Source: an uncultured Gammaproteobacteria bacterium (GTDB taxonomy: Bacteria > Patescibacteriota > Patescibacteriia > Magasanikbacterales > GWA2-37-8). From it: 64,000 nucleotides of DNA. Positions within the stretch are counted from its first letter, which is position 1, and each line of letters begins with the position of its first letter. The notes under the pieces were generated by a model. The model was given only the letters and a program-made list of their open reading frames with translations. It was not told the origin of the DNA and did not search any database. Where the stretch lies: assembly GCA_964355175.1 (NCBI GenBank), contig CAYHBZ010000002.1:396537-460536 (forward strand). The letters are read 5' to 3'. Both the position numbers and the translations under genes were made by a program. Of the stretch, positions 1 through 64,000 are shown in pieces.

Positions 1-1
1 T

Positions 2-574
2 TTGGGTACTACATTATTACTCCTGTTTGTGGAATGGAGTTTTTCCTGGGGTCTGGTAGCTTTGATCTATCTGATTTTTCCGTTTATCAGTTTTTGGCTG
101 TTACCGTCCAAGAGCCAGAACTTTTTGTCTTTTGTGCAAAAACCATATCGTCGTTGGCGATTTTGGATTACCTCTTTTGGGCTATATGGTATTTGGACCG
201 GCATATTTGCTTCGGTTTCTTTGCAGATTTTAAATATAAATTTTTGGTGGTTGTTAATTTCTGGCGCTGCCTTTACCGCCATAGTAAGTATGTGGTGGTG
301 GAAAGAGTATGGCATTGAGATGAAAGATAAATTGTGGTGGTGGGTCCTGGCAATCGGGGTATTCCTGTTGGAAATTTCCTGGGTTTTGTATTTATGGCCA
401 TTGGGATATTTTGTCAGCGCGCTGATGCTGGTGTGGCTGTGGTATGATATTTGGTTGATGGGCCGTTTTTATTTATTGCCAGCGGGCATTAATTGGAAGA
501 AACAAATTTCATTTTTCATTAGTAACGGGTTGTTGCTCTTGATTTTTTTGGCATTAATTGTTAAATGGAAGTAG
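2..574 (+). CDS. polytopic membrane protein, N-terminus outside window
   Basis: ORF open at window edge; Trp/Leu-rich translation with several hydrophobic helices; host-like AT-rich codons. Confidence 0.5.
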   Translation: MGTTLLLLFVEWSFSWGLVALIYLIFPFISFWLLPSKSQNFLSFVQKPYRRWRFWITSFGLYGIWTGIFASVSLQILNINFWWLLISGAAFTAIVSMWWWKEYGIEMKDKLWWWVLAIGVFLLEISWVLYLWPLGYFVSALMLVWLWYDIWLMGRFYLLPAGINWKKQISFFISNGLLLLIFLALIVKWK

Positions 575-607
575 TATCTTGAATCAACATTAGAAATTAT
601 AAATTTT

Positions 608-1669
608 ATGACCATCCCTCCACACATTCCCGCACCTAGTTGCAATATCTCTACTCACAAACAATGGCAGAATATCAGGGTCCTATTGTTGGCCGTAATT
701 TTCGGTTTGTTTGCTGGACTCACCGGAGCCGCTATTATGCTTGGTTGGATCTGGCCTAGTATTGGGGTGGGAGAAAGTTGGATTGGGACTTCTGATAATT
801 TGGTATCTTCTCGTGACACTCTGTCCGATAATGTGCGCGCCGAGAGTGAAGATCGTTTGGGCACGGTCTATCGTGAGGTGGCCAGTAGCGGCGGACTGAA
901 TTATCTCAGTAATGACAAAAAAATCGGTGAAGCGGTTTTTATTTCCAGTGATGGTTGGATGGCGATGTATTATCCAAATTTTGACGGTAATTATAAAAAT
1001 TGGAAAGTGCTTTTGAAAAACGGCGCTTATATGGGTGTGCAAAAAGCGCTCCATGATAGCTATACCAATTTGGTATATTTAAAAGTTGCGGCCACTCAGG
1101 CCGGCGCTCAATTCAAGGTGGCCAATTTTAATGATCAGCTAAAATCCGGACAGGATATGTTTATCCACACTTCGGTCAATTGGCGTCATAGTTTTTTTAA
1201 TGATTACTCTGCCCAGGCTTTTGTTTATCCGCATTTGGATACCGCTCCGAGTATAGTGCTCAAGCTCAATGACAGCTTTGAAACCGGTAGCTGGGTAGTA
1301 GACAGCAGCGGTAAATTTGTTGGAGTAATGGCCGGCGGCAATAATGTGTTGCCAAATAATTATCTGACTACGGTATTGTCGACAGTATTGAGCAATCAAA
1401 AAATATTTTATCGCACTTTGGGAGTAAGCGGTTGGTTTTCTATTGAACAGCCGATAGTGGTGGGCTCCGAACGCCTCAACGGTTTTGCCGTATCTAAAAT
1501 TATCAGTGCCAAGGAACTAAAAGTAGGGGATGTTATTATGTCTATAAACGGACAGCTAGTGTCGCCAGATAATTTGTGGTATAATATTAACAATTATCAA
1601 AGTGTTAAATTACAAGTTTGGCGCAAAGGTAAGCTAATCGAGTTAGTGGAAACTACTAAACAAATTTAG
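608..1669 (+). CDS. membrane-anchored PDZ-domain protein with degenerate trypsin/HtrA-like core
   Basis: N-terminal TM (VLLLAVIFGLFAGLTGAAIML); C-terminal PDZ-like GFAVSKII..VGDVIMSINGQLV; no clear GNSGG catalytic motif. Confidence 0.5.
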   Translation: MTIPPHIPAPSCNISTHKQWQNIRVLLLAVIFGLFAGLTGAAIMLGWIWPSIGVGESWIGTSDNLVSSRDTLSDNVRAESEDRLGTVYREVASSGGLNYLSNDKKIGEAVFISSDGWMAMYYPNFDGNYKNWKVLLKNGAYMGVQKALHDSYTNLVYLKVAATQAGAQFKVANFNDQLKSGQDMFIHTSVNWRHSFFNDYSAQAFVYPHLDTAPSIVLKLNDSFETGSWVVDSSGKFVGVMAGGNNVLPNNYLTTVLSTVLSNQKIFYRTLGVSGWFSIEQPIVVGSERLNGFAVSKIISAKELKVGDVIMSINGQLVSPDNLWYNINNYQSVKLQVWRKGKLIELVETTKQI

Positions 1670-1690
1670 TTTTTAATTTTTTGCTTTTTT

Positions 1691-2296
1691 ATGTTTGAAA
1701 TTTTGAGCCGTAGTTTTAAATTGATTTTAACTTGGGGAATTTTGGCGGCGGTATTATCGGCTGGTATTAGTTTGCTTTTTCCTTGGAAATATAGCGCGGA
1801 AAGTCAGGTGCTGATTATTTCACGCGATCGTACTGGTGTAGATCCATATACTCAATCCAAATCGGCTGAACGCATCGGTGATAACCTCACTCAGGTAATG
1901 CAGACAGCTGATTTTATGCAGAAAGTGATGGAAACACCCAACACCGCTTTTGACAAATCCCGTTGGCAGAATATGACTGATCGCAAAATGCGTAAACAGT
2001 GGAAACAAGATGTAGTTGGAGAGATGCAGTATGGTAGTAGTATTATGAAAGTGACTGTATATAGTACCAAAGATGATGTGTTGCCTTTGGCCAATTCGGT
2101 CACCGGTGCTGTGGTCACTCATGGTTGGGAATATGTCGGCGGTGATGTGGCTCTAAAAACTGTCAGCGCGCCACTCGTGTCCCGTTGGATTGCGAAACCA
2201 AATATTATTTTGAATGGACTTCTTGGATTTTTGGCCGGTGTAATTTTATCTTCGGCCTGGGTTATTAAATATCAGCGCCATTTGTTTGGCCGTTAA
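1691..2296 (+). CDS. Wzz/chain-length-determinant-like bitopic membrane protein
   Basis: TM at both N- and C-termini flanking a ~140 aa soluble domain, the architecture of short Wzz-like proteins. Confidence 0.4.
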   Translation: MFEILSRSFKLILTWGILAAVLSAGISLLFPWKYSAESQVLIISRDRTGVDPYTQSKSAERIGDNLTQVMQTADFMQKVMETPNTAFDKSRWQNMTDRKMRKQWKQDVVGEMQYGSSIMKVTVYSTKDDVLPLANSVTGAVVTHGWEYVGGDVALKTVSAPLVSRWIAKPNIILNGLLGFLAGVILSSAWVIKYQRHLFGR

Positions 2297-2309
2297 TTTA
2301 AATTATTTT

Positions 2310-2636
2310 ATGACGGACCAGAATATCTCAAACGAACAATCCGACGCGCAATTATTGGGCGCCAAGCTTGGTTTATTTATTTCCTCAATGCCAATTGACG
2401 ACGCGGCCAAAGCTTCGATGGTAGAAGCGGCTCTTTTGATGAATGAACAAGAATTGACGGAATTCGTCAGCGCGCTCGAAACCCAATATGCTACTTTCAA
2501 AACCGAGGGTTTTAAAGAAGAATTAAAACAAAATTTGTCGGGAGTAAAGAATAAATTTGATGCCAAACGAGAAGCTCTGAAGAAAGAAGCTTTGGCCGAG
2601 ATGTCCGATTTGGAAAAAGAATTGGATAACTTATAA
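2310..2636 (+). CDS. hypothetical acidic helical protein
   Basis: ATG at 2310 inside ORF 2286..2636; tightly spaced with the next two genes (operon-like). Confidence 0.45.
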   Translation: MTDQNISNEQSDAQLLGAKLGLFISSMPIDDAAKASMVEAALLMNEQELTEFVSALETQYATFKTEGFKEELKQNLSGVKNKFDAKREALKKEALAEMSDLEKELDNL

Positions 2637-2642
2637 ATTTTT

Positions 2643-2834
2643 ATGGAGGAAAATGTTGATCAAACTAAAAAAGATTCCGACGAGCGTTACCAAAAGTTGG
2701 TACAAGCTTTTTTGGCGGTAGAGCAGGAATTAGATCAACTCAAATCCGAAGGTTTTAATATCAAACACGATATATTTAAAGCAATCGATCACAACAAAAA
2801 GAAAAAAATAATAGACTTCATAAGTAAATTATAA
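2643..2834 (+). CDS. hypothetical small coiled-coil protein
   Basis: 63-aa ORF, 6 nt after previous stop and 4 nt before giant gene. Confidence 0.4.
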   Translation: MEENVDQTKKDSDERYQKLVQAFLAVEQELDQLKSEGFNIKHDIFKAIDHNKKKKIIDFISKL

Positions 2835-2838
2835 TTTT

Positions 2839-5800
2839 ATGGCTAGAAGTAATGCGGCCAAAAACCCCGCGCTCGAAACAGCAACGCCACCAGTGGTGCT
2901 GGTGGAAGACCTAAAAGAAAAGGAAATAAAACAAAAAAAAGAAATGAAGTTGGAAAAGATTGAGAGTGTCTTTGACGCGGCGAAGGAAAGGGTGAAAGGA
3001 AAAGAAGACCACCTGGCGGCGATGCACGCGGAATTGGTAGGTTTGCTTAATCAGATCCCGGATAAGGAAAATGGGGATTTTACGGTGCGATTACATAGAT
3101 TCGCGGATAGATTTGGAACTATTAAAAACCATTTAGATAATATGGTAGCCGAAAGCCAATTGCCGGAATTGGAATCGGGTGCTTTTGCGCCAGTGGATGC
3201 GACGGAGTCGTCGCCGGTGTCAAAGAGCAATAGTCATATTTCGGAATTAAAAAATTTCAAAGATACTAGTGGTGCTATTTTAAATGGGGCTGTAAATGAA
3301 AAAATAAAAGATAAACCGATTTTTCGCGGCAGCATGGTGTTTAAAAATGGTGACCATTATGTTGGTTTCTCTATTCTCTCAGCTGACGGATCTTATAAAT
3401 TTCACGGTGAAGGTTCTCTAGAAAAGGATGGGGGTAAGATGGCGCTTGAAGGTTTTTTTCAAAATGGCAAATTAAAAAATGGCCATCTGATTGAAAAATT
3501 AGCAGATGGTAGAACAAGAGTGGTATTTGCTGAAAATGAAAAAGCTGCGCGAGTTGAAACTGGATATTTTAATAGCAACAATCAGTTGGAAGGAGTGGGA
3601 GAAATTATTGATCAAAAACACGGTGTTAAAGAGCGTGGAGATTTTGTGAACGGCGAGCTTCGTGATGGTTATGTGGTAGATCTGATAAGCGGTAAACCGT
3701 TGGAAAAATGGGAAAATGGCAAACAAGTCGAAGCGGGAGAAAATTTACCAGCCGAAATCACTAATTCGGAAAAAAGTTTTGACAGAAGACTGGCTGCCAG
3801 AGAAAAAGAAAGAGAAATCAAAGTCGAAGAAGTTTTTGAAGCAGTCTCCGGTCTAGATGGTTTGGTAAACTTTGAGGATGTTTCCAATCAGGTTTTAAAT
3901 GGGAAAATCACTCACACGCCTAAAAGCGAACATATTTTTGACGGAGAAATAAAATCCGACAGTAGAGGCTATAAATACCAAGGCCAGGCTATTTTGGAAA
4001 GTGACGGTGTTTTCAGATTCCACGGCCAAGGAAAGCGTACCGCTGAGATGGCTTATGCAGGAAAGGTAGAACAGGAAGGTGAATTTTCCTATGGAACTTT
4101 TTTGAACGGTGTAGGAATATATACTGGCCAAGATATGGGCTACGGTGCAGATAAAGTTACAGAAAAAATGGAAAATGGCAAGACTGTAGAAAGAGTATTT
4201 TATCTTGAAAAATACAAAGATAAAAAGGATGTATTATTTGCCGGTCAGATGTTTGAAAAAGAATTTTCCAAAGACAATCTATATGTCGGTGAATTCACTA
4301 TGCCTAATGGCTCCGTATATAAAGGAGAGGCCTTTAAAAATAAAAAAGGTCAATTTGAATTGGTGAGCGGAAAGTCAGAGAGAATAAAATCCGCTACAGT
4401 GATAGATAAGTTTAAAGATTTATTTAGATTTGGTAGAAATAAAAAAGAAGAATCAAAATTAGCTACAGCCGAAGTTCAATCGGAAGTTGAGGCAGAAGCA
4501 GAACAGGCTCCGGAAGTTGTGGGCGAACAAGCGTTTCTTCTCGTCACTCCTGGAGGAGAAAATTACGCACTTAAAGGTATCGCCACTGATCAATCCGACG
4601 GCAGTAGGAAATTTAATGGAGAAATAAAAAATATTGATAACGGTGGTGAAGAGACTGGCTTCCAATATTCTGGTGAAGCAATTCTTTCTAGTAACAATGA
4701 AATAACTTTTCATGGCAAAGGAAAAAAGAGTGGCGCCTTTTTTGATGAAACCGGTGAATGGAATATGGGTGAGTTGGAAAATGGTGAAATCCATTCTAAA
4801 GATGGAGAACTTTTGAAAAAATATGTAAATGGACAAGAGGTGGCCGTGACCAAACCAGCTGAGAAGTCCAAAGAAAAAAGTTGGATCGGTAAAAAGTTGG
4901 AATCAGCCAAAGAGTCTGTAGCTTCCGCGTACAATTTTGTCACTACCAAAGAAGGAGCAAGGTTATCCAACCAAGCGGCCTATAAAATTGCCACTGGTTT
5001 TGTTGGTATTAAAATTGGAACGGATATAGCTTTGGCGGCCTATGCTGGCGCTTTGAATAAAGTTGGTGAAAAGGATTGGTTTTCGGAAGCTTTTAAAAAA
5101 CGATTGAAAGAGGAAGCGGCTGTAGCCGGAGAGTATAGTGATGTCTATAAACATCTGGGTGGTAGGGAGCAGATAGCTGCTATCAAAGCTGGATTTGCCG
5201 AATTTATGTCGGCCGTAAATCCAGAAGAAAATGAGAATGTGGAATTGAATCTGGTAGACGAGAAATATTCCGCTCTCAAAGCAAAAATCGAATCCTCCAA
5301 TAGAATCAACCAAGAAGCCAAAGGAAAATTTTTGGCTAAATTGGAAGAGATAAACCAAAAATTTGATCACAGAAATGAAAAGTTGGATGAACAGGAAGTG
5401 GCGGAAGCTAGCGCTTATATGAAAGCCTATATCGTAAATGATACGGCTGCTATGCAGATTGCCAGAGATAGTATCAGTGGCGTGGCCAAAGCGGTGATGG
5501 TTGGTGCCAGTGGCGGTAGCAGTCTTCTTTTGGCAGGAGCTATCGGCAGGGTGATGGGTATGGCCACTACCAAAGTAGTGGAGCGTGCGCAAAAAAGCCG
5601 CAGATTCAATGAACAAGCGGCATTGGAAAACAAAAAGACATTTAACGCCGCCGAGGATATCAAAGCCGCTTTGCTTGAGACAATGCACGGTTTGACTTTT
5701 AGTAAATTTAACGCGGGTAAAGATGTAAAGACCGGCAAAGATCTGGACAAGAAAGCTCTCTTTGCCAATTTTGCTAAATCGTTTGGTAATGTATTGATAA

Positions 5801-7815
5801 GCGCCGGTGTGGTGCTTGGTTTGGAAGGCAAGACTATCGGCAGTGCAATAAATGAGCTTGTCCATAAAATTTCCGGAGATGGATCAAATGCGGAATTTGG
5901 TCGTCAGATGGCGCAAAATGTTTCAGCCAAGGTTGCGGAAGCTAAAGGTGTAAATCTGGGTAAAATACCAGATAATGCTCCGGTCGCTGCCGCAATTGCC
6001 GCCGCCGAAGCCAAAGCAGCTGCTGTGGCAGCGGGCACAGCTTCAGATCATGTAGCGTCCAATGGTTTGGAAAACTCCGCCGATACCGGCGCTGGTGAAA
6101 ATTCAGCTTTGGAGACTTTCTACCAAGAGCATCCAAAATTATCGAGTGATGCCAAAGCTTTTTTTGATGATCTTGTAAAACAACATACTAAATTAAACAA
6201 TCCTGATTTTCTCAAAAAACTTTGGGAAGTTTCTGGTAATTCTAAATCTTCGCTTGATATCACCGGTGCCAAAGTACAGACCGCTATTTTCACCGAGATT
6301 ATTCACAGTGAGGGCAAGGAAGCGGCCGTAGCTTATTTGAAAGATGAAACTCATTTGCACGGTTTGGCTTTGCAAAAATTAGGAAAAGATGGCGTTGAAG
6401 CTTTTGTGGAAAGATATCTCAAAGGTGATGCTGGTGTGCAAGCCAAGTTGGAAAATAAATTATATGGGGCCATGAAAGCTGATATTGATACCGATCTTAC
6501 AAACAAAGGTTTTATCCAGAGACACGGTGATGGATCGGTTCGGGATGTCGGTGCGGCTAAAGGCCGACATTTCTTTGGGGTTGGTAAAGACGGCAAGCCT
6601 GTATTAGACGATGGTAAGGTTTCTAGGTTTACCCATCACAGCCCTGAACATTCGGTGGCCGGAAGTGGTAAAACAGCTTTGGACAAAATAGTATCCGGTG
6701 AAAAGTTACCTAAAGTTGGTTTACATGAACAAAAAATTGGCATTGGTCCAAATATTCAAAAAGGAATTCCAACTGGTTGGGCCGCCGCTAGTGAAGCAGG
6801 TCCAAAAGGGCAGGCTATGGTAAATGGTTTTATGGATGAACAGGGCCATGGAAGATTTTTAATTCATTCTACTGATCCTGGATCAGAATTTGATGTGGAT
6901 AGAGACATGCGCATGGTGGATTCTAATAGCGGCAAAATTTTTGATCTCGATGGAAATCATGTCGGTTATCTAAATGCTCCGATGGCAGAGAATACTCCAA
7001 CACCAGTGTCCGCAACTCCAGGCAGAGCTAGTTGGTCTAGTGGTGGAAATGGTTCTGAAAAAGGTAACGCCACCCAAAATGTAGTCAGAGCAGAAAGATC
7101 TGTTGATCACGGCGGCGGCGGTGCTCCGAAAGAACAAGCGGTAGTAGCTCCTGCAGAACAAGAACCTGCTCCAGAAGAGAAGAAGCCAGTTCGAGAAACA
7201 AGAGCACAAGTAAAAGCTCCCGGTATTGAAGACATGCTAAAAGCCGAACAAACTCTACAAGAAGATATGAAAGTTGGTAAATCCGTGGAGGCTGAACCTG
7301 TTCCGGTGGTAAAAGAAATTACTTCATTGGAGGATGGGCGTGAGGCGATTGCGGCTTTAGAATATTTGGACGGCGAAGAAAAAACTCGTTTGAGTAATTT
7401 TAGTTACTTACTCCAATGGCAACATGATCTCTATGGTCAAAACGGTTCAACTTTGCGCAACATGCTGGAAGGACAGGATGCGTTTGGTACTCTTGGTAAA
7501 GATCAGATCAATAGTATGATGGCCGAGTTGGCTCATAATAATGAACTGGCCAGTCGAGAGTTTATGAGAGCAGTATCAGATCATCAGCCGTATGATAAAA
7601 TTATAGAAAAATTGAATGATAAGATGCCTGGTTACGCGATGTTCCATGATGAGGATAATGCCGGCTTTGTCGATAAGATTATAAAAACGGATCTTTCGCA
7701 AAATGCAGGCGAAAATAAGGCCGCTTTTAGAGATTTGGAACTGGCAAGAGTGAAAGAAATGGTGGATCAGGCCGAGGTAAACAAGCTAATGCAGGCTCGA
7801 CAGGCAAAAAGATAA
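2839..7815 (+). CDS. giant 1658-aa protein: MORN-like repeat modules, central hydrophobic/Ala-rich region, Pro/Glu-rich spacer, C-terminal helical domain
   Basis: Single uninterrupted ORF; three ~60-aa modules (F.GEIK..G..Y.G.AIL.SDG...FHG.GK) at about aa 165-215, 360-420 and 585-645. Confidence 0.8.
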   Translation: MARSNAAKNPALETATPPVVLVEDLKEKEIKQKKEMKLEKIESVFDAAKERVKGKEDHLAAMHAELVGLLNQIPDKENGDFTVRLHRFADRFGTIKNHLDNMVAESQLPELESGAFAPVDATESSPVSKSNSHISELKNFKDTSGAILNGAVNEKIKDKPIFRGSMVFKNGDHYVGFSILSADGSYKFHGEGSLEKDGGKMALEGFFQNGKLKNGHLIEKLADGRTRVVFAENEKAARVETGYFNSNNQLEGVGEIIDQKHGVKERGDFVNGELRDGYVVDLISGKPLEKWENGKQVEAGENLPAEITNSEKSFDRRLAAREKEREIKVEEVFEAVSGLDGLVNFEDVSNQVLNGKITHTPKSEHIFDGEIKSDSRGYKYQGQAILESDGVFRFHGQGKRTAEMAYAGKVEQEGEFSYGTFLNGVGIYTGQDMGYGADKVTEKMENGKTVERVFYLEKYKDKKDVLFAGQMFEKEFSKDNLYVGEFTMPNGSVYKGEAFKNKKGQFELVSGKSERIKSATVIDKFKDLFRFGRNKKEESKLATAEVQSEVEAEAEQAPEVVGEQAFLLVTPGGENYALKGIATDQSDGSRKFNGEIKNIDNGGEETGFQYSGEAILSSNNEITFHGKGKKSGAFFDETGEWNMGELENGEIHSKDGELLKKYVNGQEVAVTKPAEKSKEKSWIGKKLESAKESVASAYNFVTTKEGARLSNQAAYKIATGFVGIKIGTDIALAAYAGALNKVGEKDWFSEAFKKRLKEEAAVAGEYSDVYKHLGGREQIAAIKAGFAEFMSAVNPEENENVELNLVDEKYSALKAKIESSNRINQEAKGKFLAKLEEINQKFDHRNEKLDEQEVAEASAYMKAYIVNDTAAMQIARDSISGVAKAVMVGASGGSSLLLAGAIGRVMGMATTKVVERAQKSRRFNEQAALENKKTFNAAEDIKAALLETMHGLTFSKFNAGKDVKTGKDLDKKALFANFAKSFGNVLISAGVVLGLEGKTIGSAINELVHKISGDGSNAEFGRQMAQNVSAKVAEAKGVNLGKIPDNAPVAAAIAAAEAKAAAVAAGTASDHVASNGLENSADTGAGENSALETFYQEHPKLSSDAKAFFDDLVKQHTKLNNPDFLKKLWEVSGNSKSSLDITGAKVQTAIFTEIIHSEGKEAAVAYLKDETHLHGLALQKLGKDGVEAFVERYLKGDAGVQAKLENKLYGAMKADIDTDLTNKGFIQRHGDGSVRDVGAAKGRHFFGVGKDGKPVLDDGKVSRFTHHSPEHSVAGSGKTALDKIVSGEKLPKVGLHEQKIGIGPNIQKGIPTGWAAASEAGPKGQAMVNGFMDEQGHGRFLIHSTDPGSEFDVDRDMRMVDSNSGKIFDLDGNHVGYLNAPMAENTPTPVSATPGRASWSSGGNGSEKGNATQNVVRAERSVDHGGGGAPKEQAVVAPAEQEPAPEEKKPVRETRAQVKAPGIEDMLKAEQTLQEDMKVGKSVEAEPVPVVKEITSLEDGREAIAALEYLDGEEKTRLSNFSYLLQWQHDLYGQNGSTLRNMLEGQDAFGTLGKDQINSMMAELAHNNELASREFMRAVSDHQPYDKIIEKLNDKMPGYAMFHDEDNAGFVDKIIKTDLSQNAGENKAAFRDLELARVKEMVDQAEVNKLMQARQAKR

Positions 7816-7841
7816 AAAATCTATATTGTAGTAATCATAGT

Positions 7842-7867
7842 AAAATCCCCTAATGTAGGGGATTTTT
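7842..7867 (+). terminator. intrinsic terminator after giant gene
   Basis: AAAATCCCCTA-ATG-TAGGGGATTTTT hairpin plus T-run. Confidence 0.6.
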
Positions 7868-7925
7868 ATTATTATATATTTTTGGCTAATTTTAGCCAAA
7901 ATAATTGATTTATTGGCCATACCCC

Positions 7926-7954
7926 TTGACAAAATTCGTAGATGGTGCTATACT
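7926..7954 (+). promoter_or_regulatory. sigma70-like promoter upstream of cassette A
   Basis: TTGACA (7926-7931), 17-nt spacer, TATACT (7949-7954). Confidence 0.5.
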
Positions 7955-8072
7955 AATCAGTTAAAATCAAATTTAACACCACGAATTATTGCGCCAGGTT
8001 TTGAGAGAGGCCCTAGCAATACATATAGACAGCTAGGTTAATTCTCTCTCAAAGGAGAATTTTTTACTTGTC

Positions 8073-8084
8073 GTTCTTTACAAT
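8073..8084 (+). promoter_or_regulatory. GTTCTTTACAAT box, copy 1 (followed by long leader hairpin, about 8093-8140)
   Basis: Exact 12-mer shared with 8941-8952 and 10397-10408. Confidence 0.5.
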
Positions 8085-8245
8085 AAATAGTGCTGAGCCC
8101 ACATGAGATCAAGAATTTCTTGATTTGATGCGGGTTCAGTGCACACAGCATTGACGTCCTCCGCGATTTTGCGGATTCGTTCAGTGCTGCGTACTGCAGC
8201 CAGGTCACGCGCCCACCTCAGTGGCGTTTCGTTCAGGAGTTTCCG

Positions 8246-8779
8246 ATGACCACCGCAAAGCACCCCGATCCGAACCATCCGGACCCCGGCACCACCGAAG
8301 AGCCCGTCGTCGACAAGGCGAAGGGCGACACGGTGGTGACCACGACGACCACCACGAGCGTTTCGTCGGCCGAGCCCATCAAGGCAAAGCCGGTGGCGAC
8401 CACCGACACCACGGCTGGCAAGACGGCGACCCAAGAGCCCAAGAAGGGTGGCTGGCCGCTCGGGACCATCGCCGGAGCTGTCGTGCTCGGTCTTCTGCTC
8501 CTCGGCGGCGTCTACTGGTTCGGCAGCCACAACAGCAGCACGCCGGTCGTCCCGCCCATCGCGGTCGCCGGTTGCTGTCTTCCCCAGGCCACCGTCGCGA
8601 GCCCCTGCTGCCCGCAACCGCCGGCTCCGCCCCCGCCGCCCGCCCCCGTCGTCAAGAAGAAGACGGTCGGCGAGTGCGTCGCCCAAGCCGTCGCCGGCAT
8701 GGAGGTCGCCCATGAGGACGACCGCCTCGCCGCGATGGACGGCGCCCGCGAAGAATGCGAGGAAGAATACGGCAAGTAG
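8246..8779 (+). CDS. GC-rich cassette A: bitopic membrane protein (Thr/Pro-rich N-terminal region, one TM, Cys/Pro-rich C-terminal region), no recognised family
   Basis: AGGAG 6 nt before ATG; strong G/C at codon position 3 in this frame only; TM WPLGTIAGAVVLGLLLLGGVYWF preceded by KKGG. Confidence 0.65.
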   Translation: MTTAKHPDPNHPDPGTTEEPVVDKAKGDTVVTTTTTTSVSSAEPIKAKPVATTDTTAGKTATQEPKKGGWPLGTIAGAVVLGLLLLGGVYWFGSHNSSTPVVPPIAVAGCCLPQATVASPCCPQPPAPPPPPAPVVKKKTVGECVAQAVAGMEVAHEDDRLAAMDGAREECEEEYGK

Positions 8780-8940
8780 CCGTTCCTGTCTCGCGTCGCT
8801 ATGTCGGTTCGGCGGGCCCTCAGCAATGAGGGTCCGCCGGCCGACTGGCTCGAATAGGACCTTTGTAGATTCCACTAGGGAAACTCCAAAGGTCCCCTAG
8901 ATTACATTCTTTTGGAAACAAGAGGATGTTGATAGGAAAA

Positions 8941-8952
8941 GTTCTTTACAAT
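8941..8952 (+). promoter_or_regulatory. GTTCTTTACAAT box, copy 2 (TTGATA 12 nt upstream)
   Basis: Exact 12-mer; about 35 nt upstream also similar to the copy 3 region. Confidence 0.5.
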
Positions 8953-9196
8953 TAAAACCAACAAAATTTTTTCCCACCTAAAAAGAATTATTATTTATAG
9001 TAATTCACTCTCGGTGGGAAAAAGTGTGGCGGAAATTCCGTTGCATAGCCTCCGACAGAGTCCCAATTGGGGCAAGTGCCCCGCGTGCGGGCTACTCTGT
9101 TACAGCGACCATTTCTGGGAAGCTGACCGAACGGCCCGCACGGCCGGTGTTCCAGTGTCTTGGTTTCGTGGGGTGAAAGTCCCCTGGAGTACAGCG

Positions 9197-10192
9197 ATGA
9201 ACAAGAATTCGAAGTTCCACAACCTCAGCATCTTGCTGACCCTGGCCATGGGGATCATGGTCGCTTCCAATTCCTACGCCGACGTGGCCACGGCTCGCGC
9301 TCGTGCCGAAGCCGCTCGTAGCCAGGCCAATCGGGCTGAGGTGAAAGCGGTCGACGCACAGACTGCGGCCAACGCGGCCAAGACCGGCGCCACCAACGCC
9401 CAGACCGCGGCCGATCAGGCCAAGGTCGAAGCGACCGCGGTGGGCACCAAGGCGGCCACTGACCTCGCTACGGCGATCCGCGCCCTCAACGGTGCGGTCG
9501 GCGGTGCGCGTGCGGCAGCGGTCAACGGTGATCGTCAGCTCGAGCGCAAGTTCAAGGCGGAGGCCGAGCGCCTTCAGACCGAGATCGAAGCGCTCAAGAA
9601 GCGGGCGCAGCACGAGTGTGCGGCGTTCGATGACAAGGGCAGCCAGGCGGCCTGTCTGACCATGCTCGAGAAGATCAACGCCAAGAACGGCGAAGTCACC
9701 ATGCACGGGCAAGACAAGGACACGGAGGTCCAGATCGCCAAGGTGGGACAGCAGTCCAAGGTGGTCCAGGAGATCTTCGACAACGCAAACCAAAACATGG
9801 ACGCCATCAAGGCGATCCAAATGGGTTGCGTCAACCAGGCCTTCGTCGACAAGGACGGCGTCAGCAAGAGCAAGTGGGAATGCCCCAAGGACATGAAGCG
9901 CGGCCCGCAGTTGCGCTACGAGCTCACGAACGTCTCGAAGTACGGCGACCACAGCGTCGTCATCGAGCCGGCCGAGAGCGGTGGCAATTCCAAGTGGGGC
10001 AAAGTGCTCGGCTTCGGCGCCATCGGTGGTGCTGCTGGCGGTGCTCTTGGCTGGGCCTTCTTCCCGAACCATGAAACCATGGAAGATGGCAGCGTCATGC
10101 ACCGGAATTACACCGGTCTCGTCGCTGGCACGGCCATCGGTTTCGTGGTCACGGCGGTGGCCACCCTGGTCATCGAAGAACTGACCGAATAG
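9197..10192 (+). CDS. GC-rich cassette B: secreted Ala-rich coiled-coil protein with C-terminal Gly-rich hydrophobic anchors, no recognised family
   Basis: GGAG 7 nt before ATG 9197; signal-peptide-like MNKNSKFHNLSILLTLAMGIMVASNSYA; GC3-biased frame; 9014-9196 treated as 5' leader. Confidence 0.65.
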   Translation: MNKNSKFHNLSILLTLAMGIMVASNSYADVATARARAEAARSQANRAEVKAVDAQTAANAAKTGATNAQTAADQAKVEATAVGTKAATDLATAIRALNGAVGGARAAAVNGDRQLERKFKAEAERLQTEIEALKKRAQHECAAFDDKGSQAACLTMLEKINAKNGEVTMHGQDKDTEVQIAKVGQQSKVVQEIFDNANQNMDAIKAIQMGCVNQAFVDKDGVSKSKWECPKDMKRGPQLRYELTNVSKYGDHSVVIEPAESGGNSKWGKVLGFGAIGGAAGGALGWAFFPNHETMEDGSVMHRNYTGLVAGTAIGFVVTAVATLVIEELTE

Positions 10193-10396
10193 GTCAACGG
10201 GTGAGGAGATCACCCCAAAGGATTGCAAGTGTGTTGGTTCACTTGCGCCAAATCTCGGTGTAGCTTATCTTGTCCCGCATTCGCGGTACGAGAGAAAGTT
10301 CACTAAACCGGTGGCGTGAACGATGGCTCAAATAGAGCTGTCGGTCACGCCCCAACAACTATCTTCTGTTTTTCAAACAGGGGATTGAGTTGGTAA

Positions 10397-10408
10397 GTTC
10401 TTTACAAT
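10397..10408 (+). promoter_or_regulatory. GTTCTTTACAAT box, copy 3 (TTGAGT 12 nt upstream; followed by hairpin, about 10426-10476)
   Basis: Exact 12-mer. Confidence 0.5.
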
Positions 10409-10641
10409 TTATTTCGTTAGATTTTCTCATACAGGACATAGGATATTTTTTGTATCTTGTGTCCTGTGTGAGAAGCCCCCAGTGGGGGTTGCCTGGGTGA
10501 AAACCCGACTAGGTCGGGGCGTTCGCTCCGGCAATTCCTCACTAGGGTGGTAAAAACGCCATCCGGACGGGTCAACTTCGACCTTTTCGGTAAAGTAGCA
10601 GTGTCTTTCTTTGTCCGCCCTTTAGTGGGCCGGAGGTTCTG

Positions 10642-12063
10642 ATGCGTAACCGGTTTCAATTGGTCGCGACTCTCGCGATGGCGGCTGCAGCCTGTGCAGC
10701 GTGTGGTGTCATCGAACATCCGGCCGATGCGGTCGTGATCGTGGTCGAAAAAGACGCCAGCAGCCAGGATGTCCAGCAGGACAACGGTCCGGCGCAGCAG
10801 CCCGAGATCGCGCAGACGGCCGACATCGCGCAGGACAACGGTCCGGCGACGAAGCCTGAGTGCGCGGTCGACAGCGACTGCGACGACAAGAACCCCTGCA
10901 CGACGGACGTCTGCGGCAGCAACGCCTGCGTCCACGTGGCCAACTCGGTCTCGTGCGACGACGGCAACGCCTGCACCAGCAACGACAAGTGCGGCTCCGA
11001 GAAGTGCTCGGGTGACCAGAAGGTCTGCGACGACAACAACCCCTGCACCGACGACGGCTGCGTCAGCGACGGCACCTGCCTGCACGGCGTCAACATCGTC
11101 AACTGCGACGACAGCGACGCCTGCACGGAAAAGGACCAGTGCGCCAACGGTAAGTGCGTCGGCCAGGTGAAGTCGTGCGACGACAAGGACAACTGCACGA
11201 CGGAATCGTGTGACAAGCTCAACGGGTGCTCGTCCACTCCGGTCGTCTGCCAGGACGCCGGGGATCCGTGCACGACGGAATCGTGCGACAAGGCAACGGG
11301 CAAGTGCTCGTCCACCACCGACTGCGACGACAAGGACGTCACCACGTTGGATGCCTGTGAACCGCTGCTCGAGACCGTGGGAATGGAGAAATGCCTCCAC
11401 ATCAAGATGCAGACCAAGTGCACCAAGAATGCGGATTGCGACGAGGACGGCGATCCGTGTTCGTTCGAGTTCTGTTCCCAGATCGGCTACTGCGCCAGCA
11501 AGTGGAAGTTGTGCGATGACGGAGACTACTGCACCCAGGACGAATGCGTCCCTCAGGCCGACTACGCCTGGTGCAAGAGCACTCAATACTCATGCGACGA
11601 CTACAACGCCTGCACGCTGGACTCCTGCACCAACGGCTACTGCCAACACAAGGGCAACGCCGCCATGTGCGACGACAAGGACTCCACCACCGCCGACTCG
11701 TGCAACCCTTCCCAGGGCTGCGTCAACACGCCGATTCCTCAACCCGGCGTGCCGAGCTCGACTCCTCCCTCGAATCCCTCGACCTGTGCGGCCTGGGGAG
11801 CGTGGATTTACTTGCCCACGGGCAACTGGCGCGGCGGCTATGACCTGACCGGTTCGTCTTCGCAAGAAACGGACCTGACAATCAGCGTCGACCAGTGGTA
11901 CGGCTTCAGCAACGCTCATTCTGTGTGGGCGTGGCTCAAGCCGTGGGGCAGTGCGGTACCGGCAAGCGTCAAGTGCACTGATCGGTGTGGTGTGGTCTTC
12001 CCCGCGAAGATCAGTGCCATGGCGGGTGGCTTCATCGCCATCTGCAGCACCGACCAGAAGTAG
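10642..12063 (+). CDS. GC-rich cassette C: Cys-rich repeat lipoprotein/secreted protein (tandem C-D-D-x-N-x-C-T-x-D-x-C units, Dicty_CTDC-like)
   Basis: GGAGG 5 nt before ATG; N-terminus MRNRFQLVATLAMAAAACAAC (signal/lipobox-like); 12 or more repeats of ~24 aa with spaced Cys; unrelated ~120-aa Trp-rich C-terminal domain. Confidence 0.75.
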   Translation: MRNRFQLVATLAMAAAACAACGVIEHPADAVVIVVEKDASSQDVQQDNGPAQQPEIAQTADIAQDNGPATKPECAVDSDCDDKNPCTTDVCGSNACVHVANSVSCDDGNACTSNDKCGSEKCSGDQKVCDDNNPCTDDGCVSDGTCLHGVNIVNCDDSDACTEKDQCANGKCVGQVKSCDDKDNCTTESCDKLNGCSSTPVVCQDAGDPCTTESCDKATGKCSSTTDCDDKDVTTLDACEPLLETVGMEKCLHIKMQTKCTKNADCDEDGDPCSFEFCSQIGYCASKWKLCDDGDYCTQDECVPQADYAWCKSTQYSCDDYNACTLDSCTNGYCQHKGNAAMCDDKDSTTADSCNPSQGCVNTPIPQPGVPSSTPPSNPSTCAAWGAWIYLPTGNWRGGYDLTGSSSQETDLTISVDQWYGFSNAHSVWAWLKPWGSAVPASVKCTDRCGVVFPAKISAMAGGFIAICSTDQK

Positions 12064-12330
12064 GCGGGGCTCAGGGGGTCTAACGGAAAAAGTTTTTGCT
12101 CTTTGGTAAAAGCAAACGGAAGGAGGTGTTCCTTTCGATAGGCCATTTCGGCCACCCATGCCAGAGGCGAGCGATCGCTAAAGGCTGGTCAACTAGGGGT
12201 GGTGTTGCTTCACCGCACACCACCCCGACCATCTCTAGCTCACAATATCTGTTGTGATCTGAAGATGGAAATAGCAATATGTCCATGACAAAAATACCAC
12301 CCTTCTCTCGGGCGGTTTTTTGTTTTTTAA

Positions 12331-12356
12331 GATTCCTCGCTACGCTCGGAATGACA
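12331..12356. repeat. REP-like element, half site (GATTCCTCGCTACGCTCGGAATGACA)
   Basis: Reverse-complement orientation of the GTCATTCCGAG...GAGGAATC family seen five more times. Confidence 0.6.
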
Positions 12357-12358
12357 AC

Positions 12359-13741
12359 TTAGACCTTGGCACTCCAATAACCCCATACTGCCCACCACCA
12401 CCAGATCACCGGGGTGTGGTGAAGCATGTTATCAGAAGCACTCAAAGTGAGATAAACAAAGATGCTAGTGATGAATACAAAATTTGTCCAAGCATTTTTT
12501 TTGCCCCATTTTATTTCTCGATAAAGTAAACTGATAAAAATTCCAATATACAGAGCTAGGCCTATAAGTCCGGATTCAAACCCAATTTTGAGATAATCAT
12601 TATGGGCCTCGGAAGTGGAGTCCCAGATGTTTTCCACCCCTTTATTATCATCCCAAACTTTGGCAAAGCTACCATAGCCGTAGCCAGTGAGAGGGTGTTT
12701 GCTCCAAAGTGGAATTACTTTATTAAAAAGATCCGCGCGCCAAGAGATAGAGTCGGCTTCCATGTTGCGGCTGGTCATACGGGCCACGAGCGGGCTTTGC
12801 TGTAGGTTTACATTTAGGGTAGTTTTGAGCCAATAATTTATTGGGAAGAATAGTCCATACAATATTAAAATTCCGGCGGTAAAAATAATGGTTTTTTCGC
12901 GAGCATATTTGAGGCCAATAGCCAATAAAAATATGGCCAAACCAATCCAGGCAATGCGGGTATAGGTAAGAGCGATAGCTACGGCCAAGAATACCATGGT
13001 CAAAACATATAGTTCACCTTTGGATTCTTTAAATAAATTTGGTTTAAATTTGAGCAGTTTGCTGGCGTGCTCTAGGTAATTATGATATTTATGAAACAAA
13101 AATATAAATAAAATTAGGGAAAAAGTGGCTAGGATATTGGGGTGGGCGAAAGTGCCATAGATGCGATTGGGGGTGCCGTCGATATCCATGCCGGTTTTGG
13201 TAATAAACTGGTAAATAGCCAGTAAGAATGTGGCAATGCCGGAAGAAATAAACAACCAAAAGAAAATTTTATCAAAAAATTCACCGTGTTTGCGGCGTAA
13301 AATATAGCTCATTCCAAACAGGGCAAATAGGTTGGCGCCTTTGAGAGTTTCGGTGATAGTGGCCATTGTATCAAAGCTCCAGAAAAAAGTGGCGCCACTC
13401 CAGACTATAAAAGCTATCCATATTCCGGTCAAAGGAACATTTTTAAATTCGCTAAAATGTTTGTAAAAAAATATTACGGACCAGGCTAATAGTAACAATG
13501 ATACGGCCGCGTTGAGATTGAGGTGAATGGCGTTGTAGGAAAAAATGACATAGTCGCGCCAGTAGTCCATGGTCGGGCGGGCTAGCAATAGGGTGAGTAG
13601 GGCATAGTCGCCAAAGAACTTGTAGAGTACGATGACCACGATGGCCAAGAGGGCTAGGATATCGCCGCCGGTGGTGGGATTGAAAATGGTAAAAATTAGT
13701 AGTCCGCCGATGAGCCACTGGGTAAGGGAGAGCTTGTTCAT
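12359..13741 (-). CDS. O-antigen ligase/Wzy-like polytopic membrane protein
   Basis: 460 aa, 10 or more TM helices with a large loop in the C-terminal half, typical of the Wzy_C/O-antigen ligase family. Confidence 0.6.
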   Translation of the reverse strand: MNKLSLTQWLIGGLLIFTIFNPTTGGDILALLAIVVIVLYKFFGDYALLTLLLARPTMDYWRDYVIFSYNAIHLNLNAAVSLLLLAWSVIFFYKHFSEFKNVPLTGIWIAFIVWSGATFFWSFDTMATITETLKGANLFALFGMSYILRRKHGEFFDKIFFWLFISSGIATFLLAIYQFITKTGMDIDGTPNRIYGTFAHPNILATFSLILFIFLFHKYHNYLEHASKLLKFKPNLFKESKGELYVLTMVFLAVAIALTYTRIAWIGLAIFLLAIGLKYAREKTIIFTAGILILYGLFFPINYWLKTTLNVNLQQSPLVARMTSRNMEADSISWRADLFNKVIPLWSKHPLTGYGYGSFAKVWDDNKGVENIWDSTSEAHNDYLKIGFESGLIGLALYIGIFISLLYREIKWGKKNAWTNFVFITSIFVYLTLSASDNMLHHTPVIWWWWAVWGYWSAKV

Positions 13742-13804
13742 AATTGGGGTTAAGTGATTTGATTATAGCATAAATTTAAGGTAAAATATAGTAGTATATA
13801 AATT

Positions 13805-13828
13805 GTCATTCCCGTGTAAACGGGAATC
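13805..13828. repeat. REP-like element variant (GTCATTCCCGTGTAAACGGGAATC)
   Basis: Hairpin variant of the same family; generates the spurious TTG-start N-terminus MSFPCKRESK of ORF 13803. Confidence 0.55.
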
Positions 13829-13841
13829 TAAAATTAATGTT

Positions 13842-14840
13842 ATGTCCCATACCAAAATGCCGATTGACTGCGTGGTAGCGCTCACCTACAACTGTAACGC
13901 CCGCTGTACCATGTGTGATATTTGGAAAATAAAAAACTCTCCGGAATTGACTTTGGAAGATTTGGCCAAATTGCCCGACTCATTGCGTGATGTGAATATT
14001 TCGGGCGGTGAAACTTTTTTGCGTAAAGATTTGCCGGAAATTGTGGCCGTGATTAAAAAAGCTTGCCCGAAAGCGCGTCTGGTAATTTCATCCAATGGAT
14101 TTTTGCCGCCGGTGGTAGATAAGGCGATGGACAAAATTCTCAAAATCGCGCCGGATATTGGCGTGGCGATTTCTATTGATGGTATGGGTAAGATGCATGA
14201 TGAAATGCGCGGCACTCCGGGCGGATTTGATCGCTGTATGGAAACCATTCGTATTCTGAAATCCAAAGGCATGACCAACTTGCGCTTGGCTTTTACTATT
14301 ACCGAATACAATGCGGAACATTTTCCGCTAGTGTATGATCTGTCTCAGGAGCTCGGCATTCAATTCACACACAGTTTTGCTCAAAGCAGTGAATTTTATT
14401 TTGGCGGCAAACAAAATATTAATAATCCGCCGCGTGAATTGTTGGTGAAAGGCTATACGCATATTATTCGCAGTGAGCTCAAAAGCTGGAATGTGAAGCG
14501 CTGTTTGCGTGCCTTTTTTGCCAGCGGTATGTTTCGGTTTATTACGAGCAAAAATCCGGTGCTCGATAATGCGCCGGGTCGTGACTTTTTCTTTTTGGAT
14601 CCGGCCGGTGATATTTATCCGTCCGTAGTGCACAATTTTATTTTGGGTAATATTCGCAAGGTAGATAATTTTCGAGAATTTTGGCTGAACCCTGACACCG
14701 ATGAGCGCCGTAAAAAGGTAGATGCGCTCAAAGTACCGGTATGGATGATCTGCACCGCGCGTACGGCTCTATACAATCATCCGTTTGCCGTAGGTTGGTG
14801 GATTTTTAGACATAAATTTTTTGGATTTAATATTCAGTAA
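13842..14840 (+). CDS. radical SAM enzyme
   Basis: CNARCTMC (CxxxCxxC) near N-terminus; ATG 13842 downstream of the REP element. Confidence 0.75.
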   Translation: MSHTKMPIDCVVALTYNCNARCTMCDIWKIKNSPELTLEDLAKLPDSLRDVNISGGETFLRKDLPEIVAVIKKACPKARLVISSNGFLPPVVDKAMDKILKIAPDIGVAISIDGMGKMHDEMRGTPGGFDRCMETIRILKSKGMTNLRLAFTITEYNAEHFPLVYDLSQELGIQFTHSFAQSSEFYFGGKQNINNPPRELLVKGYTHIIRSELKSWNVKRCLRAFFASGMFRFITSKNPVLDNAPGRDFFFLDPAGDIYPSVVHNFILGNIRKVDNFREFWLNPDTDERRKKVDALKVPVWMICTARTALYNHPFAVGWWIFRHKFFGFNIQ

Positions 14841-14847
14841 CAACAAT

Positions 14848-14902
14848 GTCATTCCGAGTGTAAGGAGGAATCTTTAAGATTCCTCACTTTGTTCGGGATG
14901 AC
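14848..14902. repeat. REP-like element, full palindrome (two inverted half sites)
   Basis: GTCATTCCGAGTGTAAGGAGGAATC-TTTAA-GATTCCTCACTTTGTTCGGGATGAC. Confidence 0.65.
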
Positions 14903-14911
14903 AAATTATAT

Positions 14912-16108
14912 ATGAAAATAGTATTGGTCAATAAATTTTGGTTTTCTCGCGGGGGAGCGGAAAAGGTGGCTATCCTTACCAAGGAGCTACTGGAGCAAGC
15001 CGGTCATACGGTGGAAGTTTTTGGTATGCGTCACCAAGATAATTTATTTGAGAATAAATATTTTACCGATTTTATAGATTACAATCAGGCTTCTTTTTGG
15101 CAGAAAATAAAATTTGCCGGCCGAACGATATATAATTTTCAAGCCGCGCGCAATTTCGAAAAGTTGTTGAGTGACTTTCAGCCGGATGTTGTACACTTCC
15201 ATAATATTTACCATCAGCTATCTTGCTCAATTATTGGTGTGGCCAAAAAGATGAATATCAAAACGGTAATGACTTTGCATGATTATAAATTAATTAGTCC
15301 AAACTATAATCTTTATCATCACGGTGGCGTGTCGGCGGAGTGTGTGGGTGGAAAATATTATCGTTGTTTACTTCATAATTGTATGGAGGATAGGGCACAG
15401 AGTGTGTTGGCTACTATAGAAGCATATTTTGTGGACCTGATGGGGTATAAAAAAATGGTTGGAAAATATTTGAGCCCTAGTGATTTTCTGCGTACCAAAT
15501 TTATCAACGCGGGATTTGATAGTGATGAAATACAAGTCTTGCCAAACCCACTGAGGGCCAATGAATTTGTTTTGGCGGGAGCGACTTCAGATTATGTCGG
15601 CTATATTGGGCGCTTGGCACCGGAAAAAGGGGTAGAATATTTATTGCAGGCCGCTGAGCTTTTGCCTGATATTGATTTCAAAATTGCCGGGGCCGGGCCA
15701 AGCCGAAAATATTTAGAAAATCTAATTGAGAAAAATAAAATTAGTAATGTGGAATTGGTAGGACAAAAACACGGAGCGGATTTGCAGAATTTTATTTTGC
15801 AGTCCCGTCTGCTAGCTGTGCCATCGGTATGGCATGAAAACGCGCCGATGAGCGTGGTGGAAGCCAAGGCACACGGCAAAGTGGTAGTGGCCTTTGCGAT
15901 GGGCGGAATTTCTGAAATTTTACCGCCGGAATTATTGGTAAAACCAAAAAATGTTTCCGAGTTGGCGCAAAAAATAAAAACTTGGTATGAAGCCGGCCCA
16001 GAAAGATTATTGGATATGGGCAAGGAATTACAAGCTCAGGCGAAACAAAATAACAGTCCGGAAGTGTATTTGGAAAGATTGTTGAAAGTTTATAAAGATG
16101 AAAAATAA
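14912..16108 (+). CDS. glycosyltransferase, GT4/GT-B family
   Basis: 398 aa; N-terminal KFWFSRGGAEKV and C-terminal E..P.SVVEA..G.VVV motifs typical of GT4. Confidence 0.8.
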   Translation: MKIVLVNKFWFSRGGAEKVAILTKELLEQAGHTVEVFGMRHQDNLFENKYFTDFIDYNQASFWQKIKFAGRTIYNFQAARNFEKLLSDFQPDVVHFHNIYHQLSCSIIGVAKKMNIKTVMTLHDYKLISPNYNLYHHGGVSAECVGGKYYRCLLHNCMEDRAQSVLATIEAYFVDLMGYKKMVGKYLSPSDFLRTKFINAGFDSDEIQVLPNPLRANEFVLAGATSDYVGYIGRLAPEKGVEYLLQAAELLPDIDFKIAGAGPSRKYLENLIEKNKISNVELVGQKHGADLQNFILQSRLLAVPSVWHENAPMSVVEAKAHGKVVVAFAMGGISEILPPELLVKPKNVSELAQKIKTWYEAGPERLLDMGKELQAQAKQNNSPEVYLERLLKVYKDEK

Positions 16109-18095
16109 ACTGATACTCTATAGGTCAGCCGTCGCGATATTTTTGGGGATTTTTATCTCAGTTTTTTGTTATTTCAATTCGTATGTTTATGGTGCTCCAA
16201 TTTTGGCCAACTATATTTTGGGTACATTGCCACAAGATAGCGACTCGATTGCCCAGCTGGCCAAATTTGATTTGCTCATAGTTTCCGCCGAGCAGGGAGT
16301 GGTGCGCAAAGCAGTTTTGCAAAAAGTGCGTGAACTAAATCCAAAAATAATTTTGTTGGCCTATGTGCCGTCGCAAAGCACCAATGATTCCTGGAAAGAA
16401 TATCCGGCCAATACTTTGTATGGAAATTTTCAGATGAATGATAACTGGTGGCTACGTGATACGGCCGGCCGTCAGATTTCTGATTGGCCGCGTCTGCACA
16501 ATGTTGATCTTAGTCAGGGTTGGTCCGATTACCTGATTGGTTATGTAAAAAATAATATTTTATCTCAAGGACTTTGGGATGGAATATTTTATGATATGTT
16601 TTATGACAGTATTGCGGATAGAAATCATGGCGATATTGATCTCAATCGTGATGGCATGAGAGATGATGCGAGTTGGGCCAACGCGCAGTGGGTGAGTAGG
16701 ATGAGTTATTTGCTCAGCGCCAGCCAACAGCGCCTCGGAGTGAAATATATTATGATCAATGGAAATTCGATTCCTTCTTTGCAAAGTATGGCCAATGGCC
16801 GTATGTATGAAAATTATCCGACTCCGTGGGAAGTTGGTGGTAGTTGGACCGGTATTATGACCGGTCTCAAACGCAATCAGTCGCTCAACGCCAAACCTCA
16901 GCTCTATGTCTTCAATGCTAATACGGCCAATACCGGCAATCAAAAAGATTATCGTCGGATGCGCTTTGGTTTTGCCAGCAGTTTGATGCTAGACAATGTT
17001 TATTTTAGTTTTGATTACGGGGATAGAGATCACAATCAGATCTGGTGGTATGATGAGTATGGTGTAGGGCTGGGAAATTCCGTTGCCAATCCAATTTCCC
17101 AAAACGGTCAGGTGCAATTTAATGCCAGCGATATTTGGCGTCGTGATTATGAGCATGGTATTGCTTTGGTCAATCCTAGTGGCAACACTCAGACGATTGA
17201 TCTAGGAAATGAGTACGAAAAAATTATCGGCAAACAAGATGCTTTTACCAACAACGGTGAAATCACTTCCAATGTTACTATTCCGGCTCGTGATGGATTA
17301 ATAATGCTCAAAACTTCCCAAACTTTACAAAATGTTTCTTTTAAAAATGGTAGTTTTGTCAGATTCTTTGATATGTTTGGCAAAAGAGCGCGTAACGGTT
17401 TTTTTGCCTTTGAAGATAGTAGTCCCGGTGGCGCAATAGTTTTTCGTGGGGATTTAAATAATGACAATACGGTAGAAAAGGTAATGTCTTCCCAGGGTAG
17501 ATTTCAAATTTTTAATACAGCGGGTCAGATTTGGTATGATAATTATCCATACAATGGTAATTATAATTCTGATCTTCGGTTTGCGGTAGGCCAGAGTTTT
17601 GGTCAAGAAAATCAGATATTAATTTCTCCGGCATCGGGTGGCAAGGCGGTTTTGTATAATTATCACGGGGGTGTGCTAAAGGATGATTTCTACCCTTTTG
17701 GTGCCAAATATAAAATGGGTTTTTATGGCGGTTTGGGACATTTTGATAGCTTGGACAGCTGGCAAATGGTTTTTGGATCAGGGGGAAAACAGGCTGGAGT
17801 AGTGCTTATTTATGATACCCAGGCAAACAAAGTGAAACAAAAGTTCTATCCTTTCAGTATAAAGTACTTGGGAGCGGTGAAAATTGCTGTCGGTAATTTG
17901 ACCGGTGACACCCATTCGGAAATAGTAGCTATGGCTAAGATTGGCCATAAAAATATTGTTCGAGTCTTTGATATGAAAGGTAAACAACTCTCTGAGTTTT
18001 CCGTCGGCGGTCCATTTGATGGGGGTGACCTAAATATCTATACTTCGGATATAAATTTCGATGGTTTCTCAGAACTGGTAATAGTAGGGGAATAG
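16098..18095 (+). CDS. exported protein: putative glycoside-hydrolase-like (GHL15-type) N-terminal domain plus FG-GAP/VCBS-like C-terminal repeats
   Basis: Signal anchor; N-terminal half resembles the hypothetical glycosyl hydrolase-like family; C-terminal D.N.D...E repeats. Confidence 0.45.
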   Translation: MKNKLILYRSAVAIFLGIFISVFCYFNSYVYGAPILANYILGTLPQDSDSIAQLAKFDLLIVSAEQGVVRKAVLQKVRELNPKIILLAYVPSQSTNDSWKEYPANTLYGNFQMNDNWWLRDTAGRQISDWPRLHNVDLSQGWSDYLIGYVKNNILSQGLWDGIFYDMFYDSIADRNHGDIDLNRDGMRDDASWANAQWVSRMSYLLSASQQRLGVKYIMINGNSIPSLQSMANGRMYENYPTPWEVGGSWTGIMTGLKRNQSLNAKPQLYVFNANTANTGNQKDYRRMRFGFASSLMLDNVYFSFDYGDRDHNQIWWYDEYGVGLGNSVANPISQNGQVQFNASDIWRRDYEHGIALVNPSGNTQTIDLGNEYEKIIGKQDAFTNNGEITSNVTIPARDGLIMLKTSQTLQNVSFKNGSFVRFFDMFGKRARNGFFAFEDSSPGGAIVFRGDLNNDNTVEKVMSSQGRFQIFNTAGQIWYDNYPYNGNYNSDLRFAVGQSFGQENQILISPASGGKAVLYNYHGGVLKDDFYPFGAKYKMGFYGGLGHFDSLDSWQMVFGSGGKQAGVVLIYDTQANKVKQKFYPFSIKYLGAVKIAVGNLTGDTHSEIVAMAKIGHKNIVRVFDMKGKQLSEFSVGGPFDGGDLNIYTSDINFDGFSELVIVGE

Positions 18096-18125
18096 CAGTT
18101 ATTTTAGCGGGTATTTGCTTGCATA

Positions 18126-18154
18126 TTGACAGGCGCTGGTTTTTTTGATTTAAT
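18126..18154 (+). promoter_or_regulatory. sigma70-like promoter of cassette D
   Basis: TTGACA, 17-nt spacer, TTTAAT; same hexamers as cassette E promoter. Confidence 0.55.
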
Positions 18155-18306
18155 AATAAGTCGTTTGTTCTTTATTTGGCAGGATAATTTTGGATTAAAA
18201 TTTTTAATTCAGAGTTATCGTGCCAACTTTCTCAATGCGTGTCGGCGAAATGCGTCGATATGTAAAGAGAGGTGCGAGAGCCTACATGGTAGGCAGGAGA
18301 GCAGGA

Positions 18307-19122
18307 ATGGCAGACAGCAGCCACAACGTTACTCAGGTCGGCATCACCGTCGGGCCGCCCAACGCCGATCTCGGCAGTGTGGTGGTTCGTCAGGAGGCGG
18401 CCAGGGCGGATCTCAATGAGCGGCGTACGCATCTCAGCTTGGTTGTCAAGCCCTCGGTCGATGATCTGGTCGCGCGGCTGAATGTCGAGCGGCAGGAAGT
18501 CGACCGCATCGGCGCGCTGGTCGATGCGGTAGAGCGCGAACAGGCGAAGAGCGTCAAGCACTTCGAATCGACGCTCGGCGGGCAGGCGCGGCTCTGGAAG
18601 AAGGGTTTCGACGCCCATGAGCGCTCGATCTTCTGGGTCAAGCTCCTCGGCGTCGTCGGCCTGGTCCTGGTCGGTATCGTCCTGGTCCTGAACCTGTCGT
18701 CCTCCTCGGACATCTCCACGGCCAAGTCGGAAGCCATCTCGGCCAAGACCACCGTGGCGGAGTTCAAGAAGGCCACCCAAGGCGAGGTCGTCAAGATCAA
18801 GAAGAGGCTCGATGCCAACAAGCTCGACATGGATCAGCTCAAGGATCAGATCAAGGTCGTCGGGCTCAAGGCTGACAAGAGCGTCGTCACTCGCATGGGC
18901 GAAGAGCTCAAAGAAGCCAACATCGAGCAGGACGGTCGGATCCAGGACATCGCCACCGCGATCATGGGCAAGGCCGACATAGCCGATCTCAAGAGCGTGA
19001 GGAGCGCAGTCGCGCAGGTTCGCCGGGCCAACGGCAAGGTGAACACGAAGATGACCAGGCTCGAAGCTCAGGTCCTGGAGCTCAAGGCCCAACTCCAGGC
19101 CCAACAGCCCAAGACCATGTAG
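18307..19122 (+). CDS. GC-rich cassette D: bitopic membrane protein with extracytoplasmic coiled coil, no recognised family
   Basis: AGGAGA 6 nt before ATG 18307; TM WVKLLGVVGLVLVGIVLVLNL; heptad-like K/D/L-rich C-terminal half; GC3-biased frame. Confidence 0.65.
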   Translation: MADSSHNVTQVGITVGPPNADLGSVVVRQEAARADLNERRTHLSLVVKPSVDDLVARLNVERQEVDRIGALVDAVEREQAKSVKHFESTLGGQARLWKKGFDAHERSIFWVKLLGVVGLVLVGIVLVLNLSSSSDISTAKSEAISAKTTVAEFKKATQGEVVKIKKRLDANKLDMDQLKDQIKVVGLKADKSVVTRMGEELKEANIEQDGRIQDIATAIMGKADIADLKSVRSAVAQVRRANGKVNTKMTRLEAQVLELKAQLQAQQPKTM

Positions 19123-19185
19123 TCCGTTCCCGATCTGTTCGGGCACTTGTAGTTTAGCCTTGATTTCTGAAGGCAAAAGCTCGGT

Positions 19186-19300
19186 GAGGACGCAAAATCC
19201 CCCCAAGGGTGTGTCGTTTACTCGACACTACCTGCTTAGTTCGCAAAAAATTGTTTGCTGAGCAGAATAAAAAATCCGCTATTATGGTGGATTTTTTAAT
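19186..19300 (+). repeat. 3' repeat R1, copy 1 (three hairpins, the last a terminator)
   Basis: About 80% identical to 20118-20238; bulged hairpin GGTGTGTCG-TTTACT-CGACACTACC; ends AAAAAATCCGC...GGTGGATTTTTT. Confidence 0.6.
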
Positions 19301-19330
19301 CTAAAATATGCTGTTTTTAGGTCAGTAGTA

Positions 19331-19359
19331 TTGACAAAGTAGGATTTTTATGTTTTAAT
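19331..19359 (+). promoter_or_regulatory. sigma70-like promoter of cassette E
   Basis: TTGACA, 17-nt spacer, TTTAAT. Confidence 0.55.
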
Positions 19360-19504
19360 AGTTCATTAGATTGTTCTTTTTAATCAATTCGCGCGACAAT
19401 TATAAATTAAAATTTTTCAATTTATAATCGTCGTGCGAATTTCAGTTTATCAATGACGGCCAGTCGGAGGTTCCGATTGGTTCAGCTCTTTCTGCGAGGT
19501 GAGC

Positions 19505-20074
19505 ATGGTTGATTTCAATCCCCCGGATCCAGTGGATCCAGAGAAGAAAAAGAAGCCTTCGTCGGCTGTGGAGACAGACCACAATTGGGAAGCCTGGGCC
19601 AACGATAATTCGGTCGATGACGGCAGTCATCCTCTGCCTGGTGAAGCCGAATACGTCGGACGGTCCGACCTTCCCATGACACGGGCACAGAAAGAGCGCA
19701 TCGCCGCGATCGTAGTCGGTACGGCCTTCCTGGTGTTGGTTTTCTTTGTCATCAATTTCGCTATCGGCAACAAGCTCAAGCATTCTGAAGCGGCCTCGTC
19801 CAACGAGGCTGGCAAGCAGAGCGCTCAGGCAAGTGCCGAAGTAGAATTGAAGGCAGAAGAAGCCGCCTCAGAGCAGGATCATACGGTCTCGCTGCCGGAT
19901 CACGCTTCGCAGGAAGATGATCTGGACGATGCTCGCGCGACCATCAAGGTCGTCGGTTTGGAGAAACGGCGCGTTCGAGATCCAGAGATGGAGCGGATCG
20001 CCGCAACCATCAAGATCGTGCCACTGCGTGTCAGTCCTGTCGCGGTACCGCTTCCAGCGGCCGCTACTCAGTAG
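19505..20074 (+). CDS. GC-rich cassette E: bitopic membrane protein with acidic C-terminal region, no recognised family
   Basis: GAGGTG just before ATG 19505; TM IAAIVVGTAFLVLVFFVINFAIG preceded by RAQKER; GC3-biased frame. Confidence 0.6.
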   Translation: MVDFNPPDPVDPEKKKKPSSAVETDHNWEAWANDNSVDDGSHPLPGEAEYVGRSDLPMTRAQKERIAAIVVGTAFLVLVFFVINFAIGNKLKHSEAASSNEAGKQSAQASAEVELKAEEAASEQDHTVSLPDHASQEDDLDDARATIKVVGLEKRRVRDPEMERIAATIKIVPLRVSPVAVPLPAAATQ

Positions 20075-20117
20075 TAGTCAAACATACTTTGAACCTAAAA
20101 GTGTGTGAGACTCCTGA

Positions 20118-20238
20118 ACAGGACAAAAAATCCCCAAAAGGGTGTGCCGACTGAAAAGTCGGCACTACCTGCTTAATCAATAAAACATTGTTTATTGAGC
20201 AGAATAAAAAATTCACTTTGAAAGGTGGATTTTTTAAT
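20118..20238 (+). repeat. 3' repeat R1, copy 2
   Basis: Same three-hairpin layout as 19186-19300; stem 1 differs by paired substitutions (GGTGTGCCGAC / GTCGGCACTACC). Confidence 0.6.
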
Positions 20239-20245
20239 TAGTTTT

Positions 20246-21136
20246 TTATTGTCCGGTAATTAGGCACGCTACCGGTCCGTTAAATTTCCAATTATTTTTT
20301 ATGGCTTGATGTAATCCTGCCACGGCCAAAGCGCTGTTGGGTGAAAGTTTTATTTTTTCTGTTCTAGATGTCAGTTGTATTGCTGAGGTTATTTCTGTAT
20401 TGCCGGCTACCCAACCAAACCCACGATTTTGTTTTAACGCTTTTAGTACGGCTGGTTTTCTGAGTGCGATTTTATCCACTATCGCTGTTGCCAGAGATTC
20501 ATTTTCTATTTCACAGCGTAATTGTGAAAAATTTTGCGCCATTGGATGTACTGATGCGGTCTGTACTATATGTATCTGAATTTTTAATTTTAATTTTTTA
20601 AATCCTTCGTCGAGACCCAGAGCGGTAGTACCAGAAGAAGTCGGCACAAACACCGCGGACAGGTTTTTTATTTTGGATAATTCTTTGGCCAGTTCAAAAT
20701 ATCCAAGTAGAGCGATGTCATCGGTCGATTGACGCAGCCATAGCGCTCGATTATTTTTTTCTAACTGAAAAGCGGATTGTTTGGGTTTTTTTATTTGGGT
20801 CAGAGTGATATTTCTATCCACTAGTTTTTGTAATTTTTTTAGTTTGGCTAAATCTATTTTTTCACCCACAAAGATTTGCAGAGTAATTTTATTTTTACTT
20901 TTCTGGTTCAGTTTTTTGATATAGAACGCGCTGGCGAGAGCCGCGTTGCCGGAAGACGAAACTACAAAATCCTTTGTCCCTGTTTTGAGGTGAGCATCAA
21001 TCATGATTGGCAAAGAGCGGCCCTTGTGTGACAGTAGCGGGTGTAGATCTTCACGCTTAAAATACAGCGGCTGTGAGAGGCCGATGGTCTGGGCTAATTT
21101 GGGATGTTTGGTTTGGGGAGTGAGCATACTTGCCAA
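20246..21136 (-). CDS. PLP-dependent enzyme, Trp-synthase beta-like fold (threonine synthase/cysteine synthase-like)
   Basis: LLSHKGRS (Lys) and VSSSGNAALA motifs typical of PALP-family enzymes. Confidence 0.55.
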   Translation of the reverse strand: MASMLTPQTKHPKLAQTIGLSQPLYFKREDLHPLLSHKGRSLPIMIDAHLKTGTKDFVVSSSGNAALASAFYIKKLNQKSKNKITLQIFVGEKIDLAKLKKLQKLVDRNITLTQIKKPKQSAFQLEKNNRALWLRQSTDDIALLGYFELAKELSKIKNLSAVFVPTSSGTTALGLDEGFKKLKLKIQIHIVQTASVHPMAQNFSQLRCEIENESLATAIVDKIALRKPAVLKALKQNRGFGWVAGNTEITSAIQLTSRTEKIKLSPNSALAVAGLHQAIKNNWKFNGPVACLITGQ

Positions 21137-21193
21137 AAGGCTAATTTTATGGTATGATTATGTTCGTTTCTCTTATATATTAATCTAATCTTT

Positions 21194-21358
21194 ATGTTAC
21201 TAGTTTGTCCAGAATGCAAGAACCAAATTGATTTGGTTTCCTACCCGGATCTAGAAGTGGGTCATGTGGTAGAATGTGAAATGTGTGGAATCACTTTAGA
21301 AGTGAACAATATGGACGGTGATCAGGTACAGGCTGGAATCGTAGACGAAGGTAAATAA
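21194..21358 (+). CDS. LysW-like zinc-ribbon carrier protein (54 aa)
   Basis: MLLVCPECKNQIDL...GHVVECEMCGITLEV...; CxxC...CxxC ribbon plus acidic tail; below the ORF-track length cutoff. Confidence 0.45.
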   Translation: MLLVCPECKNQIDLVSYPDLEVGHVVECEMCGITLEVNNMDGDQVQAGIVDEGK

Positions 21359-21366
21359 ACTTTTGG

Positions 21367-21397
21367 AAATCCCTCGACTTAGTCGGGGGATTTTTTT
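21367..21397 (+). terminator. intrinsic terminator with CGACTTAGTCG core
   Basis: AAATCCCTCGACTTAGTCGGGGGATTTTTTT. Confidence 0.6.
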
Positions 21398-21415
21398 ATT
21401 TACAAACACTCTGTT

Positions 21416-21964
21416 TTATTCCGGGAATAATATTTTTTTGAATTCACCGAGTTTTTTATCCGCCTTTAGTTTGTTCAGATAAAATGATAGCCAATTGCGG
21501 CGCCAATCGCTGGTATAAAATTCCACGAATTCTTCAAAGGACATTTCTACCAATTTTATTTTTTCACCGTTGTCCAATTTTGGTTCGGATACTTTTTCAC
21601 AATCGTGGGCAATATATAGGTGCATATCCCAATCCATTTTTACCAAAGGCTGACAGCTATGGAAAAGTTTCCATTTTTTGCTGGCCAGTCCGGACTCTTC
21701 TTTTAATTCTCTTTTAGCGGCTTTGAGTGCCGGTTCATTTTTTTCACAGCGACCGCCTAGCAGTGATAATCCGCGTTTGATACCGGGCTGGGCTTCGTCG
21801 GCCATGATTATTTTATTACCTTTGATAGGAATTACTTGTACCGTATCCACTCGGCTAATCATTTCAAAAGTGGCGGTAGAGCCGTCAAACATTTTTTGCG
21901 GCCATTGGTAAATATCAAATATTTCTCCGGAAAATACCTTTTTGGCTTTTTTAGGTAACTTCAT
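21416..21964 (-). CDS. NUDIX hydrolase
   Basis: Nudix box GGRCEKNEPALKAAKRELKEESGL. Confidence 0.8.
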   Translation of the reverse strand: MKLPKKAKKVFSGEIFDIYQWPQKMFDGSTATFEMISRVDTVQVIPIKGNKIIMADEAQPGIKRGLSLLGGRCEKNEPALKAAKRELKEESGLASKKWKLFHSCQPLVKMDWDMHLYIAHDCEKVSEPKLDNGEKIKLVEMSFEEFVEFYTSDWRRNWLSFYLNKLKADKKLGEFKKILFPE

Positions 21965-21969
21965 AAAAT

Positions 21970-23331
21970 TTATTTTATAACTTCTTCAATCATTCCGCGG
22001 AAACTATGACTGCCCATAAAGACGACAGCGTCATCTGGGCCAGGATTAGTTCTCAGGTAGTTTACCAGATCGGCATCATTTTCTATATAGCGCGTGTTGG
22101 TGTGGGTTTTGGCAATTATTTCGGCTAGTCCTGGTCCGTCTATGCTGCCTGGAGTTTTTACGGTGGTGAGGCGGGGGATTATTACTTCGTCGGCGCCATT
22201 AAAATGATTATCATATTCCGGAAAAGATTCGCTTTGGCGATTGCCGGTGTTGGGCTCAAATACGGCAAAAACTTTCCCTGGATAAATATTTTTGAGATTA
22301 TTTAAAATGGCTTGGGCCTTGGCGGGTGAGTGGGCAATATCATCATAGACATCCGCACTGTTTACAGTGGCGCCGCGTTTTTCTAGGCGTCGCTTTATTC
22401 CTTTAAAATTTTTAATTGCTTCAATGATGCGTTTTGGCTCTACTCCTAGTTCTTTGGCCATGATAAAAACCCCACAAATATTTTTAGCTGTAAAATCTCC
22501 CAGCATTGGCGAAGATAAATTAAAGTATTCGCCAAAATTTTCAATAGTAAAATCAACACTATTTTTAGTTTGGCTAATGTCTTCGTACATGTAGTTACTG
22601 TCGGTCGCGCCGTATTTTACTACCGGAGCCTTGGCGCCGGAAATTATTTTGCGAATATTTTCTTCGTCAATATTAGCGACTATCAAACCGGTTTCTGGTA
22701 CGGAAGCAATTAATTTTTCAAAGGCCTCTAAATATGATTCTTCGGTGGGGTAGACATCGGCGTGGTCCCATTTGATGCCGGTAAGCAAGAGGTGGGTAGG
22801 TTTGTAGGAAAAAAATTTGGCGCGCAGATCATCGCGACTGGTTTTGTATTCGTCACCTTCAATCACACTATATTCGCCACCCAAATCATCGGCGCTCAGA
22901 TCTAGAGAACTGGAAATCCCACCAAACATATAGGCTGGATCCAAGTTGGCTTCTTTGAGCACATAGGCGAGCATGGCGGTGGTGGTGGTCTTGCCATAAG
23001 TACCGGCACAGACGATAGAATTTTCTCTGATCAGATTTTGAGCGATTAATTCCGGATAAGAAACATGAGGAATGTTGTTCGCCAAAACATATTGCAATTC
23101 TGGATTATTGCTTCCAGCAACATTGCCCACTACTACCAAATCAGGTGTACCCATTTTTTCTGTGTGCCAGCCCGGATAGTATTCAATCTTATGTTCATTG
23201 AGGTGGGTTGAAACCGGCGGATAAAAACCAACATCACTGCCAGTGACTTTCCAACCTTTTTTCTGCCACAAAATCGCCAAGGCACTCATCCCAACTCCGC
23301 AGATACCGATAAAGTGTATGTGTTTGTTCAT
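21970..23331 (-). CDS. Mur ligase family protein (Mpl/MurC-type)
   Basis: HFIGICGVGMSALA N-terminal Rossmann motif and GTYGKTTTT P-loop. Confidence 0.8.
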   Translation of the reverse strand: MNKHIHFIGICGVGMSALAILWQKKGWKVTGSDVGFYPPVSTHLNEHKIEYYPGWHTEKMGTPDLVVVGNVAGSNNPELQYVLANNIPHVSYPELIAQNLIRENSIVCAGTYGKTTTTAMLAYVLKEANLDPAYMFGGISSSLDLSADDLGGEYSVIEGDEYKTSRDDLRAKFFSYKPTHLLLTGIKWDHADVYPTEESYLEAFEKLIASVPETGLIVANIDEENIRKIISGAKAPVVKYGATDSNYMYEDISQTKNSVDFTIENFGEYFNLSSPMLGDFTAKNICGVFIMAKELGVEPKRIIEAIKNFKGIKRRLEKRGATVNSADVYDDIAHSPAKAQAILNNLKNIYPGKVFAVFEPNTGNRQSESFPEYDNHFNGADEVIIPRLTTVKTPGSIDGPGLAEIIAKTHTNTRYIENDADLVNYLRTNPGPDDAVVFMGSHSFRGMIEEVIK

Positions 23332-23717
23332 AATTCATTTGTTGAGGCCAGTAGTTTTATTTGTTTTTTATAGATTAGTACTGGAACTAATATCACTAGC
23401 ACTGGTGTTGTCAATAAAAATATTATGTATATTATTGCTGGAAAACCTTTTAGATGTACAATGGGTAGTACAGGTAATAAAATTAAATTATACTCAAAAT
23501 TGTTAAATAACGCCTGGCCAAAAGTACATTCGTTTGATTCTTCCTTTCCCCAATCATAACAAGAGTACGTATTATTTTTATTTAAATTAGATAATTTTTG
23601 AGAGTTTTTATTTGGCCAAGAAATTATTAACGCTACTGTAAAAAATATTATTAAAAATGAGGCAAATATTTTATAAATTATAATTTCAGTTGCCGCTAAA
23701 GCCTGTTTGTTTAACAT
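23328..23717 (-). CDS. hypothetical membrane protein
   Basis: 129 aa, two hydrophobic helices; start overlaps upstream stop. Confidence 0.4.
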   Translation of the reverse strand: MLNKQALAATEIIIYKIFASFLIIFFTVALIISWPNKNSQKLSNLNKNNTYSCYDWGKEESNECTFGQALFNNFEYNLILLPVLPIVHLKGFPAIIYIIFLLTTPVLVILVPVLIYKKQIKLLASTNEL

Positions 23718-24127
23718 AAAATTTTGTTTAAATCCCCATTTAAAACAGTCGGTTTCATCGCAATAATCTCTGTTTCGTAATAAGGCATTTTTGGAATTGG
23801 GTTCAAAAGATAAATTGGTTTTTTCAAAATATACGCAAAACCCATTTCTAAAAAACTATTACCGCCAATGTATCCAGGGATGTCGTGTTTTTCAATATTT
23901 AACACCAAAACTTTGTCGCATTTTTCAATTACACTCCAATGTTCGCGCATCGCGTCTTTTTCGTATTTGTGAAACAATTTTAATTTTTCTTGTTCGTCTT
24001 CACTTAGTCCCAAATATTGATTATTGAAACTAGAAGCAAACGCCTCATGTCCGGCGGCACGAAAAAAATCTTCTGCCTCTCGAGCTTTCTGTGCGTGTTG
24101 CATGCTGTGACAAATCGCTATCCTCAT
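23711..24127 (-). CDS. hypothetical protein, possibly nucleoside 2-deoxyribosyltransferase-like fold
   Basis: 138-aa ORF; pattern VLVLN...GYIGGNSFLEMGFAY..KPIYLL; weak recall only. Confidence 0.3.
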   Translation of the reverse strand: MRIAICHSMQHAQKAREAEDFFRAAGHEAFASSFNNQYLGLSEDEQEKLKLFHKYEKDAMREHWSVIEKCDKVLVLNIEKHDIPGYIGGNSFLEMGFAYILKKPIYLLNPIPKMPYYETEIIAMKPTVLNGDLNKILC

Positions 24128-24128
24128 A

Positions 24129-24830
24129 TTATTTCAACTCTTTCTTCAGGCTGGCCAAATCCGCATGCCAGCTATTACCATCAAACCACTCCAATCCAGC
24201 AAATTGCAATTTGTAAGTGTCAGTGGGGCGAGAAGCAGAGCCGAGATAAATATATTTTTTATCAGCTTCTTGCGCCAGGACTATAGCTTTGAGCATCATG
24301 CCTAGGCCTAAATTTTGGATTTTGGAATCCAAATGATAAAAAGGATAACAATAATGCAAAGTATTTTTGGTTTCCAGAGCAATACAATATCCAATAGGAT
24401 ATCCGTTGGCATGTTTATCGTCTGAATCTTTGAAAGCAATGTGTTTCAGTATCTTTATAGGAGCAAAATAATTCAGCACCCTGTTAAAATTACTTTTTTC
24501 TTTATCCGTAATCAATTCTTTTATTTTTTGAGCGGAAAAAGTTTTCTCACCAAATTTTCTGGAATAAAAATCTTTGCCAAGTTTGTGGATAGTCCAGTCG
24601 TAGTCAGGATAGGGAATAATACTAGCGCTTATTTCCACGCTCTCCACATGTTTGAGTACCCGGCGATTTTCACTATTCAGTTTAAATTTATCCAAATTAA
24701 TTCTCAAACTACGCGTCTGATACATATCACCCCTGCCAGTACGAGTAAACAAAAATCCCTCATCATAAAGAGTCTCAATATTTTTATCAGAAAAATCGTC
24801 AATGGTTTTTGTCTTCCAAGTCAGGTACAT
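24129..24830 (-). CDS. putative aminoacyl-tRNA-protein transferase (ATE/Bpt-like) / GNAT-fold protein
   Basis: ATG at 24830 chosen because 24841-24872 belongs to a palindromic repeat arm; motif recall is weak. Confidence 0.4.
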   Translation of the reverse strand: MYLTWKTKTIDDFSDKNIETLYDEGFLFTRTGRGDMYQTRSLRINLDKFKLNSENRRVLKHVESVEISASIIPYPDYDWTIHKLGKDFYSRKFGEKTFSAQKIKELITDKEKSNFNRVLNYFAPIKILKHIAFKDSDDKHANGYPIGYCIALETKNTLHYCYPFYHLDSKIQNLGLGMMLKAIVLAQEADKKYIYLGSASRPTDTYKLQFAGLEWFDGNSWHADLASLKKELK

Positions 24831-24840
24831 ATTTATCAGA

Positions 24841-25008
24841 ATTATTAGACGGTATTTTTTTACATTGAACAAGCGAGGAAATAATTTGTGAGCCGTGAGG
24901 CGTGGCTAGCCCTGCTGTTTGAGGAGCCGAGCGACGAGTTCAGGGCTAGAGCCGAGTGGGTTGCAAATTATCCGAGCGGTTCACTGTAAAAAAATACCGT
25001 CTAATAAT
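24841..25008. repeat. palindromic GC-cored intergenic element E1
   Basis: Perfect 24-bp terminal inverted repeat (24841-24864 / 24985-25008); ~100-nt core homologous to 35968-36066. Confidence 0.65.
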
Positions 25009-25028
25009 TCGCAACTATGTAACTGTAA

Positions 25029-26141
25029 CTAGTAAAACACCGCCCAAATCCCCACAACCACCATAAAAGCATGAATAATCCAAAACCGCATCACAATCTT
25101 TTCTTCACTCCACCCCTTAAATTCAAAATGATGGTGCAACGGCGCCATTTTAAACAAGCGTTTTCCCAGCAAGCGGCGTGACATTATTTGTAAAATGACA
25201 ACCGCGGTTTCCAAATAAAAAATAAAACCAAAAAATGGAATGAATAAAGTTTTATCAATCGCGATCATATTTATCGCCAGCAATGCGCCTAATCCGAGCG
25301 ACCCCACATCGCCCATCTGAAAGCGTGCCGGTTTGACATTGAAATAAGTGTAAGCTAAAAGTGCTCCTGCCACCGTGGCATTGAGCGGTGCAAAAGCGGT
25401 GCGGCCTTCAATCCAGCTCACTACGGTAAGACCAACAAAAGTAATAATCAAAGATCCGCCAGCCAAACCATCCAGACCGTCCGCGATATTCACGGCGTTG
25501 GCCGTAAACATTACAAAGAAAATAATCAAAGGAATAATCAGCCAACTGACATCGAGGCGACCATCAAATGGTACGGCCATGGTATGCCAATGATTGTCTA
25601 ATTTAGTGTATACCCACCACGCCGCCACCGCGCCGGCGGCAAATTGTAATAATAATTTTTCATGCACCTGGACACCGCGTCCCGGATGTGAACCGAGGAT
25701 ATGAGCGAATCTTTTAAATACCGCCCATGGCAAAGTGATGATATGCCATAATCTGGTATACCAATGACGATGGACCTTGATCAGGGTAAAAGTTTGAGAA
25801 AGGGTGCGAAGACGACGCTTGGCCCCAAAAGTATTGAGCAGATCATCGGCCGCGCCGAGCAATGCGGCGATACCCATCACGCCTATTGGTACATAGGTAT
25901 ATTTACGACTCCAATTGAAAAGCATGGTGATGGCGGTGACTACTATTATTACCAGCAGCCCGCCCATTATTGGTGTGCCTACTTTTACTTGTCGGTCGCC
26001 ATAGAGAGTGAAATCATATTCAGAGCGACGGGTAATTTTGAATTTATAAAGTAATTTGGTCAGCAAGGGTGCCAACAAAAAAGAGAGGGCGCAAGCCCCG
26101 ATAAAAAACAGTAAAGATGTTTCTAAAAGACTAATAGACAT
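25029..26141 (-). CDS. mraY: phospho-N-acetylmuramoyl-pentapeptide transferase
   Basis: NAVNIADGLDGLAGG and PLHHHFEFKGWSE motifs. Confidence 0.9.
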   Translation of the reverse strand: MSISLLETSLLFFIGACALSFLLAPLLTKLLYKFKITRRSEYDFTLYGDRQVKVGTPIMGGLLVIIVVTAITMLFNWSRKYTYVPIGVMGIAALLGAADDLLNTFGAKRRLRTLSQTFTLIKVHRHWYTRLWHIITLPWAVFKRFAHILGSHPGRGVQVHEKLLLQFAAGAVAAWWVYTKLDNHWHTMAVPFDGRLDVSWLIIPLIIFFVMFTANAVNIADGLDGLAGGSLIITFVGLTVVSWIEGRTAFAPLNATVAGALLAYTYFNVKPARFQMGDVGSLGLGALLAINMIAIDKTLFIPFFGFIFYLETAVVILQIMSRRLLGKRLFKMAPLHHHFEFKGWSEEKIVMRFWIIHAFMVVVGIWAVFY

Positions 26142-26190
26142 GGCTAAATATTAGCTTAAATTCAAGGAAAAATCAAGTTTTTGCGAAAAA

Positions 26191-27483
26191 CTAATCACTC
26201 CACTCCTTGGTTTGGCGCACCAATAATTTGGGAGCGTCGAGTGGTTCGGCCATCACTTCTTTGACAATTTTTTCCATGCGCATGCTCTGGGATCCTTTGA
26301 TGAGTACCACATCGCCTTGATTTAATTTTTCTTGAAGAAATTTTCCGGCCGTTTTGCTATCGGCAAAAGAGGCAATTTGATTATCATCCATTCCGGCTTC
26401 GCGCGCGGCGATAGCCGTATGTTTACTGGATTCGCCCACGGTAATCAGGAAATCTATTCCTAGTTCGGCAGTCTTTAAACCCACTTCACGATGAGTATTT
26501 TCCGTTTCTGATCCGAGTTCCAACATATCCGCCAACACCGTAATGCGTTTACCACCATCGTGGGGGGTGATTTTTGATAAAGTATAGAGCGCCGATTTTA
26601 CCGGCTCCGGACTGGAATTGTAGGTATCGTCGATGAGTAAAGTGTTTTTAATTCCATTGATAATGCACATGTGTCCAGGCAGTGGCTCTATTTTTCGAAG
26701 TGCGATAGCGGCTTCTACTACATTAATACCTAAGATATGTCCGACTGCTACCGCGGACAAAGCCGAAGGAATAAGGTGGACAGCGATTGCTCCCGGTAAA
26801 AACATCGGAACAATATTGCCGTCGTAATTTAGTTTGAAATTTAAGCCCGATGGCCAGCCGGTTTTTTCGTCGATAATAATATTGATATCAGTAGCCTGGA
26901 AAGTAGCACCATCTTTAAAACCAAAAGTGACCACTTCGGCTTTGGTGGTATTGCCATTTTGCATTACCATGTCATTGTCATAATTTAAAACCGCAAAACC
27001 ATCGCGTTGTAAATGTGAAATGATAATACGTTTTTCTTGAGCGATTTTTTTAATGGTTTTGAAAGTCTCGGTATGAGCGTGAGAAATATAAGTAAGCACA
27101 CCAATTTTACAAGGAGCAAGTTCGGTAAGGTAAGCAATATCTCCCGGTTTGTCAGCGCCCATTTCCAATACCAAAATTTCGGGATAATTTTTGTCGGTAA
27201 CGAGAAGCAGCTCAATGGCTTTTATTATCACCATTATCCAGCCGAACACTGAGCTATTTGGAGATTTTTCTACGCCAATAATTGCCAGCGGTATGCCAAT
27301 TTCGTTGTTGTAATTTTTAAAACTTTTGCGAACATTAAATTTGCTTTTCAAAACTAAATAGATTGCTTCCTTGGATGAAGATTTTCCAATCGAGCCGGTA
27401 ATGCCAATCACATCTGGATGATATTTCTGGATAATTTTTTTGGAGAGTGATCGTAGTATCAAATTTAAGAAATTTCTAAACAT
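26191..27483 (-). CDS. murF: UDP-MurNAc-tripeptide--D-Ala-D-Ala ligase
   Basis: Mur ligase P-loop GITGSIGKSS; position between PBP gene and mraY. Confidence 0.8.
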   Translation of the reverse strand: MFRNFLNLILRSLSKKIIQKYHPDVIGITGSIGKSSSKEAIYLVLKSKFNVRKSFKNYNNEIGIPLAIIGVEKSPNSSVFGWIMVIIKAIELLLVTDKNYPEILVLEMGADKPGDIAYLTELAPCKIGVLTYISHAHTETFKTIKKIAQEKRIIISHLQRDGFAVLNYDNDMVMQNGNTTKAEVVTFGFKDGATFQATDINIIIDEKTGWPSGLNFKLNYDGNIVPMFLPGAIAVHLIPSALSAVAVGHILGINVVEAAIALRKIEPLPGHMCIINGIKNTLLIDDTYNSSPEPVKSALYTLSKITPHDGGKRITVLADMLELGSETENTHREVGLKTAELGIDFLITVGESSKHTAIAAREAGMDDNQIASFADSKTAGKFLQEKLNQGDVVLIKGSQSMRMEKIVKEVMAEPLDAPKLLVRQTKEWSD

Positions 27484-27499
27484 ATTCTATAGGGTTATT

Positions 27500-29227
27500 T
27501 TATTTATCATTTGGTACCGCGTAGTATTGCAGAGCAAAAGTAAGTAGATCACGAAATATTGGTAGGGTAGTCTGCTCCGCCCACTGACGCTGGGGCTCTT
27601 CATATTTTACCACCAAAACAAATTGTGGGTTAGAGGCGGGTGCAAAACCAGCAAAGGTGTGGTTGGTGCGATCCACACTATATTTGCCCGCTTCGGCAAT
27701 TTGAGCGGTACCGGTTTTGCCGGCCACATAATAGCCAGGGATCTTGGCAGCGCGGTAATGGTTTTCCACCACTGATACTAGCATACCACTAACTAACTTG
27801 GCAGTGCGAGCCGAGATTACGGATTCGGAAGTCAAAGGGGAAGTGATTTCTTTTTTCCCATCGGGATAGTGCACTTCCGAAATGATATATGGTTTTGGCA
27901 TGAGGCCTTGGTTCGCTATAGCAGAATAAGCGGAAGCGAGTTGCAATGGAGTAGCGGTGAGACCCTGGCCAAATGATCCTACGGCGGCATAGATCTGACC
28001 TTTTTTGTCCAGCGAAGAAATATCCGCACCAGATTCAGGAGATAGTTCAATGCCGGTTTTTTGGCCAAAGCCAAATTTTTTAGCGTAATCAGACAAGCGT
28101 TCGTGACCAAGTTTATCGGCCACAAACATCATCCCGGTATTTACCGAGTTTTCCAAGACCTGAGTCATATTTATAGTGCCGTAACATTTATTTTGAGCGT
28201 TGCGAATTGGGAAGCCGCCATACACGCGCACGCACGGATCGGTAAAAGTGGTGTTGGGTGAAATCAGGCCGAGGTCTATGCCGGCCGACATAGTGATAGG
28301 TTTAAAAACCGATCCTGGTTCATAAGGAGTAAAAATAGCGGTGTTGTTGTACTGTCGAATATCTTTTACTTGTGAATAATCGTTCGGATTAAAATCCGGC
28401 AGACTGCACATCGCTAGGATAGCGCCGGTCTTTGGATTCATCATTACCAGTGACGCGCTTTTGGCTTGGTATTCTTCCAAACCTTTTTGTAATAGCAAAC
28501 AAGCTTTGTATTCTAGGCTACGGTCTATGGTTAGCACTATGTCCGCGCCGTCTTGAGCGTTCACTTGAGAATGGTCTGACATGGCTACCAAACTACCAAA
28601 AGCGCCGCGTTCACCAATGGCAAAACCTTTGCGTCCGGATAAAATTTTATTCCAATAACCTTCGGTGCCGTAGCTGCCGATTTGTTCGGTGCCGCTGTCG
28701 TCTAGTCGGCAAAAGCCCAAAATTGGACCGGCTAAATTTTGTTCGGGATAATAACGGTATTCCTGTTCGTTGGCATAAATTCCCGGTAATTTTTCCGTTT
28801 TTAATTTTTCGTAAGTATCACTATCAATTTTTTTGGCAACCGGTTCGTAGAGGTCGTTACTTTTGGATAATTTTTTATTTAAAATTTCTCGATCGGTTTC
28901 TGGCAAGTTTAATATTTTTATTAATTTGTCCACGGTCATGGCTATCTCTTCCGGTTTTATATTTTTGGGTATAGCATAAATTAGATAATATTGGCGATTG
29001 ATAGCCGCCGGGAAAAGAGTTTTGGTGCGAGTATCTTGGAAAAATATTTCTCCGCGTTTGGGGTGAAGTTGTTTGTAAATTTCATGGCTGTTTAGTGCCA
29101 GAGTGTGATAATAATTATATTGTACTATTTGCAACAAAAATAATTTGATAATTATTATCAAAGCTACCGCTAAAAAGAAAACAGCGATAAAACGTAAACG
29201 GTTATCAGTTTTTTCTTTGTGCGTCAT
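27500..29227 (-). CDS. class B penicillin-binding protein (FtsI/PBP2-type transpeptidase)
   Basis: N-terminal TM; SVFKP (SxxK), SVN (SxN) and KTGT motifs. Confidence 0.85.
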   Translation of the reverse strand: MTHKEKTDNRLRFIAVFFLAVALIIIIKLFLLQIVQYNYYHTLALNSHEIYKQLHPKRGEIFFQDTRTKTLFPAAINRQYYLIYAIPKNIKPEEIAMTVDKLIKILNLPETDREILNKKLSKSNDLYEPVAKKIDSDTYEKLKTEKLPGIYANEQEYRYYPEQNLAGPILGFCRLDDSGTEQIGSYGTEGYWNKILSGRKGFAIGERGAFGSLVAMSDHSQVNAQDGADIVLTIDRSLEYKACLLLQKGLEEYQAKSASLVMMNPKTGAILAMCSLPDFNPNDYSQVKDIRQYNNTAIFTPYEPGSVFKPITMSAGIDLGLISPNTTFTDPCVRVYGGFPIRNAQNKCYGTINMTQVLENSVNTGMMFVADKLGHERLSDYAKKFGFGQKTGIELSPESGADISSLDKKGQIYAAVGSFGQGLTATPLQLASAYSAIANQGLMPKPYIISEVHYPDGKKEITSPLTSESVISARTAKLVSGMLVSVVENHYRAAKIPGYYVAGKTGTAQIAEAGKYSVDRTNHTFAGFAPASNPQFVLVVKYEEPQRQWAEQTTLPIFRDLLTFALQYYAVPNDK

Positions 29228-29228
29228 G

Positions 29229-30233
29229 TTAACTGATATTTTTTAGGAAATCTTTTAAGACCAGTTCTGGCTTTGCTCCGTTCCAAACAATTTCATGGAC
29301 AACTTTGGCTAGCGGCATGGTGACGCGGTATTTTTTGGCCAAAGCCAAAACGGTTTTGCAAGTTTCGACACCCTCTACGGTTTGGCCGATAGCTTTGGCA
29401 GCTTGTTCTTTGTTTAAATATTTTGGCAAACAGGCGCCAAAGCGACGGTTGCGGGAATGCTCGGACATCGCGGTGCCGATGAGATCGCCGAGTCCGGCCA
29501 AATCATAGACGGTTTTTTCGTGTCCGCCCATTTTTTTCACCAAGGTGGAAATTTCTTTGAGGGCGGAAACAAAAATTGCGGCCTTGGTATTCATCGGATA
29601 GTCATAACAGTCGCACAATCCGATAGCGATAGCATAAACATTTTTGAGAGAGCCGGCTACTTCGGTGCCAACCAAATCATCACTTTTTATCAGACGCAAA
29701 TTATCATTTTCCAAAACTTTTTTGGTGAGCGCGACGGCGGATTTGGCGCCGGCAATATTCATGGCGGTAAAATAATTTTTTACCATGTCGGTCGCTACGG
29801 CCGGACCGGAAATTACCACAATATTATTTCGCAGGTTGGATGGTAAATTGCGAGATATTATTTTGGAGACAGTGGATAGACTCATGCTGTCGAGCCCTTT
29901 GGAAGCATTAACGCAGACAGTTTTTTTGGAAAGATAAGGGGAAATTTTTTTTGTCACCTCGCCAATAAATCCACTCGGCACGGCTAAAAATATTATGTCA
30001 GTTTTGGAAACAGCAGTGAATAATTCTTTTTCTACTTTGATGTTTTTGGATAATTTTATTCCCGGTAAATATTTTTTATTTTCACCAGTTTGGCTGATCT
30101 GATTTAGTGGTTCTACATCACCTTCGTAGTTCCATAGTCTTGCTACGAAGCCATTGTTGGCAATTATATTTGCCAAAGCGGTGCCCATGTTGCCGGCACC
30201 GAGCACAGTGACTGAAATATTTTTTGTTGCCAT
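29229..30233 (-). CDS. gpsA: NAD(P)H-dependent glycerol-3-phosphate dehydrogenase
   Basis: VTVLGAGNMGTALA dinucleotide fold and overall GpsA-like sequence. Confidence 0.85.
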   Translation of the reverse strand: MATKNISVTVLGAGNMGTALANIIANNGFVARLWNYEGDVEPLNQISQTGENKKYLPGIKLSKNIKVEKELFTAVSKTDIIFLAVPSGFIGEVTKKISPYLSKKTVCVNASKGLDSMSLSTVSKIISRNLPSNLRNNIVVISGPAVATDMVKNYFTAMNIAGAKSAVALTKKVLENDNLRLIKSDDLVGTEVAGSLKNVYAIAIGLCDCYDYPMNTKAAIFVSALKEISTLVKKMGGHEKTVYDLAGLGDLIGTAMSEHSRNRRFGACLPKYLNKEQAAKAIGQTVEGVETCKTVLALAKKYRVTMPLAKVVHEIVWNGAKPELVLKDFLKNIS

Positions 30234-30242
30234 ATTAGATTT

Positions 30243-31292
30243 TTAAACTTTATCTTTATTGGCCAACTGTCCGCAGGCGGCGGCGATATCCAGACCTTGT
30301 GAACGACGCACGGTGCAGACAATATCTTTGTCGTTCATTTTTTGTTGCCAATGTTTGATGGTTTCCATCGGAGTGGTACCAAAAAAATCATTACTGCTAG
30401 CCGGATTGTAAGGGATCAGGTTCACGCGTACGGAGCCCATTTTGTGAACTAGTTTTATGAGAGCGTCGAGATTTTTTGGAAAATCGTTGACGCCACCAAG
30501 CATGATATATTCAATGCCGATAAAATGCGTGCGACTAGGAAAGGCTTTGTGATAACGGCGCGCCCAGTCTACCAAAAATTCCAAAAAGTCACTGCGGTTG
30601 GAAGGCATGATGGAAGTACGGTTTTCGTTGATGGCGCTGTGGAGTGACAAAGCAAAACGGACCGGTGGCCAATTTTTATCATCTACCATTTTGTCCATCG
30701 TAGTGGCCAAGCCGACGGTGGATACTGTAATTTTGCGTGGACCCATTTTGGCGGCCTTGATCAAAATATTAATAGCCTGTTTTACATTGTTATAATTTAA
30801 GAGTGGCTCACCTTGGCCCATAAAAACAATGTTATCTACTTCACCTTCGTTATTTTTCCATAGTATTTGTTGCCAGTAGCGCATCTGATCCACAATTTCG
30901 CGATAAGTAAGATTGCGCGCAAAACCCATTTTACCGGTAGCACAAAAAGTACAGGCCATCGGACAGCCAACTTGAGACGATACACAAATAGTATAGCGCG
31001 GACGATCCCCAGGAATCATTTTTTTGCTCACACGCGGCATCAGCACACTCTCGATTACTTTGCCGTCACTAAATTCTAGCAAGGCTTTGCGAGTGCCGTC
31101 GATTTTGCTCTGCAATAATACTTTTTCTTTTACTGTCACCCAAGGAATGTCCTTGAGCTTGGCGCGTAGATCTTTGGATAGGGTAGTGATCTCTTCAAAC
31201 GAATTTATTTTTTTATCAAACCAGGATAAATAAATTTGTTGGCGGCGAAAGGCCGGTTCGTCTTTGAGGATTTCTTCTAAATTATCGTTCAT
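30243..31292 (-). CDS. rlmN: 23S rRNA/tRNA adenine-C2 methyltransferase (radical SAM)
   Basis: CPMACTFCATG cluster motif and RlmN-like N-terminal domain. Confidence 0.85.
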   Translation of the reverse strand: MNDNLEEILKDEPAFRRQQIYLSWFDKKINSFEEITTLSKDLRAKLKDIPWVTVKEKVLLQSKIDGTRKALLEFSDGKVIESVLMPRVSKKMIPGDRPRYTICVSSQVGCPMACTFCATGKMGFARNLTYREIVDQMRYWQQILWKNNEGEVDNIVFMGQGEPLLNYNNVKQAINILIKAAKMGPRKITVSTVGLATTMDKMVDDKNWPPVRFALSLHSAINENRTSIMPSNRSDFLEFLVDWARRYHKAFPSRTHFIGIEYIMLGGVNDFPKNLDALIKLVHKMGSVRVNLIPYNPASSNDFFGTTPMETIKHWQQKMNDKDIVCTVRRSQGLDIAAACGQLANKDKV

Positions 31293-33793
31293 ATTTTTTT
31301 AGGTCTTAAGGCCAATCCGGTCAAGATCATAGCGGATATGGAAATGGTGATTAAAGCTAAGAATTGATTTTGATTTATTTTTACAAGGTGAAATATTTCT
31401 CTGAGCTGTGGTATCGACATTATGAGCGTGAGAGCTATGATTGTTAGTACCCAAATGCTCATCAACAGGAAATTATGTTTTATTTGTTCCCATTCGCGGG
31501 TGACCATTATTAGTGTGACCTGGGTGATGGTGAGCGAGGCAAAAGTAAAGGTGCGGGCCATATCAGTATCATGTCTATAAAGGGCGTGGTAGCAGTAAAA
31601 ACTAGCCGCCACGGCCGTGATAGCCAATCCTTGAATAATAACTTTTTTAAATAGTTTGGGATTTATTAGCGGTTCTTTAATTGGTCGGGGTTTTTCGGTC
31701 ATGAGGCCTTTGCGGGCTCGATCGCGTTCAAATCCTATTACGGAAGCGGGGTCGCAGAATAATTCCAGGAATACTACATTGATAGGGAAGAAGACCAATG
31801 GTTCGCCCAGGATCAGAGGAAATATAGCCATAGCCACTATCGGAATATGAAAAGAAAATAAAAAGACAAAAGCTTGGCGCAGATTATCATAGATGCGACG
31901 TCCTTCTTGTATGGCACTGACGATAGTATTGAAATTATCATCAAGTAAAACTATGCCGGCAGCGGCCCGAGCCACTTCGGTGCCTTTTTCGCCCATAGCG
32001 ATACCGATGTTGGCTTTTTTTAGAGCAGGGGCATCGTTCACTCCATCGCCGGTCATGGCTACAATTTCACCTTGTTTTTGCAGAGCTTCCACAATTTGAT
32101 ATTTTTGTTCCGGTTTGACACGAGAAAAAATATCGTGGTTTCGGACAATTTCGTCGAATTGATCGGCGGAAATATTTTCCAATTCATGGCCGATAATTAT
32201 TTTTTCGTTGTGTTTTAGTCCAATAGACACGGCGATATTTTTGGCGGTCAGATGATTATCACCGGTAATCATGATTACACGGATGCCGGCTTTTTGACAG
32301 ATGTCGATAGCTTCCTTCACATTAGCGCGCGGCGGATCGCTCATCGCTAGCAAGGCCACAAATTCCAGATCATATTTTTCAATTTGTTTTTTGTCTCCCA
32401 GATTTTTTTGGGCAATCGCGATTACGCGGTAGCCTTGTTCAGCCAAAGCTTCGTATTTTTTTTGGATTTCATCTTTTTCGATGACGGATAAATTTGATTT
32501 GGCAATAATAGATTCGGGAGCGCCGGCACTATATTGAACTGAAATTTTTTCAGGATTTTGAAATAGGTGATGAAGAGTCTTGGTGGTGGATTCAAAGGGG
32601 TGGGTCTCGAGATGAGCGTGTTCGTTGAAATGGTTGGTGGTATCAATGCCGAGACTGGTGGCAAATCTCTGCACTTCTACTTCCATCGGATCGGCGGCGA
32701 TGCGTTCGAGCGACAATAGAGTTATTTTCATTAATTCCTTTAGATCTTCTCTGTTGGTCGCAAAATCTTTTTTACTATAGTTTTTATTTTGATAAAAAAT
32801 TTCTTCCAAAGACATTTTGCCTTCAGTGAGCGTGCCGGTCTTGTCGGTGCAAATTACGGTAGCCGATCCCAAAGTTTCTACCATCGCCATTTCGCGCACC
32901 AAAGCTTTTTGTTTGGTCATGCGCCATACGCCCATGATGAGAAATACACTGAACACAATCGGAAATTCTTCCGGTATCAGAGCCATAGCCAAAGTGACCG
33001 AGCCGAGTAGTCCATTTACCAAAGAAGTTTTTAAAGCAATTAAAATACCGACCAAAAAAGAGGTGCTGATGGCGATGATAGCCACGCTCTTTATTAGTCG
33101 GCGAATATTTTTTTGTAGAGGAGTGTCCAAGCGTTCGATATTTTCCAATAAATTTCCCAGTTTGCCATAGGCAGTATGGGCGGCCGTGTCGGTGACCAAC
33201 AGGTAACCTTCGCCTTGAGCGATTAAAGTTCCTTGAAAAAGTTTATTTTCTTCGGTTATTTTTTGCAGGTCTTGGGTGGAATTTTTGGAAACTACTATCG
33301 ATTCACCGGTTAGCATTGATTCGTCTACCAATAAACCGACCGAATCTAGCAAAACACCGTCCGCCGGAGCTTTGTCGCCGGCATTTAGATACACCAGATC
33401 ACCCGGTACTAAATTTTTTATTTCAGTTTTTTGGATTTTTTCATCGCGAAATACGCGGCAAAAATCTACTACAATTTTATCCAATGCTTCGATGGCTTTG
33501 TCCGTGCGTCTTTCTTGAATAAATTCAATAATTAAAATTGGAACAATTGAAACCAGCAATATGATGGTATCCACATGGTCGCCCAAAAAAAGATAGGCCA
33601 AAGCGGCTATAAACAATAACAAGATCATCGGCTCGGAAATTATCTTGGCCAGACGCTTGAAACTACTTTGTTTTTTCTTGGCGGGACGCAAATTCAGACC
33701 GTATTTTGCCAAGGCAATTTTATATTGCTCAGAAGACAGGCCTTTGTATTTTGTTTTTAACGCTAAAACTGCTTCCAAAATTTCGGTATTCAT
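31289..33793 (-). CDS. cation-transporting P-type ATPase (type II-like)
   Basis: DKTGTLT, MITGDN and GDGVNDAPAL motifs; 834 aa. Confidence 0.9.
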   Translation of the reverse strand: MNTEILEAVLALKTKYKGLSSEQYKIALAKYGLNLRPAKKKQSSFKRLAKIISEPMILLLFIAALAYLFLGDHVDTIILLVSIVPILIIEFIQERRTDKAIEALDKIVVDFCRVFRDEKIQKTEIKNLVPGDLVYLNAGDKAPADGVLLDSVGLLVDESMLTGESIVVSKNSTQDLQKITEENKLFQGTLIAQGEGYLLVTDTAAHTAYGKLGNLLENIERLDTPLQKNIRRLIKSVAIIAISTSFLVGILIALKTSLVNGLLGSVTLAMALIPEEFPIVFSVFLIMGVWRMTKQKALVREMAMVETLGSATVICTDKTGTLTEGKMSLEEIFYQNKNYSKKDFATNREDLKELMKITLLSLERIAADPMEVEVQRFATSLGIDTTNHFNEHAHLETHPFESTTKTLHHLFQNPEKISVQYSAGAPESIIAKSNLSVIEKDEIQKKYEALAEQGYRVIAIAQKNLGDKKQIEKYDLEFVALLAMSDPPRANVKEAIDICQKAGIRVIMITGDNHLTAKNIAVSIGLKHNEKIIIGHELENISADQFDEIVRNHDIFSRVKPEQKYQIVEALQKQGEIVAMTGDGVNDAPALKKANIGIAMGEKGTEVARAAAGIVLLDDNFNTIVSAIQEGRRIYDNLRQAFVFLFSFHIPIVAMAIFPLILGEPLVFFPINVVFLELFCDPASVIGFERDRARKGLMTEKPRPIKEPLINPKLFKKVIIQGLAITAVAASFYCYHALYRHDTDMARTFTFASLTITQVTLIMVTREWEQIKHNFLLMSIWVLTIIALTLIMSIPQLREIFHLVKINQNQFLALITISISAMILTGLALRPKKI

Positions 33794-34000
33794 ATCGGAT
33801 ATTCTATCAGAAATAAGGGTATTTTACAAGGAATAAAAAATACCCTACCAAAGGTAAAGTATTTTTATAATAATGCCTATTTTACCGAGATCTCCTGTTA
33901 AATTTTTACCAATATATTTGATAAAGATTTAGCATTGGGAGATCTTGGTGGACCGCGACCTCCCAACGCCAGACTTGCGTCGGTCTGTCGGTAGGCGAGT

Positions 34001-34354
34001 CTACCAGGCGCCCATGGGCTGAGACGTAGGCTTGGCGACTTCCAGTTCCTGGGCCGTGGCCAGACGCGCTCCGGCACAGGTGCCCAGCACCCACTGGATC
34101 ACGAGCAGGTCACCGACCTTGGTCTCCTTGGGGACGAACAACGGGAAGCCGCTGCGGTCCTCGTCGGCTCCGCGCTTGTGTTCGTTCTCTGCGAAGTAGC
34201 GATGGCCGCTCTTGTCGCTACGTCCGAGCACGTAGAAGATCGGAGTCTCCGGATGCTGGTCGGCGTTGTTGCTGTCGCGACGGATGAGTTTGCCTTGGGG
34301 TACAAAGATACCGACACCGGTTTCGAGCCGGAAGACACCGTGAAAGATAAGCAT
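34001..34354 (-). CDS. GC-rich cassette F: 117-aa soluble protein, no recognised family
   Basis: AAGGA 6 nt before ATG; GC3-biased frame on minus strand; own promoter and leader hairpin. Confidence 0.6.
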   Translation of the reverse strand: MLIFHGVFRLETGVGIFVPQGKLIRRDSNNADQHPETPIFYVLGRSDKSGHRYFAENEHKRGADEDRSGFPLFVPKETKVGDLLVIQWVLGTCAGARLATAQELEVAKPTSQPMGAW

Positions 34355-34401
34355 TGATTGTCCTTGAGTTGCATCAACCGAAACGCTCGGCTGATATGAT
34401 G

Positions 34402-34430
34402 TATATACACTGATTTTAGCAAAAAGTCAA
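34402..34430 (-). promoter_or_regulatory. sigma70-like promoter of cassette F
   Basis: Minus strand TTGACT (34430-34425), 17-nt spacer, TATATA (34407-34402). Confidence 0.5.
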
Positions 34431-34502
34431 TGGTAAATTGGTTTTTTGAGATAATAAAATAAAAAATCCCCTATTTTATTAGGAGATTTTAGTTTTAATT
34501 TT

Positions 34503-35906
34503 TTAAGAAAAATATTTTTTTTCCAGCGATTTTATTTTTTCACTCAGTTGGTCTATGGAAAGTGGTGGATTAATCTGAGATTTTTCTAGTAACTCGATTA
34601 TTGTTTTTAGCAGTTGTTTGGCGCCGGGTATAATATGATTATTACGATCTTCCGCGTATGATAAGCGCAGATAGCCACTTCCGCCACTGCCAAAATCGCT
34701 GCCTGGTATGGCCGCAAAGCCTTTTTCTTGTAGTAGCCAGCGGCTGAAATCTTTATCATTTTTTATTTTTAGATCTTCAGCCACATATTTTAATTTCAAA
34801 ATGTTTTCAATATTTGGAAACAAATAAAAAGCGCCCTCGGCTTGATTTGGTAAGATAAAAGGGGAGAGCAGTGAGAGAGATTCGAATAAAAATTTACCTT
34901 TTTTCTCGTACTCGGCAAAATCGGTTTGTAAAATTGGTTCAATTTTTTCGCGTACCGATGGATAGTGGCATCCGTCCAAATCGACATCGCCAAAAATCGT
35001 GCCCGCCACAATCTGGTTGGCGCGACTGACACAACTCCATTTATTTACTGCGAGTTGTCCGAAAATTTCTATGAGCCACTCGGGTGCTATCACAAATCCC
35101 ACACGCCAGCCGGTCATCGCATAATTTTTGGAACAACCATTGAGATTGATAGTAAAATCAAGCATGCCCGGCACCGATAAAATGCTAAAATGCTTGCGAC
35201 CGTCAAAAGTAATTTGATCGTAAATGTCATCAAACACCACCATGAAGCGATATTTTTTGGCCAGTTCGGCCACAGCGCGCAATTTTTCTTCGCCCATCAT
35301 CATGCCGGTCGGATTTTGCGGCGTGTTGAGAAAAAGTAATTTTATATTTTTATTTTCCAATAAGATTTTTTCCAAATCCGATACATTAAAATCCAAAGTT
35401 TTATCATCCGGATTTTGTCGGGCTGTCCATTCCAAAGGTTTTTTGCGCGTATAAAAATTAGAGAGCGAAGCGTAGATAGGATACGAAGGATTTTGGACAA
35501 TAATTTGATCATCTTTATTCACCAAAGCTTGCAAAGATAATTCAATTGCCGGTTTGCCGCCCGGTTCAAGCAAAATATTTTCTTTTTTAATTTCCACCCC
35601 ACGCGTAGTCGTCCAAAATCGCGCAATGTTTTCGCGCACCTGCGGATACCCCAAGAAATGCCCATATTTGGTCTGCTTATCTCGAAGAGCCTGAATCGCC
35701 ACCTCAATAATCGGTTCCGGAGTCTTTGGACCAGTATCCCCAATATGAAATTTATAAACAGTCAAAAACTTTTTCGAAGCCTCCACTTTCGCCACCTCCA
35801 CCCCAAAAGCAAACGAAGATTCATCCCCCAAAAAATTCAAATCACGATTATAATCCACCTTCGGAGACATTTCATCATTATTCAAAAATTTCGCAGACAA
35901 TTTCAT
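34503..35906 (-). CDS. class I/II aminotransferase
   Basis: NTPQNPTG and SKNYAMTGWRVG (PLP Lys) motifs; ATG at 35906. Confidence 0.8.
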   Translation of the reverse strand: MKLSAKFLNNDEMSPKVDYNRDLNFLGDESSFAFGVEVAKVEASKKFLTVYKFHIGDTGPKTPEPIIEVAIQALRDKQTKYGHFLGYPQVRENIARFWTTTRGVEIKKENILLEPGGKPAIELSLQALVNKDDQIIVQNPSYPIYASLSNFYTRKKPLEWTARQNPDDKTLDFNVSDLEKILLENKNIKLLFLNTPQNPTGMMMGEEKLRAVAELAKKYRFMVVFDDIYDQITFDGRKHFSILSVPGMLDFTINLNGCSKNYAMTGWRVGFVIAPEWLIEIFGQLAVNKWSCVSRANQIVAGTIFGDVDLDGCHYPSVREKIEPILQTDFAEYEKKGKFLFESLSLLSPFILPNQAEGAFYLFPNIENILKLKYVAEDLKIKNDKDFSRWLLQEKGFAAIPGSDFGSGGSGYLRLSYAEDRNNHIIPGAKQLLKTIIELLEKSQINPPLSIDQLSEKIKSLEKKYFS

Positions 35907-35927
35907 ATCCAATTTAAAGTATAAAGA

Positions 35928-36104
35928 AAATAAATATTTCCCCTGAACGAGCCGCTGAAAATCCGAGCAAATAATTTGTGAGCCGACGAGGCGTCTCTGG
36001 CCGTGCTGTTTGAGGAGCCGCGCGACGAGTTCACGGCCAGAGTCTCGACGGGTTGCAAATTATGCGAAGATTTTCACAGGCGAGAGAAGGGGAAATATTT
36101 ATTT
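35928..36104. repeat. palindromic GC-cored intergenic element E2
   Basis: 16-bp perfect outer inverted repeat (35928-35943 / 36089-36104); core homologous to E1 with paired substitutions. Confidence 0.65.
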
Positions 36105-38324
36105 GATAATAGCACGAAGAATTTTAGATTCAATTTCCGGCGGAGTCAAATGCGCCAATTCATAAACCTCATCCACATTCCCAGACTTCAAATAAGTATC
36201 AATACAAATAGAGCGCTTCTCATAATTCTTCGGCAACATGAAAGGATACAAAAATCCTTTCCAGCCATTGTGCAAAGCCACCACCAATTCACGCTCATGA
36301 TCCGGCAAAATTTGTTGAGCCACGCGCTCGTTGGTATGGCGTAGTTCTTCAAATAACTCCGGAGAAGTGACGCAAATAATTTTTACATCATAATCTTTTT
36401 CCAAATTTGGCAGAATCTCCAGAGTGTTAAACAGCATATGCGCGCCACAAATCGCCAATACAGTTTTTTGTTGGCCGTTTTCTTTGAAAGGTTTGTAAAC
36501 ATAGGCGCCCCAAGTGGCCGCGATAGCTGGCGGCACATCACCGCCGCGTTTGATTACCGGAGTATCCGGACGCATGGCCGAGAGCGCGATTGGTTCACCT
36601 TTTTCTAGAGCATAAAATAACATTTCTACCATTTCATTGGCATCCATTGGTTTGTATACTTTTATTCCTGGAATAGCATTATACAAACTCATCCAGTACA
36701 AACCCTGATGAGTAGGGCCGTCTTCACCAGTTTCCGGGCCGTCATGGGCCGCGTACATTATGAAGAAGCCTTTGTGAGCGGGGAAGAGATGGTTGTTAAT
36801 TACCGCCAAGCGCACACAGTTGGCTATCATGGTAGTGAACACAGCATAAGTACCAAATACGGAAATAGGATGAAATCCGCCCGGCAAAATATCCTGGGTC
36901 AAAGTCGCGCTCATCATCGCCATGTTTTGCTCGGCAATACCAAAGCGAATACCGCGACCCAAAGGATTTTTTGGCGTAATTAAGCCATAGACATTTTCCG
37001 CTGCCGCCGTGAGTACGGATCCGGAAAGATCGCCCGCACCGGCATAAAAAAAGGCGGTTTGAGTCATGAGCCATTTATACCACGCGCCCGCGGCTTTGCG
37101 AGTCGCTACTTTTGACCCCTCTTCAAAAATTAATTCCGGTGGCAAAGTTTCCGGGCGGCGCACGGAGGTGGGATTTACCAAGGCGCGTCCGTTTAGAGCC
37201 AGAGCCATTTGGCGTACCAATTCAGATTCCGGTTTTATTTTTTTAGCGGCAATATCCAATTTTTCCAAAACATATTTTTCATCTTCCGGTGAAATATTTT
37301 TTAGGATCACTTCAATATCTTTTATCGCTTCACCTTTTATTCCCGGAATATCAAAGCCGAGATTTTTCATGACTTCGATGTATTCTTCATGTTTTATCGG
37401 AGCACCGTGACTGGCCGCGGTATTTTCTTTACTGCCATATAATTTACCTTTTAGCGTGTGGCAAATTATTACCGTTGGTCTGTTATTATTAAAAATTTTT
37501 GGTGCGAGGCGATAGGCGTACATTACTTCAAGTACATTATGTCCATCTACTTCGATCATATTCCAGCCCATGCCACGCCAATGATCAATATAAGTAGAAT
37601 TCATCGCTTCTTCTATCGGGCCATCAATACCAAAATGGTTGTAATCCAAACTGACGATCATATTATCCGTACCGGTAGCGGCCAAGACATTGCGGGCTTC
37701 ATAAGTCATACCTTCTTCGCTTTCGGCGTCACCCATCATTACATATACTTTAGTTGGCAAGCCACAAGATTTGTGGACTATTGCCATACCGCCGGCCCCA
37801 GAAAAGCCGTGACCAGATGGGCCGGTAGAGGTGTCGGCTAAGGGATAATGGCCCTCAGCGTGGCCTTGTGGGCCATCAGTGTGGCGAAAGCGTAAAAGAT
37901 GTTCTGGGAAAACCGGCTGAACCACCGCTTCCGAAAATTGTCGGCCACTGCGGCGTAGAATTTCATAGATTAGAGAATTCATCGCGAAAAGACCGGGCGT
38001 ACAATGTCCCGCGCTCCAAATAATACGATCGCGTCCGGAATTTTTAGGATTGATTGGGTCAAAAGCTAAATTTTCTCCCAGCACCAAAGCCAATAGTTGC
38101 TCTACTTTGCCGCTACTGCCACCGGGATGTCCGCTTTGACCAGCTTCGACCGCCACAAAAATAAAAGCACGCAAAATCTGAGCCAAATGTTGCAGTCGCT
38201 TCACATCTACTCCGGGAAGATCCGTTAAATCTGTGCCGGATAAATTTATGTAGTTTCCGTTTACCCTGTTTTTATCTTTGGAAAATTTTTTCCAATCTTT
38301 TTCTTCAAACAAATTCAAACTCAT
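36099..38324 (-). CDS. tkt: transketolase (741 aa)
   Basis: SGHPGGS thiamine-diphosphate motif region and full-length transketolase-like sequence. Confidence 0.85.
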   Translation of the reverse strand: MSLNLFEEKDWKKFSKDKNRVNGNYINLSGTDLTDLPGVDVKRLQHLAQILRAFIFVAVEAGQSGHPGGSSGKVEQLLALVLGENLAFDPINPKNSGRDRIIWSAGHCTPGLFAMNSLIYEILRRSGRQFSEAVVQPVFPEHLLRFRHTDGPQGHAEGHYPLADTSTGPSGHGFSGAGGMAIVHKSCGLPTKVYVMMGDAESEEGMTYEARNVLAATGTDNMIVSLDYNHFGIDGPIEEAMNSTYIDHWRGMGWNMIEVDGHNVLEVMYAYRLAPKIFNNNRPTVIICHTLKGKLYGSKENTAASHGAPIKHEEYIEVMKNLGFDIPGIKGEAIKDIEVILKNISPEDEKYVLEKLDIAAKKIKPESELVRQMALALNGRALVNPTSVRRPETLPPELIFEEGSKVATRKAAGAWYKWLMTQTAFFYAGAGDLSGSVLTAAAENVYGLITPKNPLGRGIRFGIAEQNMAMMSATLTQDILPGGFHPISVFGTYAVFTTMIANCVRLAVINNHLFPAHKGFFIMYAAHDGPETGEDGPTHQGLYWMSLYNAIPGIKVYKPMDANEMVEMLFYALEKGEPIALSAMRPDTPVIKRGGDVPPAIAATWGAYVYKPFKENGQQKTVLAICGAHMLFNTLEILPNLEKDYDVKIICVTSPELFEELRHTNERVAQQILPDHERELVVALHNGWKGFLYPFMLPKNYEKRSICIDTYLKSGNVDEVYELAHLTPPEIESKILRAIIK

Positions 38325-38680
38325 ACGGTAATTGTATACTCTTTGCCTTCACGCACTTTGCGTTTATCTTTTTTATCTTTTTCGCGTTGCATTACTTTGT
38401 GTTTTTTTAGCTCACTTTCCAGATAATCGCGTACTTTGTCTATCGCTTTGTAAACATCTTTTTCATTTTTGGAAGCAAACAGGTCGTTGCCCGGCACTTC
38501 CAGTTTACATTCGCATATAAAAATTTTTCCTTTCAAGTGGTGGTTGGTTTCTAAACCCACTCGTACTTGAGCGCGCATTATTTTATCGTAAAATTTATCC
38601 AAACCATTAATTTTCTTTTCTACGTATTCTTGAATAGAGGAGGTGAGCTCGATTCCTTTGCCGGTAATTTGGATTTGCAT
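38321..38680 (-). CDS. hpf: ribosome hibernation promoting factor / RaiA family
   Basis: MQIQITGKGIELT..I.EYV.KK...L.KF, typical of HPF. Confidence 0.8.
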   Translation of the reverse strand: MQIQITGKGIELTSSIQEYVEKKINGLDKFYDKIMRAQVRVGLETNHHLKGKIFICECKLEVPGNDLFASKNEKDVYKAIDKVRDYLESELKKHKVMQREKDKKDKRKVREGKEYTITV

Positions 38681-38708
38681 AGCATTAGGGCTAGTGAATT
38701 AAAACTTT

Positions 38709-39650
38709 TTATTGGACTATTTCTACTTCCGGTTCGATATTTAATTTAAACTTATTATACGCTTTTTCTTTCATTATTTCAACAATTTTTAGCACATCTT
38801 CCTGTTTGGCGTTGTTGAAGTTGATCACGAAGTTTCCATGTTCGTCGGATACTTTGGCGCCGCCGATGGTGAGGCCTTTGAGATCCAGTTGTTCCATTAC
38901 CCAGCCCACCGGTATCATACCGCGTTCACGGAATAGCTCTGGTAATTCTTCTTTATTTCCCGGCCATTTGGATATTTGGATATTTTTGAAGAAACTTCCG
39001 GCTGATGGGGTATGTGGGTAGCGTCCGGATCTTTGCTTCATATAGGTAGTGGCGCGTTGCATTATTTCTTTTTTGTCGCCAGGCTTCAGCTTGAACCAAG
39101 CGCGTAGTACAATGTCACCATTAAATTTGAAATGACTTTCGCGGTAATCAAATCCACACTCGGAATTTTGTAATTCAATCACTTCGCCGTCACGCCAGAT
39201 CTGTACTTTTTCCATACAGGTGGCAATATTTTTGCCCATGGCTCCGGCATTGCCGCGCACCGCTCCGCCTACCGTACCTGGCACGCCCACGCCCCATTCC
39301 AGTCCTTCTAGGCTATGAGCCAGAGATAAATTTATTAGAGTACCAAAGCCTACCCCAGCATCGGACATGATGGTGGTGTCGTCTGCCATCTCTACTTTTT
39401 TGGTTTGAATTTTTACGGTGACGCCCTCGATATCTCGGTCCGGCATGAGTAAATTACTACCGCCTCCCAAGATAAAAAAGTCTACGCCATTATTTTTGAG
39501 ATAATTCAGCAAGCCAACCAATTTTTCGGTATCGGTCACGGTGACCAACCGCTGGGCCATTTCTCCCACCGCAAAAGTAGTCATTTTTTTGAAAGATACG
39601 TTGGTCTTTACGTCACCAAAATTTTGTAATTCTTTGTACAGGTCATCCAT
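38709..39650 (-). CDS. murB: UDP-N-acetylenolpyruvoylglucosamine reductase
   Basis: FAD-binding ILGGGSNLL motif and MurB-like C-terminus. Confidence 0.85.
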   Translation of the reverse strand: MDDLYKELQNFGDVKTNVSFKKMTTFAVGEMAQRLVTVTDTEKLVGLLNYLKNNGVDFFILGGGSNLLMPDRDIEGVTVKIQTKKVEMADDTTIMSDAGVGFGTLINLSLAHSLEGLEWGVGVPGTVGGAVRGNAGAMGKNIATCMEKVQIWRDGEVIELQNSECGFDYRESHFKFNGDIVLRAWFKLKPGDKKEIMQRATTYMKQRSGRYPHTPSAGSFFKNIQISKWPGNKEELPELFRERGMIPVGWVMEQLDLKGLTIGGAKVSDEHGNFVINFNNAKQEDVLKIVEIMKEKAYNKFKLNIEPEVEIVQ

Positions 39651-39695
39651 AGTATATAATTGCCAAAAGGTGGTTATTTTAGTATAATCTCCTAT

Positions 39696-40901
39696 ATGCC
39701 ATTTTCTCTAAAACAGCCAATAATTTATGTAGCGCGGGATCTAGAGCGAACTCTGGGATTACCTCTGAGTACCCCTGGCAACTATATTATCTCAAATTTT
39801 ACTTCCTTTGCCAATAGTTTGGCCAGAGGGCATAAAAATGTTTTATTAATCAAAAATAAGGCGCTTTTGGATACCAGGGATCTGCTCACACATCCAAAGG
39901 CCGAGAAGTTTATCGCGGGTTTAAAAAATCCCGGGATTTTGGTTTTTAAAAATACGCCACTATTGGAAAAAATCTGTGTTCAAAAAGGATACCGACTGCT
40001 AAATCCTAGTGCTGAGCTGGCCAATACCGTGGAAGAAAAAGTCACTCAGGTAAAGTGGCTGGGAAATTTGAGAAAATTTTTGCCACCGCATGAAATAAAA
40101 CCATCCAAAGAAATAAAATGGAAAGGTAAGAAATTTATTTTACAATTTAACCATGCCCATACCGGCAACGGCACTTTGCTCATTACCAATGAAAATCAGC
40201 TCAAAGAAGTGCAAAAAAATTTTCCCGACCGACCGGTGCGCGTGACCAAATATATCGATGGTATTATGCTTACCAATAATAATGTGGTGGCCGATAAAAA
40301 AATATTGTGTGGAAACATCAATGTGCAACTCACCGGCATTCTTCCTTTTACTATTCGGCCGTTTGCCACTGTCGGCAATGATTGGGCCTATCCTCACAAA
40401 ATTTTAAATAACGCGCAAAAAAAGAGCTATGAAAAAATAGCCAAAGCCGTGGGGGAGAGATTGTATCAAAATAATTGGCGCGGGCTATTTGGGATTGATG
40501 TTATTTTTGAAAAAAGCACCGGCAAATTATTTTTAATTGAAATCAATGCGCGTCAACCGGCCAGCACCAGCTTTGAATCTATTTTGCAGATGAGAAAAAA
40601 TAAAATAGGGCTGACCACTTTTCAAGCGCATCTTTTGGCTGTGACCGGTATGAAAATCGGCGGCAAACTTACGACCATAAAAAATGGCGCCCAGATCACT
40701 CAAAAAGTTTTGGATAAAAAAATTGATAATAAAAAATTGAATAAGGAAGTGGCACGATTGCAGAAAGCAGGTTTTGGTGTATTTAAGTATGACAATACGG
40801 AAGTTGAATCGGATTTTGTGCGTATGCAATCGAACCAGGGGATTTTGGAAAGTGAAAATGTTTTAAATAGCGTCGGTAAGAAGCTAATATTGAATATATA
40901 A
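39696..40901 (+). CDS. ATP-grasp domain protein
   Basis: C-terminal GLFGIDVIFE...LFLIEINARQ ATP-grasp motif; ATG 39696 preferred over TTG 39660. Confidence 0.6.
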   Translation: MPFSLKQPIIYVARDLERTLGLPLSTPGNYIISNFTSFANSLARGHKNVLLIKNKALLDTRDLLTHPKAEKFIAGLKNPGILVFKNTPLLEKICVQKGYRLLNPSAELANTVEEKVTQVKWLGNLRKFLPPHEIKPSKEIKWKGKKFILQFNHAHTGNGTLLITNENQLKEVQKNFPDRPVRVTKYIDGIMLTNNNVVADKKILCGNINVQLTGILPFTIRPFATVGNDWAYPHKILNNAQKKSYEKIAKAVGERLYQNNWRGLFGIDVIFEKSTGKLFLIEINARQPASTSFESILQMRKNKIGLTTFQAHLLAVTGMKIGGKLTTIKNGAQITQKVLDKKIDNKKLNKEVARLQKAGFGVFKYDNTEVESDFVRMQSNQGILESENVLNSVGKKLILNI

Positions 40902-40920
40902 GAATGATACAGAATTTATT

Positions 40921-41718
40921 ATGTTATCTACAAAAGCTCAAAAAGTTTTAAATGATTATTTCAATCTTCCCTTTGAAGGTTTGTCTGGCGTGCGTTGTCC
41001 TTATTTTAATAATGCCCGCCTCAAACAGCGCGCGCAATTGCGGGTGTTGGTAGGCAAAGGATCCCCGGCCGAGATTGTGGAGGAGGCCAAAATTATTTCC
41101 GTGCAATACCATGCGGGATTATTTGATAAAGCCGGACATTGCTGTCTGCATAATGAGCACACCGGTGAAGAAATTACTGCGGAGCAATTGCGTAAATTTT
41201 TAATCGATAATAATCTGGGGATTGAATGTTCCGGTTTTATCACTCAGATTCTGCGCGCGCACTTTTTGGAAACCCGGGATGTGGATATAGCGCGTAAGTT
41301 TTTTATAGTTTCGCCGCGACATGTTTTCCGCTATTTTATTTCTCTTTTGCGCCCGGTAGAAAATATCGGTGTAAAACATTACAGCGATGATCGCAATACC
41401 AAGAAAATTTCTTGGAACGAGGCTCAAACCGGCGATGTGGTGGTAATGCTCGAAGCCGGTGCCAAAAATAACTTCAATCATATTTTGCTGATTACCGAAA
41501 AAACTGCTGATGTTATCAAATACGTCCATGCCCGCACCTGGGATAGTGAAGGCAGATATGGTCATGGCGTATCTCTAGGAGAAATAAAAATTTCCCAACC
41601 CGTCGGTTCGCTACTGGATCAGCGCTGGGTAGAGCAAGGATTGGAAGGAGAAAAAAATGAAACTTTTGTGGAAGCCAAGCAGGCAAAAATTTTGGAAGTA
41701 AGGAGAATAAGATACTAA
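40921..41718 (+). CDS. NlpC/P60-like (papain-fold) cysteine amidase, no signal peptide
   Basis: GIECSGFITQIL resembles the G-x-D-C-S-G catalytic Cys motif; downstream NHILLI His candidate. Confidence 0.45.
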   Translation: MLSTKAQKVLNDYFNLPFEGLSGVRCPYFNNARLKQRAQLRVLVGKGSPAEIVEEAKIISVQYHAGLFDKAGHCCLHNEHTGEEITAEQLRKFLIDNNLGIECSGFITQILRAHFLETRDVDIARKFFIVSPRHVFRYFISLLRPVENIGVKHYSDDRNTKKISWNEAQTGDVVVMLEAGAKNNFNHILLITEKTADVIKYVHARTWDSEGRYGHGVSLGEIKISQPVGSLLDQRWVEQGLEGEKNETFVEAKQAKILEVRRIRY

Positions 41719-41719
41719 T

Positions 41720-42946
41720 ATGGATAAGAGAAGATTTGTAGATATTAATGCCATCGGCATTGATCCCAACAAAGATGTAAGTAAAAAATTTGTAAATGTC
41801 GGTCCTTTAGAAATATTTTTTGGTAAAAAAGAACAAAAAATTACTCAAGCCGATGTTGCGGCCTATGCTCGAGAAATTTTGTCTGTTTGTAAAAGATTTG
41901 TCGATAGTAATCAGTCCGATTTAGGTATTTCTTTTTTGATTCATTCTCTATCTACCGATAAATTATTTGCCGATCTTGGATTTACCGCCACCTCACTGTT
42001 TTATTATCCCCGAAAGGAAGATTTTGAAGAGAATGCCGATGTCGCTTTAAACAGATTGCGCGCCGGGCTAATGGAAGAAATTAAAAAACAGCTTAATTCT
42101 AGTGAAGAATTTGCCAATTTGAATCAAGATGATATTTTCATGAAAAATTTTAGTGCCAGTGATTTTGGTGTAGAAAATGAGGTTGGAGAAATTACCAATA
42201 TTCCAGGGAAGCAATTTTATTTTAAAAGATTGAAGTTAAAAAATTTGGATAGAGAAGATTTGGAAAAACTTAATAGAAGCCGTTTAGAATTTTTGACCAA
42301 GGCTCAGGAAGATAAGAAAAAAGGTACATTGCCTCCATCTATTTTGCTTCCTCAGTCTGCCAGTCCCGAGTCCACTGAATTACTTAGTGTGAAGCGTGAA
42401 ATGTTTGTCTTGAATGATTTAATTCAAGTAATAAAAAGTAATAAAGGAATTGACCACAAAAAAGTGTTAGAGGATTTATCAGTGGCTGTCCAAATGATTT
42501 TGGATGCCGCGCGCGGCTGTCTTTATATTCAGGAGCAGGGTTTTGTTTTGATGGATATCGATCGATATAATATTGGTTATGATATGCAAGACAAACACGG
42601 GATTATGTTTGATTGGGATTGTATGGCCAAAATTGGCGATGAAATCGGGGATGATAGATTGCATAAAGCGCCTTTGTATAGGGATGATAAATTTAAGTAT
42701 GGTAAATATGCCCATGCTCAGGAAATGGTTTTTCAATTAGGTGTGGCCCTCAAAGAAGTCGCCAACCTGGGTAAAAATTATTTATCGGATAAAGTTTTTG
42801 GAGAGCTTTACGCTCTATCTTTAATGATGGTAAAATTTGATGGGAGAGAGGGGCAAACAGATGTCACACCTTTATCCTCCAAGATCGGTCAGCCCGATTT
42901 GAAGCGGGTAATAGAGGTGCTAGAGGAAAATCATAAGGAAATATAA
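41720..42946 (+). CDS. hypothetical protein, possibly protein-kinase-like fold
   Basis: VLMDIDRYNIGYD ... MFDWDCMAK resembles catalytic-loop and DFG-like spacing; weak. Confidence 0.35.
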   Translation: MDKRRFVDINAIGIDPNKDVSKKFVNVGPLEIFFGKKEQKITQADVAAYAREILSVCKRFVDSNQSDLGISFLIHSLSTDKLFADLGFTATSLFYYPRKEDFEENADVALNRLRAGLMEEIKKQLNSSEEFANLNQDDIFMKNFSASDFGVENEVGEITNIPGKQFYFKRLKLKNLDREDLEKLNRSRLEFLTKAQEDKKKGTLPPSILLPQSASPESTELLSVKREMFVLNDLIQVIKSNKGIDHKKVLEDLSVAVQMILDAARGCLYIQEQGFVLMDIDRYNIGYDMQDKHGIMFDWDCMAKIGDEIGDDRLHKAPLYRDDKFKYGKYAHAQEMVFQLGVALKEVANLGKNYLSDKVFGELYALSLMMVKFDGREGQTDVTPLSSKIGQPDLKRVIEVLEENHKEI

Positions 42947-42950
42947 TTTT

Positions 42951-43454
42951 ATGTCATTTTATTTTACTCTATTGGCCTGTGTAGTGTTGTTAGGGTTTAT
43001 TTTTTCACCATTGTTTTTGGGTGTGCCATTTTTGCCGACCCATCGTCGTCAAGCTCGCAAGATGATGGAGTTGGCAGAAATAAAGCCCGGTATGAAAGTG
43101 ATCGATTTGGGATCAGGGGCTGGCCGGCTGTTGTTTATGGCAGCGAATCAAGGGGCGACGGCTATTGGCTATGAACTCAATCCATTTTTGGTTATTTGGA
43201 CAAAACTAATGATTTTATTAAAAGGCAAAAGGGGACAAATAAAAGTTTTTTATAAATCAATTTATGACGCGGATATCGCTGATGCCGATGCTATCATGAT
43301 GTTTTTGTATCCACCTCACATGAAAAAATTGGAAAGTAAGATATTTAACGAGGCCAAGCCGGAAGTGAAGATACTATCATATGTTTTTCAATTCCACAAT
43401 TATACACCGATAGCCAATGAGCAGGGGATTTTTATTTATAAAAAAACACTATAA
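42951..43454 (+). CDS. class I SAM-dependent methyltransferase with N-terminal TM
   Basis: VIDLGSGAGRLL motif I. Confidence 0.6.
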   Translation: MSFYFTLLACVVLLGFIFSPLFLGVPFLPTHRRQARKMMELAEIKPGMKVIDLGSGAGRLLFMAANQGATAIGYELNPFLVIWTKLMILLKGKRGQIKVFYKSIYDADIADADAIMMFLYPPHMKKLESKIFNEAKPEVKILSYVFQFHNYTPIANEQGIFIYKKTL

Positions 43455-43541
43455 ATATTGACCAAACCGTTTTTTTGTTGTAGTATTTGGAAATATTTGG
43501 CCCGTGAGACACTTCGTGTCCGGTCGGGCCGGCATTCACTT

Positions 43542-43616
43542 GGCCCGTTCGTCTATCGGCTAGGACATGGCCTTCTCAAGGCTAGAAGAGGGGTTCGACT
43601 CCCCTACGGGCTACCA
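43542..43616 (+). tRNA. tRNA-Glu (anticodon CUC), CCA encoded
   Basis: Hand-folded cloverleaf: acceptor GGCCCGT/ACGGGCT, anticodon loop TTCTCAA, T-arm AGGGG-TTCGACT-CCCCT, 3' ACCA. Confidence 0.85.
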
Positions 43617-43617
43617 C

Positions 43618-43655
43618 AAAAACACTCTCCTTAAATAGGAGAGTGTTTTTGTTTT
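43618..43655 (+). terminator. intrinsic terminator after tRNA-Glu
   Basis: AAACACTCTCC-TTAAAT-AGGAGAGTGTTTTTGTTTT. Confidence 0.65.
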
Positions 43656-43737
43656 GAATTTTTTAACCAATGTGGTGTGGCACTGAAGACGGCCCGTGGA
43701 TTTTTTTTGGCTGGTTGTAAAAAAGTACAATGTATAT

Positions 43738-43977
43738 TTAGTTTCCGTTTGTCTGTTGTGTCGCCGGTGCTGGAGATGGTTGCGGAGTCGGCAATTGAAC
43801 GTTAATATTGGTAGTAGGTTTTTGCGTTGGTTTTTGGTAATTTCGTATCATAGGCAAACCGTAGGCGAAAAACACAAAAAAGAGAGAGGCTAAAATCAGA
43901 ATAGTAACCACAACGGCAGCCACTCCGGAAGAAGAATTATCGTTGCCTCCAGCTGGGGTATTTACTATAGTTGTCAT
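43738..43977 (-). CDS. small bitopic membrane protein (Pro/Thr/Gln-rich tail)
   Basis: 79-aa ORF with one TM, downstream of the ArsR gene on the same strand. Confidence 0.45.
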   Translation of the reverse strand: MTTIVNTPAGGNDNSSSGVAAVVVTILILASLFFVFFAYGLPMIRNYQKPTQKPTTNINVQLPTPQPSPAPATQQTNGN

Positions 43978-43997
43978 ATATTTTTAGTTAGAATAAA

Positions 43998-44336
43998 TTA
44001 AATTTGTTTTGCTATTTTTTCAGATTGCTGAATCGTTTTAATAACCAGCTTAACGATCGGGCTGCTGTGTTCAAGTTTGGCAAAAACTTTTTCCCCTTTC
44101 CTTTCCTTTTGGATAAGGTTGGTATTAGTTAAGATTCTCAAATGTTGCGACGCTAAAGATAAGGAAATGTCCAAAATTTGCGCGATATTAGTAATGGAAA
44201 GCTGTGGCTGTTTGAGGAGAATCCGAAACATTCGATATCGATTAACGTCGCTTAGAACTTTAAAGACCAGTGTCATTCTTTTGTCAGTTTCGCTAAATAT
44301 TTTACGATTTTTTAGAATTTCTTTTTTTTCAAGCAT
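43998..44336 (-). CDS. ArsR/SmtB-family transcriptional regulator
   Basis: Winged-helix pattern LSDVNRYRMFRILL...SITNIAQILDISLSLASQHLRIL. Confidence 0.75.
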   Translation of the reverse strand: MLEKKEILKNRKIFSETDKRMTLVFKVLSDVNRYRMFRILLKQPQLSITNIAQILDISLSLASQHLRILTNTNLIQKERKGEKVFAKLEHSSPIVKLVIKTIQQSEKIAKQI

Positions 44337-44682
44337 AGATGTTTAAATTTAATACTTGTTTAATATTTAAAGTGGACGCCTGATTGGATAACCTGTCAAG
44401 GATTCACATCGGTATGGTTGCTTTATTAGTGGAGTTTTTTTAATCTCAGAAAGCTTCACGTCTTTCCGTTGACTTTTCAAAATACTGTTATCATTGACAG
44501 GTTTCCGTTTTAGATATATAATTGAATAGTTAAACAAGTATTTAATTATAATTATCTATGCTCGATGATAAAGAATTGCGAAAAGCACGCCGGATACTGA
44601 GCAAAACTAATAAAAACATGGCGGTGGCATTAAAGATAGCATAAGAGAGTGGATTTAGTAGCTAATTAATTGAAATTATTAT

Positions 44683-45738
44683 ATGAAAAAAAGTAAAAAA
44701 ACAGCAGTGTTCTTTCTAGTAGCCCTTTCGTTCGCGCTTGGGCTTGTCGGTCCACTGGCCGCATTGGCTGGTCCAACCAAGATTGAACTTTTGTCGGCCG
44801 ATAATTTTGCCATCCTTGCCGGTTCCACCATTACCAACATTGGATCGAGCATCGTTGGCGGAGATCTTGGCTTGAGCCCGGGTACCGCGGTCACCGGGTT
44901 TCCACCGGGAATTGTGAACGGAACCCAGCATGTGGCTAATGCCGTTGCCGCTCAGGCGCAGTTAGATGTCACTACCGCTTATACGACAGCGCTTGGATTT
45001 GCGTCTATTTCCACTATACCAACCGAACTTGGCGGAACGACTAAAACCCCTGGTGTTTATGATTCCGCGGCTGGGACTTTTGGAATCACTGGTACACTAA
45101 CGCTCGACGGTGAGGGTGATGCGAACGCGGTGTTTATTTTTAAAACCGCTACCACTTTTATCATGGCCGCAGGGAGTAAGGTGGTTCTTGTGAACGGCGC
45201 GCAAGCGTGTAACATCGTTTGGCAAGTAGGTAGTTCAGCGACGCTTGGAACAAATTCTACGTTACAAGGCAGTATTCTAGCGTTTACTTCCGCCACGCTT
45301 AATACTGGCGCACATGTCCAAGGGCGAGTATTAGCTCGCAATGGCGCCGTTACTTTAGATTCTAGTACTGTTACCAAAGCTACTTGTGCTGTGCCTGTTG
45401 TGGAACCAATTGTGGTATCAGCGCCTCAGCCCACATCGACTCCTAATTTTTCGACATCCACTCCTACATCCGTGATAATACCATCGTTTTCAACTTCAAC
45501 ATCAATGCCAGCGCCCAGCACAACACCATTGGTATTCTCAGCCACTGTGACAGCTTCGCCTACACTGAATGTTGCTCCGCTTGTGTCTACATTTATTCCT
45601 GATTTTCCCAATACCGGTCTTTCTCCACAAGAGACAAGTATGTGGTGGGGTAGTCGATTGTTTGTCGCTAGCGCGCTTTTGATTTTGACTTTATTGTTGG
45701 TAATCTTAAAAAAACGTTCATCATCTTTGGGTGTTTAA
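44683..45738 (+). CDS. ice-binding-like (DUF3494) surface protein with sortase sorting signal
   Basis: Signal peptide; FAILAGSTITNIGSSIVGGDLGLSPGTAVTGFPPG motif; C-terminal FPNTG plus hydrophobic helix plus KKR. Confidence 0.75.
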   Translation: MKKSKKTAVFFLVALSFALGLVGPLAALAGPTKIELLSADNFAILAGSTITNIGSSIVGGDLGLSPGTAVTGFPPGIVNGTQHVANAVAAQAQLDVTTAYTTALGFASISTIPTELGGTTKTPGVYDSAAGTFGITGTLTLDGEGDANAVFIFKTATTFIMAAGSKVVLVNGAQACNIVWQVGSSATLGTNSTLQGSILAFTSATLNTGAHVQGRVLARNGAVTLDSSTVTKATCAVPVVEPIVVSAPQPTSTPNFSTSTPTSVIIPSFSTSTSMPAPSTTPLVFSATVTASPTLNVAPLVSTFIPDFPNTGLSPQETSMWWGSRLFVASALLILTLLLVILKKRSSSLGV

Positions 45739-45739
45739 T

Positions 45740-46342
45740 ATGTCTAGTCGTGTAAAGATGAGTCTCGTTGCCTTAGTTGTTTTTTTCTTCATTCTCGGCC
45801 TGTCTGTCTCTGAACTCTATACGAAGGTACCTTTGTCCGCAAATACGCTTGCAACCTCGACGCAGTTGATAGTCCCATCAGAGCAAACGCTTCTAGGCTT
45901 GCCGATACATCTCACGATCCCACGGATCCATGTCGATGCCTCCCTTGAATATGTTGGCCTCACAGCGACCGGGGCAGTGGATGTGCCAACAGTGCCAGCG
46001 AATCCAGCCTGGTACTCGCTGGGGCCGCGTCCGGGGCAAACTGGCAGTGCGGTGATTGTCGGGCATTTCGGCTGGAAAAAAGGGATGCCAGCGGTTTTTG
46101 ATGATTTGTCTACTCTGCGTAAGGGCGATAAGTTGTATGTCAAAAATGAACACGGAGCGACTACTACTTTTATAGTACGCGAGTTGCGAAGCTATAGCGC
46201 GCATGACAGTGCTGTGGAGGTATTTAGCTCTAGTGATGGGAAAGCGCATCTGAATTTGATCACCTGTGAAGGAACTTGGAATAAAATTGAGGAGAGTTAT
46301 TCAAAGCGACTGGTGGTATTTGCTGATTTAGAAGATAGATAA
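45740..46342 (+). CDS. sortase (class E/F-like)
   Basis: N-terminal TM; VIVGH His, LITCEG (TLxTC-type Cys) and C-terminal Arg; overlaps end of its likely substrate gene. Confidence 0.8.
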   Translation: MSSRVKMSLVALVVFFFILGLSVSELYTKVPLSANTLATSTQLIVPSEQTLLGLPIHLTIPRIHVDASLEYVGLTATGAVDVPTVPANPAWYSLGPRPGQTGSAVIVGHFGWKKGMPAVFDDLSTLRKGDKLYVKNEHGATTTFIVRELRSYSAHDSAVEVFSSSDGKAHLNLITCEGTWNKIEESYSKRLVVFADLEDR

Positions 46343-46439
46343 AATTTGATGGTTATTTTTAATAAAAGGTGTATAATAAAATATAGAGCTAGTGTTAATG
46401 GTTAAAGGTCGGAAATTTAATTTATTAACTTATAATTGT

Positions 46440-46595
46440 ATGATACAATTTTTTGATCCACCAGCAGAGGAATTGGAAAAAGAAGCTCGTGAACATACCA
46501 AAGAAACAGTAAAAGAAGCAGTAGAAGAAGGGGCTAAAGAAGGTAAAGAAGAAGGAGAAAGAGAAGCAAAAGATGATATCCATAATGAAGAATAA
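46440..46595 (+). CDS. small highly acidic Glu/Lys-rich protein (51 aa)
   Basis: ATG 46440 within ORF 46392..46595; followed by hairpin terminator; low-complexity product. Confidence 0.3.
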   Translation: MIQFFDPPAEELEKEAREHTKETVKEAVEEGAKEGKEEGEREAKDDIHNEE

Positions 46596-46765
46596 TGGAG
46601 AAAAATCTAAATAAAAAATCAGTCATATTGTGGCTGATTTTTTATTTTCTTAATTATAAGTATTGACAAAAATCCTAGCATTTTTTGACTAGGCACTTGA
46701 CCAATTTTCAAAAACCCCTTATAATTGTTATAGTAAATTTAATTATTAATTAATTTTATCCATAT

Positions 46766-47047
46766 ATGGCTAAAATGACAAAGTCAGCGATCATCGCTTC
46801 TCTTGCCGAATCCACTGGTTTGAGCAAGAAACAGGTAGACGGTTTACTCGGTGAAATGGCCACTTTGGCTTACAAGGAAGTCAAAAAGAGTGGTGAATTC
46901 GTAGTTCCAGGTTTGGGCAAATTGGTGAAAATCAAGAGAGCTGCTCGTCAGGGACGCAACCCAGCTACTGGTGAAACTATCCAGATTGCCGCCAAGACTG
47001 TGGTGAAATTCCGCGTTGCTAAGGCTGCCAAAGAAGCTGTATTGTAA
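46766..47047 (+). CDS. hup: DNA-binding protein HU
   Basis: Full-length HU pattern incl. RNPATGE..I; upstream TTGACC-17-TATAAT (46697-46725). Confidence 0.9.
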   Translation: MAKMTKSAIIASLAESTGLSKKQVDGLLGEMATLAYKEVKKSGEFVVPGLGKLVKIKRAARQGRNPATGETIQIAAKTVVKFRVAKAAKEAVL

Positions 47048-47062
47048 TTTTTACAACAATCA

Positions 47063-47093
47063 AAGAATCCCGACTAGTCGGGATTCTTTTTTT
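47063..47093 (+). terminator. intrinsic terminator after HU gene
   Basis: AAGAATCCCGACTAGTCGGGATTCTTTTTTT. Confidence 0.7.
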
Positions 47094-47134
47094 ATGGTAA
47101 AATCTTGTCACCGTTAATTTATAAAAATCATTTT

Positions 47135-47485
47135 ATGCAAGACCTACAGCAGATCTTCAATCACATTCAGGAAATCAAAAAAAAACAGAAAGATATTAAA
47201 GCCGCTTATCGTGATGCTTTGGCCGCCAGCAGTGAATATAAAAATTTAACCGACAAATCCAAAGAATTACGCGGGCGCAAAAAAGAAATTGAAATGTCGG
47301 TAAAGTCGGATTTTTCTAGTGAGTTTCAAAAATTGGATGATTACAAAGTAGATTTGGAATCAGATATGACCATGCTCTCGGATGCCGCTATGACCAAACT
47401 AATGAAAGGTGAGACGGTGCAGGTCACCGATGAGTATAATACTAATTACGAACCGGTATTCAGCGTGAAATTTAAAAAAGCATAA
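47135..47485 (+). CDS. hypothetical coiled-coil protein
   Basis: ATG 47135 within ORF 47105..47485. Confidence 0.45.
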   Translation: MQDLQQIFNHIQEIKKKQKDIKAAYRDALAASSEYKNLTDKSKELRGRKKEIEMSVKSDFSSEFQKLDDYKVDLESDMTMLSDAAMTKLMKGETVQVTDEYNTNYEPVFSVKFKKA

Positions 47486-47514
47486 TTGTCTTGGCAAAAT
47501 CGTAGTTAATATTT

Positions 47515-48708
47515 ATGAATAAACAAAAGTGGACCATTGCCTTTACGGTACTGATGGATGTGATTGGGCTTGGTATCGTATTGCCGTCGTTGCCTTTTTA
47601 TATTGCCAGATTTGGCGGCTCGGCCGTGGAAATTACTTATCTATTTGCCGCTTACGCGGTTTGTTCGTTTTTAAGTACGCCGATGTTGGGCGCACTTTCT
47701 GATCGTATTGGTCGTCGTCCGGTGTTGATGGCTAGCATTGGTAGTACGGCCATAGGTTGGCTGGTATTTGCTTCGGCCAAAGCTTTGCCGATTTTATTTT
47801 TGGGTCGCATTATTGATGGTTTGGCCGCCGGTAATTTTTCTACTGCCCAAAGTTATTTGGTGGATATATCCAAGGATGAAGTGGATAGAACCCATAATTT
47901 GGGAATGATTGGTGCTTTGTTTGGAATTGGATTTATTATTGGCCCAATACTTGGCGGTGTGCTGGGCGCTATTTCGCCATCGCTGCCTTTTTGGGTAGCG
48001 GGTGCTTTGGCTGGTTTGAATTTTATTGCCGCTTATTTCTTTTTGCCTGAAACCAATCACAATCGCAATACGGACAAGATGTCTATTAATCCTTTTCGTC
48101 CGATAGTGCGCGCTTGGGCTAATAAGCAGTTACTTCCTTATTTTATAGTTTGGTTTTTATTTGGCGTGGCCGTGTCGGGTGTTTTTTCAATAAACTCTAT
48201 TTATTTCGCGGATAGATTTGGTTTTAACGCCTTTACTATCGGTGTCATCATGGCGATACAGGGAGTAATTATGGCCGTAAACCAAGTGGTCTGGCTCAAG
48301 CGTTTCTGGCTGTATCGTTTCAAAGAGCCGCAGTTGGTATTGATGATGTTCTTGGCGTTTGCGGTTGGTTATGTTTTGATGGGAATGTATTATGCTATTT
48401 TCTTTTTTACCGGAATTTTATTTTCTGTTTTCGCGCAGTCCATTTTGCGGGCGGTGTTTACTAGCGAAGTAATTGGTTTGGCGGAGCCAAAAGTAAAAGG
48501 CGAAGTGATGGGTATTCTGGGTTCGGTGACATCTTTGGGAATGGTGGTGGGGCCACTGATTGCTGGTGTGGTTTATAGCTACCGAGATAATCTTTCTTTT
48601 ATAGCCAGCGCGGTCTATATGTTTATTGCTTTTGTAATAATTTATCGCCATCGTCAGAAATTGACCAATGTGGTGCCTGACGAAAATGCCGAAGTGAATG
48701 TAGTTTAA
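47515..48708 (+). CDS. MFS transporter
   Basis: 12-TM profile; GALSDRIGRRPV loop 2-3 motif. Confidence 0.8.
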   Translation: MNKQKWTIAFTVLMDVIGLGIVLPSLPFYIARFGGSAVEITYLFAAYAVCSFLSTPMLGALSDRIGRRPVLMASIGSTAIGWLVFASAKALPILFLGRIIDGLAAGNFSTAQSYLVDISKDEVDRTHNLGMIGALFGIGFIIGPILGGVLGAISPSLPFWVAGALAGLNFIAAYFFLPETNHNRNTDKMSINPFRPIVRAWANKQLLPYFIVWFLFGVAVSGVFSINSIYFADRFGFNAFTIGVIMAIQGVIMAVNQVVWLKRFWLYRFKEPQLVLMMFLAFAVGYVLMGMYYAIFFFTGILFSVFAQSILRAVFTSEVIGLAEPKVKGEVMGILGSVTSLGMVVGPLIAGVVYSYRDNLSFIASAVYMFIAFVIIYRHRQKLTNVVPDENAEVNVV

Positions 48709-48778
48709 ATTTAAACCTGCCATTTTGGCAGGTTTTTTAATAGTTGATCTTTGATTTTTTTAGGTATATTATAGAGCC

Positions 48779-49879
48779 ATGTCCAATTTTAGATTTAAAT
48801 TTTATCGGAATACTTCCGACGCTCTGGCCGCCATGCGTGAGGCGATTTTGGGCGCGCAAAAATCTATTTACTGGGAAATTTATACTTTGATAGATGACCA
48901 GGTCGGCGGTCAATTTTTGGATATACTATGCGACAAGGCCCGAGCTGGAATGGAAGTAAAGGTAATAGTGGATGGAATTGGGAGCTTTGAGCTGTCGCGT
49001 AGTGGCTTTGATCGTCTGTTGGCGGCAGGTGTGGATGTGGTTACTTATAATCCGTTATTTCGCGGCTGGTCTTTGCGTGGCTGGATGCGTTCTTTTTGGT
49101 ATAGGAACCATCGCAAAATTTTGGTGGTGGATGAAGATATAGTATTTATCGGCGGAGTAAATGTGGCTCATATGTATGCCGCTTGGGATGATCTGCATGT
49201 GCGTCTCACCGGCCGAGTGGTGTCGCCGCTATTGCGATCTTTTGCCCAATCCTATGTGCGCGGCGGGGGAGATAAAAATAAAGTCAAACATCTTTTGCGA
49301 CTGCCTTTTAAAAAAGAATGGGAAGAGTTTAAAAATCGCTATAGTTTTATTTTGAACTCACCTTTGCAAAATAAAAAGCCGCGCGCGCAAAAAGTTTTTT
49401 TTAATAGTTTGGCCAAAGCCAAAACACGTTTTAGTATCTTGACGCCGTATTTCGTGCCGGATAAAAGTTTTTTTAAATTGGTAAAAGAAGCCAAAGCGCG
49501 CGGGGTAGTGGTAGAATTATTTTTGCCTATTCGCCAGGATAAAAAATATTTGGAGTGGGTATTGGGTTTGTATTCTACTATCGCTCACAAAAAAGGCATT
49601 GATGTGTATCTTTCCGAGAAAATGCATCATGGCAAAGCAATGATTGCCGATGATGTGGTGGGTTTTATTGGGAGCACCAATTTTACCTATCGTAGTTTTT
49701 TTATCAACGATGAAGCTGGGATTGTTTTTCATGATACTGCCATGATTAGAGAGCTCAGTACTGTCTTTGAAGATTTGCGTCATACTAGTATCAAATTAAC
49801 TGAAAAAAATTATTTGCATCACGGTTGGCTAGGAAAAATTAAAGATTGGCTGGGTAAAAAATTTGGAGATTTAATATGA
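48779..49879 (+). CDS. phospholipase D/cardiolipin synthase-like protein
   Basis: Two HKD motifs (NHRKILVVDE; HHGKAMIADD). Confidence 0.75.
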   Translation: MSNFRFKFYRNTSDALAAMREAILGAQKSIYWEIYTLIDDQVGGQFLDILCDKARAGMEVKVIVDGIGSFELSRSGFDRLLAAGVDVVTYNPLFRGWSLRGWMRSFWYRNHRKILVVDEDIVFIGGVNVAHMYAAWDDLHVRLTGRVVSPLLRSFAQSYVRGGGDKNKVKHLLRLPFKKEWEEFKNRYSFILNSPLQNKKPRAQKVFFNSLAKAKTRFSILTPYFVPDKSFFKLVKEAKARGVVVELFLPIRQDKKYLEWVLGLYSTIAHKKGIDVYLSEKMHHGKAMIADDVVGFIGSTNFTYRSFFINDEAGIVFHDTAMIRELSTVFEDLRHTSIKLTEKNYLHHGWLGKIKDWLGKKFGDLI

Positions 49880-51129
49880 CAAACTTCGCGCCTTTACCGG
49901 ATAGAATGCGTCCGCAAAATTTTGAAGAATTCTTTGGGCAGGAAGAAATTGTGGGCAAAGGGAAAATGCTCAGGAATCTAATTGAATCGGATCAATTGTC
50001 TTCGATAATTCTTTGGGGACCGCCGGGAGTGGGCAAGACTACTTTGGCGCAAATTATTGCCAAACAAACCAAAGCCCATTTTGTTTCCATTTCGGCCGTA
50101 ATGGGCGGCAAAGACGAATTACGCAAAGCCGTGGAAGATGCCGAATATCATCGTCGTTTGGAAAATAAACGCACGGTCTTATTTATTGATGAAATCCATC
50201 GCTGGAACAAAGCTCAGCAGGACGCACTTTTGCCGTATGTAGAAAAAGGTTTAATAATTTTGATTGGCGCTACTACTGAAAATCCTTCTTTTGAAATTAT
50301 CGGCGCTTTGCTTTCGCGCTCGCGGGTTTTTATTTTGAAATATTTGGAGAAAAAAGATTTGGTAAAAATTATCAATCAAGCTTTGGCTGATAAAGAGCGG
50401 GGGCTTGGAAATCTGAATATTAAAATTGAGAAAAAAGAAATAGAGATGCTGGCGGATTTGGCTTCAGGTGACGCGCGCGCCGCGCTCAATAGTCTAGATT
50501 TGGCCGTGAAATCCAAAAGTAATGTCGCCAACAAAGCTGTCATCCCGAACAAAGTGAGGGATCTTATAAAAATTACCGCCGAAGACATCAAAGAGGCTCT
50601 ACAAAAAACTCATTTGGTTTTTGATAAAAAAGGCGAAGAGTTTTATAATCTAATTTCAGCCTTGCATAAAAGTATGCGTGGCAGTGACGCGAATGCGGCA
50701 ATTTATTGGCTCGCTCGCATGCTCGAGGGCGGAGCAGATCCACTATATATCGCGCGTCGGGTATTGCGTTTTGCCAGCGAAGATATTGGTATGGCTAATA
50801 GCGAAGCGATGATCCAGGCCAACGCCGCCTATGATGCCTGTCATAAAATTGGTTTTCCGGAATGCAGTGTGCATTTGGCACAGGCGGTAGTGTATTGCGC
50901 AAAATCCAAAAAATCTAATTTGCTATACAGTGCCTACAACGAAGCCAAAGTGGATGCGCTGGCCACTTCACATTTGGGTGTGCCTATCCATCTGCGCAAC
51001 GCGCCGACGAAATTTATGAAAGAGATTGGGTATGGCAAAGATTATAAATATAATCCGGATTTTGATGAGCCGGTGGAGCAGGATTATTTGCCGAAGGAAT
51101 TGAAAGGGAGGAAGTATTTCGGAAAATAG
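49876..51129 (+). CDS. rarA: replication-associated recombination protein A (AAA+ ATPase)
   Basis: [13 protein letters not shown] Walker [12 protein letters not shown] Walker B; contains an in-frame REP-like insert at 50539-50563. Confidence 0.85.
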
Positions 51130-51130
51130 C

Positions 51131-51329
51131 GATAAAAAAATAAAACAAAAAAATACCGTGCAATTTTTACCTGATAAAAGTTCGCATAATTGGCTATAAA
51201 TTTTCGTTACGGCTCTAAGGGTAGAGCCGTTGCCCTACGGGGCACCACTCAAATTTATTTAACGCCAATTAGGGGCTCACTTTTATGTGGTAAAAATTGC
51301 ACGGTATTTTTTTGTTTTATTTTTTTATC
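51131..51329. repeat. palindromic intergenic element E3 (41-bp perfect inverted repeat, branched GC-rich core)
   Basis: 51131-51171 is the exact reverse complement of 51289-51329; lies between convergent rarA and tsaE; right arm overlaps the tsaE stop. Confidence 0.65.
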
Positions 51330-51745
51330 GTTATTTTCCTCTGATTATCTTCGGAATGCTCGATGGTGATGGTTGTGGTTTTTTTGTCTTTTAATAGGTT
51401 GGCAATTTTTTCTGGCCATTCTATGATGCAGAGTGTGTCAGGCTTGCCGAGATAATCTTCTGCGCCAATTTCGATTAATTCTTGCTCGTCTTTCAGGCGG
51501 TAGGTATCAATGTGTACTAGAGTTTTTATTTTTTCTAAATCTACCGGATAGGTATTTAGTAGGGTGAAAGTGGGGCTGGTGATTTCATATTTTATTTTTA
51601 ATCCGATAGCCAAGCCTTTTACTAGGGTGGTTTTACCGGCGCCAAGCTCGCCTTCCAATAATAAAATATCGCCACCTTGTAGCTGGGTGGCTAATTTTTT
51701 ACCGAATTCAGTGGTTTCCTCGGTTGTTTTGGTGATTATTTCCAT
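51317..51745 (-). CDS. tsaE: tRNA t6A biosynthesis ATPase TsaE
   Basis: GELGAGKTTLVKG P-loop; 142 aa. Confidence 0.8.
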   Translation of the reverse strand: MEIITKTTEETTEFGKKLATQLQGGDILLLEGELGAGKTTLVKGLAIGLKIKYEITSPTFTLLNTYPVDLEKIKTLVHIDTYRLKDEQELIEIGAEDYLGKPDTLCIIEWPEKIANLLKDKKTTTITIEHSEDNQRKITIKK

Positions 51746-51785
51746 ATGGGGTCTGGCGGGTTGTAAGTTTTAGTTTAGAAAAAAA

Positions 51786-52001
51786 TTAATTTCTTTTTTT
51801 CAAAAACATTGTTTTTAATACAAGGGTGGTTTTTCCATCGCGGCATTCAATTGTTTCGGTGTCATCTGTAATTCGGATATTTTTAAAAACGGTTCCAATT
51901 TTATAAGTAGTGGAAGAACCTTTTAGTTTTAAATCTTTATTGAGTTGCACAGAATCGCCCTCATTTAGTACATTGCCGTTGCAATCTTTTGTTTCTGACA
52001 T
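51786..52001 (-). CDS. PhnA/YjdM C-terminal-domain-like small protein
   Basis: DCNGNVLNEGDSV..NKDLKLKGSS...KIGT..KNIRI pattern; ATG at 52001. Confidence 0.55.
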   Translation of the reverse strand: MSETKDCNGNVLNEGDSVQLNKDLKLKGSSTTYKIGTVFKNIRITDDTETIECRDGKTTLVLKTMFLKKRN

Positions 52002-52155
52002 AGGTTTATAATTAATTTTTATAAAAAATATCACTAATTTATGTCGTTATTGTGATACAAATACACTCTAGTGTCAAGTTTAACTTTTAGAATCATTAGG
52101 TTTGCTTTTTTGCCAAGTATTTTGTATAATAGCCACATCGTTTTTATAGAAATTT

Positions 52156-52455
52156 ATGTCTTTATCCATTGAAGAAGTACGAAAGATTGCTCTGTTGGCT
52201 CGTCTGAAATTGACTCCGGCCGAAGAAAAGCGTCACGCCGAAACCATTTCCACGGTTTTGGATTTTGTTGCCCAATTAAATGAAGTAGATACAGAGGGGG
52301 TAGAGCCGACCGCGCAGGTGACCGGGCTGGAGGATGTGTCGCGCGAAGATTTGTCGCGTGATTGTGCGCACAAAAAAGAACTTTTGGCGCAGATGCCGAT
52401 GGTAGAAAATAATCTATTAAAGGTGCCGGCTGTTTTTAAAGATAGTGAAGAGTAG
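52156..52455 (+). CDS. gatC: Asp/Glu-tRNA amidotransferase subunit C
   Basis: IEEVRKIALLARLKLTPAEE start typical of GatC; precedes gatA. Confidence 0.85.
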   Translation: MSLSIEEVRKIALLARLKLTPAEEKRHAETISTVLDFVAQLNEVDTEGVEPTAQVTGLEDVSREDLSRDCAHKKELLAQMPMVENNLLKVPAVFKDSEE

Positions 52456-52459
52456 ATTT

Positions 52460-53884
52460 ATGAAATTAAATGAACTTACAATTAAAGAAGCTCGCTCTGG
52501 TTTGGATAGCAAAAAATTTACAGCGGTAGAATTGACCGAGGCTTGTCTAAAAAGAATAAACGAAAGAAATAAAGAAATCAACGCGTTTATTACGGTGTCG
52601 GATGATTTGGCCCTAGGGCAAGCTCGCGCGGCAGATAAATTAATTAGCGCCGGGAAACAAATGCCGCTTACAGGTATTCCTTTTGCCGTGAAAGATGCTA
52701 TTTGTACCGCTGGTGTACGCTCTACCGCTTCGGCCAAAATTCTTGATACTTATACGCCGCCATATAATGCCACTGTAATTCAGAAAATTTTGGATCAGGG
52801 TGCGGTGATGATTGGTAAAACAAATTGTGATGCTTTTGGTCATGGAGCCAGTAATGAAAATAGTATGTATGGCTCGGTAGCCAATCCGCATGATCTGACC
52901 AAAGTATCCGGTGGTTCATCTGGCGGTTCAGCCGCGGCGGTGGCCGATAATATGTGTTTGTTTGCGATTGCCGAAGATACTGGTGGATCTATTCGTCAGC
53001 CGGCTAGTTTTTGTGGCATTGTGGGTTTGCGTCCTAGTTATGGTCGTAATTCTCGTTTTGGTATTATGCCGATGGCTTCTTCTTTTGATACTGTCGGTCC
53101 AATGACCAAAACCGTGGAGGATATGACCGTAGTAATGCAGGTGATGGCTGGACAAGATGAACTGGATGCTACGACCGTGCCAGAAATTGTGCCGGATTAT
53201 TCCGCAGAATTTGAAAAAGATATTACCGGTTTGCGCGTCGGTGTGCCACGAGAATATTTTGAAAATGAAAGTATCGACGCGGAAGTAAAACAAGCAATGG
53301 AGAAACAGATAAAAAATTTAGAATCGCAAGGTGCAAAAATTATTGATGTATCTTTGCCAATGACCAAATACGCCATTTCTGTTTATTATATTCTGGTGCC
53401 GAGCGAAGATAGCTCTAATTTGGGACGCATGGATGGTGTGCGCTATGGTGTGCGCGCGGATGGAAAAGATTTATTGGATCTCTATGCCAATAGTCGCGAG
53501 CAGGGTTTTCCTGAAGAAGTAAAGCGTCGTATCTTAATCGGTACTTACGCTTTATCGGCCGGATATTATGATGCTTATTACAAAAAAGCTCAGCAGGTGC
53601 GTACTTTAATTCGTCGTGATTTTGATCGTGTGTTTAGTGAAGTGGATGTGTTGATCACGCCAACCTCACCATTTGCCGCTTTTAATATCGGTGAAAAATC
53701 CAGCGATCCTATGCAAATGTATTTGGCAGATGTGTTTGTGTCTCCGGCTTGTAGTGCCGGCATCCCGGGTATTTCCGTGCCCGCCGGTATGACCAAATCC
53801 GGTTTGCCTATAGGCGCTCAGATTATGGGGCCGCGTTTGAGCGAAGGTTTGGTAATGCGTGTTGCTAATAAAATTAAAATTTAA
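52460..53884 (+). CDS. gatA: Asp/Glu-tRNA amidotransferase subunit A
   Basis: Amidase signature GGSSGGSAAAVA; ATG 52460. Confidence 0.9.
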   Translation: MKLNELTIKEARSGLDSKKFTAVELTEACLKRINERNKEINAFITVSDDLALGQARAADKLISAGKQMPLTGIPFAVKDAICTAGVRSTASAKILDTYTPPYNATVIQKILDQGAVMIGKTNCDAFGHGASNENSMYGSVANPHDLTKVSGGSSGGSAAAVADNMCLFAIAEDTGGSIRQPASFCGIVGLRPSYGRNSRFGIMPMASSFDTVGPMTKTVEDMTVVMQVMAGQDELDATTVPEIVPDYSAEFEKDITGLRVGVPREYFENESIDAEVKQAMEKQIKNLESQGAKIIDVSLPMTKYAISVYYILVPSEDSSNLGRMDGVRYGVRADGKDLLDLYANSREQGFPEEVKRRILIGTYALSAGYYDAYYKKAQQVRTLIRRDFDRVFSEVDVLITPTSPFAAFNIGEKSSDPMQMYLADVFVSPACSAGIPGISVPAGMTKSGLPIGAQIMGPRLSEGLVMRVANKIKI

Positions 53885-53889
53885 TTTCT

Positions 53890-55311
53890 ATGCCAAAAGC
53901 CAAAGTAAAAACTTTTCCGCTGAAATCGCTAGGCACTATGCCGATGCCAGAGCCGCTTGAGGTGACCATGCCTATCATGACCATCACCTCGCCGACTGAG
54001 CGTATTTTGCCGCCGGAAAATTTTACTACGGCTGGTGAAGTGGTGAATTTTCGTGATAGTTGGAGAATTTTCAAAATTATCAGCGAGTTTATTGACGGCT
54101 ATGATTTTCTCAAACAATTCAAACGCGAAGTTACTATTTTAGGTTCGGCGCGTTTGCCAAAAAATGACCACTATTACAAAGAAGCACAGGAGCTCGGCTA
54201 TATGTTGGCCAAGCATGGCTTCACTACTATTACTGGTGGTGGTCCGGGCATCATGGAAGCCGCCAACCGTGGCGCGTTTGAAGGCGGCGGTGAAACTGTG
54301 GGTATTAATATCCAATTGCCATTTGAACAGCGCATCAATCCTTATGTGAAACATTCGGTCGGTTTTTATTATTTCTTTACTCGCAAGGTGATGCTCACTT
54401 CGCCGGCCAATGCCTTTGTGTTTTTCCCGGGCGGTTTTGGTACGCTTGATGAATTTTTTGAAGTAGTGGATTATATGGAGCTTGGCTATATGCCGAAGTC
54501 GCCGATAGTTTTGGTCGGTCGTACTTTTTGGGATCCGGTAATTAAATTTTTAAGAGAAAATTCTAGCGGTTTAGTGCACTGTGTATCGGAAGAAATTATC
54601 GATAGCTGGAAAGTAGCCCATACGGCGCAGGAAGCTTTTGAATTTATCAAGGATTCAGAAGACAGACCAAATGATTTTGATACTACCCCTGATCAAATCC
54701 AATCTAAAGGCGGGCCAGATTGGCGCGTATTTCGTATCATGGCCGAATTGGTAGATGGTTTTGAATTTTTGGCCACGATGAAAAATGAAGTCACTGTTTT
54801 TGGCACCAAAAGTATTTTACCAGGATCTTCGTACTATCAAGCCGCTCAGGCGACCGGAGAATTATTGGCAAAAAACGGATTCTCGGTTATTACCGGCGGG
54901 GGAGCCGGCACGATGGAAGCGGCCAACCGTGGCGCGTTTGAAGCGGGTGGTGAAAGTGTCGGTATGACTATTGTGCGTGAGAATGCTATTCAGAATAATA
55001 ATTATCTCACGAAATCAATTGGCTTTTCTTTTCCATTTGTGCGCAAATTAATTATTACCGCCCCTTCCAAAGCCTTTATATTTTTCCCGGGCGGTTTTGG
55101 TACGCTTCATCAATTATTTGAACTCCTTACTTTGCAAGAAACCGGGAAGATGCCTTTGACTCCGGTAATTTTGTTTGGCCGAGATTTTTGGCATCCAATG
55201 ATTGAATACTTCCATATGCTCTATGGTAACTTTAAGACCATCAGCATGGTAGATCAGAAATTGGTAAATGTTGTAGACAGGCCGGAAGAAATTTTGAGAT
55301 TTATCAAATAA
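53890..55311 (+). CDS. tandem-duplicated LOG/TIGR00730-family (Rossmann-fold nucleotide-binding) protein
   Basis: Two copies of GGGPG.MEAANRGA ... PGGFGTL(D/H)E within one 473-aa ORF. Confidence 0.75.
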   Translation: MPKAKVKTFPLKSLGTMPMPEPLEVTMPIMTITSPTERILPPENFTTAGEVVNFRDSWRIFKIISEFIDGYDFLKQFKREVTILGSARLPKNDHYYKEAQELGYMLAKHGFTTITGGGPGIMEAANRGAFEGGGETVGINIQLPFEQRINPYVKHSVGFYYFFTRKVMLTSPANAFVFFPGGFGTLDEFFEVVDYMELGYMPKSPIVLVGRTFWDPVIKFLRENSSGLVHCVSEEIIDSWKVAHTAQEAFEFIKDSEDRPNDFDTTPDQIQSKGGPDWRVFRIMAELVDGFEFLATMKNEVTVFGTKSILPGSSYYQAAQATGELLAKNGFSVITGGGAGTMEAANRGAFEAGGESVGMTIVRENAIQNNNYLTKSIGFSFPFVRKLIITAPSKAFIFFPGGFGTLHQLFELLTLQETGKMPLTPVILFGRDFWHPMIEYFHMLYGNFKTISMVDQKLVNVVDRPEEILRFIK

Positions 55312-55312
55312 T

Positions 55313-56116
55313 ATGATTCCATATTTCCAAGCCAATGCTTTTGCGATTGGGCCAATCACTATCCAAGTGTGGGGGTTGATGGTGTCACTTGGAATGTTGG
55401 TAGGATTGGTGATTTCTTATAAATATGCCCGTCGATATTTTTTGTCCGAACAGGTCATTTTGGATTTAGCGCTCTGGAGTATTATTGGCGGATTTATCAT
55501 GGCTCGAATTTTCCATATAATTTTTTACGCGCCGGATTATTATCTTTTACACCCGTCGGAAGTAATTTATTTTTGGCAGGGTGGAGCTTCGTCTATTGGT
55601 GGATTTGTCGGAGCCGCTTTGGCGATTTATATTTTTGCCAAAATAAAAAACTTTTCTTTTGTTGAGTTGCTGCCATATTTTGATGTGATGGCGGTGGGAT
55701 TGTGGATTGGATGGGCGATAGGGCGTATCGGCTGTTTCCTTATTCATGATCATCCAGGCACATTATCGCATTCGTTGTTGGCAGTGAGGTTTCCGGATGG
55801 CGCTCGATTTGATTTGGGTTTGTTTGATTCCATTTTAGCTTTTTTCATATTTTTTATTTCTGTTTTGTCTTTTAAAAAATTGGTTAAAATCCGTTATGGC
55901 CTGATATCCAAACTATCTTTTATGATATATGCTTTCGCGCGTTTTTGGTTAGATTTTCTGCGCGCATCGGATTTGAGTCAGTCTGATATGCGTTATGCCC
56001 ATCTCACGCCGGCGCAATGGGGGATGGCTGTGATTTTTATAGGATTGACTTTTTCTCTCTTTTTTGATAAAATCAAGTCCGATGTCATCCCGAATGAAAT
56101 GAGGGATCTTAAATAA
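55313..56116 (+). CDS. lgt: prolipoprotein diacylglyceryl transferase
   Basis: GRIGCFL motif and multi-TM profile; last 9 codons derive from a REP-like element. Confidence 0.85.
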   Translation: MIPYFQANAFAIGPITIQVWGLMVSLGMLVGLVISYKYARRYFLSEQVILDLALWSIIGGFIMARIFHIIFYAPDYYLLHPSEVIYFWQGGASSIGGFVGAALAIYIFAKIKNFSFVELLPYFDVMAVGLWIGWAIGRIGCFLIHDHPGTLSHSLLAVRFPDGARFDLGLFDSILAFFIFFISVLSFKKLVKIRYGLISKLSFMIYAFARFWLDFLRASDLSQSDMRYAHLTPAQWGMAVIFIGLTFSLFFDKIKSDVIPNEMRDLK

Positions 56117-56121
56117 TCACT

Positions 56122-56206
56122 GGAGAGGTCGCATAGTGGCCGAGTGCGCCGCCTTGGAAAGGCGGTATACCGCAAGGTATCGAGGGTTCAAATCCCTCTC
56201 TCTCCG
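56122..56206 (+). tRNA. tRNA-Ser (anticodon GGA), long variable arm, CCA not encoded
   Basis: Hand-folded: acceptor GGAGAGG/TCTCTCC, anticodon stem CCGCC/GGCGG with loop TTGGAAA, 16-nt variable arm, T-arm GAGGG-TTCAAAT-CCCTC. Confidence 0.85.
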
Positions 56207-56244
56207 CTGGGTCACGCTTATATGAGCAAAGGGTTCATATTCCA

Positions 56245-56276
56245 AAAACATCTCGACTAAGTCGGGATGTTTTTTT
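56245..56276 (+). terminator. intrinsic terminator after tRNA-Ser
   Basis: AAAACATCTCGACTAAGTCGGGATGTTTTTTT. Confidence 0.65.
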
Positions 56277-56405
56277 ACCAGATAAAAAAATAATTCTTCA
56301 TAAAAACACACCGTCGGGTGTGTTTTTATATTGACAAAAATGTATTTTTAGTATAGGCTCTAGCCTGATCGTTCTCGCGGATTTCTCGCGCTACAGGAGG
56401 ACATC

Positions 56406-56774
56406 ATGGCAGATTCTCTGCCGTTCCAAGAAGATCTGCGTAAGCCATTCCACATCTCAGTCTGCGACCGGATCGCTCTCTGCCTCACGGCAATGAGCAT
56501 CTCCGGTGGAAGGGAGATCCCGCTCGGCATCCAGGAGGTGACCAGAGACCTGGATCTCTTGGACAAGACCAAGGTCCCGGCCAAGGAACTGCCCAGTGTG
56601 ACAAAGGCCCTCTACGGCCTGCGGGTGATGTACGGCCCTCTCATGCCGACGGTTTCTCAGCGCCTGACCCAATCGATCGACCTCTTGGTCGTGTATCAAG
56701 AGGAGCTGGCCGAGGATGGCAAGCTGGATCGCGACCTCGTGTGGTTGCCGCCTGTCGTCGACCCGGTAGCCTAG
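56406..56774 (+). CDS. GC-rich cassette G: 122-aa soluble protein, no recognised family
   Basis: AGGAGG 5 nt before ATG; GC3-biased frame; TTGACA at 56331. Confidence 0.6.
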   Translation: MADSLPFQEDLRKPFHISVCDRIALCLTAMSISGGREIPLGIQEVTRDLDLLDKTKVPAKELPSVTKALYGLRVMYGPLMPTVSQRLTQSIDLLVVYQEELAEDGKLDRDLVWLPPVVDPVA

Positions 56775-56900
56775 CTGGTCTGTAGATTTTCACCCGGTCT
56801 TCGTCTATGTCCGGGTTGAGAGGTGTTCATACACCACTCCGTCCCGACTTAGTCGAGACGTGAATCACCGCAAGGTAGTGACGAGAACATCAGACATTCA

Positions 56901-56970
56901 GACTGTTCGCGCTCACTTAAGATTATAACTTGATTATAGTTTTAAGTGACGAACAGTCTTTTTGTTTTTT
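56901..56970 (+). terminator. long hairpin terminator of cassette G
   Basis: AGACTGTTCG..TCACTTAA-(AT-rich apex)-TTAAGTGACGAACAGTCT followed by TTTTTGTTTTTT. Confidence 0.6.
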
Positions 56971-57041
56971 CTAAAGGATATTTTATAGATACGGATGGCA
57001 ATACTTTTGGTTTGCATCAGCCGGATGAAAAGGCGGCATAA

Positions 57042-57070
57042 TTGACTTTTTTGAATTTAATCGCTAAAAT
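57042..57070 (+). promoter_or_regulatory. sigma70-like promoter of cassette H
   Basis: TTGACT, 17-nt spacer, TAAAAT. Confidence 0.55.
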
Positions 57071-57105
57071 GGTGTTCAGCCATTTTGGCTTTTTGGAGTT
57101 TCGCC

Positions 57106-57327
57106 ATGAGTGTAAAATATCGTCCGGGAACCGGCAGGGAGCCGCGCATCTTCCATGAGAGTATGGGCTTGCCCAGCCGGACGGTCGTTCAGATCGACTG
57201 GTGGACCTGTCCGAACCTGATCGTGAAGGATGAGCAGTTCGGAAATCGCGAACTCTGTGACTTTCAGAACCCGTCTTGGGAACACAAGTGCCAGGGTTGC
57301 GGTGCCGATCGTCCCGATAAGTCCTAG
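57106..57327 (+). CDS. GC-rich cassette H: 73-aa protein with RanBP2-like zinc-ribbon (WWTC...C-x3-N-x6-C-x2-C-GA-x-RP)
   Basis: TGGAG 7 nt before ATG 57106; GC3-biased frame; C-terminal motif shared with cassette I. Confidence 0.6.
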   Translation: MSVKYRPGTGREPRIFHESMGLPSRTVVQIDWWTCPNLIVKDEQFGNRELCDFQNPSWEHKCQGCGADRPDKS

Positions 57328-57335
57328 GAGGACTC

Positions 57336-57362
57336 ATGCGTATCCGCGCACCCCCGCCTTAA
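57336..57362 (+). CDS. putative arrest-type mini-ORF MRIRAPPP*
   Basis: Stop of cassette H embedded in TAGGAGGA; ATG 3 nt after the SD; 8 codons ending RAPPP-stop; homologous to 58764..58793. Confidence 0.4.
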   Translation: MRIRAPPP

Positions 57363-57387
57363 AAAAGGCACAGGGAAGTAGCGGAAT

Positions 57388-57453
57388 AAAAACCGCCGCC
57401 AACCTGTTTTGTTTCCAAATACAATTGGAGATGGGATAGGCTGGCGGTTTTTT
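57388..57453 (+). terminator. long hairpin terminator of cassette H
   Basis: AAAACCGCCGCCAACCTGTTTTGTTTCCAA...TTGGAGATGGGATAGGCTGGCGGTTTTTT. Confidence 0.6.
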
Positions 57454-57455
57454 GT

Positions 57456-57484
57456 TTGACTTCCAGAGAGGGATTTGATAGTTT
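57456..57484 (+). promoter_or_regulatory. sigma70-like promoter of cassette I
   Basis: TTGACT, 17-nt spacer, TAGTTT; -35 abuts the terminator T-run. Confidence 0.45.
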
Positions 57485-57523
57485 TGATGGGCGCAAATTT
57501 CGCGCCAACCAGTGAGGAACACA

Positions 57524-57925
57524 ATGACTTGTGGTCAACGTCGCAAACTGCGTCTTGATATGATCGTGGTCAAGGGCTGGAACGGTCGTCGCCTCTCCAA
57601 GGGGTGTCGGAAGTACATACGCCGTCACCTGCCTCTGGAATGGCAGGCGATCGAGGATCGTGCTCAACAGGAGCGTGAGCTGGTGCGGCAGATCGAGCTG
57701 CACAAGGCGGCTGCTCGCAACAAGCAGACGGCTACGCGGCCGAGCTTCTCCGCGCCGTCGTTCGCTACGGCGAAGCCTGCACCGGTGCCGGTCAAGCCTC
57801 CGCGGGATCCATGGTGGACCTGCAAGGCCGAAACCAAGGGAGGTTATTTCTCCGGCGCCTGCAACGAGCTGAACTACAGTAATACCTCCTGCACCTACTG
57901 TGGTGCGGCTCGCCCGGCAGCGTGA
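57524..57925 (+). CDS. GC-rich cassette I: 133-aa basic protein with C-terminal RanBP2-like zinc-ribbon
   Basis: GAGGA 5 nt before ATG 57524; C-terminus PWWTC..(11)..C-NEL-N-YSNTS-C-TY-C-GAARP, paralogous to cassette H tail. Confidence 0.6.
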   Translation: MTCGQRRKLRLDMIVVKGWNGRRLSKGCRKYIRRHLPLEWQAIEDRAQQERELVRQIELHKAAARNKQTATRPSFSAPSFATAKPAPVPVKPPRDPWWTCKAETKGGYFSGACNELNYSNTSCTYCGAARPAA

Positions 57926-57931
57926 GGAATC

Positions 57932-57958
57932 ATGCACTACTCCACCGGACCGCCTTGA
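57932..57958 (+). CDS. putative arrest-type mini-ORF MHYSTGPP*
   Basis: Stop of cassette I embedded in TGAGGA; ATG 3 nt after; 8 codons ending GPP-stop. Confidence 0.35.
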   Translation: MHYSTGPP

Positions 57959-57988
57959 AATATAGGTGGGCAGGGCGGAGGAAGATTA

Positions 57989-58053
57989 CATCGACCACCA
58001 AACTGCTTTGTATGAAAATTTTTTATATAGAGCAGAGTGGTCGATGTTTTTTT
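57989..58053 (+). terminator. long hairpin terminator of cassette I
   Basis: CATCGACCACCAAACTGCTTTGTAT...ATATAGAGCAGAGTGGTCGATGTTTTTTT. Confidence 0.6.
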
Positions 58054-58064
58054 ATTTGAAATAC

Positions 58065-58093
58065 TTGACAAAAGCTCTATTTTTGTCTATAAT
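58065..58093 (+). promoter_or_regulatory. consensus sigma70 promoter of cassette J
   Basis: TTGACA, 17-nt spacer, TATAAT. Confidence 0.6.
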
Positions 58094-58197
58094 CATTAGT
58101 TAATTAATGGTCATCATATGATGCACGCCCAAAGAGGTTGGTCGTGTTTCATACCGTGATCCGTTAAGGAACATGGGCAACTCGCGTAGGGGGAAAT

Positions 58198-58746
58198 ATG
58201 TTGGAAATCATTTTGGAACCGAAGCTCAAGAACAAGTTCCTGACCGCTCGGGTCAAGGCGCATTGCGGGGTCATGACATGGTCGTTTTGCACCGCTGAAG
58301 GCGGTGTGGCGATCATCGAAGCGTTCGTCCGCGAACGCGTCTGGGGCTGGCAGGAAACTCGTCCGCTCTGCCGCCAGATGGAAGCGACTTTCCCCAAGGA
58401 TGCCAGCAAGTTGGCCGCCTGGCTCAACATGTTCGAGTCCTCCTCGTGCGATGTGGCCGTTCAGCCCATCCATCTCGTGGATCAAGCCGGCGCTTCCCTC
58501 GCTATCAGTGGCAACCAGCTGCATGATGGTGTGGTCGCTACGATCGGTACGGCCGTCTGCATGCTGGATCACTACCTCGTTCGCGGGGTGTTGCGCAACG
58601 GCGACTGCATCTCCGCGACGCAGCAGATGCTCCAGGCTGGCATGACCGACGTCATTTCGGAAAAGGCGTTTCGTGCTTTGACCGGTGGCATTCCGCTGTC
58701 CGGTTTCAACGAGTACGACTACCGTCGGATGGTCGGTCAACTCTAG
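58198..58746 (+). CDS. GC-rich cassette J: 182-aa soluble Cys-containing protein, no recognised family
   Basis: GGGGG 4 nt before ATG; clear GC3-biased frame. Confidence 0.65.
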   Translation: MLEIILEPKLKNKFLTARVKAHCGVMTWSFCTAEGGVAIIEAFVRERVWGWQETRPLCRQMEATFPKDASKLAAWLNMFESSSCDVAVQPIHLVDQAGASLAISGNQLHDGVVATIGTAVCMLDHYLVRGVLRNGDCISATQQMLQAGMTDVISEKAFRALTGGIPLSGFNEYDYRRMVGQL

Positions 58747-58763
58747 TCAAAGAGGAGGAGAAC

Positions 58764-58793
58764 ATGGTTTCTATCCGTGCTCCGCCCCGATAA
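58764..58793 (+). CDS. putative arrest-type mini-ORF MVSIRAPPR*
   Basis: AGAGGAGGAG then 3 nt then ATG, 17 nt after cassette J stop; 9 codons containing IRAPP. Confidence 0.4.
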   Translation: MVSIRAPPR

Positions 58794-58824
58794 AGGGCGA
58801 TAGGAAGGAGTACGGAGACAAAGA

Positions 58825-58888
58825 AAGCCGCGCACCAACCTATTTTGTTTCTAAATTTTTGGAAATAGAATAGGGTGCGTGGCTTTTG
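58825..58888 (+). terminator. long hairpin terminator of cassette J
   Basis: AAAGCCGCGCACCAACCTATTTTGTTTCTAAAT...GGAAATAGAATAGGGTGCGTGGCTTTTGTTTT; homologous to 57388-57453. Confidence 0.6.
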
Positions 58889-58947
58889 TTTTCCCCTATA
58901 CAAAACCTCATTTTTTGTGTAGGATAAGGGTTGATAACTTAATCAAT

Positions 58948-59919
58948 ATGTACGAAATAGTCTTATTTTATAAATACATTCACATAGCCGATCCGGAAGC
59001 CTTGATGAAGGCTCAGCGACAGGTGTGTACCGACCTTGGTCTCAAAGGCCGTCTTATTATTGCTACCGAGGGAGTCAATGGTACTTTTGAAGGTACTAAA
59101 GAAAATATTGCCAAATATATTGCCATCCTCAAAAAAGATGAGCGTTTTAATAATATTCATTTTAAATTAAGTTCCGGTACGGGGGGTGCTTTTCCTAGAT
59201 TATCTATAAAAGTGCGCAATGAAATTGTGAGCTCTCATCTTGGTGAAAAAGATATTGATCCTCGCACTACGACTGGTAAATATCTACAAGCCGAAGAATT
59301 ACACGAATGGATCCATGGTGGCAAAGAATTTTATATCGTGGATATGCGTAATGATTATGAATTTGAAGTTGGCCGCTTTGCCGGTTCGATTTTGCCACCG
59401 CTGAAAAATTTTCGTGATTTATCTGGAATTTTGCCGTCTCTAAAAAGTCTCAAAGATAAAACTGTGCTTACGGTTTGTACTGGTGGTGTGCGCTGTGAAA
59501 AGGCGTCAGGGTTTTTGGTAGACAATGGTTTTGCCGATGTGTATCAGCTGTACGGTGGTATTGTGACTTATATGGAAAAATATCCAAATGAAGATTTTAA
59601 AGGCGCACTGTATGTTTTTGATGGTCGTGTCACCATGGGTTTTAATTTGACTGATCCAAAACACGAAGTGGTAGGGAAGTGTTGGTTGTGCAAAAATCCC
59701 GCTGAAAAATATTTGGATTGTGCCTTTTTACACTGTCGCGGCAAGCGTCACTTTCTCTGCTGTCAGAGTTGTGAAAAAACCAAACAAGGATATTGTGGCA
59801 CAATTTGTAAATTGAAAGAAAAATTAGGACCAGTATCGTTGACCATTGAACGTTTTTACTATAAAATAAGTAGTGTAATCAAAAAATACCATGTCCAAAA
59901 AAACCACTCTACAAATTAA
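58948..59919 (+). CDS. trhO: rhodanese-domain UPF0176/TrhO-family protein (tRNA U34 hydroxylase-like)
   Basis: N-terminal LFYKY..I.DPE...GL.GR.I.A.EG.NGT and CTGGVRCEKAS rhodanese loop; ATG 58948. Confidence 0.7.
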   Translation: MYEIVLFYKYIHIADPEALMKAQRQVCTDLGLKGRLIIATEGVNGTFEGTKENIAKYIAILKKDERFNNIHFKLSSGTGGAFPRLSIKVRNEIVSSHLGEKDIDPRTTTGKYLQAEELHEWIHGGKEFYIVDMRNDYEFEVGRFAGSILPPLKNFRDLSGILPSLKSLKDKTVLTVCTGGVRCEKASGFLVDNGFADVYQLYGGIVTYMEKYPNEDFKGALYVFDGRVTMGFNLTDPKHEVVGKCWLCKNPAEKYLDCAFLHCRGKRHFLCCQSCEKTKQGYCGTICKLKEKLGPVSLTIERFYYKISSVIKKYHVQKNHSTN

Positions 59920-60658
59920 AAATCTTCAAGCTTCAATCGATGGTATTAAAATTCTCAACGGTGTTTCTTTAAATGTCACTTCTGGTGAAGTGCATGTGAT
60001 AATGGGGCAAAATGGCTCTGGAAAATCCACTCTGCTTTCGGTACTCATGGGCCATCCTAGATATGATGTCGATGGCGGCAGTGTGATGCTCGACAAAAAA
60101 AATATTTTGAAAATGTCTCCGGATGAGCGTGCTCACGCTGGATTGTTTTTGGGTTTTCAGCATCCGCAAGTTGTGGCCGGTGTATCGTATGGAAATTTTT
60201 TGCGTACTGCTCGCAATACTGTAGCGACTGCCCGTGACAAAAAAGCCGCTGCAATTTCTCCAATGGATTTTTCCAAAGCCATGAAAGAAGAAATGGGCCG
60301 ATTAAAAATTGATCCAATTTTTATTTCTCGTTCTGTAAACGAAGGATTCTCGGGCGGTGAAAAGAAAAAATCCGAAGTGTTGCAGATGGCGATGCTCGAG
60401 CCCACAATCGCATTTTTAGATGAAATAGATTCTGGATTGGATATTGATGCTCTAAAAATTGTCGCCAAAGAATTAGTCGCACTTCATAAAAAACAAAAAA
60501 TGGCTTTGATTGTAGTAAGTCACAATCCAAAATTGATTGCGCTATTGTCTCCAAAAAAAGTACATGTAATGTCCAAAGGTAAAATAGTGAAAAGCGGTGG
60601 CAAAGATCTGGTAAAAAAAATTGAAAAAGGCGGCTACGACGCGTTTCTAAAAAAATAA
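59891..60658 (+). CDS. sufC: Fe-S cluster assembly ATPase
   Basis: GQNGSGKSTL Walker A, ABC signature FSGGEKKK; precedes sufB. Confidence 0.9.
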   Translation: MSKKTTLQIKNLQASIDGIKILNGVSLNVTSGEVHVIMGQNGSGKSTLLSVLMGHPRYDVDGGSVMLDKKNILKMSPDERAHAGLFLGFQHPQVVAGVSYGNFLRTARNTVATARDKKAAAISPMDFSKAMKEEMGRLKIDPIFISRSVNEGFSGGEKKKSEVLQMAMLEPTIAFLDEIDSGLDIDALKIVAKELVALHKKQKMALIVVSHNPKLIALLSPKKVHVMSKGKIVKSGGKDLVKKIEKGGYDAFLKK

Positions 60659-60667
60659 TTTTGGCCT

Positions 60668-62086
60668 ATGGCCGTACCTCAAAAAACCAAAAAGCTTCTT
60701 GCCAATACCGGTGACTCTTCCGCTTTTAGTTTCAAAACAGAAACTAAAAGTGTTTTTCAATCTCAGCGTGGTCTTACCGAGCGAGTGATTCGTGAAATTT
60801 CCGCTTTCAAAGATGAACCGCAGTGGATGCTCGACTATCGTCTCAAAGCCTATAAAATTTTTCTAGAAAAATCTATGCCGACTTGGGGCGCGGATTTATC
60901 CGGCATTGATTTTGAAAATATTCGCTACTATGTGCGTCCGCAAGATAAAGCCAAAACCAAATGGGAAGATGTCCCGTCTGAAATTAAAGATACTTTTGAA
61001 AAATTAGGCATCCCCGAAGCCGAAAGAAAATTTTTGGCTGGTGCGGGCGCGCAATTTGAATCGGAAATGGTATATCACTCGGTACAAGAAAGCCTTTCTA
61101 AACAAGGTGTGATTTTTGAGTCCACTGATGATGGGTTGAAAAATCATCCTGAACTTTTTAAAAAATATTTTGGTACAATTATTCCAGCGCATGATAATAA
61201 ATTTTCCGCACTCAATTCAGCGGTATGGTCCGGTGGATCTTTTATCTATATTCCCAAAGGTGTGCATGTAGAATTACCACTACAAGCATATTTCCGTATC
61301 AACACTGAAAACATGGGTCAGTTTGAGCGTACCTTAATTATTGCCGACGAAGGCAGTAGTGTGCACTATGTAGAAGGCTGTACCGCTCCGACTTATTCCT
61401 CTGATTCTCTACATAGCGCGGTGGTAGAAATTATTGTAAAAAAAGGCGCGCGTGTGCAATATACTACTATTCAAAATTGGTCTAGTAATGTTTATAATCT
61501 GGTGACTAAGCGTGCCTTTGCGCATGAAGACGCTGAGATGTTTTGGCTAGATTGTAATTTGGGATCCAAAGTGACGATGAAATATCCAAGCATTATTTTG
61601 GGAGGCCGTCGCGCCAAAGGTGAAATTCAGTCCTTGGCTTTTGCGGCGCACGGTCAACATCAGGATGCGGGTGGTAAAGTAATTCACTTGGCTCCGGATA
61701 CTAGCTCCACAATTATTTCCAAATCTATTTCCAAAGATAACGGTCGCTCTACTTATCGCGGACTCGTAAAAGTAGTGAAGGGTGCCACCAATGTAAAAAC
61801 TCGTGTGGTTTGTGACGCGCTCATGCTTGACGCGTCTTCTCGCTCCGATACCTATCCTACTATGGATATTAAAGAGCAAGATGTAGCCGTAGCGCACGAA
61901 GCCACTGTGGCCAAAATTGGCGAAGAAGAATTATTTTATCTCATGAGTCGTGGACTCACCGAAGAACAGGCGGCGACAATGATAGTAAATGGTTTTGCCG
62001 CTCCGATTGTAAAACAGTTGCCGATGGAATATGCGGTTGAGCTTAATCGTTTGTTGGCGCTGGAAATGACCGGATCAGTTGGATAA
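60668..62086 (+). CDS. sufB: Fe-S cluster assembly scaffold SufB
   Basis: 472 aa with conserved SufB C-terminal half (HEATV.KI.EE.LFYL.SRG). Confidence 0.9.
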
Positions 62087-62090
62087 TTTT

Positions 62091-62702
62091 ATGAAACAAG
62101 AAATTCGTTTTATTGAAACTATACCGGACGAAACTATTACCTTGGCTCCCAAGGCTGATTTAGTTTTGGTAGCACTGGTGACTAAAGGTTGGGAAGGTAC
62201 GCGTGAATTTAAAGTAGATGCTTCCGGGGAGGGAAGTATCTTTAGAGGAATATTTTTTGTGCTGGGAGAAAAGAGTGATTCCTTTTTGTTAAACATTACC
62301 ACTATTCATAGTGCCAACGATACTCTGATTCATACCCGCATGCGCGCGGCTCTCACCGATAGCGCGGTTTGTAATGTGTCGGGTGTAGCTAAAGTACAAG
62401 AAAAAATAATTGGCGCTGATTCGTATTTCTCTCACCATACATTATTGCTCTCGGGAAATTGCTCCGCTAAAGCGGCACCAAATTTGGAAATAAAAAGTGA
62501 TAGTGTAAAAGCCGGACATGCCGCCAGTGTGGGTAAAGTAGATGAAGAAGCTTTGTTCTATTTATTATCTCGTGGTATTAGCCGGAAAGACGCGAAAGCA
62601 TTATTGGTGCAAGGATTTTTTGAAACTGAAATGAGTGAGATTGAAGATGAATATATTAAAAGCGCTATTCGCGAAGCTCTCACTAAATTTCTTTTTAAAT
62701 AA
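62091..62702 (+). CDS. sufD: short SufD-like protein
   Basis: HAASVGKVDEEALFYLLSRGI motif; only about 200 aa; position between sufB and sufS. Confidence 0.6.
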   Translation: MKQEIRFIETIPDETITLAPKADLVLVALVTKGWEGTREFKVDASGEGSIFRGIFFVLGEKSDSFLLNITTIHSANDTLIHTRMRAALTDSAVCNVSGVAKVQEKIIGADSYFSHHTLLLSGNCSAKAAPNLEIKSDSVKAGHAASVGKVDEEALFYLLSRGISRKDAKALLVQGFFETEMSEIEDEYIKSAIREALTKFLFK

Positions 62703-62704
62703 TT

Positions 62705-63925
62705 ATGCCTCTCAATATCCAAAAAGATTTTCCAATTCTCAAACGCCGCATCAATGGCAAACGATTGGTGTATTTGGATAACGCCGCTACTTCTCAAAAA
62801 CCAAAAGTAGTTTTGGATGCTTTACAAAATTTTTATACTACGATGAATGCCAATATTCATCGCGGTGTGCATACATTGTCCGAAGAATCCACGGCCGCCT
62901 ACGAAGCGGTGCGTGAAAAAACTGCCAAATTTATCGGCGCTAAATCTGCCGGTGAAGTTGTATTTACCAAAAACGCGACCGAATCTATCAATTGTGTGGC
63001 CGTCAGCTGGGCCAAGAAAAATATTAGAAAAAGGGACGAGGTAATCGTGAGTGCGCTGGAGCACCATGCGAATCTAGTGCCGTGGCAAGAACTTTGCCGT
63101 GAAACTGGAGCGGTGCTAAAAATCATTCCATTGACCGAAGATTTTTTATTGGATATCGAAGGATTTCAAAAATTATTAAACCTCAATACTAAATTGGTTT
63201 GTGTCGCCGGTATGTCCAATGTTACCGGCAGTATTGTGCCAATAAAAGAAATTATTGAACTATCCCATGTTGTAGGAGCAAAAGTTCTAGTAGATGCTTC
63301 TCAAAGTATCGTGCATAGCGCGGTAAATGTGCAAAATATTGGTTGTGATTTCTTAGTTTTTTCTTCTCATAAAATGCTCGGCCCGATGGGAGTGGGTGTT
63401 TTATATATTAAAGAAAGTTTGATTGCCGCAATGGATCCGTATATGTACGGTGGTGATATGATTGAAACCGTAGATCAATATACTTCCAAATATAAAACTG
63501 ATTATTCCAAATTTGAAGCTGGTACACAAAATGTGGCGGATGTGATTGCTTTTGGTGCGGCTTTAGATTATCTTAAAAAAATTGGTATGAGCGCGATTGA
63601 AAAGCATGATCGTGAATTGCTTGTTTACGCCAAAACTCAATTTAGTAAATTTAAACAAGTAAAATTATTTAGTCCAAAAAATATTAAAAATTGCGGACCA
63701 GTATTATCGTTTGTAGTAGCTGGTGTGCATCCGCATGATATTGCTAGTGTATTTGATAGCGAAGGCGTGGCGATTCGTGCCGGTTTTCACTGTGCGGAGC
63801 CGCTAGTGCGTCGCTTGGGCGTGGCTTCTACTGCCAGAATGAGTTTTTATCTGTATAATACCAAAGCGGATGTCGATGTGGCCATGAAAGCTCTGCAAAA
63901 AACTCTTAAGATTTTTAAGGTTTAA
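62705..63925 (+). CDS. sufS: cysteine desulfurase, SufS type
   Basis: HKMLGP PLP-Lys motif and RAGFHCA active-site Cys region. Confidence 0.9.
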   Translation: MPLNIQKDFPILKRRINGKRLVYLDNAATSQKPKVVLDALQNFYTTMNANIHRGVHTLSEESTAAYEAVREKTAKFIGAKSAGEVVFTKNATESINCVAVSWAKKNIRKRDEVIVSALEHHANLVPWQELCRETGAVLKIIPLTEDFLLDIEGFQKLLNLNTKLVCVAGMSNVTGSIVPIKEIIELSHVVGAKVLVDASQSIVHSAVNVQNIGCDFLVFSSHKMLGPMGVGVLYIKESLIAAMDPYMYGGDMIETVDQYTSKYKTDYSKFEAGTQNVADVIAFGAALDYLKKIGMSAIEKHDRELLVYAKTQFSKFKQVKLFSPKNIKNCGPVLSFVVAGVHPHDIASVFDSEGVAIRAGFHCAEPLVRRLGVASTARMSFYLYNTKADVDVAMKALQKTLKIFKV

Positions 63926-63930
63926 TTGAT

Positions 63931-64000
63931 ATGGATCTTTATTCCGAAAATATTTTGGATCATTATCAAAATCCGCACAACAGCGGTGAAATTAGCGATC
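63931..64000 (+). CDS. sufU: SufU/IscU-like scaffold, 3'-truncated by window edge
   Basis: MDLYSENILDHYQNPHNSG N-terminus typical of SufU/NifU-like proteins. Confidence 0.6.
   Translation, partial: MDLYSENILDHYQNPHNSGEISD

Follow-up and report, generated by a model that had tools for sequence, protein, structure and literature searches.

Genes with and without Shine-Dalgarno sequences form two classes in a Candidatus Magasanikbacteria chromosome

How genes with strong Shine-Dalgarno (SD) sequences come to stand, and may be translated, in a genome whose ordinary genes have none is the question raised by the stretch of DNA analyzed here. This window comprises 64,000 nt (CAYHBZ010000002.1 positions 396,537-460,536; GCA_964355175.1) of a Candidatus Magasanikbacteria (CPR/Patescibacteria) chromosome with a host GC content of ~41%.

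The host genes are effectively SD-independent. A 4-mer core (AGGA, GGAG or GAGG, 3-12 nt upstream) is found at 2 of the 50 AT-rich host starts of the window (4%), those at 42951 (AGGA, 11 nt) and 49876 (GGAG, 7 nt), a rate equal to that of random host ATGs (4.9%), and the mean anti-SD duplex energy at the 50 starts is about -1 kcal/mol. Common to these starts is a U at -1 (44/50, ~88%) in A/U-rich, unstructured surroundings; the 60-nt start region is ~28% GC and nearly structure-free, with G almost missing upstream. The preliminary description had reported that inspected host starts lack SDs and that the genome is apparently SD-independent. All 17 plus-strand starts that it listed match, and wider scoring bears out the general statement, the core occurring in 5.2% of 305 host genes at related Magasanikbacteria loci; among 593 genes of broader relatives it likewise occurs in 5.2%, against 5.6% in a control zone. 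An SD is also missing from the genes for IF3, L35, L20 and SmpB directly upstream of the window. This independence agrees with published work in which no anti-SD motif could be detected in the 16S rRNA of about half of Parcubacteria (PMC9297842). The AT-rich class takes in cell-wall, Suf and GatCAB genes as well as, outside the window, those for IF3, L35 and L20.

Four GC-rich islands (8101-12275, 18226-20150, 33901-34400 and 56210-58825) carry ten ORFs (c1-c10; GC 0.56-0.69, GC3 0.62-0.87) and three mini-ORFs. The ORFs are organized as cassettes with their own near-consensus sigma-70 promoter, a GC-rich leader of 30-285 nt (partly very conserved), and a conserved 3' hairpin module with terminator. 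The islands were recovered again in assemblies and samples independent of this one (ERZ4201063, ERZ4201064, ERR3856787, ERR3856788, SRR24858483, SRR24858484), which rules out an assembly artefact. The parts are listed below, related loci being denoted by L numbers.

7926..7954, plus strand: c1 promoter-like site, TTGACA-17-TATACT with TG extension; implied leader ~285 nt
8235..8239, plus strand: c1 SD, AGGAG, 6 nt before the ATG
8246..8779, plus strand: c1 ORF, 177 aa, GC 0.69, GC3 0.87, stop TAG; Pro-rich single-pass membrane orphan
8949..9196, plus strand: c2 promoter region and GC-rich leader of ~190 nt, SD GGAG at 9186-9189; leader 94-100% identical in L093/L094, versus only 42-49% for the ORF
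9197..10192, plus strand: c2 ORF, 331 aa, GC3 0.82, stop TAG; signal peptide, coiled coil and C-terminal membrane segment
10193..10641, plus strand: c2 3' UTR, then c3 promoter and leader, almost identical in L093 as far as the c3 SD (GGAGG at 10632-10636)
10642..12063, plus strand: c3 ORF, 473 aa, GC3 0.84, stop TAG; lipoprotein-like N-terminus, Cys-rich Dicty_CTDC repeats
18126..18155, plus strand: c4 promoter-like region, TTGACA ... TTTAATA, found by eye and not in the automated scan list
18295..18299, plus strand: c4 SD, AGGAG, 7 nt before the ATG, kept in L005, L008, L009 and L090
18307..19122, plus strand: c4 ORF, 271 aa, GC3 0.85, stop TAG; single-pass membrane coiled-coil protein, syntenic orthologues 29-55% identical
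19123..19295, plus strand: c4 3' module of four hairpins, the last the terminator; kept across species, with compensatory pair changes
19496..19502, plus strand: c5 SD, GAGGTGA, identical in the L090 orthologue
19505..20074, plus strand: c5 ORF, 189 aa, GC 0.57, GC3 0.62, stop TAG; single-pass membrane protein
20075..20240, plus strand: c5 3' module, a paralogue of the c4 3' module
33855..34000, minus strand: c6 3' UTR, ~95% identical to L005, versus ~78% for host DNA
34001..34354, minus strand: c6 ORF, 117 aa, GC3 0.77, SD AAGGA at 34361-34365; L005 orthologue 61% identical
~34400-34436, minus strand: c6 promoter, TTGACT-type
56122-56207: tRNA-Ser, upstream of the c7 promoter
56331..56359, plus strand: c7 promoter-like site, TTGACA ... 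TATAGG
56395..56400, plus strand: c7 SD, AGGAGG, 5 nt before the ATG
56406..56774, plus strand: c7 ORF, 122 aa, GC3 0.77, stop TAG; orphan
57042..57070, plus strand: c8 promoter, TTGACT-17-TAAAAT
57106..57327, plus strand: c8 ORF, 73 aa, SD GGAG at 57095-57098; weak RanBP2-type zinc-ribbon match, homologue in L095
57326..57362, plus strand: SD AGGAGG and mini-ORF MRIRAPPP-stop (57336-57362), right after the c8 stop codon
57524..57925, plus strand: c9 ORF, 133 aa, stop TGA, SD GAGGA at 57514-57518; zinc-ribbon-like motif at the C-terminus
57924..57958, plus strand: SD GAGGA and mini-ORF MHYSTGPP-stop (57932-57958)
58065..58093, plus strand: c10 promoter, TTGACA-17-TATAAT, a perfect sigma-70 consensus (12/12), conserved in L089, L091 and L092
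58198..58746, plus strand: c10 ORF, 182 aa, GC3 0.75, SD-like AGGGGG at 58188-58193; confidently predicted fold with no fold match in the PDB
58751..58895, plus strand: SD AGAGGAGGAG, mini-ORF MVSIRAPPR-stop (58764-58793) and a long terminator hairpin; predicted folding energy -70.9 kcal/mol (z -8.2), 96% identical in L089

An SD-like sequence lies 2-7 nt ahead of the ATG at all 13 cassette starts. The 4-mer core, at a spacing of 3-12 nt, is present at 12/13, and the pairing energy with ACCUCCUUA is at least as favorable as -5.1 kcal/mol at each start, averaging -7.9. The earlier statement that AGGAG, GGAGG or GAGGA precedes all 13 is upheld in that every start pairs, but was slightly overstated, as the literal 5-mers occur at only 8/13. 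As a control for composition, 221 other ATGs inside the islands show the core in 6.3% of cases and a mean duplex of -3.0 kcal/mol; against this background the chance of at least 12 of 13 cores is 5e-14, and a Mann-Whitney test yields p = 4e-8, the starts of c2, c4, c5, c8 and c9 having been picked by the analyst in sight of the SD. When the first ATG is taken without such tuning, across the window and 21 related loci, the core is still present in 15 of 19 GC-rich ORFs (79%).

Two gene classes exist in this genome, and related loci display the same contrast. There, the core found in 15/19 GC-rich ORFs is as rare among host genes as stated above, and U occupies position -1 in 81% of host genes versus 1/19 GC-rich ORFs. 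Core genes of relatives with ~50% GC (GC3 up to 0.70) are also without SD, so that the dichotomy is not a mere effect of composition; related SD-poor CPR genomes also hold a minority of strong SDs. All cassette orthologues found have retained an SD (c4 5/5, c5 2/2, c2 3/3, c6 2/2, c10 4/4, c8 2/2), and each variant is contained in TAAGGAGGTGA, the sequence complementary to the canonical 16S tail, or nearly matches it. Within 303 host coding sequences, internal GGAGG is depleted (O/E 0.66, z -5.3), as is GGAGGT (O/E 0.49), compared with the permuted controls GGGAG (0.94) and GAGGG (1.13). As the complement CCTCC is equally depleted (O/E 0.51), this may be a DNA-level effect rather than anti-SD avoidance. 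A 16S fragment was found in none of the 174 loci scanned.

With moderate confidence, we interpret these as two native gene classes, each with its own initiation mode, the SD being needed on structured GC-rich messages. The first would be the AT-rich bulk of the genome, whose AU-rich messages may load ribosomes without an SD. The second would consist of lineage-specific, fast-evolving orphans, ten in the window and one transcription unit each, ordered as promoter, leader, SD, GC3-rich ORF ending in a stop codon that contains G, and 3' multi-hairpin module with terminator; some units appear to add an SD-led RAPP/GPP mini-ORF after the ORF. Their SD would be read by the organism's own ribosomes, which would accordingly have retained a canonical anti-SD, and the need for it would come from the long leaders and the structure of these messages.

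Such coexistence of SD-independent and SD-dependent initiation would resemble what is seen in Bacteroidota and chloroplasts. The work of Scharff et al. (2011, PLoS Genet) is said to have found the chloroplast/cyanobacterial SD dispensable where the start region is unstructured. The mixed initiation of those systems, with unstructured starts SD-free and structured starts SD-reliant, has its likeness here in fold energies (-30 to +30) of -4.2 kcal/mol for host genes versus -12.9 kcal/mol for cassettes; here, however, each mode goes with a gene class of its own, distinct in composition and evolution. In Flavobacterium johnsoniae and other Bacteroidota, SDs are missing yet the anti-SD is kept (PMC6847099); as here, ordinary genes are SD-less genome-wide beside a small strong-SD minority, and the tuning of initiation relies on low mRNA structure and specific upstream nucleotides. 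The key nucleotide there is A at -3, whereas here it is U at -1; moreover, the SD-led minority here is made up of compositionally distinct GC-rich orphans with conserved UTR modules, and the anti-SD is one that we infer. The anti-SD loss described for Parcubacteria (Tsurumaki et al. 2022, RNA; PMC9297842) concerns the same CPR super-group, in which SD helices are likewise expected to go unused by most genes, but gene classes within a genome are not reported there, and conservation of the SD on one gene class argues that the present lineage still reads SDs. If Magasanikbacteria were among the Parcubacteria without an anti-SD, the proposed SD reader would be missing. The two-mode explanation is silent on why a GC3 of 0.7-0.85 persists in an AT-rich genome.

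The second class is old and vertically inherited, with the qualification that c2 and c3 could be swapped alleles. Orthologues of c4, c6 and c10 occupy matching loci in other Magasanikbacteria species. Between the window and L005, dS is 1.30 for c6 and 1.13 for c4, and 1.1-2.0 for flanking host genes; within the c2, c4 and c10 families it is 0.7-1.9. As GC3 is still high at this host-like, saturated dS (window/L005 0.77/0.83 for c6 and 0.85/0.70 for c4), GC-richness has been maintained and is not a remnant of recent import. In the same comparison dN/dS is 0.25-0.6 for cassettes versus 0.03-0.14 for host genes. In the c2/c3 family, UTRs are 94-100% identical around ORFs at dS ~0.8, which could mean allele swapping rather than simple vertical descent.

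It is possible, though unlikely, that exchange of alleles accounts for the cassettes in general, the chromosomal promoter-leader and 3' modules serving as homology arms between which a pool of GC-rich ORFs recombines across strains and species of Magasanikbacteria, with diversifying selection acting on them, for example as surface or host-contact proteins, and with the SD traveling with the allele or selected in it. The ATG is the exact point at which identity in c2/c3 falls abruptly from its UTR level to 42-49% aa, to be regained ~35 nt past the stop, ORF dN/dS (0.35-0.67) is far above that of the host, the products of islands 1 and 2 are signal-peptide or membrane proteins, tandem paralogous cassettes have common modules, and Logan contigs break within islands, as strain variation would predict. 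Yet dS of c4, c6 and c10 is not above host background, so that vertical descent with relaxed or diversifying selection suffices. Other samples, with accession numbers near those of the L093/L094 samples, hold species ~76-82% identical; further, no recombinase is associated, and GC-richness is likewise unaccounted for by exchange.

More doubtful is a translationally gated regulon similar to that of Flavobacteria, in which the anti-SD would ordinarily be occluded or unused and SD-led GC-rich messages would be read only by a subset of the ribosomes or in one physiological state, SD and GC-rich codons marking a co-regulated set. The lack of SDs on host genes even in the ~50% GC relatives would fit, as would a small, sharply distinct SD-led class in several related genomes, and the conserved structured leaders together with SD-led arrest-type mini-ORFs suggest heavy post-transcriptional control. 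Work on bS21 is reportedly part of the precedent for such gating. The precedent comes from Bacteroidetes (PMC6847099).

Strongly disfavored is a recent import from an SD-using, high-GC donor, whose composition and ribosome-binding sites would have been kept in genes translated poorly or not at all. Like horizontally acquired islands, the cassettes stand out sharply in composition (GC 56-69% versus ~41%, GC3 up to 0.87), adjoin a tRNA gene in one case (tRNA-Ser at island 4), encode orphans without Pfam families save for Cys-rich repeats typical of other phyla, and vary in content by species, c10, for example, being missing in L095. The preliminary description had taken them to carry the signals of a foreign SD-dependent donor, a view contradicted by syntenic orthologues with host-equal dS, undiminished GC3 and SDs kept throughout, which make the cassettes as old as the species splits. 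For four cassette families, no homologues, donor-like or otherwise, were detected outside a few clusters in protein sets of 5.8 billion and 1.84 billion: one family gave the query only, c4 and c2 three clusters each, and c10 six among 1.84 billion representatives, and the clusters that could be placed map to the same Magasanikbacteria loci. Viral contigs scanned with c10 and c2 gave no relatives, and next to the islands there is no integrase, att-like repeat or mobility gene. A native-type, AT-rich promoter precedes each ORF and a terminator of the same kind follows it, and the UTRs are better conserved than the ORFs. A TGA stop bias is typical of high-GC bacteria, and the stop is TAG in 14/19 GC-rich ORFs. 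Integron cassettes offer a further likeness as small single-ORF units with their own ribosome-binding site, a structured 3' element, and tandem arrays of unrelated or paralogous ORFs, but each of the present units brings a promoter and an intrinsic terminator, the units lie dispersed between core genes at positions syntenic across species, and no intI, attI or attC-type sites were recognized.

That the cassettes are built for expression in a GC-rich, SD-using bacterial host of an episymbiont after DNA or RNA transfer, by analogy with the plant expression signals of Agrobacterium T-DNA genes, seems highly improbable. Universal consensus promoters, canonical SDs and GC-rich codons, with the signals maintained by selection, would be a better match for a typical high-GC bacterium than for the resident genome. 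However, the cassettes lie dispersed between core genes with no borders or transfer genes in view, native genes share the promoter type, and signal peptides or membrane anchors are part of many of the products themselves.

The three mini-ORFs end in RAPP(P/R) or TGPP before the stop, as do the RAPP-type arrest peptides ApdA and ApdP (PMC7897499, PMC10951233), a likeness drawn from sequence. They differ in comprising only 8-9 codons, without the secretion-sensing N-terminal part, and in lying downstream of a gene and ahead of a terminator hairpin rather than upstream of a Sec/YidC gene. As part of the same likeness their peptides are conserved across species, the TGPP end of MHYSTGPP-stop being retained in L089 and L095, and this peptide-level conservation shows that the SD-led mini-ORFs are in all probability translated in this lineage.

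With an overall GC content of ~41%, the window contains four sharply bounded GC-rich islands that together account for ~14% of its sequence. These islands hold ten GC-rich ORFs, the cassettes c1-c10, and three mini-ORFs of 8-9 codons, arranged as follows:

8101-12275, island 1, GC-rich, cassettes c1-c3
18226-20150, island 2, GC-rich, cassettes c4-c5
33901-34400, island 3, GC-rich, cassette c6
56210-58825, island 4, GC-rich, cassettes c7-c10
57336-57362, mini-ORF MRIRAPPP*, after the c8 stop codon, with its own strong Shine-Dalgarno (SD) sequence, before a terminator hairpin
57932-57958, mini-ORF MHYSTGPP*, after the c9 stop codon, with its own strong SD, before a terminator hairpin
58764-58793, mini-ORF MVSIRAPPR*, after the c10 stop codon, with its own strong SD, before a terminator hairpin

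The cassette ORFs have a GC content of 0.56-0.69 as compared with 0.41, and a GC3 of 0.62-0.87 as compared with ~0.40 for the AT-rich host genes, which by their Pfam labels include mraY, murF, ftsI, a P-type ATPase, transketolase, gatC, lgt, and sufCBDS. Directly upstream of island 1, a 1658-aa protein of the host type (2839-7815) has no family on record. Because identical sequence, islands included, is found in six independent assemblies/runs, one of them a 953,736-bp contig (ena:ERZ4201064:NODE_2), the islands are not assembly chimeras. For the ORFs, a reading as structured non-coding RNA genes was likewise rejected, as they show GC3 periodicity and cross-species protein homology and include signal peptides and a repeat family known to Pfam; the cassette UTRs match no Rfam family. 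As a practical warning, public gene calls annotate the opposite strand at c1 and c3 (17471-18106 (-) and 19810-20979 (-) of L185, a public contig reaching upstream of the window, corresponding to window 8078-8875 and 10417-11586), the calls being long spurious ORFs of a kind typical of GC3-rich DNA. The class is as a result under-represented in protein databases, and its families are probably mis-represented there.

An SD-like motif, identical to part of TAAGGAGGTGA or nearly so, lies 2-7 nt before each of the 13 cassette starts (ten ORFs and three mini-ORFs). The motifs are AGGAG, GGAG, GGAGG, AGGAG, and GAGGTGA for c1-c5 in order, AAGGA, AGGAGG, GGAG, GAGGA, and AGGGGG for c6-c10, and AGGAGG, GAGGA, and AGAGGAGGAG for the mini-ORFs. 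The preliminary description had assigned AGGAG, GGAGG, or GAGGA to all of these starts; those exact 5-mers occur at 8/13, and the statement is better made for the 4-mer core (AGGA, GGAG, or GAGG at a spacing of 3-12 nt), which is present at 12/13. As GC-rich DNA holds more chance G-runs, ATGs internal to the islands were chosen as the control. Among 221 of these, the core occurs in 6.3% and duplexes with ACCUCCUUA average -3.0 kcal/mol, whereas all 13 cassette starts are at or below -5.1 kcal/mol, with a mean of -7.9 kcal/mol (P = 5e-14 for at least 12/13 cores by chance; Mann-Whitney 4e-8 for the duplex energies). SD spacing peaks lineage-wide at 4-6 nt. The cassette genes show three features of canonical SD use: a motif complementary to the 16S tail, spacing above chance, and conservation in orthologues.

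Host genes follow a different set of rules. The 17 plus-strand host starts listed in the preliminary description are as it portrayed them, and in a set extended to 50 starts (608, 2839, 42951, and 52156 among them) the core is found at a usable distance in only two, or 4% (42951, AGGA at 11 nt; 49876, GGAG at 7 nt), as compared with 4.9% of random host ATGs. The contrast between cassettes and host that had been claimed from fewer starts is therefore confirmed (12/13 versus 2/50 cores), and it is a genuine feature with strong statistical support that extends across the lineage. At position -1, 44 of the 50 host starts have a U, as does one of the 13 cassette starts; the same 50 also show an excess of A at -6 and -7 and hardly any G between -12 and -1. 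The region from -30 to +30 is 28% GC in host genes, with a predicted folding energy of -4.2 kcal/mol as compared with -12.9 kcal/mol for cassettes. Host genes accordingly resemble those of Bacteroidota-like SD-independent genomes in having SD at background, unstructured A/U-rich starts, and positional preferences. In chloroplasts, a U at -1 extends the pairing with the initiator tRNA through A37, and by analogy the host preference may reflect the same interaction. Leaderless translation is not a general explanation because the majority of host starts are operon-internal or follow a -10 box by 15-30 nt, and few look leaderless. One candidate leaderless mRNA, in a set of host genes whose leaders are otherwise short, is that of a 401-aa gene starting at 39696, where TATAAT ends 7 nt upstream of the ATG.

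Over the 10 kb before the window lie infC-rpmI-rplT, smpB, and a tmRNA gene, and the genes for IF3, L35, L20, and SmpB, 3-9 kb upstream, are likewise without SD. In this region infC is called with an ATG start preceded by A-rich sequence, and the tmRNA gene (tag ANLLSKVKTALASAFSPSFSFAPVAA; L185 7912-8308) is flanked by smpB and infC, ~2 kb upstream of the window start. Within 303 host coding sequences (window and loci L004-L026), comparison with synonymous-codon shuffles gives observed/expected ratios of 0.66 for GGAGG (z -5.3), 0.49 for GGAGGT, and 0.66-0.69 for GGAGG/AGGAG. The complements CCTCC/CTCCT are similarly depleted (0.51-0.67, CCTCC 0.51), and the permuted controls GGGAG (0.94) and GAGGG (1.13) are not. 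This depletion of GGAGG/CCTCC could result from anti-SD avoidance, a restriction system, or another cause.

The same two classes are apparent across related genomes. A search of one genome per species with MraY gave ~23 close relatives at 59-94% identity. With an untuned first-ATG rule applied to the window and 21 Magasanikbacteria loci around mraY, AT-rich genes (n=305) have the core in 5.2% of cases versus 2.0% in a control zone and U at -1 in 81%, whereas GC-rich ORFs (n=19) have the core in 79% and U at -1 in only one. In 55 loci of broader relatives, fetched via the rhodanese gene, the core precedes 5.2% of 593 AT-type genes (control zone 5.6%); only two GC-rich ORFs were encountered there, both preceded by AAGGAG(G). 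In neither sample does a large fraction of native AT-rich genes carry an SD, so that the earlier proposal of an SD-independent genome is supported, the core being at or near background in the window host starts and in the 305 and 593 genes. In relatives of ~50% GC overall, core genes with GC3 up to 0.70 still lack an SD. AT-richness alone thus does not account for the absence of SD, whose presence instead characterizes the cassette class; together with the low island background, these SD-less core genes also eliminate the SD as a by-product of GC content. Stop codons differ as well. TAG ends 9/10 window cassette ORFs and 14/19 GC-rich ORFs lineage-wide, and TAA, used by 76% of host genes, ends 0/19. 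As an independent signal, however, stop-codon bias was set aside, since the TAG:TGA counts of 14:5 for GC-rich ORFs and 38:34 for host genes are small and similar by eye, and the one clear difference is the lack of TAA.

Very strong SDs (AAGGAGG, GGAGGA, AAGGAGGAG, and GAGGGAGGTGA) also precede a few genes in generally SD-less, related CPR genomes (L098 1506-2027; L146 3826-4341 and 10393-11124; L100 ~6982), mostly orphans together with one dCMP-deaminase-like gene. A small SD-led class may therefore be common across this part of the CPR.

Although leaders and proteins have diverged, the SD is kept in every orthologue found of c2 (GGAG, GGAG, GGGAG), c4 (AGGAG in four, GGAGGA in one), c5 (GAGGTGA in both), c6 (AAGGA, AAGAGG), c8 (GGAG, GGGGG), and c10 (AGGGGG, GGAGG, GAGGTAGAGG, AAGGAG), a pattern that points to selection on the cassette SD. 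The variants tile the complement of the canonical 16S tail. The mini-ORFs provide a second line of evidence. MVSIRAPPR* is identical in the related locus L089, which also has an ending ...QTGPP*, and MKRSTGPP* occurs in L095; the main ORFs of species with such conserved peptides are only 40-48% identical. No exact match to MVSIRAPPR was found in JGI metagenomes. RAPP is a published ribosome-arrest motif (PMC7897499, PMC10951233), and the mini-ORFs resemble RAPP-type arrest peptides in a C-terminal RAPP-like motif conserved as peptide. This conservation across species indicates that the SD-led mini-ORFs are translated in the lineage. In addition, the codons of the c10 mini-ORF pair with downstream sequence in the predicted fold, suggesting a possible attenuator-like switch.

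Taken together, conservation of the mini-ORF peptides and the tiling of the 16S-tail complement argue that the organism's own ribosomes read the cassette SDs. A 16S tail of the form ...CACCUCCU... would support this reading. Rfam searches found no 16S rRNA in the window or in 23 Magasanikbacteria loci, motif scans found no 16S fragment in any of 174 loci, and the 10 kb upstream of the window contain no rRNA. In a published survey, the anti-SD motif was detected in only 48% of Parcubacteria (PMC9297842).

How one organism might accommodate both types of start is best explained, with confidence slightly above even, by two modes of initiation, the SD being needed on structured GC-rich messages. 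AU-rich, unstructured start regions with U at -1 would load ribosomes without an SD, and structured, long-leadered GC-rich messages would require SD-anti-SD pairing. We infer both that the native ribosome reads the SD and that the SD is there on account of message structure. The CPR/Patescibacteria represent a large share of bacterial diversity and have reduced ribosomes, often with no detectable anti-SD; to our knowledge, translation initiation in these organisms is essentially unstudied. Both initiation modes coexist in chloroplasts, and in Bacteroidota-like SD-independence the anti-SD is retained while being occluded by bS21, bS18, and bS6, none of which is encoded in the window. The coexistence of SD-dependent and SD-independent modes in Bacteroidota has been reported (PMC6847099). 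The new element would be the correspondence of the two modes, in a CPR bacterium, to two gene classes that differ in composition and evolution, as no description of SD usage classes or of maintained GC-rich gene classes in CPR genomes was found in the literature. With two cleanly separated rule sets in one genome, one for SD-less, AU-rich core genes with U at -1 and the other for SD-led, GC-rich orphans without TAA, the locus offers a natural system for asking when the SD is needed. The combination of GC3 and SD also provides a simple signature for a hidden gene class in episymbionts, possibly involved in host interaction.

The architecture of the cassettes bears on how this class is organized. 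In every unit a promoter is followed by a GC-rich leader (30-285 nt), an SD, the ORF, and a multi-hairpin 3' module with a terminator; in some, an SD and a RAPP/GPP mini-ORF intervene between the main ORF and the 3' module. Conservation is often higher in the non-coding parts than in the ORFs. The c6 3' UTR is ~95% identical to that in locus L005 (host DNA ~78%), and identity of the c10 3' module with L089 is 96%, as compared with ~76% for a host gene of the related genome from the same sample. A 3' module of ~120-170 nt after c4/c5-type ORFs (19123-19295, 20075-20240) is found in five genomes (L005, L008, L009, L010), with four common hairpins, of which the second shows compensatory base changes, and an A-tract/T-tract terminator at its end; it matches no Rfam family. 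Further cases are the c2 leader (8949-9196) and the c2-c3 spacer (10193-10641), an intergenic stretch comprising a 3' UTR, a promoter, and the c3 leader. Both are 94-100% identical in L093 and L094, from two other metagenomes, whereas the c2/c3-family ORFs are only 42-49% identical at a dS of ~0.8. The switch in identity is abrupt, at the ATG and ~35 nt past the stop codon. Two readings are possible: ultra-conserved RNA elements in the c2/c3 UTRs, or hypervariable ORF alleles that share a backbone. Cassette proteins are fast-evolving, with dN/dS of 0.25-0.67 versus 0.03-0.2 for host genes; hypermutation targeted to the ORFs was rejected because dS of c4, c6, and c10 is not above the host background, and may apply to c2 only.

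Exchangeable ORF alleles carried in conserved expression sockets are a possible, if unlikely, alternative, and one compatible with two initiation modes. That the cassettes form a translationally gated regulon is doubtful to a greater degree. No rival, nor the reading in terms of two modes, accounts for GC3 held at 0.7-0.85, for which selection on mRNA structure/stability, GC-biased gene conversion at recombination-prone loci, and codon-based gating are candidates.

Recent horizontal transfer is improbable, even though the atypical base composition and codon usage of the cassettes are those of a recent genomic island. Homologues of c4 occur in the same place in L005, L008, L009, and L090, of c6 in L005, and of c10 in L091, before the rhodanese-suf genes; relatives with inspectable contigs keep the flanking modules of the cassette or the same gene neighborhood, and those with flanking genes on their contigs lie in the same Magasanikbacteria loci. 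Between the window and L005, dS is 1.1-2.0 (saturated) for host genes, 1.30 for c6, and 1.13 for c4, with respective GC3 values of 0.77/0.83 for c6 and 0.85/0.70 for c4; throughout the c2, c4, and c10 families, dS is 0.7-1.9 and GC3 0.66-0.89. The cassettes are thus neither absent from relatives nor younger than host genes. A recent import would drift toward the 40% GC3 of the host; as the cassettes do not, their GC-richness must be maintained, and a GC3 of 0.7-0.85 kept in a 41%-GC genome at saturated dS challenges the reading of compositional islands as recent transfer.

In protein searches c6 matches only itself, c4 and c2 each yield three clusters, and c10 yields six (exhaustive HMMER search, 1.84 billion representatives), so that the searched families have only 1-6 related clusters and no donor homologues were found. 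Phage or plasmid origin was rejected, c10 and c2 proteins having no relatives in viral contigs; island ORFs give no integrase/transposase Pfam hits, and no att-like repeats were found at the islands. The ORFs are natively embedded, each preceded by an AT-rich sigma-70-type promoter and followed by a T-run hairpin. An automated scan recovered the promoters for c1, c8, and c10 (for c10 a perfect match at 12/12 positions), and those of the remaining units are promoter-like sites identified by visual inspection; a promoter of this type is also found at the tRNA-Ser gene. These promoters and hairpin ends, with no integrase among the island ORFs, also argue against an array of integron cassettes, which are promoterless and have attC sites beside intI/attI. 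With synteny, host-like dS, no donor, no mobility signature, and native embedding all against it, the foreign SD-dependent, high-GC donor put forward in the preliminary description is not supported. The data show that the two gene classes exist, are old, and have maintained signals.

It is very improbable that the cassettes are an orthogonal expression class, selected for expression off the bulk Magasanikbacterium ribosomes. Such a class may be read in a GC-rich bacterial host cell after DNA/RNA transfer, by analogy with T-DNA, or by a specialized ribosome sub-population; promoter, SD, codon usage, and stop codon may then all be under selection, and the evidence shows maintained signals, not their reader. 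Cassette expression in another cell, as an explanation in its own right, is the least probable of the rivals.

The products of the cassettes differ by island, with signal-peptide or membrane proteins in islands 1 and 2 and small soluble proteins in islands 3 and 4. They include a Cys-rich Dicty_CTDC repeat lipoprotein (c3) and two proteins with zinc-ribbon-like motifs (c8, c9). For c10 (58198-58746), only seven sequences sufficed for a confident AlphaFold model (pLDDT 90.8), which has no PDB match at E <= 0.001 and resembles a two-fold internal repeat of a beta-hairpin and helices.

Follow-up and report, generated by a model that had tools for sequence, protein, structure and literature searches.

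A hypervariable 1658-residue protein ends a conserved six-gene operon in Candidatus Magasanikbacteria

What part does a 1658-residue protein of no recognized family play in Candidatus Magasanikbacteria, a group of ultra-small bacteria? A large share of bacterial diversity belongs to the CPR (candidate phyla radiation, Patescibacteria), whose envelope building and host contact are mostly unknown. We analyzed a 64,000-nucleotide stretch of DNA (the window), in which all features described here lie on the plus strand. The gene for the giant protein occupies positions 2839 to 7815, with an ATG start and its stop codon at 7813-7815. This is the single 4.98-kb open reading frame (ORF) pointed out in an earlier, sequence-only reading of the window, which had allowed that internal frameshifts or stops might expose it as a pseudogene or artefact. 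We find that the protein is real. The frame is intact and contains no internal stop, and an identical protein (P0001) is encoded on five contigs of independent assemblies (from ENA, Logan, and NCBI), of which one is 953,736 bp long; the gene is thus neither an assembly artefact nor a pseudogene. Six homologues, full-length or partial, with 34 to 68% identity further indicate that the ORF is coding. Assignment to a known family, the other outcome that would have settled the matter, did not result from searches of Pfam, NCBIfam, PHROGs, PADLOC, and PDB sequences, and the giant is a member of a previously undescribed family. We found no description of the locus in the literature on DUF5663, Magasanikbacteria, CPR giant proteins, or MORN.

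A conserved operon of six genes (the cassette) ends with the giant gene; it encodes, in order, an eight-transmembrane (8-TM) protein, a DegS-like PDZ pseudo-protease, a Wzz-like protein, a helical protein of ~100 aa, a helical protein of 63 aa, and the giant. The gaps between genes are 4 to 33 nt, and a terminator-like hairpin (7842-7866; 11-bp stem followed by a T-rich tail) lies 27 nt past the stop codon of the giant gene, both of which argue for an operon. The whole cassette, or the portion that each contig carries, was found at 11 loci, every one of them belonging to Candidatus Magasanikbacteria or relatives; it is present as far as the contig reaches in the window (same genome as L004) and in L001, L003, L008, L010, L011, L012, L013, L015, and L016. 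A search of a species-representative genome collection with the close alignment returned only two loci, both from Magasanikbacteria. Across the cassette loci, identity in the core of the giant (described below) falls to about 25%. The upstream flank, where it is on the contig, is usually rplT-rpmI-infC-smpB; the neighborhood often includes genes for Wzy_C, glycosyltransferase (GT4), GHL15, or Mur. At L003, the cassette is duplicated in tandem with a divergent second giant, which fills the same slot without a detectable core; the small proteins of this second cassette had no significant match to those of the window in pairwise BLAST. One member of the core family, P0043 (L014), is found outside the cassette context and is a fusion, with a polytopic membrane domain placed ahead of the core. 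Past the last TM of P0043 lies a stretch rich in Lys and Arg, which by the positive-inside rule points to the cytoplasmic side. A reading of P0043 as a fusion of cassette proteins was rejected: its N-terminal membrane domain is unlike the 269-aa product of the first cassette gene, and its context is different.

The first three cassette genes encode membrane proteins. The window begins inside gene 1 (3' part at 2..574), and its whole sequence was taken from L004 (6927-7736). The product is a 269-aa Trp-rich polytopic protein (~8 TM) with 43 to 80% identity in L003, L008, and L011 and no Pfam match; an exosortase-like role was rejected, as it has no Cys and no family match. Gene 2 (608-1669) encodes a 353-aa protein with the architecture of DegS, namely an N-terminal TM anchor (dG = -2.0), a trypsin-like domain, and one PDZ domain, with PDZ, HtrA, and S32 matches that are all weak. 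Its family comprises 47 clusters, all from Magasanikbacteria or Patescibacteria, and homologues are annotated in the sources as S1C proteases. At the place of the catalytic Ser, different members have GSWV, GAVA, or GEVA, and the protein is probably a pseudo-protease. Its cytoplasmic N-terminal tail (M..PPH.P...W) is invariant. The 201-aa product of gene 3 (1691-2296) is Wzz/PCP-like and combines two TMs with an extracytoplasmic domain that spans ~140 aa (Pfam Wzz, E = 3.7e-5; weak match to TIGR01006). Its orthologues in L012 and L013 have an unqualified Wzz match; identity across loci is 51 to 89%, and the C-terminal LFG is conserved. Note that the operon context, together with the membrane nature of these three products, had been overlooked in the sequence-only reading.

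The two small helical ORFs reported upstream of the giant gene are present, at 2310-2636 (gene 4, 108 aa) and 2643-2834 (gene 5, 63 aa), with gaps of 6 and 4 nt. The length of 108 aa agrees with the gene calls in relatives, which places the start of gene 4 at ATG 2310 and not at TTG 2286. The 108-aa protein has neither signal peptide nor Cys, and wherever the contig of a locus extends far enough, a homologue of 93 to 108 aa is found in its place. Within the cassette, only the giant evolves faster than this protein (51 to 80% identity), and both are least diverged in the pair formed by the window and L015. The 63-aa protein, which has a weak, sub-threshold match to DUF5338, is found in L001, L003, L011, L015, and L016 (68 to 87% identity) and is absent from L008, L010, L012, and L013. 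As for the suggestion that these proteins act as chaperones or adaptors, their conservation as partners stands and the variability of the 108-aa protein fits such a role, but proof of the role does not follow; the 108-aa protein is a candidate adaptor or chaperone of the giant.

The N-terminal half of the giant has a recognizable fold. An AlphaFold2 model of aa 1-680 (mean pLDDT 75.5) contains three beta-hairpin arrays, preceded by a conserved extreme N-terminus (MASNAARK-like) and a three-helix region (aa 22-105; 2902-3153; helices 22-51, 56-71, and 81-105, pLDDT 72 to 88) that is confined to the close subfamily. No part of the giant varies more than array 1 (aa 135-300; 3241-3738; pLDDT 82 to 89), which is 35% identical to the closest homologue; its Foldseek matches include MORN1, junctophilin, and OspA. 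Array 2 (aa 341-517; 3859-4389; pLDDT 80 to 95) likewise has fold matches, and array 3 (aa 564-668; 4528-4842; pLDDT 79 to 90) is present in only four of nine close-subfamily representatives. The motif Y.G.[AS][IV]L.[SA][DN][GN]...FHG.G occurs in exactly three copies, at aa 174, 380, and 610. The top Foldseek matches in the PDB were MORN1 (6t6q, 6t4d, and 6t69), ciliary MORN proteins, and junctophilin-1/2, with E values of 1e-5 to 1e-3. Thus, the three G-rich beta-hairpin modules described earlier as MORN-like are so by fold (AlphaFold2 and Foldseek), as an elongated single-layer antiparallel sheet of tandem hairpins, and not by sequence profile: run on the whole protein, hmmscan (E ≤ 0.1) matched no Pfam family, MORN models PF02493 and PF07661 included, and a regex search of the giant for the canonical MORN unit (YxGxWxxGxxxGxG, about 23 aa) gave no match.

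The hallmark of the family is a new domain of ~300 aa, the helical core (aa 671-1000; 4849-5838), which was examined with a profile search and a broad alignment (A6). Among 1.84 billion representatives, the core profile had 72 matches at E ≤ 1e-3, of which 33 were at E ≤ 1e-10. Residues G723, K725, D729, D877, and T948 (A6 columns G53, K55, D59, D207, and T278) are invariant, and Y715, D768, N880, R904, E915, E947, G983, and G990 are nearly so. The core includes three Gly/Ala-rich semi-hydrophobic segments, and AlphaFold2, run on a seven-sequence alignment, models it as all-helical with low confidence (pLDDT about 30 to 80). It has no match in Pfam, PDB, PHROG, or PADLOC. Furthermore, nothing recurred among 65 relatives searched against Pfam, no weak family recurred in lenient scans of 28 core sequences, and single-sequence and profile searches of PDB sequences returned only chance-level helical matches. 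The earlier remark that no catalytic domain is recognizable therefore extends to the giant and 65 relatives across Pfam, NCBIfam, PHROGs, PADLOC, and PDB sequences.

The remainder of the protein is modular. A swappable helical domain (aa 1086-1222; 6094-6504; pLDDT about 65 to 80 for aa 1090-1170) is shared within the close subfamily with P0003 only, whereas P0002, P0004, P0006, and P0007 have an unrelated domain at this position. It is followed by a beta-rich domain common to the close subfamily (aa 1223-1385; 6505-6993; AlphaFold2 strands with pLDDT about 70 to 77 for aa ~1300-1380), a disordered Pro/Glu-rich spacer (aa 1386-1490; 6994-7308; pLDDT below 35) in which the short motifs SWSxGGN and HGGGGAPKE are conserved (alignment A1), and a C-terminal helical-bundle domain (aa 1491-1658; 7309-7812; pLDDT 70 to 90). 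The Ala/Gly-rich center, the spacer, and the helical C-terminus noted before are thus all in place. An hhalign comparison (probability 0.1) led us to reject a shared ancestry of the C-terminal domains in the close and distant subfamilies. The giant is mosaic, with domain replacement and gain or loss of arrays, and it is only 37 to 56% identical between relatives, compared with 80 to 93% for the partner proteins and 92 to 98% for the housekeeping neighbors (ribosomal proteins, IF3, and SmpB). The gene therefore diverges several-fold faster than all of its neighbors while swapping domains, a pattern that marks the giant as the specificity-determining part of a lineage-specific machine.

Membrane-embedded helices, which had been suggested for the central hydrophobic region, are not borne out. 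Hydrophobicity peaks at aa 716-740, 879-915, and 973-1004 (Kyte-Doolittle maxima 1.35 to 1.53), but no 19-residue window in the giant or about 70 relatives has a summed Hessa dG below 3, compared with -2.0 to 1.3 for the real TMs of the partner proteins. The most hydrophobic stretch (aa ~879-905; 5475-5555) is a subfamily-specific insertion that is a gap in 24 of 28 A6 sequences and absent from P0004 and P0006; it is not a conserved TM helix. Monotopic or re-entrant association with the membrane may occur. Neither a signal peptide nor a Tat motif was found in about 75 family members. The N-termini of members in the cassette context are hydrophilic, as is that of the giant (MARSNAAKNPALETATPP...), which does not have the features of Sec or Tat export. 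The composition log-odds of the giant, -0.045, lies inside the cytoplasmic range (-0.007 to -0.059) and not in the extracytoplasmic one (-0.031 to +0.038), with a classifier trained on the window's proteins, about 9 kb of sequence only. Cys is depleted about nine-fold across the family (0.09% versus 0.80%), and the whole cassette is almost Cys-free.

We tentatively favor the reading that the giant is a cytoplasmic, membrane-proximal modular scaffold, the variable subunit of a Magasanikbacteria-specific envelope complex. The giant would remain on the cytoplasmic side, where its core (aa 671-1000) may hold it against the membrane and dock it to its membrane partners by way of their short, conserved cytoplasmic tails; the elements involved would be a cationic-aromatic lead-in (KEKSWIGKK) and the Gly/Ala-rich semi-hydrophobic helices. 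Cytoplasmic ligands are implied by the invariant N-terminal tail of the 353-aa partner and by the conserved C-terminal LFG of the Wzz-like partner. The three MORN-like sheets and a C-terminal rod of helical bundles would project as interchangeable binding platforms, and the 108-aa protein would bind the variable part of the giant as its specific adaptor or chaperone. The whole could then act as a junctophilin- or talin-style membrane tether and scaffold that organizes envelope or polysaccharide biogenesis at the locus. Consistent with this are the operon and the conservation of the cassette, the lack of an export signal, the cytoplasm-like composition, the partner tails, the P0043 fusion, and the variability of the 108-aa protein. 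Against it stands the divergence of the giant relative to its neighbors (37 to 56% versus 80 to 98%) together with domain swapping, since such extremes are seen more often in proteins that are exposed on the surface or mediate interactions between organisms than in cytoplasmic scaffolds. The depletion of Cys is also a trait of exported proteins in monoderm bacteria, and the small upstream helical genes look like those of secretion chaperones. The low-confidence core model and the small training set of the classifier weigh on the same side.

Several of these observations also speak for the main rival, which is rather unlikely in our estimation: that the giant is a hypervariable surface or host-interaction protein that is exported nonclassically. 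Export or anchoring of the giant would then be the dedicated task of the three membrane proteins, with the small helical proteins serving as secretion chaperones. Its MORN arrays would recognize an external ligand that varies, such as a host surface or lipid, and anchoring of the protein, or insertion into a membrane, would fall to the semi-hydrophobic core. Besides hypervariability, mosaicism, Cys depletion, and the position of the small genes directly upstream, this reading draws on the tandem cassette of L003 with its divergent second giant, the large extracytoplasmic PDZ and Wzz-like domains of the partners, and the OspA-like single-layer sheets among the fold matches, which are surface proteins. 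However, a signal peptide, Tat motif, and TM are absent throughout about 75 family members, the cassette has neither an ATPase nor a known translocase component, the Lys/Glu-rich composition scores as cytoplasmic, and the solved MORN proteins among the fold matches are all intracellular. The sequence-only proposal of a surface or effector protein is thus favored by hypervariability and Cys exclusion and opposed by the family-wide lack of a signal peptide and by composition. A further reading, which we consider unlikely, is that the cassette is a new kind of export or display system, ATPase-less, of monoderm CPR. Here, a Wzz-like ring, the PDZ pseudo-protease, and the 8-TM protein would move or anchor signal-less hypervariable giants, held by small helical chaperones, onto the cell surface, where swappable MORN arrays and C-terminal domains would mediate host attachment or evasion in an arms race.

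It is improbable that the giant is instead a novel all-alpha enzyme, with K725, D729, D877, E947/T948, R904, and E915 of the core as an active site whose substrate would be an envelope polymer produced by the neighboring Wzy, GT4, and GHL15 genes. These charged residues are (near-)invariant within otherwise variable helices of members only about 20 to 25% identical, and envelope-polysaccharide genes recur beside the cassette; yet buried salt bridges or partner contacts explain invariant helix charges equally well, no catalytic family resembles the core by sequence profile or fold, and the second giant of L003, in which no core is detectable, fills the same slot. We regard as very improbable a type VII-like (LXG toxin with Lap/WXG partners) or other chaperone-dependent effector whose secretion ATPase is encoded elsewhere. 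LXG-Lap loci have small helical ORFs followed by a large protein, and the gene order here is similar, with two such ORFs and then a large protein that lacks a signal peptide and has a helical N-terminus; a profile search of PDB sequences gave only marginal matches to EsxA (E = 0.03). These matches are not significant and fall in the core rather than the N-terminus, however, and LXG or WXG100 homology was not found in the giant and both small proteins with Pfam and NCBIfam. Nor did the cassette and the scanned large ORFs of the window contain an EssC-type FtsK/SpoIIIE ATPase or any match to WXG100, LXG, EssC, or FtsK_SpoIIIE. There is no recognizable toxin domain and no immunity gene, a terminator follows the giant gene, and the cassette, unlike a polymorphic toxin island, has a fixed place in the core genome and is inherited vertically. 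The idea of a prophage remnant, with the giant as a phage-derived tape-measure-like protein and the small proteins as its two assembly chaperones, would suit the length, the largely helical C-terminal two thirds, the Gly/Ala-rich semi-hydrophobic segments, and the two small upstream genes, but is scarcely credible and effectively refuted, given no PHROG match, no relative in 50,697 phage genomes (tblastn) or IMG/VR contigs, no phage genes nearby, synteny with smpB and cell-wall genes fixed across deep divergence, and a confident beta-sheet N-terminal half that does not fit. A defense system was also rejected (no PADLOC match at E ≤ 0.01 bar two marginal ones on partner proteins; synteny fixed, not patchy). 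In a PCP (Wzz) and BY-kinase pair, the cytoplasmic partner has a Walker A/B P-loop kinase domain; neither the giant nor the small proteins matched a P-loop or kinase family.

The conserved operon mixes recognizable envelope parts (Wzz-like and DegS-like PDZ proteins) with unknown ones, and for structural and metaproteomic studies of Candidatus Magasanikbacteria the giant offers a concrete target. If exported, it would imply a new secretion route; if cytoplasmic, it would be a bacterial analogue of membrane tethers built from MORN arrays and helical rods. The impact is limited by the narrow taxonomic range.

Each part of the locus can be set beside a known system. With LXG toxin-Lap1/Lap2 loci (type VIIb), it shares two small helical upstream genes and a large protein that is signal-less, polymorphic, and mosaic, but it lacks LXG/WXG100 homology, a nearby EssC-type ATPase, and a toxin/immunity pair, and its core-genome location is fixed. 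The 353-aa partner has the N-terminal TM, trypsin-like domain, and single PDZ of DegS/HtrA (S1C) proteins, but its catalytic Ser position is unconserved and there is no invariant His-Asp-Ser set in canonical order. The 201-aa partner has the Wzz N-terminal domain match and two-TM topology of Wzz/PCP proteins, but it is a short protein without a BY-kinase partner, and it is linked to a giant, a linkage that to our knowledge is not known for PCPs. The four- and five-helix-bundle rods of talin, vinculin, and alpha-catenin have no sequence relationship to the giant, whose core model is of low confidence, and the likeness is generic, because sensor four-helix bundles (TorS and chemoreceptor ligand-binding domains) and designed bundles match equally well. 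With MORN membrane tethers (junctophilins, Toxoplasma/Plasmodium MORN1, and ciliary RSP1/RSP10-type proteins), the giant shares G-rich beta-hairpin arrays that form elongated single-layer sheets; note that these arrays do not define its family, as they occur in the close subfamily only. Junctophilin has the same order of MORN arrays and then a long helical region, followed by a membrane anchor. Unlike these tethers, the giant is silent to Pfam MORN and MORN_2 and has no TM anchor; it is bacterial, encoded in an operon with membrane proteins, and carries three separate arrays, each opened by a module of ~60 aa (Y.G.AIL.SDG...FHG.G).

A single uninterrupted ORF on the plus strand (2839-7815) encodes a giant protein of 1658 residues. 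A pseudogene or an assembly artefact, either of which the sequence-only reading had allowed for, is excluded as its origin because five contigs, drawn from three independent sources and including one of 953,736 bp, all encode exactly this protein. The two small ORFs placed ahead of it, for a 108-aa (2310-2636) and a 63-aa protein (2643-2834), are present too, with gaps of 6 nt between them and 4 nt before the giant ORF. These three genes are only half of the operon, however, and three membrane-protein genes upstream, with gaps of 13-33 nt, had been left out. They encode a Trp-rich polytopic membrane protein of 269 aa (the window starts inside the gene; the full sequence was read from L004, a locus of the same genome), a 353-aa protein in which an N-terminal TM is followed by a trypsin-like and a single PDZ domain (608-1669), and a Wzz-like two-TM protein of 201 aa. 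A terminator-like hairpin (7842-7866) lies 3' of the giant gene.

Within contig limits, this cassette order recurs in the related loci L001, L003 (two tandem copies), L015, L016 and L011: an 8-TM protein, the PDZ protein, the Wzz-like protein, a ~100-aa helical protein, sometimes the 63-aa protein, and then a large protein carrying the helical core that defines the family. L010, L008, L012 and L013 keep the order too, with a core-bearing last gene product of 627-1864 aa. The block rplT-rpmI-infC-smpB adjoins the cassette in six loci, and the surroundings often include Wzy_C, GT4, GHL15, radical-SAM or Mur genes. A dcw-like cell-wall/division cluster on the minus strand (20246-31292), including two Mur ligases and a PBP transpeptidase, sets the cassette in an envelope-biogenesis neighbourhood. 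The tandem duplication in L003 spans 577-13609; its second giant (1579 aa), in which no core was detected, has C-terminal domains that also occur elsewhere in the family. The metagenome-assembled genome of L008 (GCA_035473115.1, contig DATION010000002.1), source of the relative P0014, bears the label 'Candidatus Udaeobacter sp.' (Verrucomicrobiota). This suggests a binning or labelling error, because the synteny of rplT-rpmI-infC-smpB and the cassette matches Magasanikbacteria genomes.

Conservation within the cassette is uneven. Between the window genome and L001, identity is 92-98% for L20, L35, IF3 and SmpB, 79-89% for the 269-aa, 353-aa, 201-aa, Wzy_C, radical-SAM and GT4 proteins, 87% for the 63-aa protein, 59% for the 108-aa protein and 38% for the giant. 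Across five genomes it spans 88-93% for the Wzz-like protein, 80-91% for the PDZ protein, 68-87% for the 63-aa protein, 51-80% for the 108-aa protein and 37-56% for the giant, making the 108-aa protein, on these identities, the second most variable of the cassette after the giant. Identity of the closest homologue, P0002, to the giant is 79% over the core, 71% over the C-terminal domain and only 35% over the first MORN array; P0002 also has an additional hairpin block and an unrelated domain in place of aa 1086-1222. Within the close subfamily, this last segment is common only to one other relative (P0003), and it weakly matches a few distant members. Judged by this low and uneven identity and by domain replacement amid conserved neighbours, the giant gene is a hypervariable, recombining slot within a conserved operon.

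Searches of Pfam, NCBIfam, PHROG, PADLOC and PDB sequences assigned the giant protein to no family, and a word-indexed search returned six homologues only, one named Candidatus Magasanikbacteria. A profile of the best-conserved segment (aa 671-1000, the core), run exhaustively against 1.84 billion representatives, matched 72 proteins at E<=1e-3, of which 33 reach E<=1e-10. Besides a few fragments and short members, these are large proteins of ~800-2200 aa, with the core at varying positions. Among 65 scanned relatives no Pfam domain recurred, and neither a PDB-sequence profile search nor lenient scanning of 28 core sequences yielded a family. In a broad alignment, G723, K725, D729, D877 and T948 are invariant, and Y715, D768, N880, R904, E915, E947, G983 and G990 nearly so. 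The range is narrow, the 72 representative clusters coming from Magasanikbacteria and relatives; in a species-representative genome collection, the close subfamily is limited to two Magasanikbacteria genomes. The N-terminal helices, MORN arrays and C-terminal helical domain occur only in this subfamily (nine representatives). A C-terminal domain common to the close and distant groups was rejected, as that of the distant group is unrelated. A Pro/Glu-rich, disordered and variable spacer (aa 1386-1490; 6994-7308) holds two motifs strongly conserved in the close subfamily, SWSxGGN and HGGGGAPKE, which may serve in processing or docking.

The MORN-like modules proposed earlier stand by fold but not by sequence. 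The motif Y.G.[AS][IV]L.[SA][DN][GN]...FHG.G occurs exactly three times in the giant (aa 174, 380 and 610), and Pfam MORN models found no match. AlphaFold2, given aa 1-680 and a seven-sequence alignment, returned a model with a mean pLDDT of 75.5. It predicts three N-terminal helices (aa 22-105) and three beta-hairpin arrays (aa 135-300, 341-517 and 564-668), the first two joined by a helix (aa 311-336) and the last two by a disordered acidic linker (aa 523-563). On this model, the MORN-like label is right at the fold level, because Foldseek matches in the PDB (E 1e-5 to 1e-3) comprise Toxoplasma and Plasmodium MORN1, ciliary MORN proteins and junctophilin-1/2, along with the OspA single-layer sheet.

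The membrane-embedded helices suggested for the central region found no support. The three hydrophobic peaks reach Kyte-Doolittle values of only 1.35-1.53, and neither the giant nor ~70 relatives contain a 19-residue window below 3 kcal/mol on the summed Hessa scale, whereas the partner proteins' TM helices lie between -2.0 and 1.3. Hydrophobicity is highest over aa 879-905, a segment that the alignment of the whole family shows as an insertion in only a few close relatives, and the other two semi-hydrophobic helices contain Lys, Asp and Arg residues that are invariant. The data thus speak against classical TM helices; the Gly/Ala-rich segments possibly have a monotopic or protein-packing role. 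Three Gly-zipper-like segments at similar spacing also occur in the divergent second giant of L003.

For the function of the giant and its cassette, we tentatively infer a cytoplasmic, membrane-proximal modular scaffold. The core would dock the giant onto a trans-envelope complex formed by the three membrane proteins, with the 108-aa protein serving as a specific adaptor. Consistent with a cytoplasmic location, none of ~75 family members has a signal peptide or TM, and the Lys/Glu-rich composition lies within the cytoplasmic range, as judged with a classifier trained on the window's own proteins. Among the fold matches, every solved MORN protein is an intracellular membrane linker, as are the talin-type rods. 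The membrane partners carry conserved cytoplasmic tails, and a distant relative, P0043, has a Lys/Arg-rich segment after its membrane domain. In this 2231-aa protein (L014, 69-6764), the core is fused to a preceding N-terminal domain of ~7 TMs, and the gene's context differs from the cassette (efp, rpsR, ssb, rpsF and a PilM-like gene nearby).

Extreme divergence and domain swapping, a nine-fold depletion of cysteine (0.09% versus 0.80%) and the chaperone-like small genes upstream would also fit an exported surface protein, but neither an export signal in the family nor an energising component in the cassette was found. Because we weighted these two absences above the divergence, cysteine depletion and chaperone-like genes, we prefer the scaffold and regard export as rather doubtful. 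That the core is a novel enzyme seems improbable. A phage tape-measure reading of the giant and a defence-system reading of the locus failed their defining tests; so did an LXG-type effector reading on domain homology, and no EssC-type ATPase was found in the cassette or among the scanned ORFs of the window.

Directly downstream of the giant gene lies a ~4-kb island (8000-12100) with a GC of 0.58-0.60 in genomes of ~0.40, preceded by a near-consensus promoter (7926-7954). Its position is conserved in four relatives, the listed counterparts being L015 8300-12800, L016 5200-9400 and L001 14600-19000. The island's products are an Ala-rich coiled-coil protein whose C-terminus carries a Gly-rich TM (9014-10192) and a lipoprotein-like repeat protein with 10.6% Cys (10642-12063), which matches Pfam Dicty_CTDC at 5e-25 and shares 43% identity with the L015 version. 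In L004, automatic gene calls picked minus-strand ORFs instead. Further GC bumps of ~0.51-0.52, against a background of 0.40, lie at 18000-20200, with two Cys-free ORFs lacking a Pfam match (18220-19122 and 19499-20074), and at 56000-58200, which includes a tRNA (56122-56206).

Among the partners, the 353-aa protein shares the layout of DegS (TM, trypsin-like domain, PDZ). It is probably a pseudo-protease, since the catalytic-serine position varies within its family (GSWV, GAVA, GEVA) and no canonical His-Asp-Ser set is invariant there. Its short Pro-rich cytoplasmic tail, M..PPH.P...W, is invariant, and of the 47 clusters in its family, every one with a source name is Magasanikbacteria or Patescibacteria. 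Identity of the Wzz-like protein ranges from 51 to 89% across loci, and its C-terminal LFG is conserved. The ~100-aa helical proteins form a single family; that of the second L003 cassette matches DUF5663. No description of the locus was found in the literature library searched. The cassette would be of greater interest were it to prove a novel route of export or display. By its sequence profile, the core is a new family with no counterpart among known systems; the same is true of the cassette as a whole, in which only two partners fall in known superfamilies, Wzz/PCP and S1C-PDZ.

Follow-up and report, generated by a model that had tools for sequence, protein, structure and literature searches.

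GC-rich single-gene transcription units in Candidatus Magasanikbacteria: a probable native class

The window analysed here is a stretch of 64,000 nucleotides from a contig of about 954 kb of a Candidatus Magasanikbacteria chromosome, and it carries, at four sites, ten genes labeled c1 to c10 that are far richer in G+C than the genes around them. We conclude that these genes are very probably members of a class native to this group and found across the phylum, each gene forming an autonomous single-gene transcription unit. As to their composition, we tentatively propose that selection favours mRNAs that are poor in A/U, fold strongly and resist nucleases; the two statements combined are, in our estimation, the best explanation, with a probability of about one half. 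The original prediction had taken the units for insertions, similar to phage morons, whose arrival it left unexplained. A reading as recent foreign insertions is largely refuted, by the very kind of result that the prediction had named as refuting it: vertically inherited homologues, still GC-rich and of essentially the same composition, occupy the same slots across the lineage.

Composition and architecture of the units

The ten predicted ORFs are all present (Table 1) and all G/C-rich at the third codon position, with GC 0.56-0.69 and GC3 0.62-0.87; in five of them the mechanical ORF is longer, and an internal ATG is used. Host genes in the window (n = 49) have a GC3 of 0.396 +/- 0.059 and a maximum of 0.49: the cassettes lie 3.7-8.0 standard deviations above this mean, with no intermediates among the 49 host and 10 cassette genes. 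GC1 and GC2 are raised too, the shift spanning all three codon positions and amino-acid usage, and the coding strand holds more A than T. A sliding-window profile confirms sharp G+C steps at all four sites, and both hand counts given in the original prediction hold exactly (9301-9360, 39/60; 20581-20640, 21/60). These steps coincide with the transcript bodies; non-coding transcribed flanks have GC 0.50-0.62, versus 0.21-0.42 in the spacers between cassettes, and promoter and terminator modules remain AT-rich. The junctions between cassettes and host DNA recur with 100% identity in ENA, NCBI and Logan assemblies from five or more sequencing runs, which excludes a chimeric join. The five assemblies compared showed no strain polymorphism.

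Table 1. Coordinates, products, GC3 and folding z of the units (sites 1 and 2, c1-c5, beside the giant-protein and surface-glycan cluster; site 3, c6; site 4, c7-c10, between lgt/tRNA-Ser and trhO-suf)
Unit	Span	Strand	5' parts	ORF	3' parts	Product	GC3	Leader z	3' flank z
Small unit upstream of c1	7926..8066	+	TTGACA-N17-TATACT; ~100 nt		terminator-like hairpin, T-run
c1	8073..8935	+	12-mer 8073-8084; leader 8085-8245	8246-8779	structured flank 8780-8935	177 aa; bitopic membrane protein, Pro/Cys-rich tail	0.87	-5.3	-8.4
c2	8941..10395	+	12-mer 8941-8952; leader 8953-9196	9197-10192	flank 10193-10395	331 aa; signal peptide, Ala-rich coiled coil, C-terminal TM segments	0.82	-4.9	-7.3
c3	10397..12330	+	12-mer 10397-10408; leader 10409-10641	10642-12063	flank 12064-12330	473 aa; lipoprotein-like signal, then Cys-rich repeats	0.84	-8.5	-4.5
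c4	18126..19310	+	TTGACA-N17-TTTAAT 18126-18154; GTTCTTTA at 18167; leader to 18306 with 23-bp 5' hairpin	18307-19122	module 19123-19310	271 aa; N-terminal domain, TM segment, coiled coil	0.85	-9.2	-6.3
c5	19331..20245	+	TTGACA-N17-TTTAAT 19331-19359; GTTCTTTTTAAT 19373-19384; hairpin leader	19505-20074	module 20075-20245	189 aa; one TM segment	0.62	-6.8	-8.3
c6	33835..34430	-	TTGACT-N17-TATATA 34430-34402; short hairpin leader	34354-34001	long hairpin and terminator 34000-33835	117 aa; soluble orphan protein	0.77		-6.3
c7	56331..56975	+	TTGACA-N17-TAGGCT 56331-56359	56406-56774	hairpins and terminator 56775-56975	122 aa	0.77		-5.6
c8	57042..57455	+	TTGACT-N17-TAAAAT 57042-57070	57106-57327	mini-ORF 57336-57362; terminator to 57455	73 aa; Zn-ribbon-like C-terminus	0.69		-5.9
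c9	57456..58050	+	TTGACT-N17-TAGTTT 57456-57484	57524-57925	mini-ORF 57932-57958; terminator to 58050	133 aa; Zn-ribbon-like C-terminus	0.69		-7.4
c10	58065..58895	+	TTGACA-N17-TATAAT 58065-58093; leader	58198-58746	mini-ORF 58764-58793; hairpin H1 and long terminator to about 58893	182 aa	0.75	-2.9	-9.6

It is well supported that the units pair a GC-rich body with an AT-rich promoter region, consisting of a near-consensus TTGAC[AT]-N17 promoter or of the 12-mer GTTCTTTACAAT, and of both in some cases. Of 11 matches in the window to the pattern TTGAC[AT]-N17-T[AT]NNN[AT], eight are upstream of cassettes on the correct strand (P about 4e-11). The claim of one such promoter per unit needs correcting: c2 and c3 lack the pattern and share the exact 12-mer with c1. 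Under a strict promoter scanner, just three promoters pass, those preceding c1 (score 11/12, in the small unit), c8 (10/12) and c10 (12/12). The small unit, with a folding z of -3.0, is a candidate sRNA or leader. With at most one mismatch allowed, 1.17 Mb of related loci contain 40 copies of the 12-mer; 26 of them precede GC-rich DNA on their own strand, and most of these 26 also precede a long hairpin. In many units a covarying stem-loop lies downstream of the 12-mer, probably at the 5' end of the transcript, and of the 23 pairs in the c4-family hairpin, seven show compensatory changes.

Structured leaders, predicted for every unit, are found for c1-c5 (z = -4.9 to -9.2) and c10; those of c6 and c7 are short, and their folding z is not significant. 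The predicted hairpins at the 3' end are there in all ten flanks (z = -4.5 to -9.6); they are GC-rich, and the terminator that goes with them is of the intrinsic type and AT-rich. At site 4, the 3' modules of c8, c9 and c10 are mutually paralogous, and these three cassettes end with conserved mini-ORFs of RAPP or GPP type, which resemble ribosome-arrest peptides: MRIRAPPP* in c8, with a ribosome binding site, MHYSTGPP* in c9, and MVSIRAPPR* in c10, where the peptide is preserved through synonymous changes in an Ala codon.

As anticipated, the units are autonomous and monocistronic, have host-like control elements and are flanked by the housekeeping genes of a CPR chromosome, and no integrase or transposase was found within the window. 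The statement that flanking direct repeats are lacking holds only in part: the control modules are paralogous and bracket the cassettes as repeats, but no att-like copy of the tRNA end was found.

The products mostly lack a known family, nine of the ten matching no curated one; the exception is c3, with its Dicty_CTDC repeats (Pfam PF00526, E = 5e-25). There is good support for predicting that the products of c1-c5 are envelope-anchored or secreted, and that those of c6-c10 are small soluble or Zn-ribbon proteins. The C-terminus of c9 may be related to that of c8 (BLASTP E = 0.054, not significant).

Inheritance, growth and loss

Most of about 40 species have GC-rich islands adjoining this same glycan locus, with marker protein identity down to 51%. 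For sites 1 and 2, locus L015 holds slot-for-slot counterparts of c1-c4 in flanks of 78-81% nucleotide identity: the counterpart of c1 is a syntenic ORF of 177 amino acids with the same architecture, and that of c2 is 28% identical in flanks that are 81% identical. The small unit upstream of c1 is kept in L015 and L016, immediately ahead of the 12-mer. Clustering of the ORFs of GC-rich islands puts c2 and c3 in one cluster of 32 members from 24 loci, and c4 with syntenic homologues in a cluster of seven ORFs from six loci; within L015, the leaders of c2 and c3 are nearly identical to each other. L015 has no counterpart of c5, and the 5' and 3' modules of c5 are paralogous to those of c4: the c5 unit is a tandem duplicate of the c4 unit. 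This illustrates a well-supported mode of change, in which an array gains units when a whole promoter-leader-ORF-terminator module is duplicated in tandem and loses them by deletion.

At site 3, orthologues of the c6 unit, flanks included, are found in L072 and L073 (41% amino acid identity, GC3 0.84), whereas L066-L069, L085 and L116, which include the closest relatives, have nothing at this site, and L070 retains a terminator-plus-promoter footprint. The gain or loss of the c6 unit among relatives is thus real, and the empty site in the closest of them counts against our explanation. In L010-L012, the DNA upstream of trhO-suf holds homologues of c7-c10 with GC3 0.69-0.74: c7 in L010 at the same site (31% identity, GC3 0.72), c8 in L010 and L011, and c9 in L012 (66% identity, mini-ORF MRYSTGPP*). 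Orthologues of c10 occupy the same site in four species, with 86% identity, dN/dS 0.12-0.16 and dS 0.45-0.63, the flanking host genes having dS 0.52-1.34.

The products are lineage-restricted and most evolve faster than adjacent host genes, both of which are well supported: syntenic cassette proteins are 28-41% identical versus 70-87% for host proteins, and both copies have GC3 0.70-0.85. ORF interiors also change much more quickly than the non-coding control modules that go with them, and in c1-c3 the hypervariable and the GC-rich segments largely coincide. In species that share slots, host genes are saturated at synonymous sites. Across 29 species, mean GC3 is 0.79 in islands versus 0.36 in host genes, and 22 species share the codon dialect of the islands. 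The coupling between island and host GC3 is weak (r = 0.34); this near independence counts against a native class, since an external pool of GC-rich genes predicts the same.

Explaining the GC-rich bodies

That proteins only 28-41% identical are encoded with GC3 near 0.8 argues that the composition would be maintained in place. Rapid evolution alone does not yield it, since the fast-evolving giant-protein gene has ordinary GC. Our tentative proposal of selection on the RNA relies on the folding of leaders and 3' flanks, on an excess of folding within ORFs, and on a depletion of A/T tracts. Compared with dinucleotide shuffles, ORF windows have a z of -0.84 in cassettes and -0.16 in host genes (p = 2e-5); part of this signal is not strand-specific, since the antisense strand of cassettes also folds better than its shuffles (z = -0.58). 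Tracts of at least four A/T bases number 48 in cassettes against 70.6 +/- 7.3 in synonymous shuffles, and are enriched in host genes. Strong promoters would produce mRNAs that are A/U-poor, strongly folded and nuclease-resistant, with selection keeping the transcribed body GC-rich; the same transcripts would be protected by their 5' stem-loop, by their 3' hairpins and, at site 4, by the terminal mini-ORFs that would stall ribosomes. Maintenance is not complete: polarised third-position substitutions in c10 give a net flux from S to W of 33 versus 12, between equilibrium and free decay. The lower GC3 of c5, a recent duplicate, also counts against maintenance.

Ancient or recurrent transfer from GC-rich donors, with genes landing in native expression slots and ameliorating slowly, so that the bodies are foreign and decaying, is an unlikely explanation to which we still give some weight. 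The shift in all codon positions and in amino-acid usage is that of genes from genomes of about 65% GC, the c3 repeats have more than 1000 relatives, Deltaproteobacteria and many Myxococcota-type MAGs among them, and the c10 flux, the spread of cassette GC3, the weak coupling with host GC3 and the polymorphism of site 3 are all as expected from transfer. However, the best donor-like match has at most about 44% identity, 1.84e9 representatives contain just six clusters of the c10 family, and a search of 5.8e9 proteins finds no homologue of c6. The same families, slots, native 12-mer and hairpin recur in species whose host genes are synonymously saturated, new units are created by local tandem duplication, and the window lacks mobility genes and att repeats. 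Typical high-GC bacteria prefer CTG and GTG, and the island dialect favours C-ending over G-ending codons (GTC > GTG, CTC >= CTG) and, like the host, avoids GGG and still uses GGT and CGT. Outright mobility of the cassettes, as phage morons, integron-type cassettes or a tRNA-linked genomic island, is hardly credible. Single-gene units with their own signals, arranged in arrays with hairpin-rich boundaries, and the position of site 4 against tRNA-Ser would suit it, but it is largely refuted by the housekeeping flanks, the absence of an integrase from the window, the boundary motif GTTCTTT, which does not fit the attC core GTTRRRY of integrons, the promoter of each unit and the unduplicated tRNA end; moreover, PHROG matches are limited to one coiled coil, and no relatives are found on viral contigs.

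Quite unlikely, too, is GC-biased gene conversion, under which the units would be recombination hot-spots, through strain exchange or concerted evolution of paralogues, and biased mismatch repair would raise GC. Homogenised paralogous modules such as the c2 and c3 leaders of L015 are consistent with it, and conserved flanks could anchor recombination around hypervariable interiors. Such conversion has reportedly been proposed in bacteria, but its effect is said to be a few GC3 points, against about 40 needed here; besides, the steps follow transcript bodies and spare the promoter and terminator modules, the giant-protein gene is equally variable and not GC-rich, the five assemblies show no strain polymorphism, and the depletion of A/T tracts, at the level of context, points to selection. 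We are a shade more doubtful of control at the codon level, with the G/C-ending set selected for translation, either as the one optimal for very highly expressed genes or as a deliberately rare one through which particular tRNAs or tRNA modifications would govern the translation of this group. It agrees with the concentration of strong consensus promoters on cassettes and with the nearby tRNA-Glu(CUC) and tRNA-modifying gene trhO, but is at odds with the GC enrichment of non-coding leaders and 3' UTRs and with the shift in GC1 and GC2. The gene for HU, normally highly expressed, favours C-ending codons for Ile as the cassettes do, and likewise, on tiny counts, for Phe, Asn and Asp, but unlike them it prefers codons ending in T in four-fold boxes and uses GAA for Glu: on the basis of this gene, of only 93 codons, the cassette codons are not the translationally optimal set. 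Finally, a locus-targeted, GC-biased hypermutation or diversification of transcribed bodies would produce both divergence and composition, in keeping with interiors that outpace their control modules and with the overlap of GC-rich and hypervariable segments in c1-c3. It is very improbable: c10 is GC-rich though conserved, as is the GC-enriched leader of c4, the window has no reverse transcriptase or DGR-like element, and the excess of A over T on the coding strand is the reverse of what adenine-targeted mutagenesis would give.

Four GC-rich sites in an AT-rich genome

The sliding-window profile of the window rises and falls abruptly at four places, as the original prediction had claimed; the two hand counts behind that claim (39/60 G+C for 9301-9360 and 21/60 for 20581-20640) are exact, and all ten open reading frames that it listed exist. 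These are the ORFs of the GC-rich single-gene cassettes c1 to c10 (see the table), with c1-c3 at site 1, c4 and c5 at site 2, c6 at site 3 and c7-c10 at site 4. Their GC content is 0.56-0.69 and their GC3, the G+C content at third codon positions, 0.62-0.87. Most of them follow the order GC3 > GC1 > GC2, as expected for real coding sequence under GC pressure. For the 49 other genes of the window, GC3 is 0.396 ± 0.059 and never above 0.49. The cassettes stand 3.7-8.0 standard deviations above these host genes, without intermediates, a composition atypical enough for a horizontally acquired genomic island, and the spacers between them have a GC content of 0.21-0.42.

The exact proteins and their junctions with the host are also found in an NCBI/ENA contig of 953,736 bp, in a second ENA assembly, and in the Logan assemblies of ERR3856787, ERR3856788, SRR24858483, SRR24858484 and SRR6684601, all with 100% identity to the window across the GC steps. 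This rules out an assembly chimera, which had been named beforehand as a possible refutation. Long antisense ORFs span several cassettes. High GC3 on the sense strand leaves an antisense frame without T-initial stop codons; the ORFs are an expected by-product of this and do not point to overlapping genes.

The closest relatives of the host are labeled Candidatus Magasanikbacteria or Magasanikiibacteriota. Sites 1 and 2 lie on either side of a surface-polysaccharide cluster (Wzz-like, Wzy_C, radical SAM, GT4, GHL15), which comes after the gene of a giant protein of 1658 aa; an aminotransferase gene and a P-type ATPase gene enclose site 3, and site 4 lies between lgt/tRNA-Ser and trhO-sufCBDS. 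The location between housekeeping genes is thus as proposed, and so is the lack of mobility genes: no integrase, transposase or reverse transcriptase is encoded within the window. The giant protein has no Pfam domain, and is 38% identical to its counterpart in L015 (labels of this form designate related loci from other genomes).

Positions of features in the window and, where a locus is named, in related loci
Feature	Position	Strand	Remark
c1 ORF	8246-8779		site 1
c2 ORF	9197-10192		site 1
c3 ORF	10642-12063		site 1
c4 ORF	18307-19122		site 2
c5 ORF	19505-20074		site 2
c6 ORF	34001-34354	minus	site 3
c7 ORF	56406-56774		site 4
c8 ORF	57106-57327		site 4
c9 ORF	57524-57925		site 4
c10 ORF	58198-58746		site 4
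12-mer, exact copies	8073-8084, 8941-8952, 10397-10408		common to c1-c3
Candidate small RNA or attenuator	7926-8066		directly 5' of the 12-mer of c1
Mini-ORF MRIRAPPP*	57336-57362		after c8 stop codon; RBS-preceded, 8-9 codon class
Mini-ORF MHYSTGPP*	57932-57958		after c9 stop codon; RBS-preceded, 8-9 codon class
Mini-ORF MVSIRAPPR*	58764-58793		after c10 stop codon; RBS-preceded, 8-9 codon class
Orthologous mini-ORFs	L010 1508 and 2337; L012 333 and 1161; L064 1000; L065 775		
Antisense ORFs	8078-8875, 9092-10228, 10417-11586, 18232-19206, 57359-57937, 58114-58740	minus	span cassettes
Giant-protein gene	2839-7815		1658 aa
Ice-binding-like gene, then sortase	44494-46342		PF11999
tRNA-Glu	43542-43616		anticodon CUC
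Glyoxalase-family remnant	56970-57041		last 23 codons
Intact glyoxalase-family gene	L010 821-1219		also intact in L011
Leaders of c2 and c3 homologues	L015 5290-5345 and 6770-6830		
GC-rich DNA equivalent to site 3	L093 7383-10761; L094 7383-10898		

Each cassette was predicted to have its own TTGACA-type promoter, a structured 5' leader and a long hairpin terminator. A strict promoter scan passes only the elements ahead of c1, c8 and c10. Over both strands of the window, the pattern TTGAC[AT]-N17-T[AT]NNN[AT] occurs 11 times, in 8 cases ahead of a cassette on its coding strand (P about 4e-11); the remaining three lie ahead of tRNA-Ser, ahead of an ice-binding-like gene, and inside a gene. The promoter thus stands for eight of the ten units and fails for two. 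The ice-binding-like gene just mentioned, which encodes a secreted protein and is followed by a sortase gene, makes a useful contrast to the cassettes: the pair has one of the few consensus promoters of the window (TTGACA-N17-TATAAT), and an ordinary GC3 of 0.40-0.48.

The leaders of c1-c5, of 120-244 nt, are extremely structured (z = -4.9 to -9.2), and that of c10 moderately so; the prediction does not hold for c6 and c7, whose leaders are short. The hairpin of the c4 family, which includes the duplicate c5, has 23 pairs, with compensatory changes in 7 of them and 3 broken cells out of 115. The site 1 hairpins are heterogeneous and gave no consensus structure, as the ranges used excluded the 3' arms; single-sequence folds do show hairpins. 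The terminators are borne out throughout: strong structure marks all ten 3' flanks (z = -4.5 to -9.6), each fold ending in a long, GC-containing hairpin and a T-run, as in intrinsic terminators. A strict scanner missed most of them because their loops or stems exceed its limits. Neither leaders nor 3' elements match Rfam, apart from hairpin-type matches below threshold. The transcribed non-coding parts are themselves GC-enriched, at 0.50-0.62.

A 12-mer, GTTCTTTACAAT, is common to c1-c3, and degenerate copies lie just 3' of the TTGACA promoters of c4 and c5. With at most one mismatch, it occurs 40 times in 1.17 Mb of related loci (L014-L053, L062, L066-L116). In 26 of the 40 cases GC-rich DNA follows on the same strand, and in most of these a hairpin of 15-25 bp and variable sequence begins 5-22 nt 3' of the motif. 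Averaged around the 12-mer, GC climbs from 0.30 at the motif to 0.51 by +90 and 0.55-0.62 from +240. No conserved -35 element is visible near the motif among the occurrences in related loci; it may act as a -10-type promoter element, as an operator or as an RNA motif at the 5' end. Next to the copy of c1 lies a near-consensus TTGACA-N17-TATACT promoter followed, after about 100 nt, by a conserved hairpin and T-run (TTTTGAGAGAG...CTCTCTCAAAGGAGAATTTTTT); this unit is kept in L015 and L016, and is a candidate small RNA or attenuator.

Inheritance and turnover in place

The original prediction saw these units as insertions, akin to phage morons, and proposed a comparison of synteny with related genomes. 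At site 4, a c10 orthologue lies directly upstream of trhO-suf in three related species, with 85-86% amino acid identity and a GC3 of 0.73-0.74, beside 88% identity for trhO and 97% for SufB. It is adjoined in relatives by homologues of c9 (66%), c8 (54%) and c7 (31%), all of them GC-rich. The dN/dS of c10 is 0.12-0.16, and its dS of 0.45-0.63, against 0.52-1.34 for the flanking genes, indicates that it co-diverged with the chromosome.

Sites 1 and 2 were surveyed with the radical SAM gene as query, taking one genome per species. This yields about 40 Magasanikbacteria loci, most of which have islands of 0.57-0.70 GC at the corresponding position, against a background of 0.32-0.50. BLASTP clustering of the GC-rich island ORFs places c2 and c3 in one cluster of 32 ORFs from 24 loci, and c4 in a cluster of 7 ORFs from 6 loci. 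In L015, the nearest species for these two sites, every slot has its counterpart: c2, c3 and c4 are 28%, 37% and 29% identical to theirs, and slot 1 holds a 177-aa ORF with an architecture like that of c1. Host proteins are 77-87% identical between the two, and the AT-rich control regions between cassettes 78-81% identical in nucleotides. The giant protein diverges as fast as the cassettes, at ordinary GC.

Homologues thus fill sites 1, 2 and 4 in relatives, and site 3 alone is polymorphic. The robust phenomenon is a native gene class found across a CPR phylum, about 40 GC3 points above its genome and equipped with dedicated control modules; our literature searches found no published description of such a class. 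A Uhrbacteria locus has only a weak GC contrast. Locus L062 (JACRAK010000032.1) is labeled Candidatus Azambacteria and yet has the GHL15-GT-GT-Wzy_C synteny of Magasanikbacteria, the same GC contrast, and four CTDC genes with a GC3 of 0.70-0.85: the record may be misassigned, or the trait may not be confined to Magasanikbacteria.

Units are also born and lost in place. L015 lacks cassette c5, whose promoter-hairpin module and 3' module are recognizable paralogues of those of c4; BLAST gives no match between the two ORFs, which implies that the whole unit was duplicated in tandem, the ORF diverging fastest. The 3' modules of c8, c9 and c10 are likewise paralogous, and the c8 and c9 proteins, both with a Zn-ribbon-like C-terminus, match weakly (BLASTP E = 0.054). 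At site 3, only 2-24 bp separate the aminotransferase gene from the ATPase gene in L066-L069, L085 and L116; L070 has a terminator and the ATPase promoter only; L072 and L073 have an orthologous c6 unit including its flanks, with 41% amino acid identity and a GC3 of 0.84. In a neighbor-joining tree of the aminotransferase, c6 is present in both subclades, which favors ancestral presence with two deletions over two gains. The site 3 equivalent of L093 and L094 holds about 3.4 kb of GC-rich DNA (0.57 GC, with a maximum of 0.71), a larger array that is apparently independent. Within the site 4 array, the remnant of a glyoxalase-family gene (SKGYFIDTDGNTFGLHQPDEKAA and stop codon) that is intact in L010 and L011 reveals a deletion. 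In L015, the c2 and c3 homologues have almost identical leaders, which hints that control modules within that array recently underwent gene conversion or evolve in concert.

Like morons, the cassettes stand out from their neighbors in composition and are self-contained units of promoter, gene and terminator. However, they lie among glycan, murein, suf, lgt and tRNA genes and not in a phage or prophage; their positions and families are conserved throughout the phylum, and they share a native cis-motif and duplicate locally in tandem. We found no relatives of c2, c4 and c10 on viral contigs, and PHROGs gave a single coiled-coil match. With their slots filled by GC-rich homologues in relatives, the insertion and moron interpretation is largely refuted. 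Integron cassettes and CALIN arrays are likewise tandem series of single orphan genes that all point the same way, with hairpin-forming DNA between them, but here the hairpins lie in transcribed 5' and 3' UTRs, and eight of the ten units carry a promoter where integron cassettes have none, in addition to their terminators. An attC site has an inverse core and a core GTTRRRY at the cassette boundary; the sole conserved boundary motif here, the 12-mer, has pyrimidines at positions 4-6 and lies outside the adjacent hairpin. No IntI or other recombinase is encoded within the window. With the fast-evolving surface-protein multigene arrays of reduced-genome bacteria, such as Mycoplasma vlp/vsa and Anaplasma msp2, the cassettes share tandem duplicates and rapidly diverging envelope-protein genes next to surface-biogenesis loci. 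Those families have the base composition of their genomes, whereas gene bodies here are off by about 40 GC3 points, and half of the products, c6-c10, are small soluble proteins.

Products and 3' mini-ORFs

Three cassettes, c1, c4 and c5, encode bitopic membrane proteins. The c2 protein combines a signal peptide with an Ala-rich coiled coil and, at the C-terminus, TM segments. That of c3 carries, besides a lipoprotein-like signal, Cys-rich CTDC repeats, five stretches of which match Dicty_CTDC (PF00526) with 87.3 bits, above the gathering threshold of 27. The products of c6, c7 and c10 are soluble, and those of c8 and c9 small and basic. Across species, TM-like segments are modestly enriched in island ORFs (60% vs 39%). 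The cassette families are restricted to the lineage: a profile search with c10 finds 6 clusters among 1.84 billion representatives, and a protein-database search finds no homologue of c6. CTDC repeats are widespread, in Myxococcota-type MAGs and other CPR, and these matches carry PF00526 with identities never above about 44%. Apart from these repeats, Pfam, NCBIfam, PADLOC and PDB give no function for the products. A PHROG tail-fiber match of c2 was discounted, as it falls in the Ala-rich coiled coil, and the structure predicted for c10 from a five-sequence alignment has a pLDDT of 34 and is unusable. As the fastest-evolving envelope and small proteins of the lineage, the products are obvious candidates for host interaction.

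Behind the stop codons of c8, c9 and c10 lie very short ORFs. The loci of the first scan contain 11 RBS-preceded ORFs of this RAPP/GPP type, all of them after site 4 cassettes, and 655 kb of other loci contain none. In five species, the c10 mini-ORF reads xSIRAPP followed by R, Q or stop, with IRAPP invariant and the Ala codon GCT, GCA or GCC; the 3' element around it is far more conserved than the synonymous sites of c10. The arrest-motif codons form the 5' arm of a hairpin ahead of the terminator hairpin of about 30 bp (z = -7.6).

RAPP-type arrest peptides include ApdA/ApdP and are SecM-like (PMC10951233, PMC12992588). Proteomes avoid RAPP, a robust arrest core on which EF-P has no relieving effect; arrest peptides known so far are small secretory or membrane proteins whose coding sequence precedes the gene under their control (PMC12992588). 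The mini-ORFs of c8 and c10 end in this exact Arg-Ala-Pro-Pro core, and the peptide is kept through synonymous change; that of c9, STGPP, lacks an Arg-Ala or Arg-Gly core, and TGPP is not a characterized one. Unlike the known peptides, these have 8-9 codons and no N-terminal or sensor domain; they come at the 3' end of a gene, with a terminator right behind them. Judged by sequence, a minimal RAPP copy in this position would be new, a known ribosome-arrest motif in a new context, and a ribosome parked on it would protect or mark the 3' end of the transcript. A role of mini-ORF and terminator as an attenuator of trhO-suf was set aside: a conserved promoter-like element of trhO lies between, so that the module need not be an attenuator.

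What may maintain the composition

Genes whose composition deviates sharply from the rest of a bacterial genome are routinely taken for recent horizontal transfers. Transfer followed by slow amelioration would account for the sharp GC and codon-usage contrast, and the variable presence of site 3 units among relatives resembles that of genomic islands. However, the slots are vertically inherited, no att repeats or mobility genes exist in the window, no donor homologue exceeds about 44% identity, and the composition outlasts the replacement of more than 60% of residues: orthologous cassettes with about 60-70% of residues replaced have a GC3 of about 0.7-0.85 in both copies. Over 29 species, islands pre-selected for a GC3 of at least 0.60 have a mean GC3 of 0.79 and host genes one of 0.36; the two never come closer than 0.28, and are weakly coupled (r = 0.34). 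We argue that the composition is maintained, not merely inherited, and that maintenance is imperfect. Polarized third-position changes on the terminal branches of five c10 orthologues comprise 33 from G/C to A/T and 12 in reverse, a ratio between equilibrium (1:1) and free decay (5.5:1), to be read with the bias of parsimony toward the former changes in GC-rich sequence. The young duplicate c5 has a GC3 of 0.62. A single family at differing GC in different lineages was also sought: the 12-mer-driven lipoproteins of L031 (GC3 0.30) and L029 (0.51) are mutually homologous, but homology to c3 could not be demonstrated, and a GC shift in place is weakly supported.

The outliers here are thus inherited and have native control signals, and their composition persists through the turnover of their protein sequences; consequently, composition-based calls of horizontal transfer would be systematically wrong for this CPR phylum.

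Biased gene conversion, targeted mutagenesis and control at the codon level are further candidate causes. The codon dialect of the cassettes is nearly the reverse of the host's: AAG makes up 0.92 of Lys codons against 0.15 in host genes, ATC 0.91 of Ile against 0.25, TTC 0.85 of Phe against 0.17, and A stands at 7% of third positions against 26%. Host habits are kept in the avoidance of GGG and the retention of GGT and CGT. This dialect is consistent over 22 species, with A at 0.07 ± 0.03 of third positions and C-ending codons preferred to G-ending ones. It is not that of HU, the sole gene of the window that is normally highly expressed. In HU, whose 93 codons are informative for four-fold boxes, Ile and Lys only, codons ending in T lead in the four-fold boxes (52% T, 8% G), and GAA is the favored Glu codon. 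Rapid evolution and surface exposure are insufficient by themselves, as the giant-protein gene evolves equally fast at ordinary GC. The evidence points to RNA, or at least to the avoidance of A/T tracts. Windows of 120 nt in cassette ORFs fold better than dinucleotide shuffles, with a mean z of -0.84 (n = 88) against -0.16 in host genes (Mann-Whitney p = 2e-5), although the antisense strand of the cassettes also does (z = -0.58). A/T tracts of at least 4 number 48, against 70.6 ± 7.3 in shuffles that preserve protein and codon usage, 0.2% of which are as low; host genes behave in the opposite way. The GC enrichment of the untranslated transcribed parts points the same way, and selection may favor A/U-poor, highly folded, long-lived transcripts from strong promoters.

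Known 5' stem-loop stabilizers of mRNA include the ompA and aprE leaders and, with a stalled ribosome, ermC. The cassettes share with them a long stem-loop near the predicted transcript start, and have strong 3' hairpins too; we know of no stabilizer whose entire gene body is also recoded GC-rich. It is tempting to conjecture, with a probability of about one in four, a dedicated gene class insulated by its composition: the GTTCTTTACAAT signature, a 5' stem-loop, a GC-rich body poor in A/U tracts, 3' hairpins and, in one array, RAPP mini-ORFs, with selection and not ancestry holding GC3 some 40 points above that of genomes in the range of 0.19 to 0.56. The mRNAs of such a class would survive or be translated when bulk AU-rich mRNA is not, for example in a dormant, host-seeking or attachment phase of an episymbiont; in a more radical version, the transcripts would function in a GC-rich partner cell. 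If true, this would be a new principle, gene-class-specific base composition maintained as a regulatory trait. If selection does maintain the bias, these genomes of about 1 Mb offer an unusually strong example of its action at synonymous and non-coding sites, which would point to mRNA-stability control in organisms so far uncultured.

One last observation concerns glutamate codons. GAA accounts for 80% of them in the host genes of the window, and GAG for 53% in the cassettes. The contig, of about 954 kb, carries a tRNA-Glu with anticodon CUC, which decodes GAG only.
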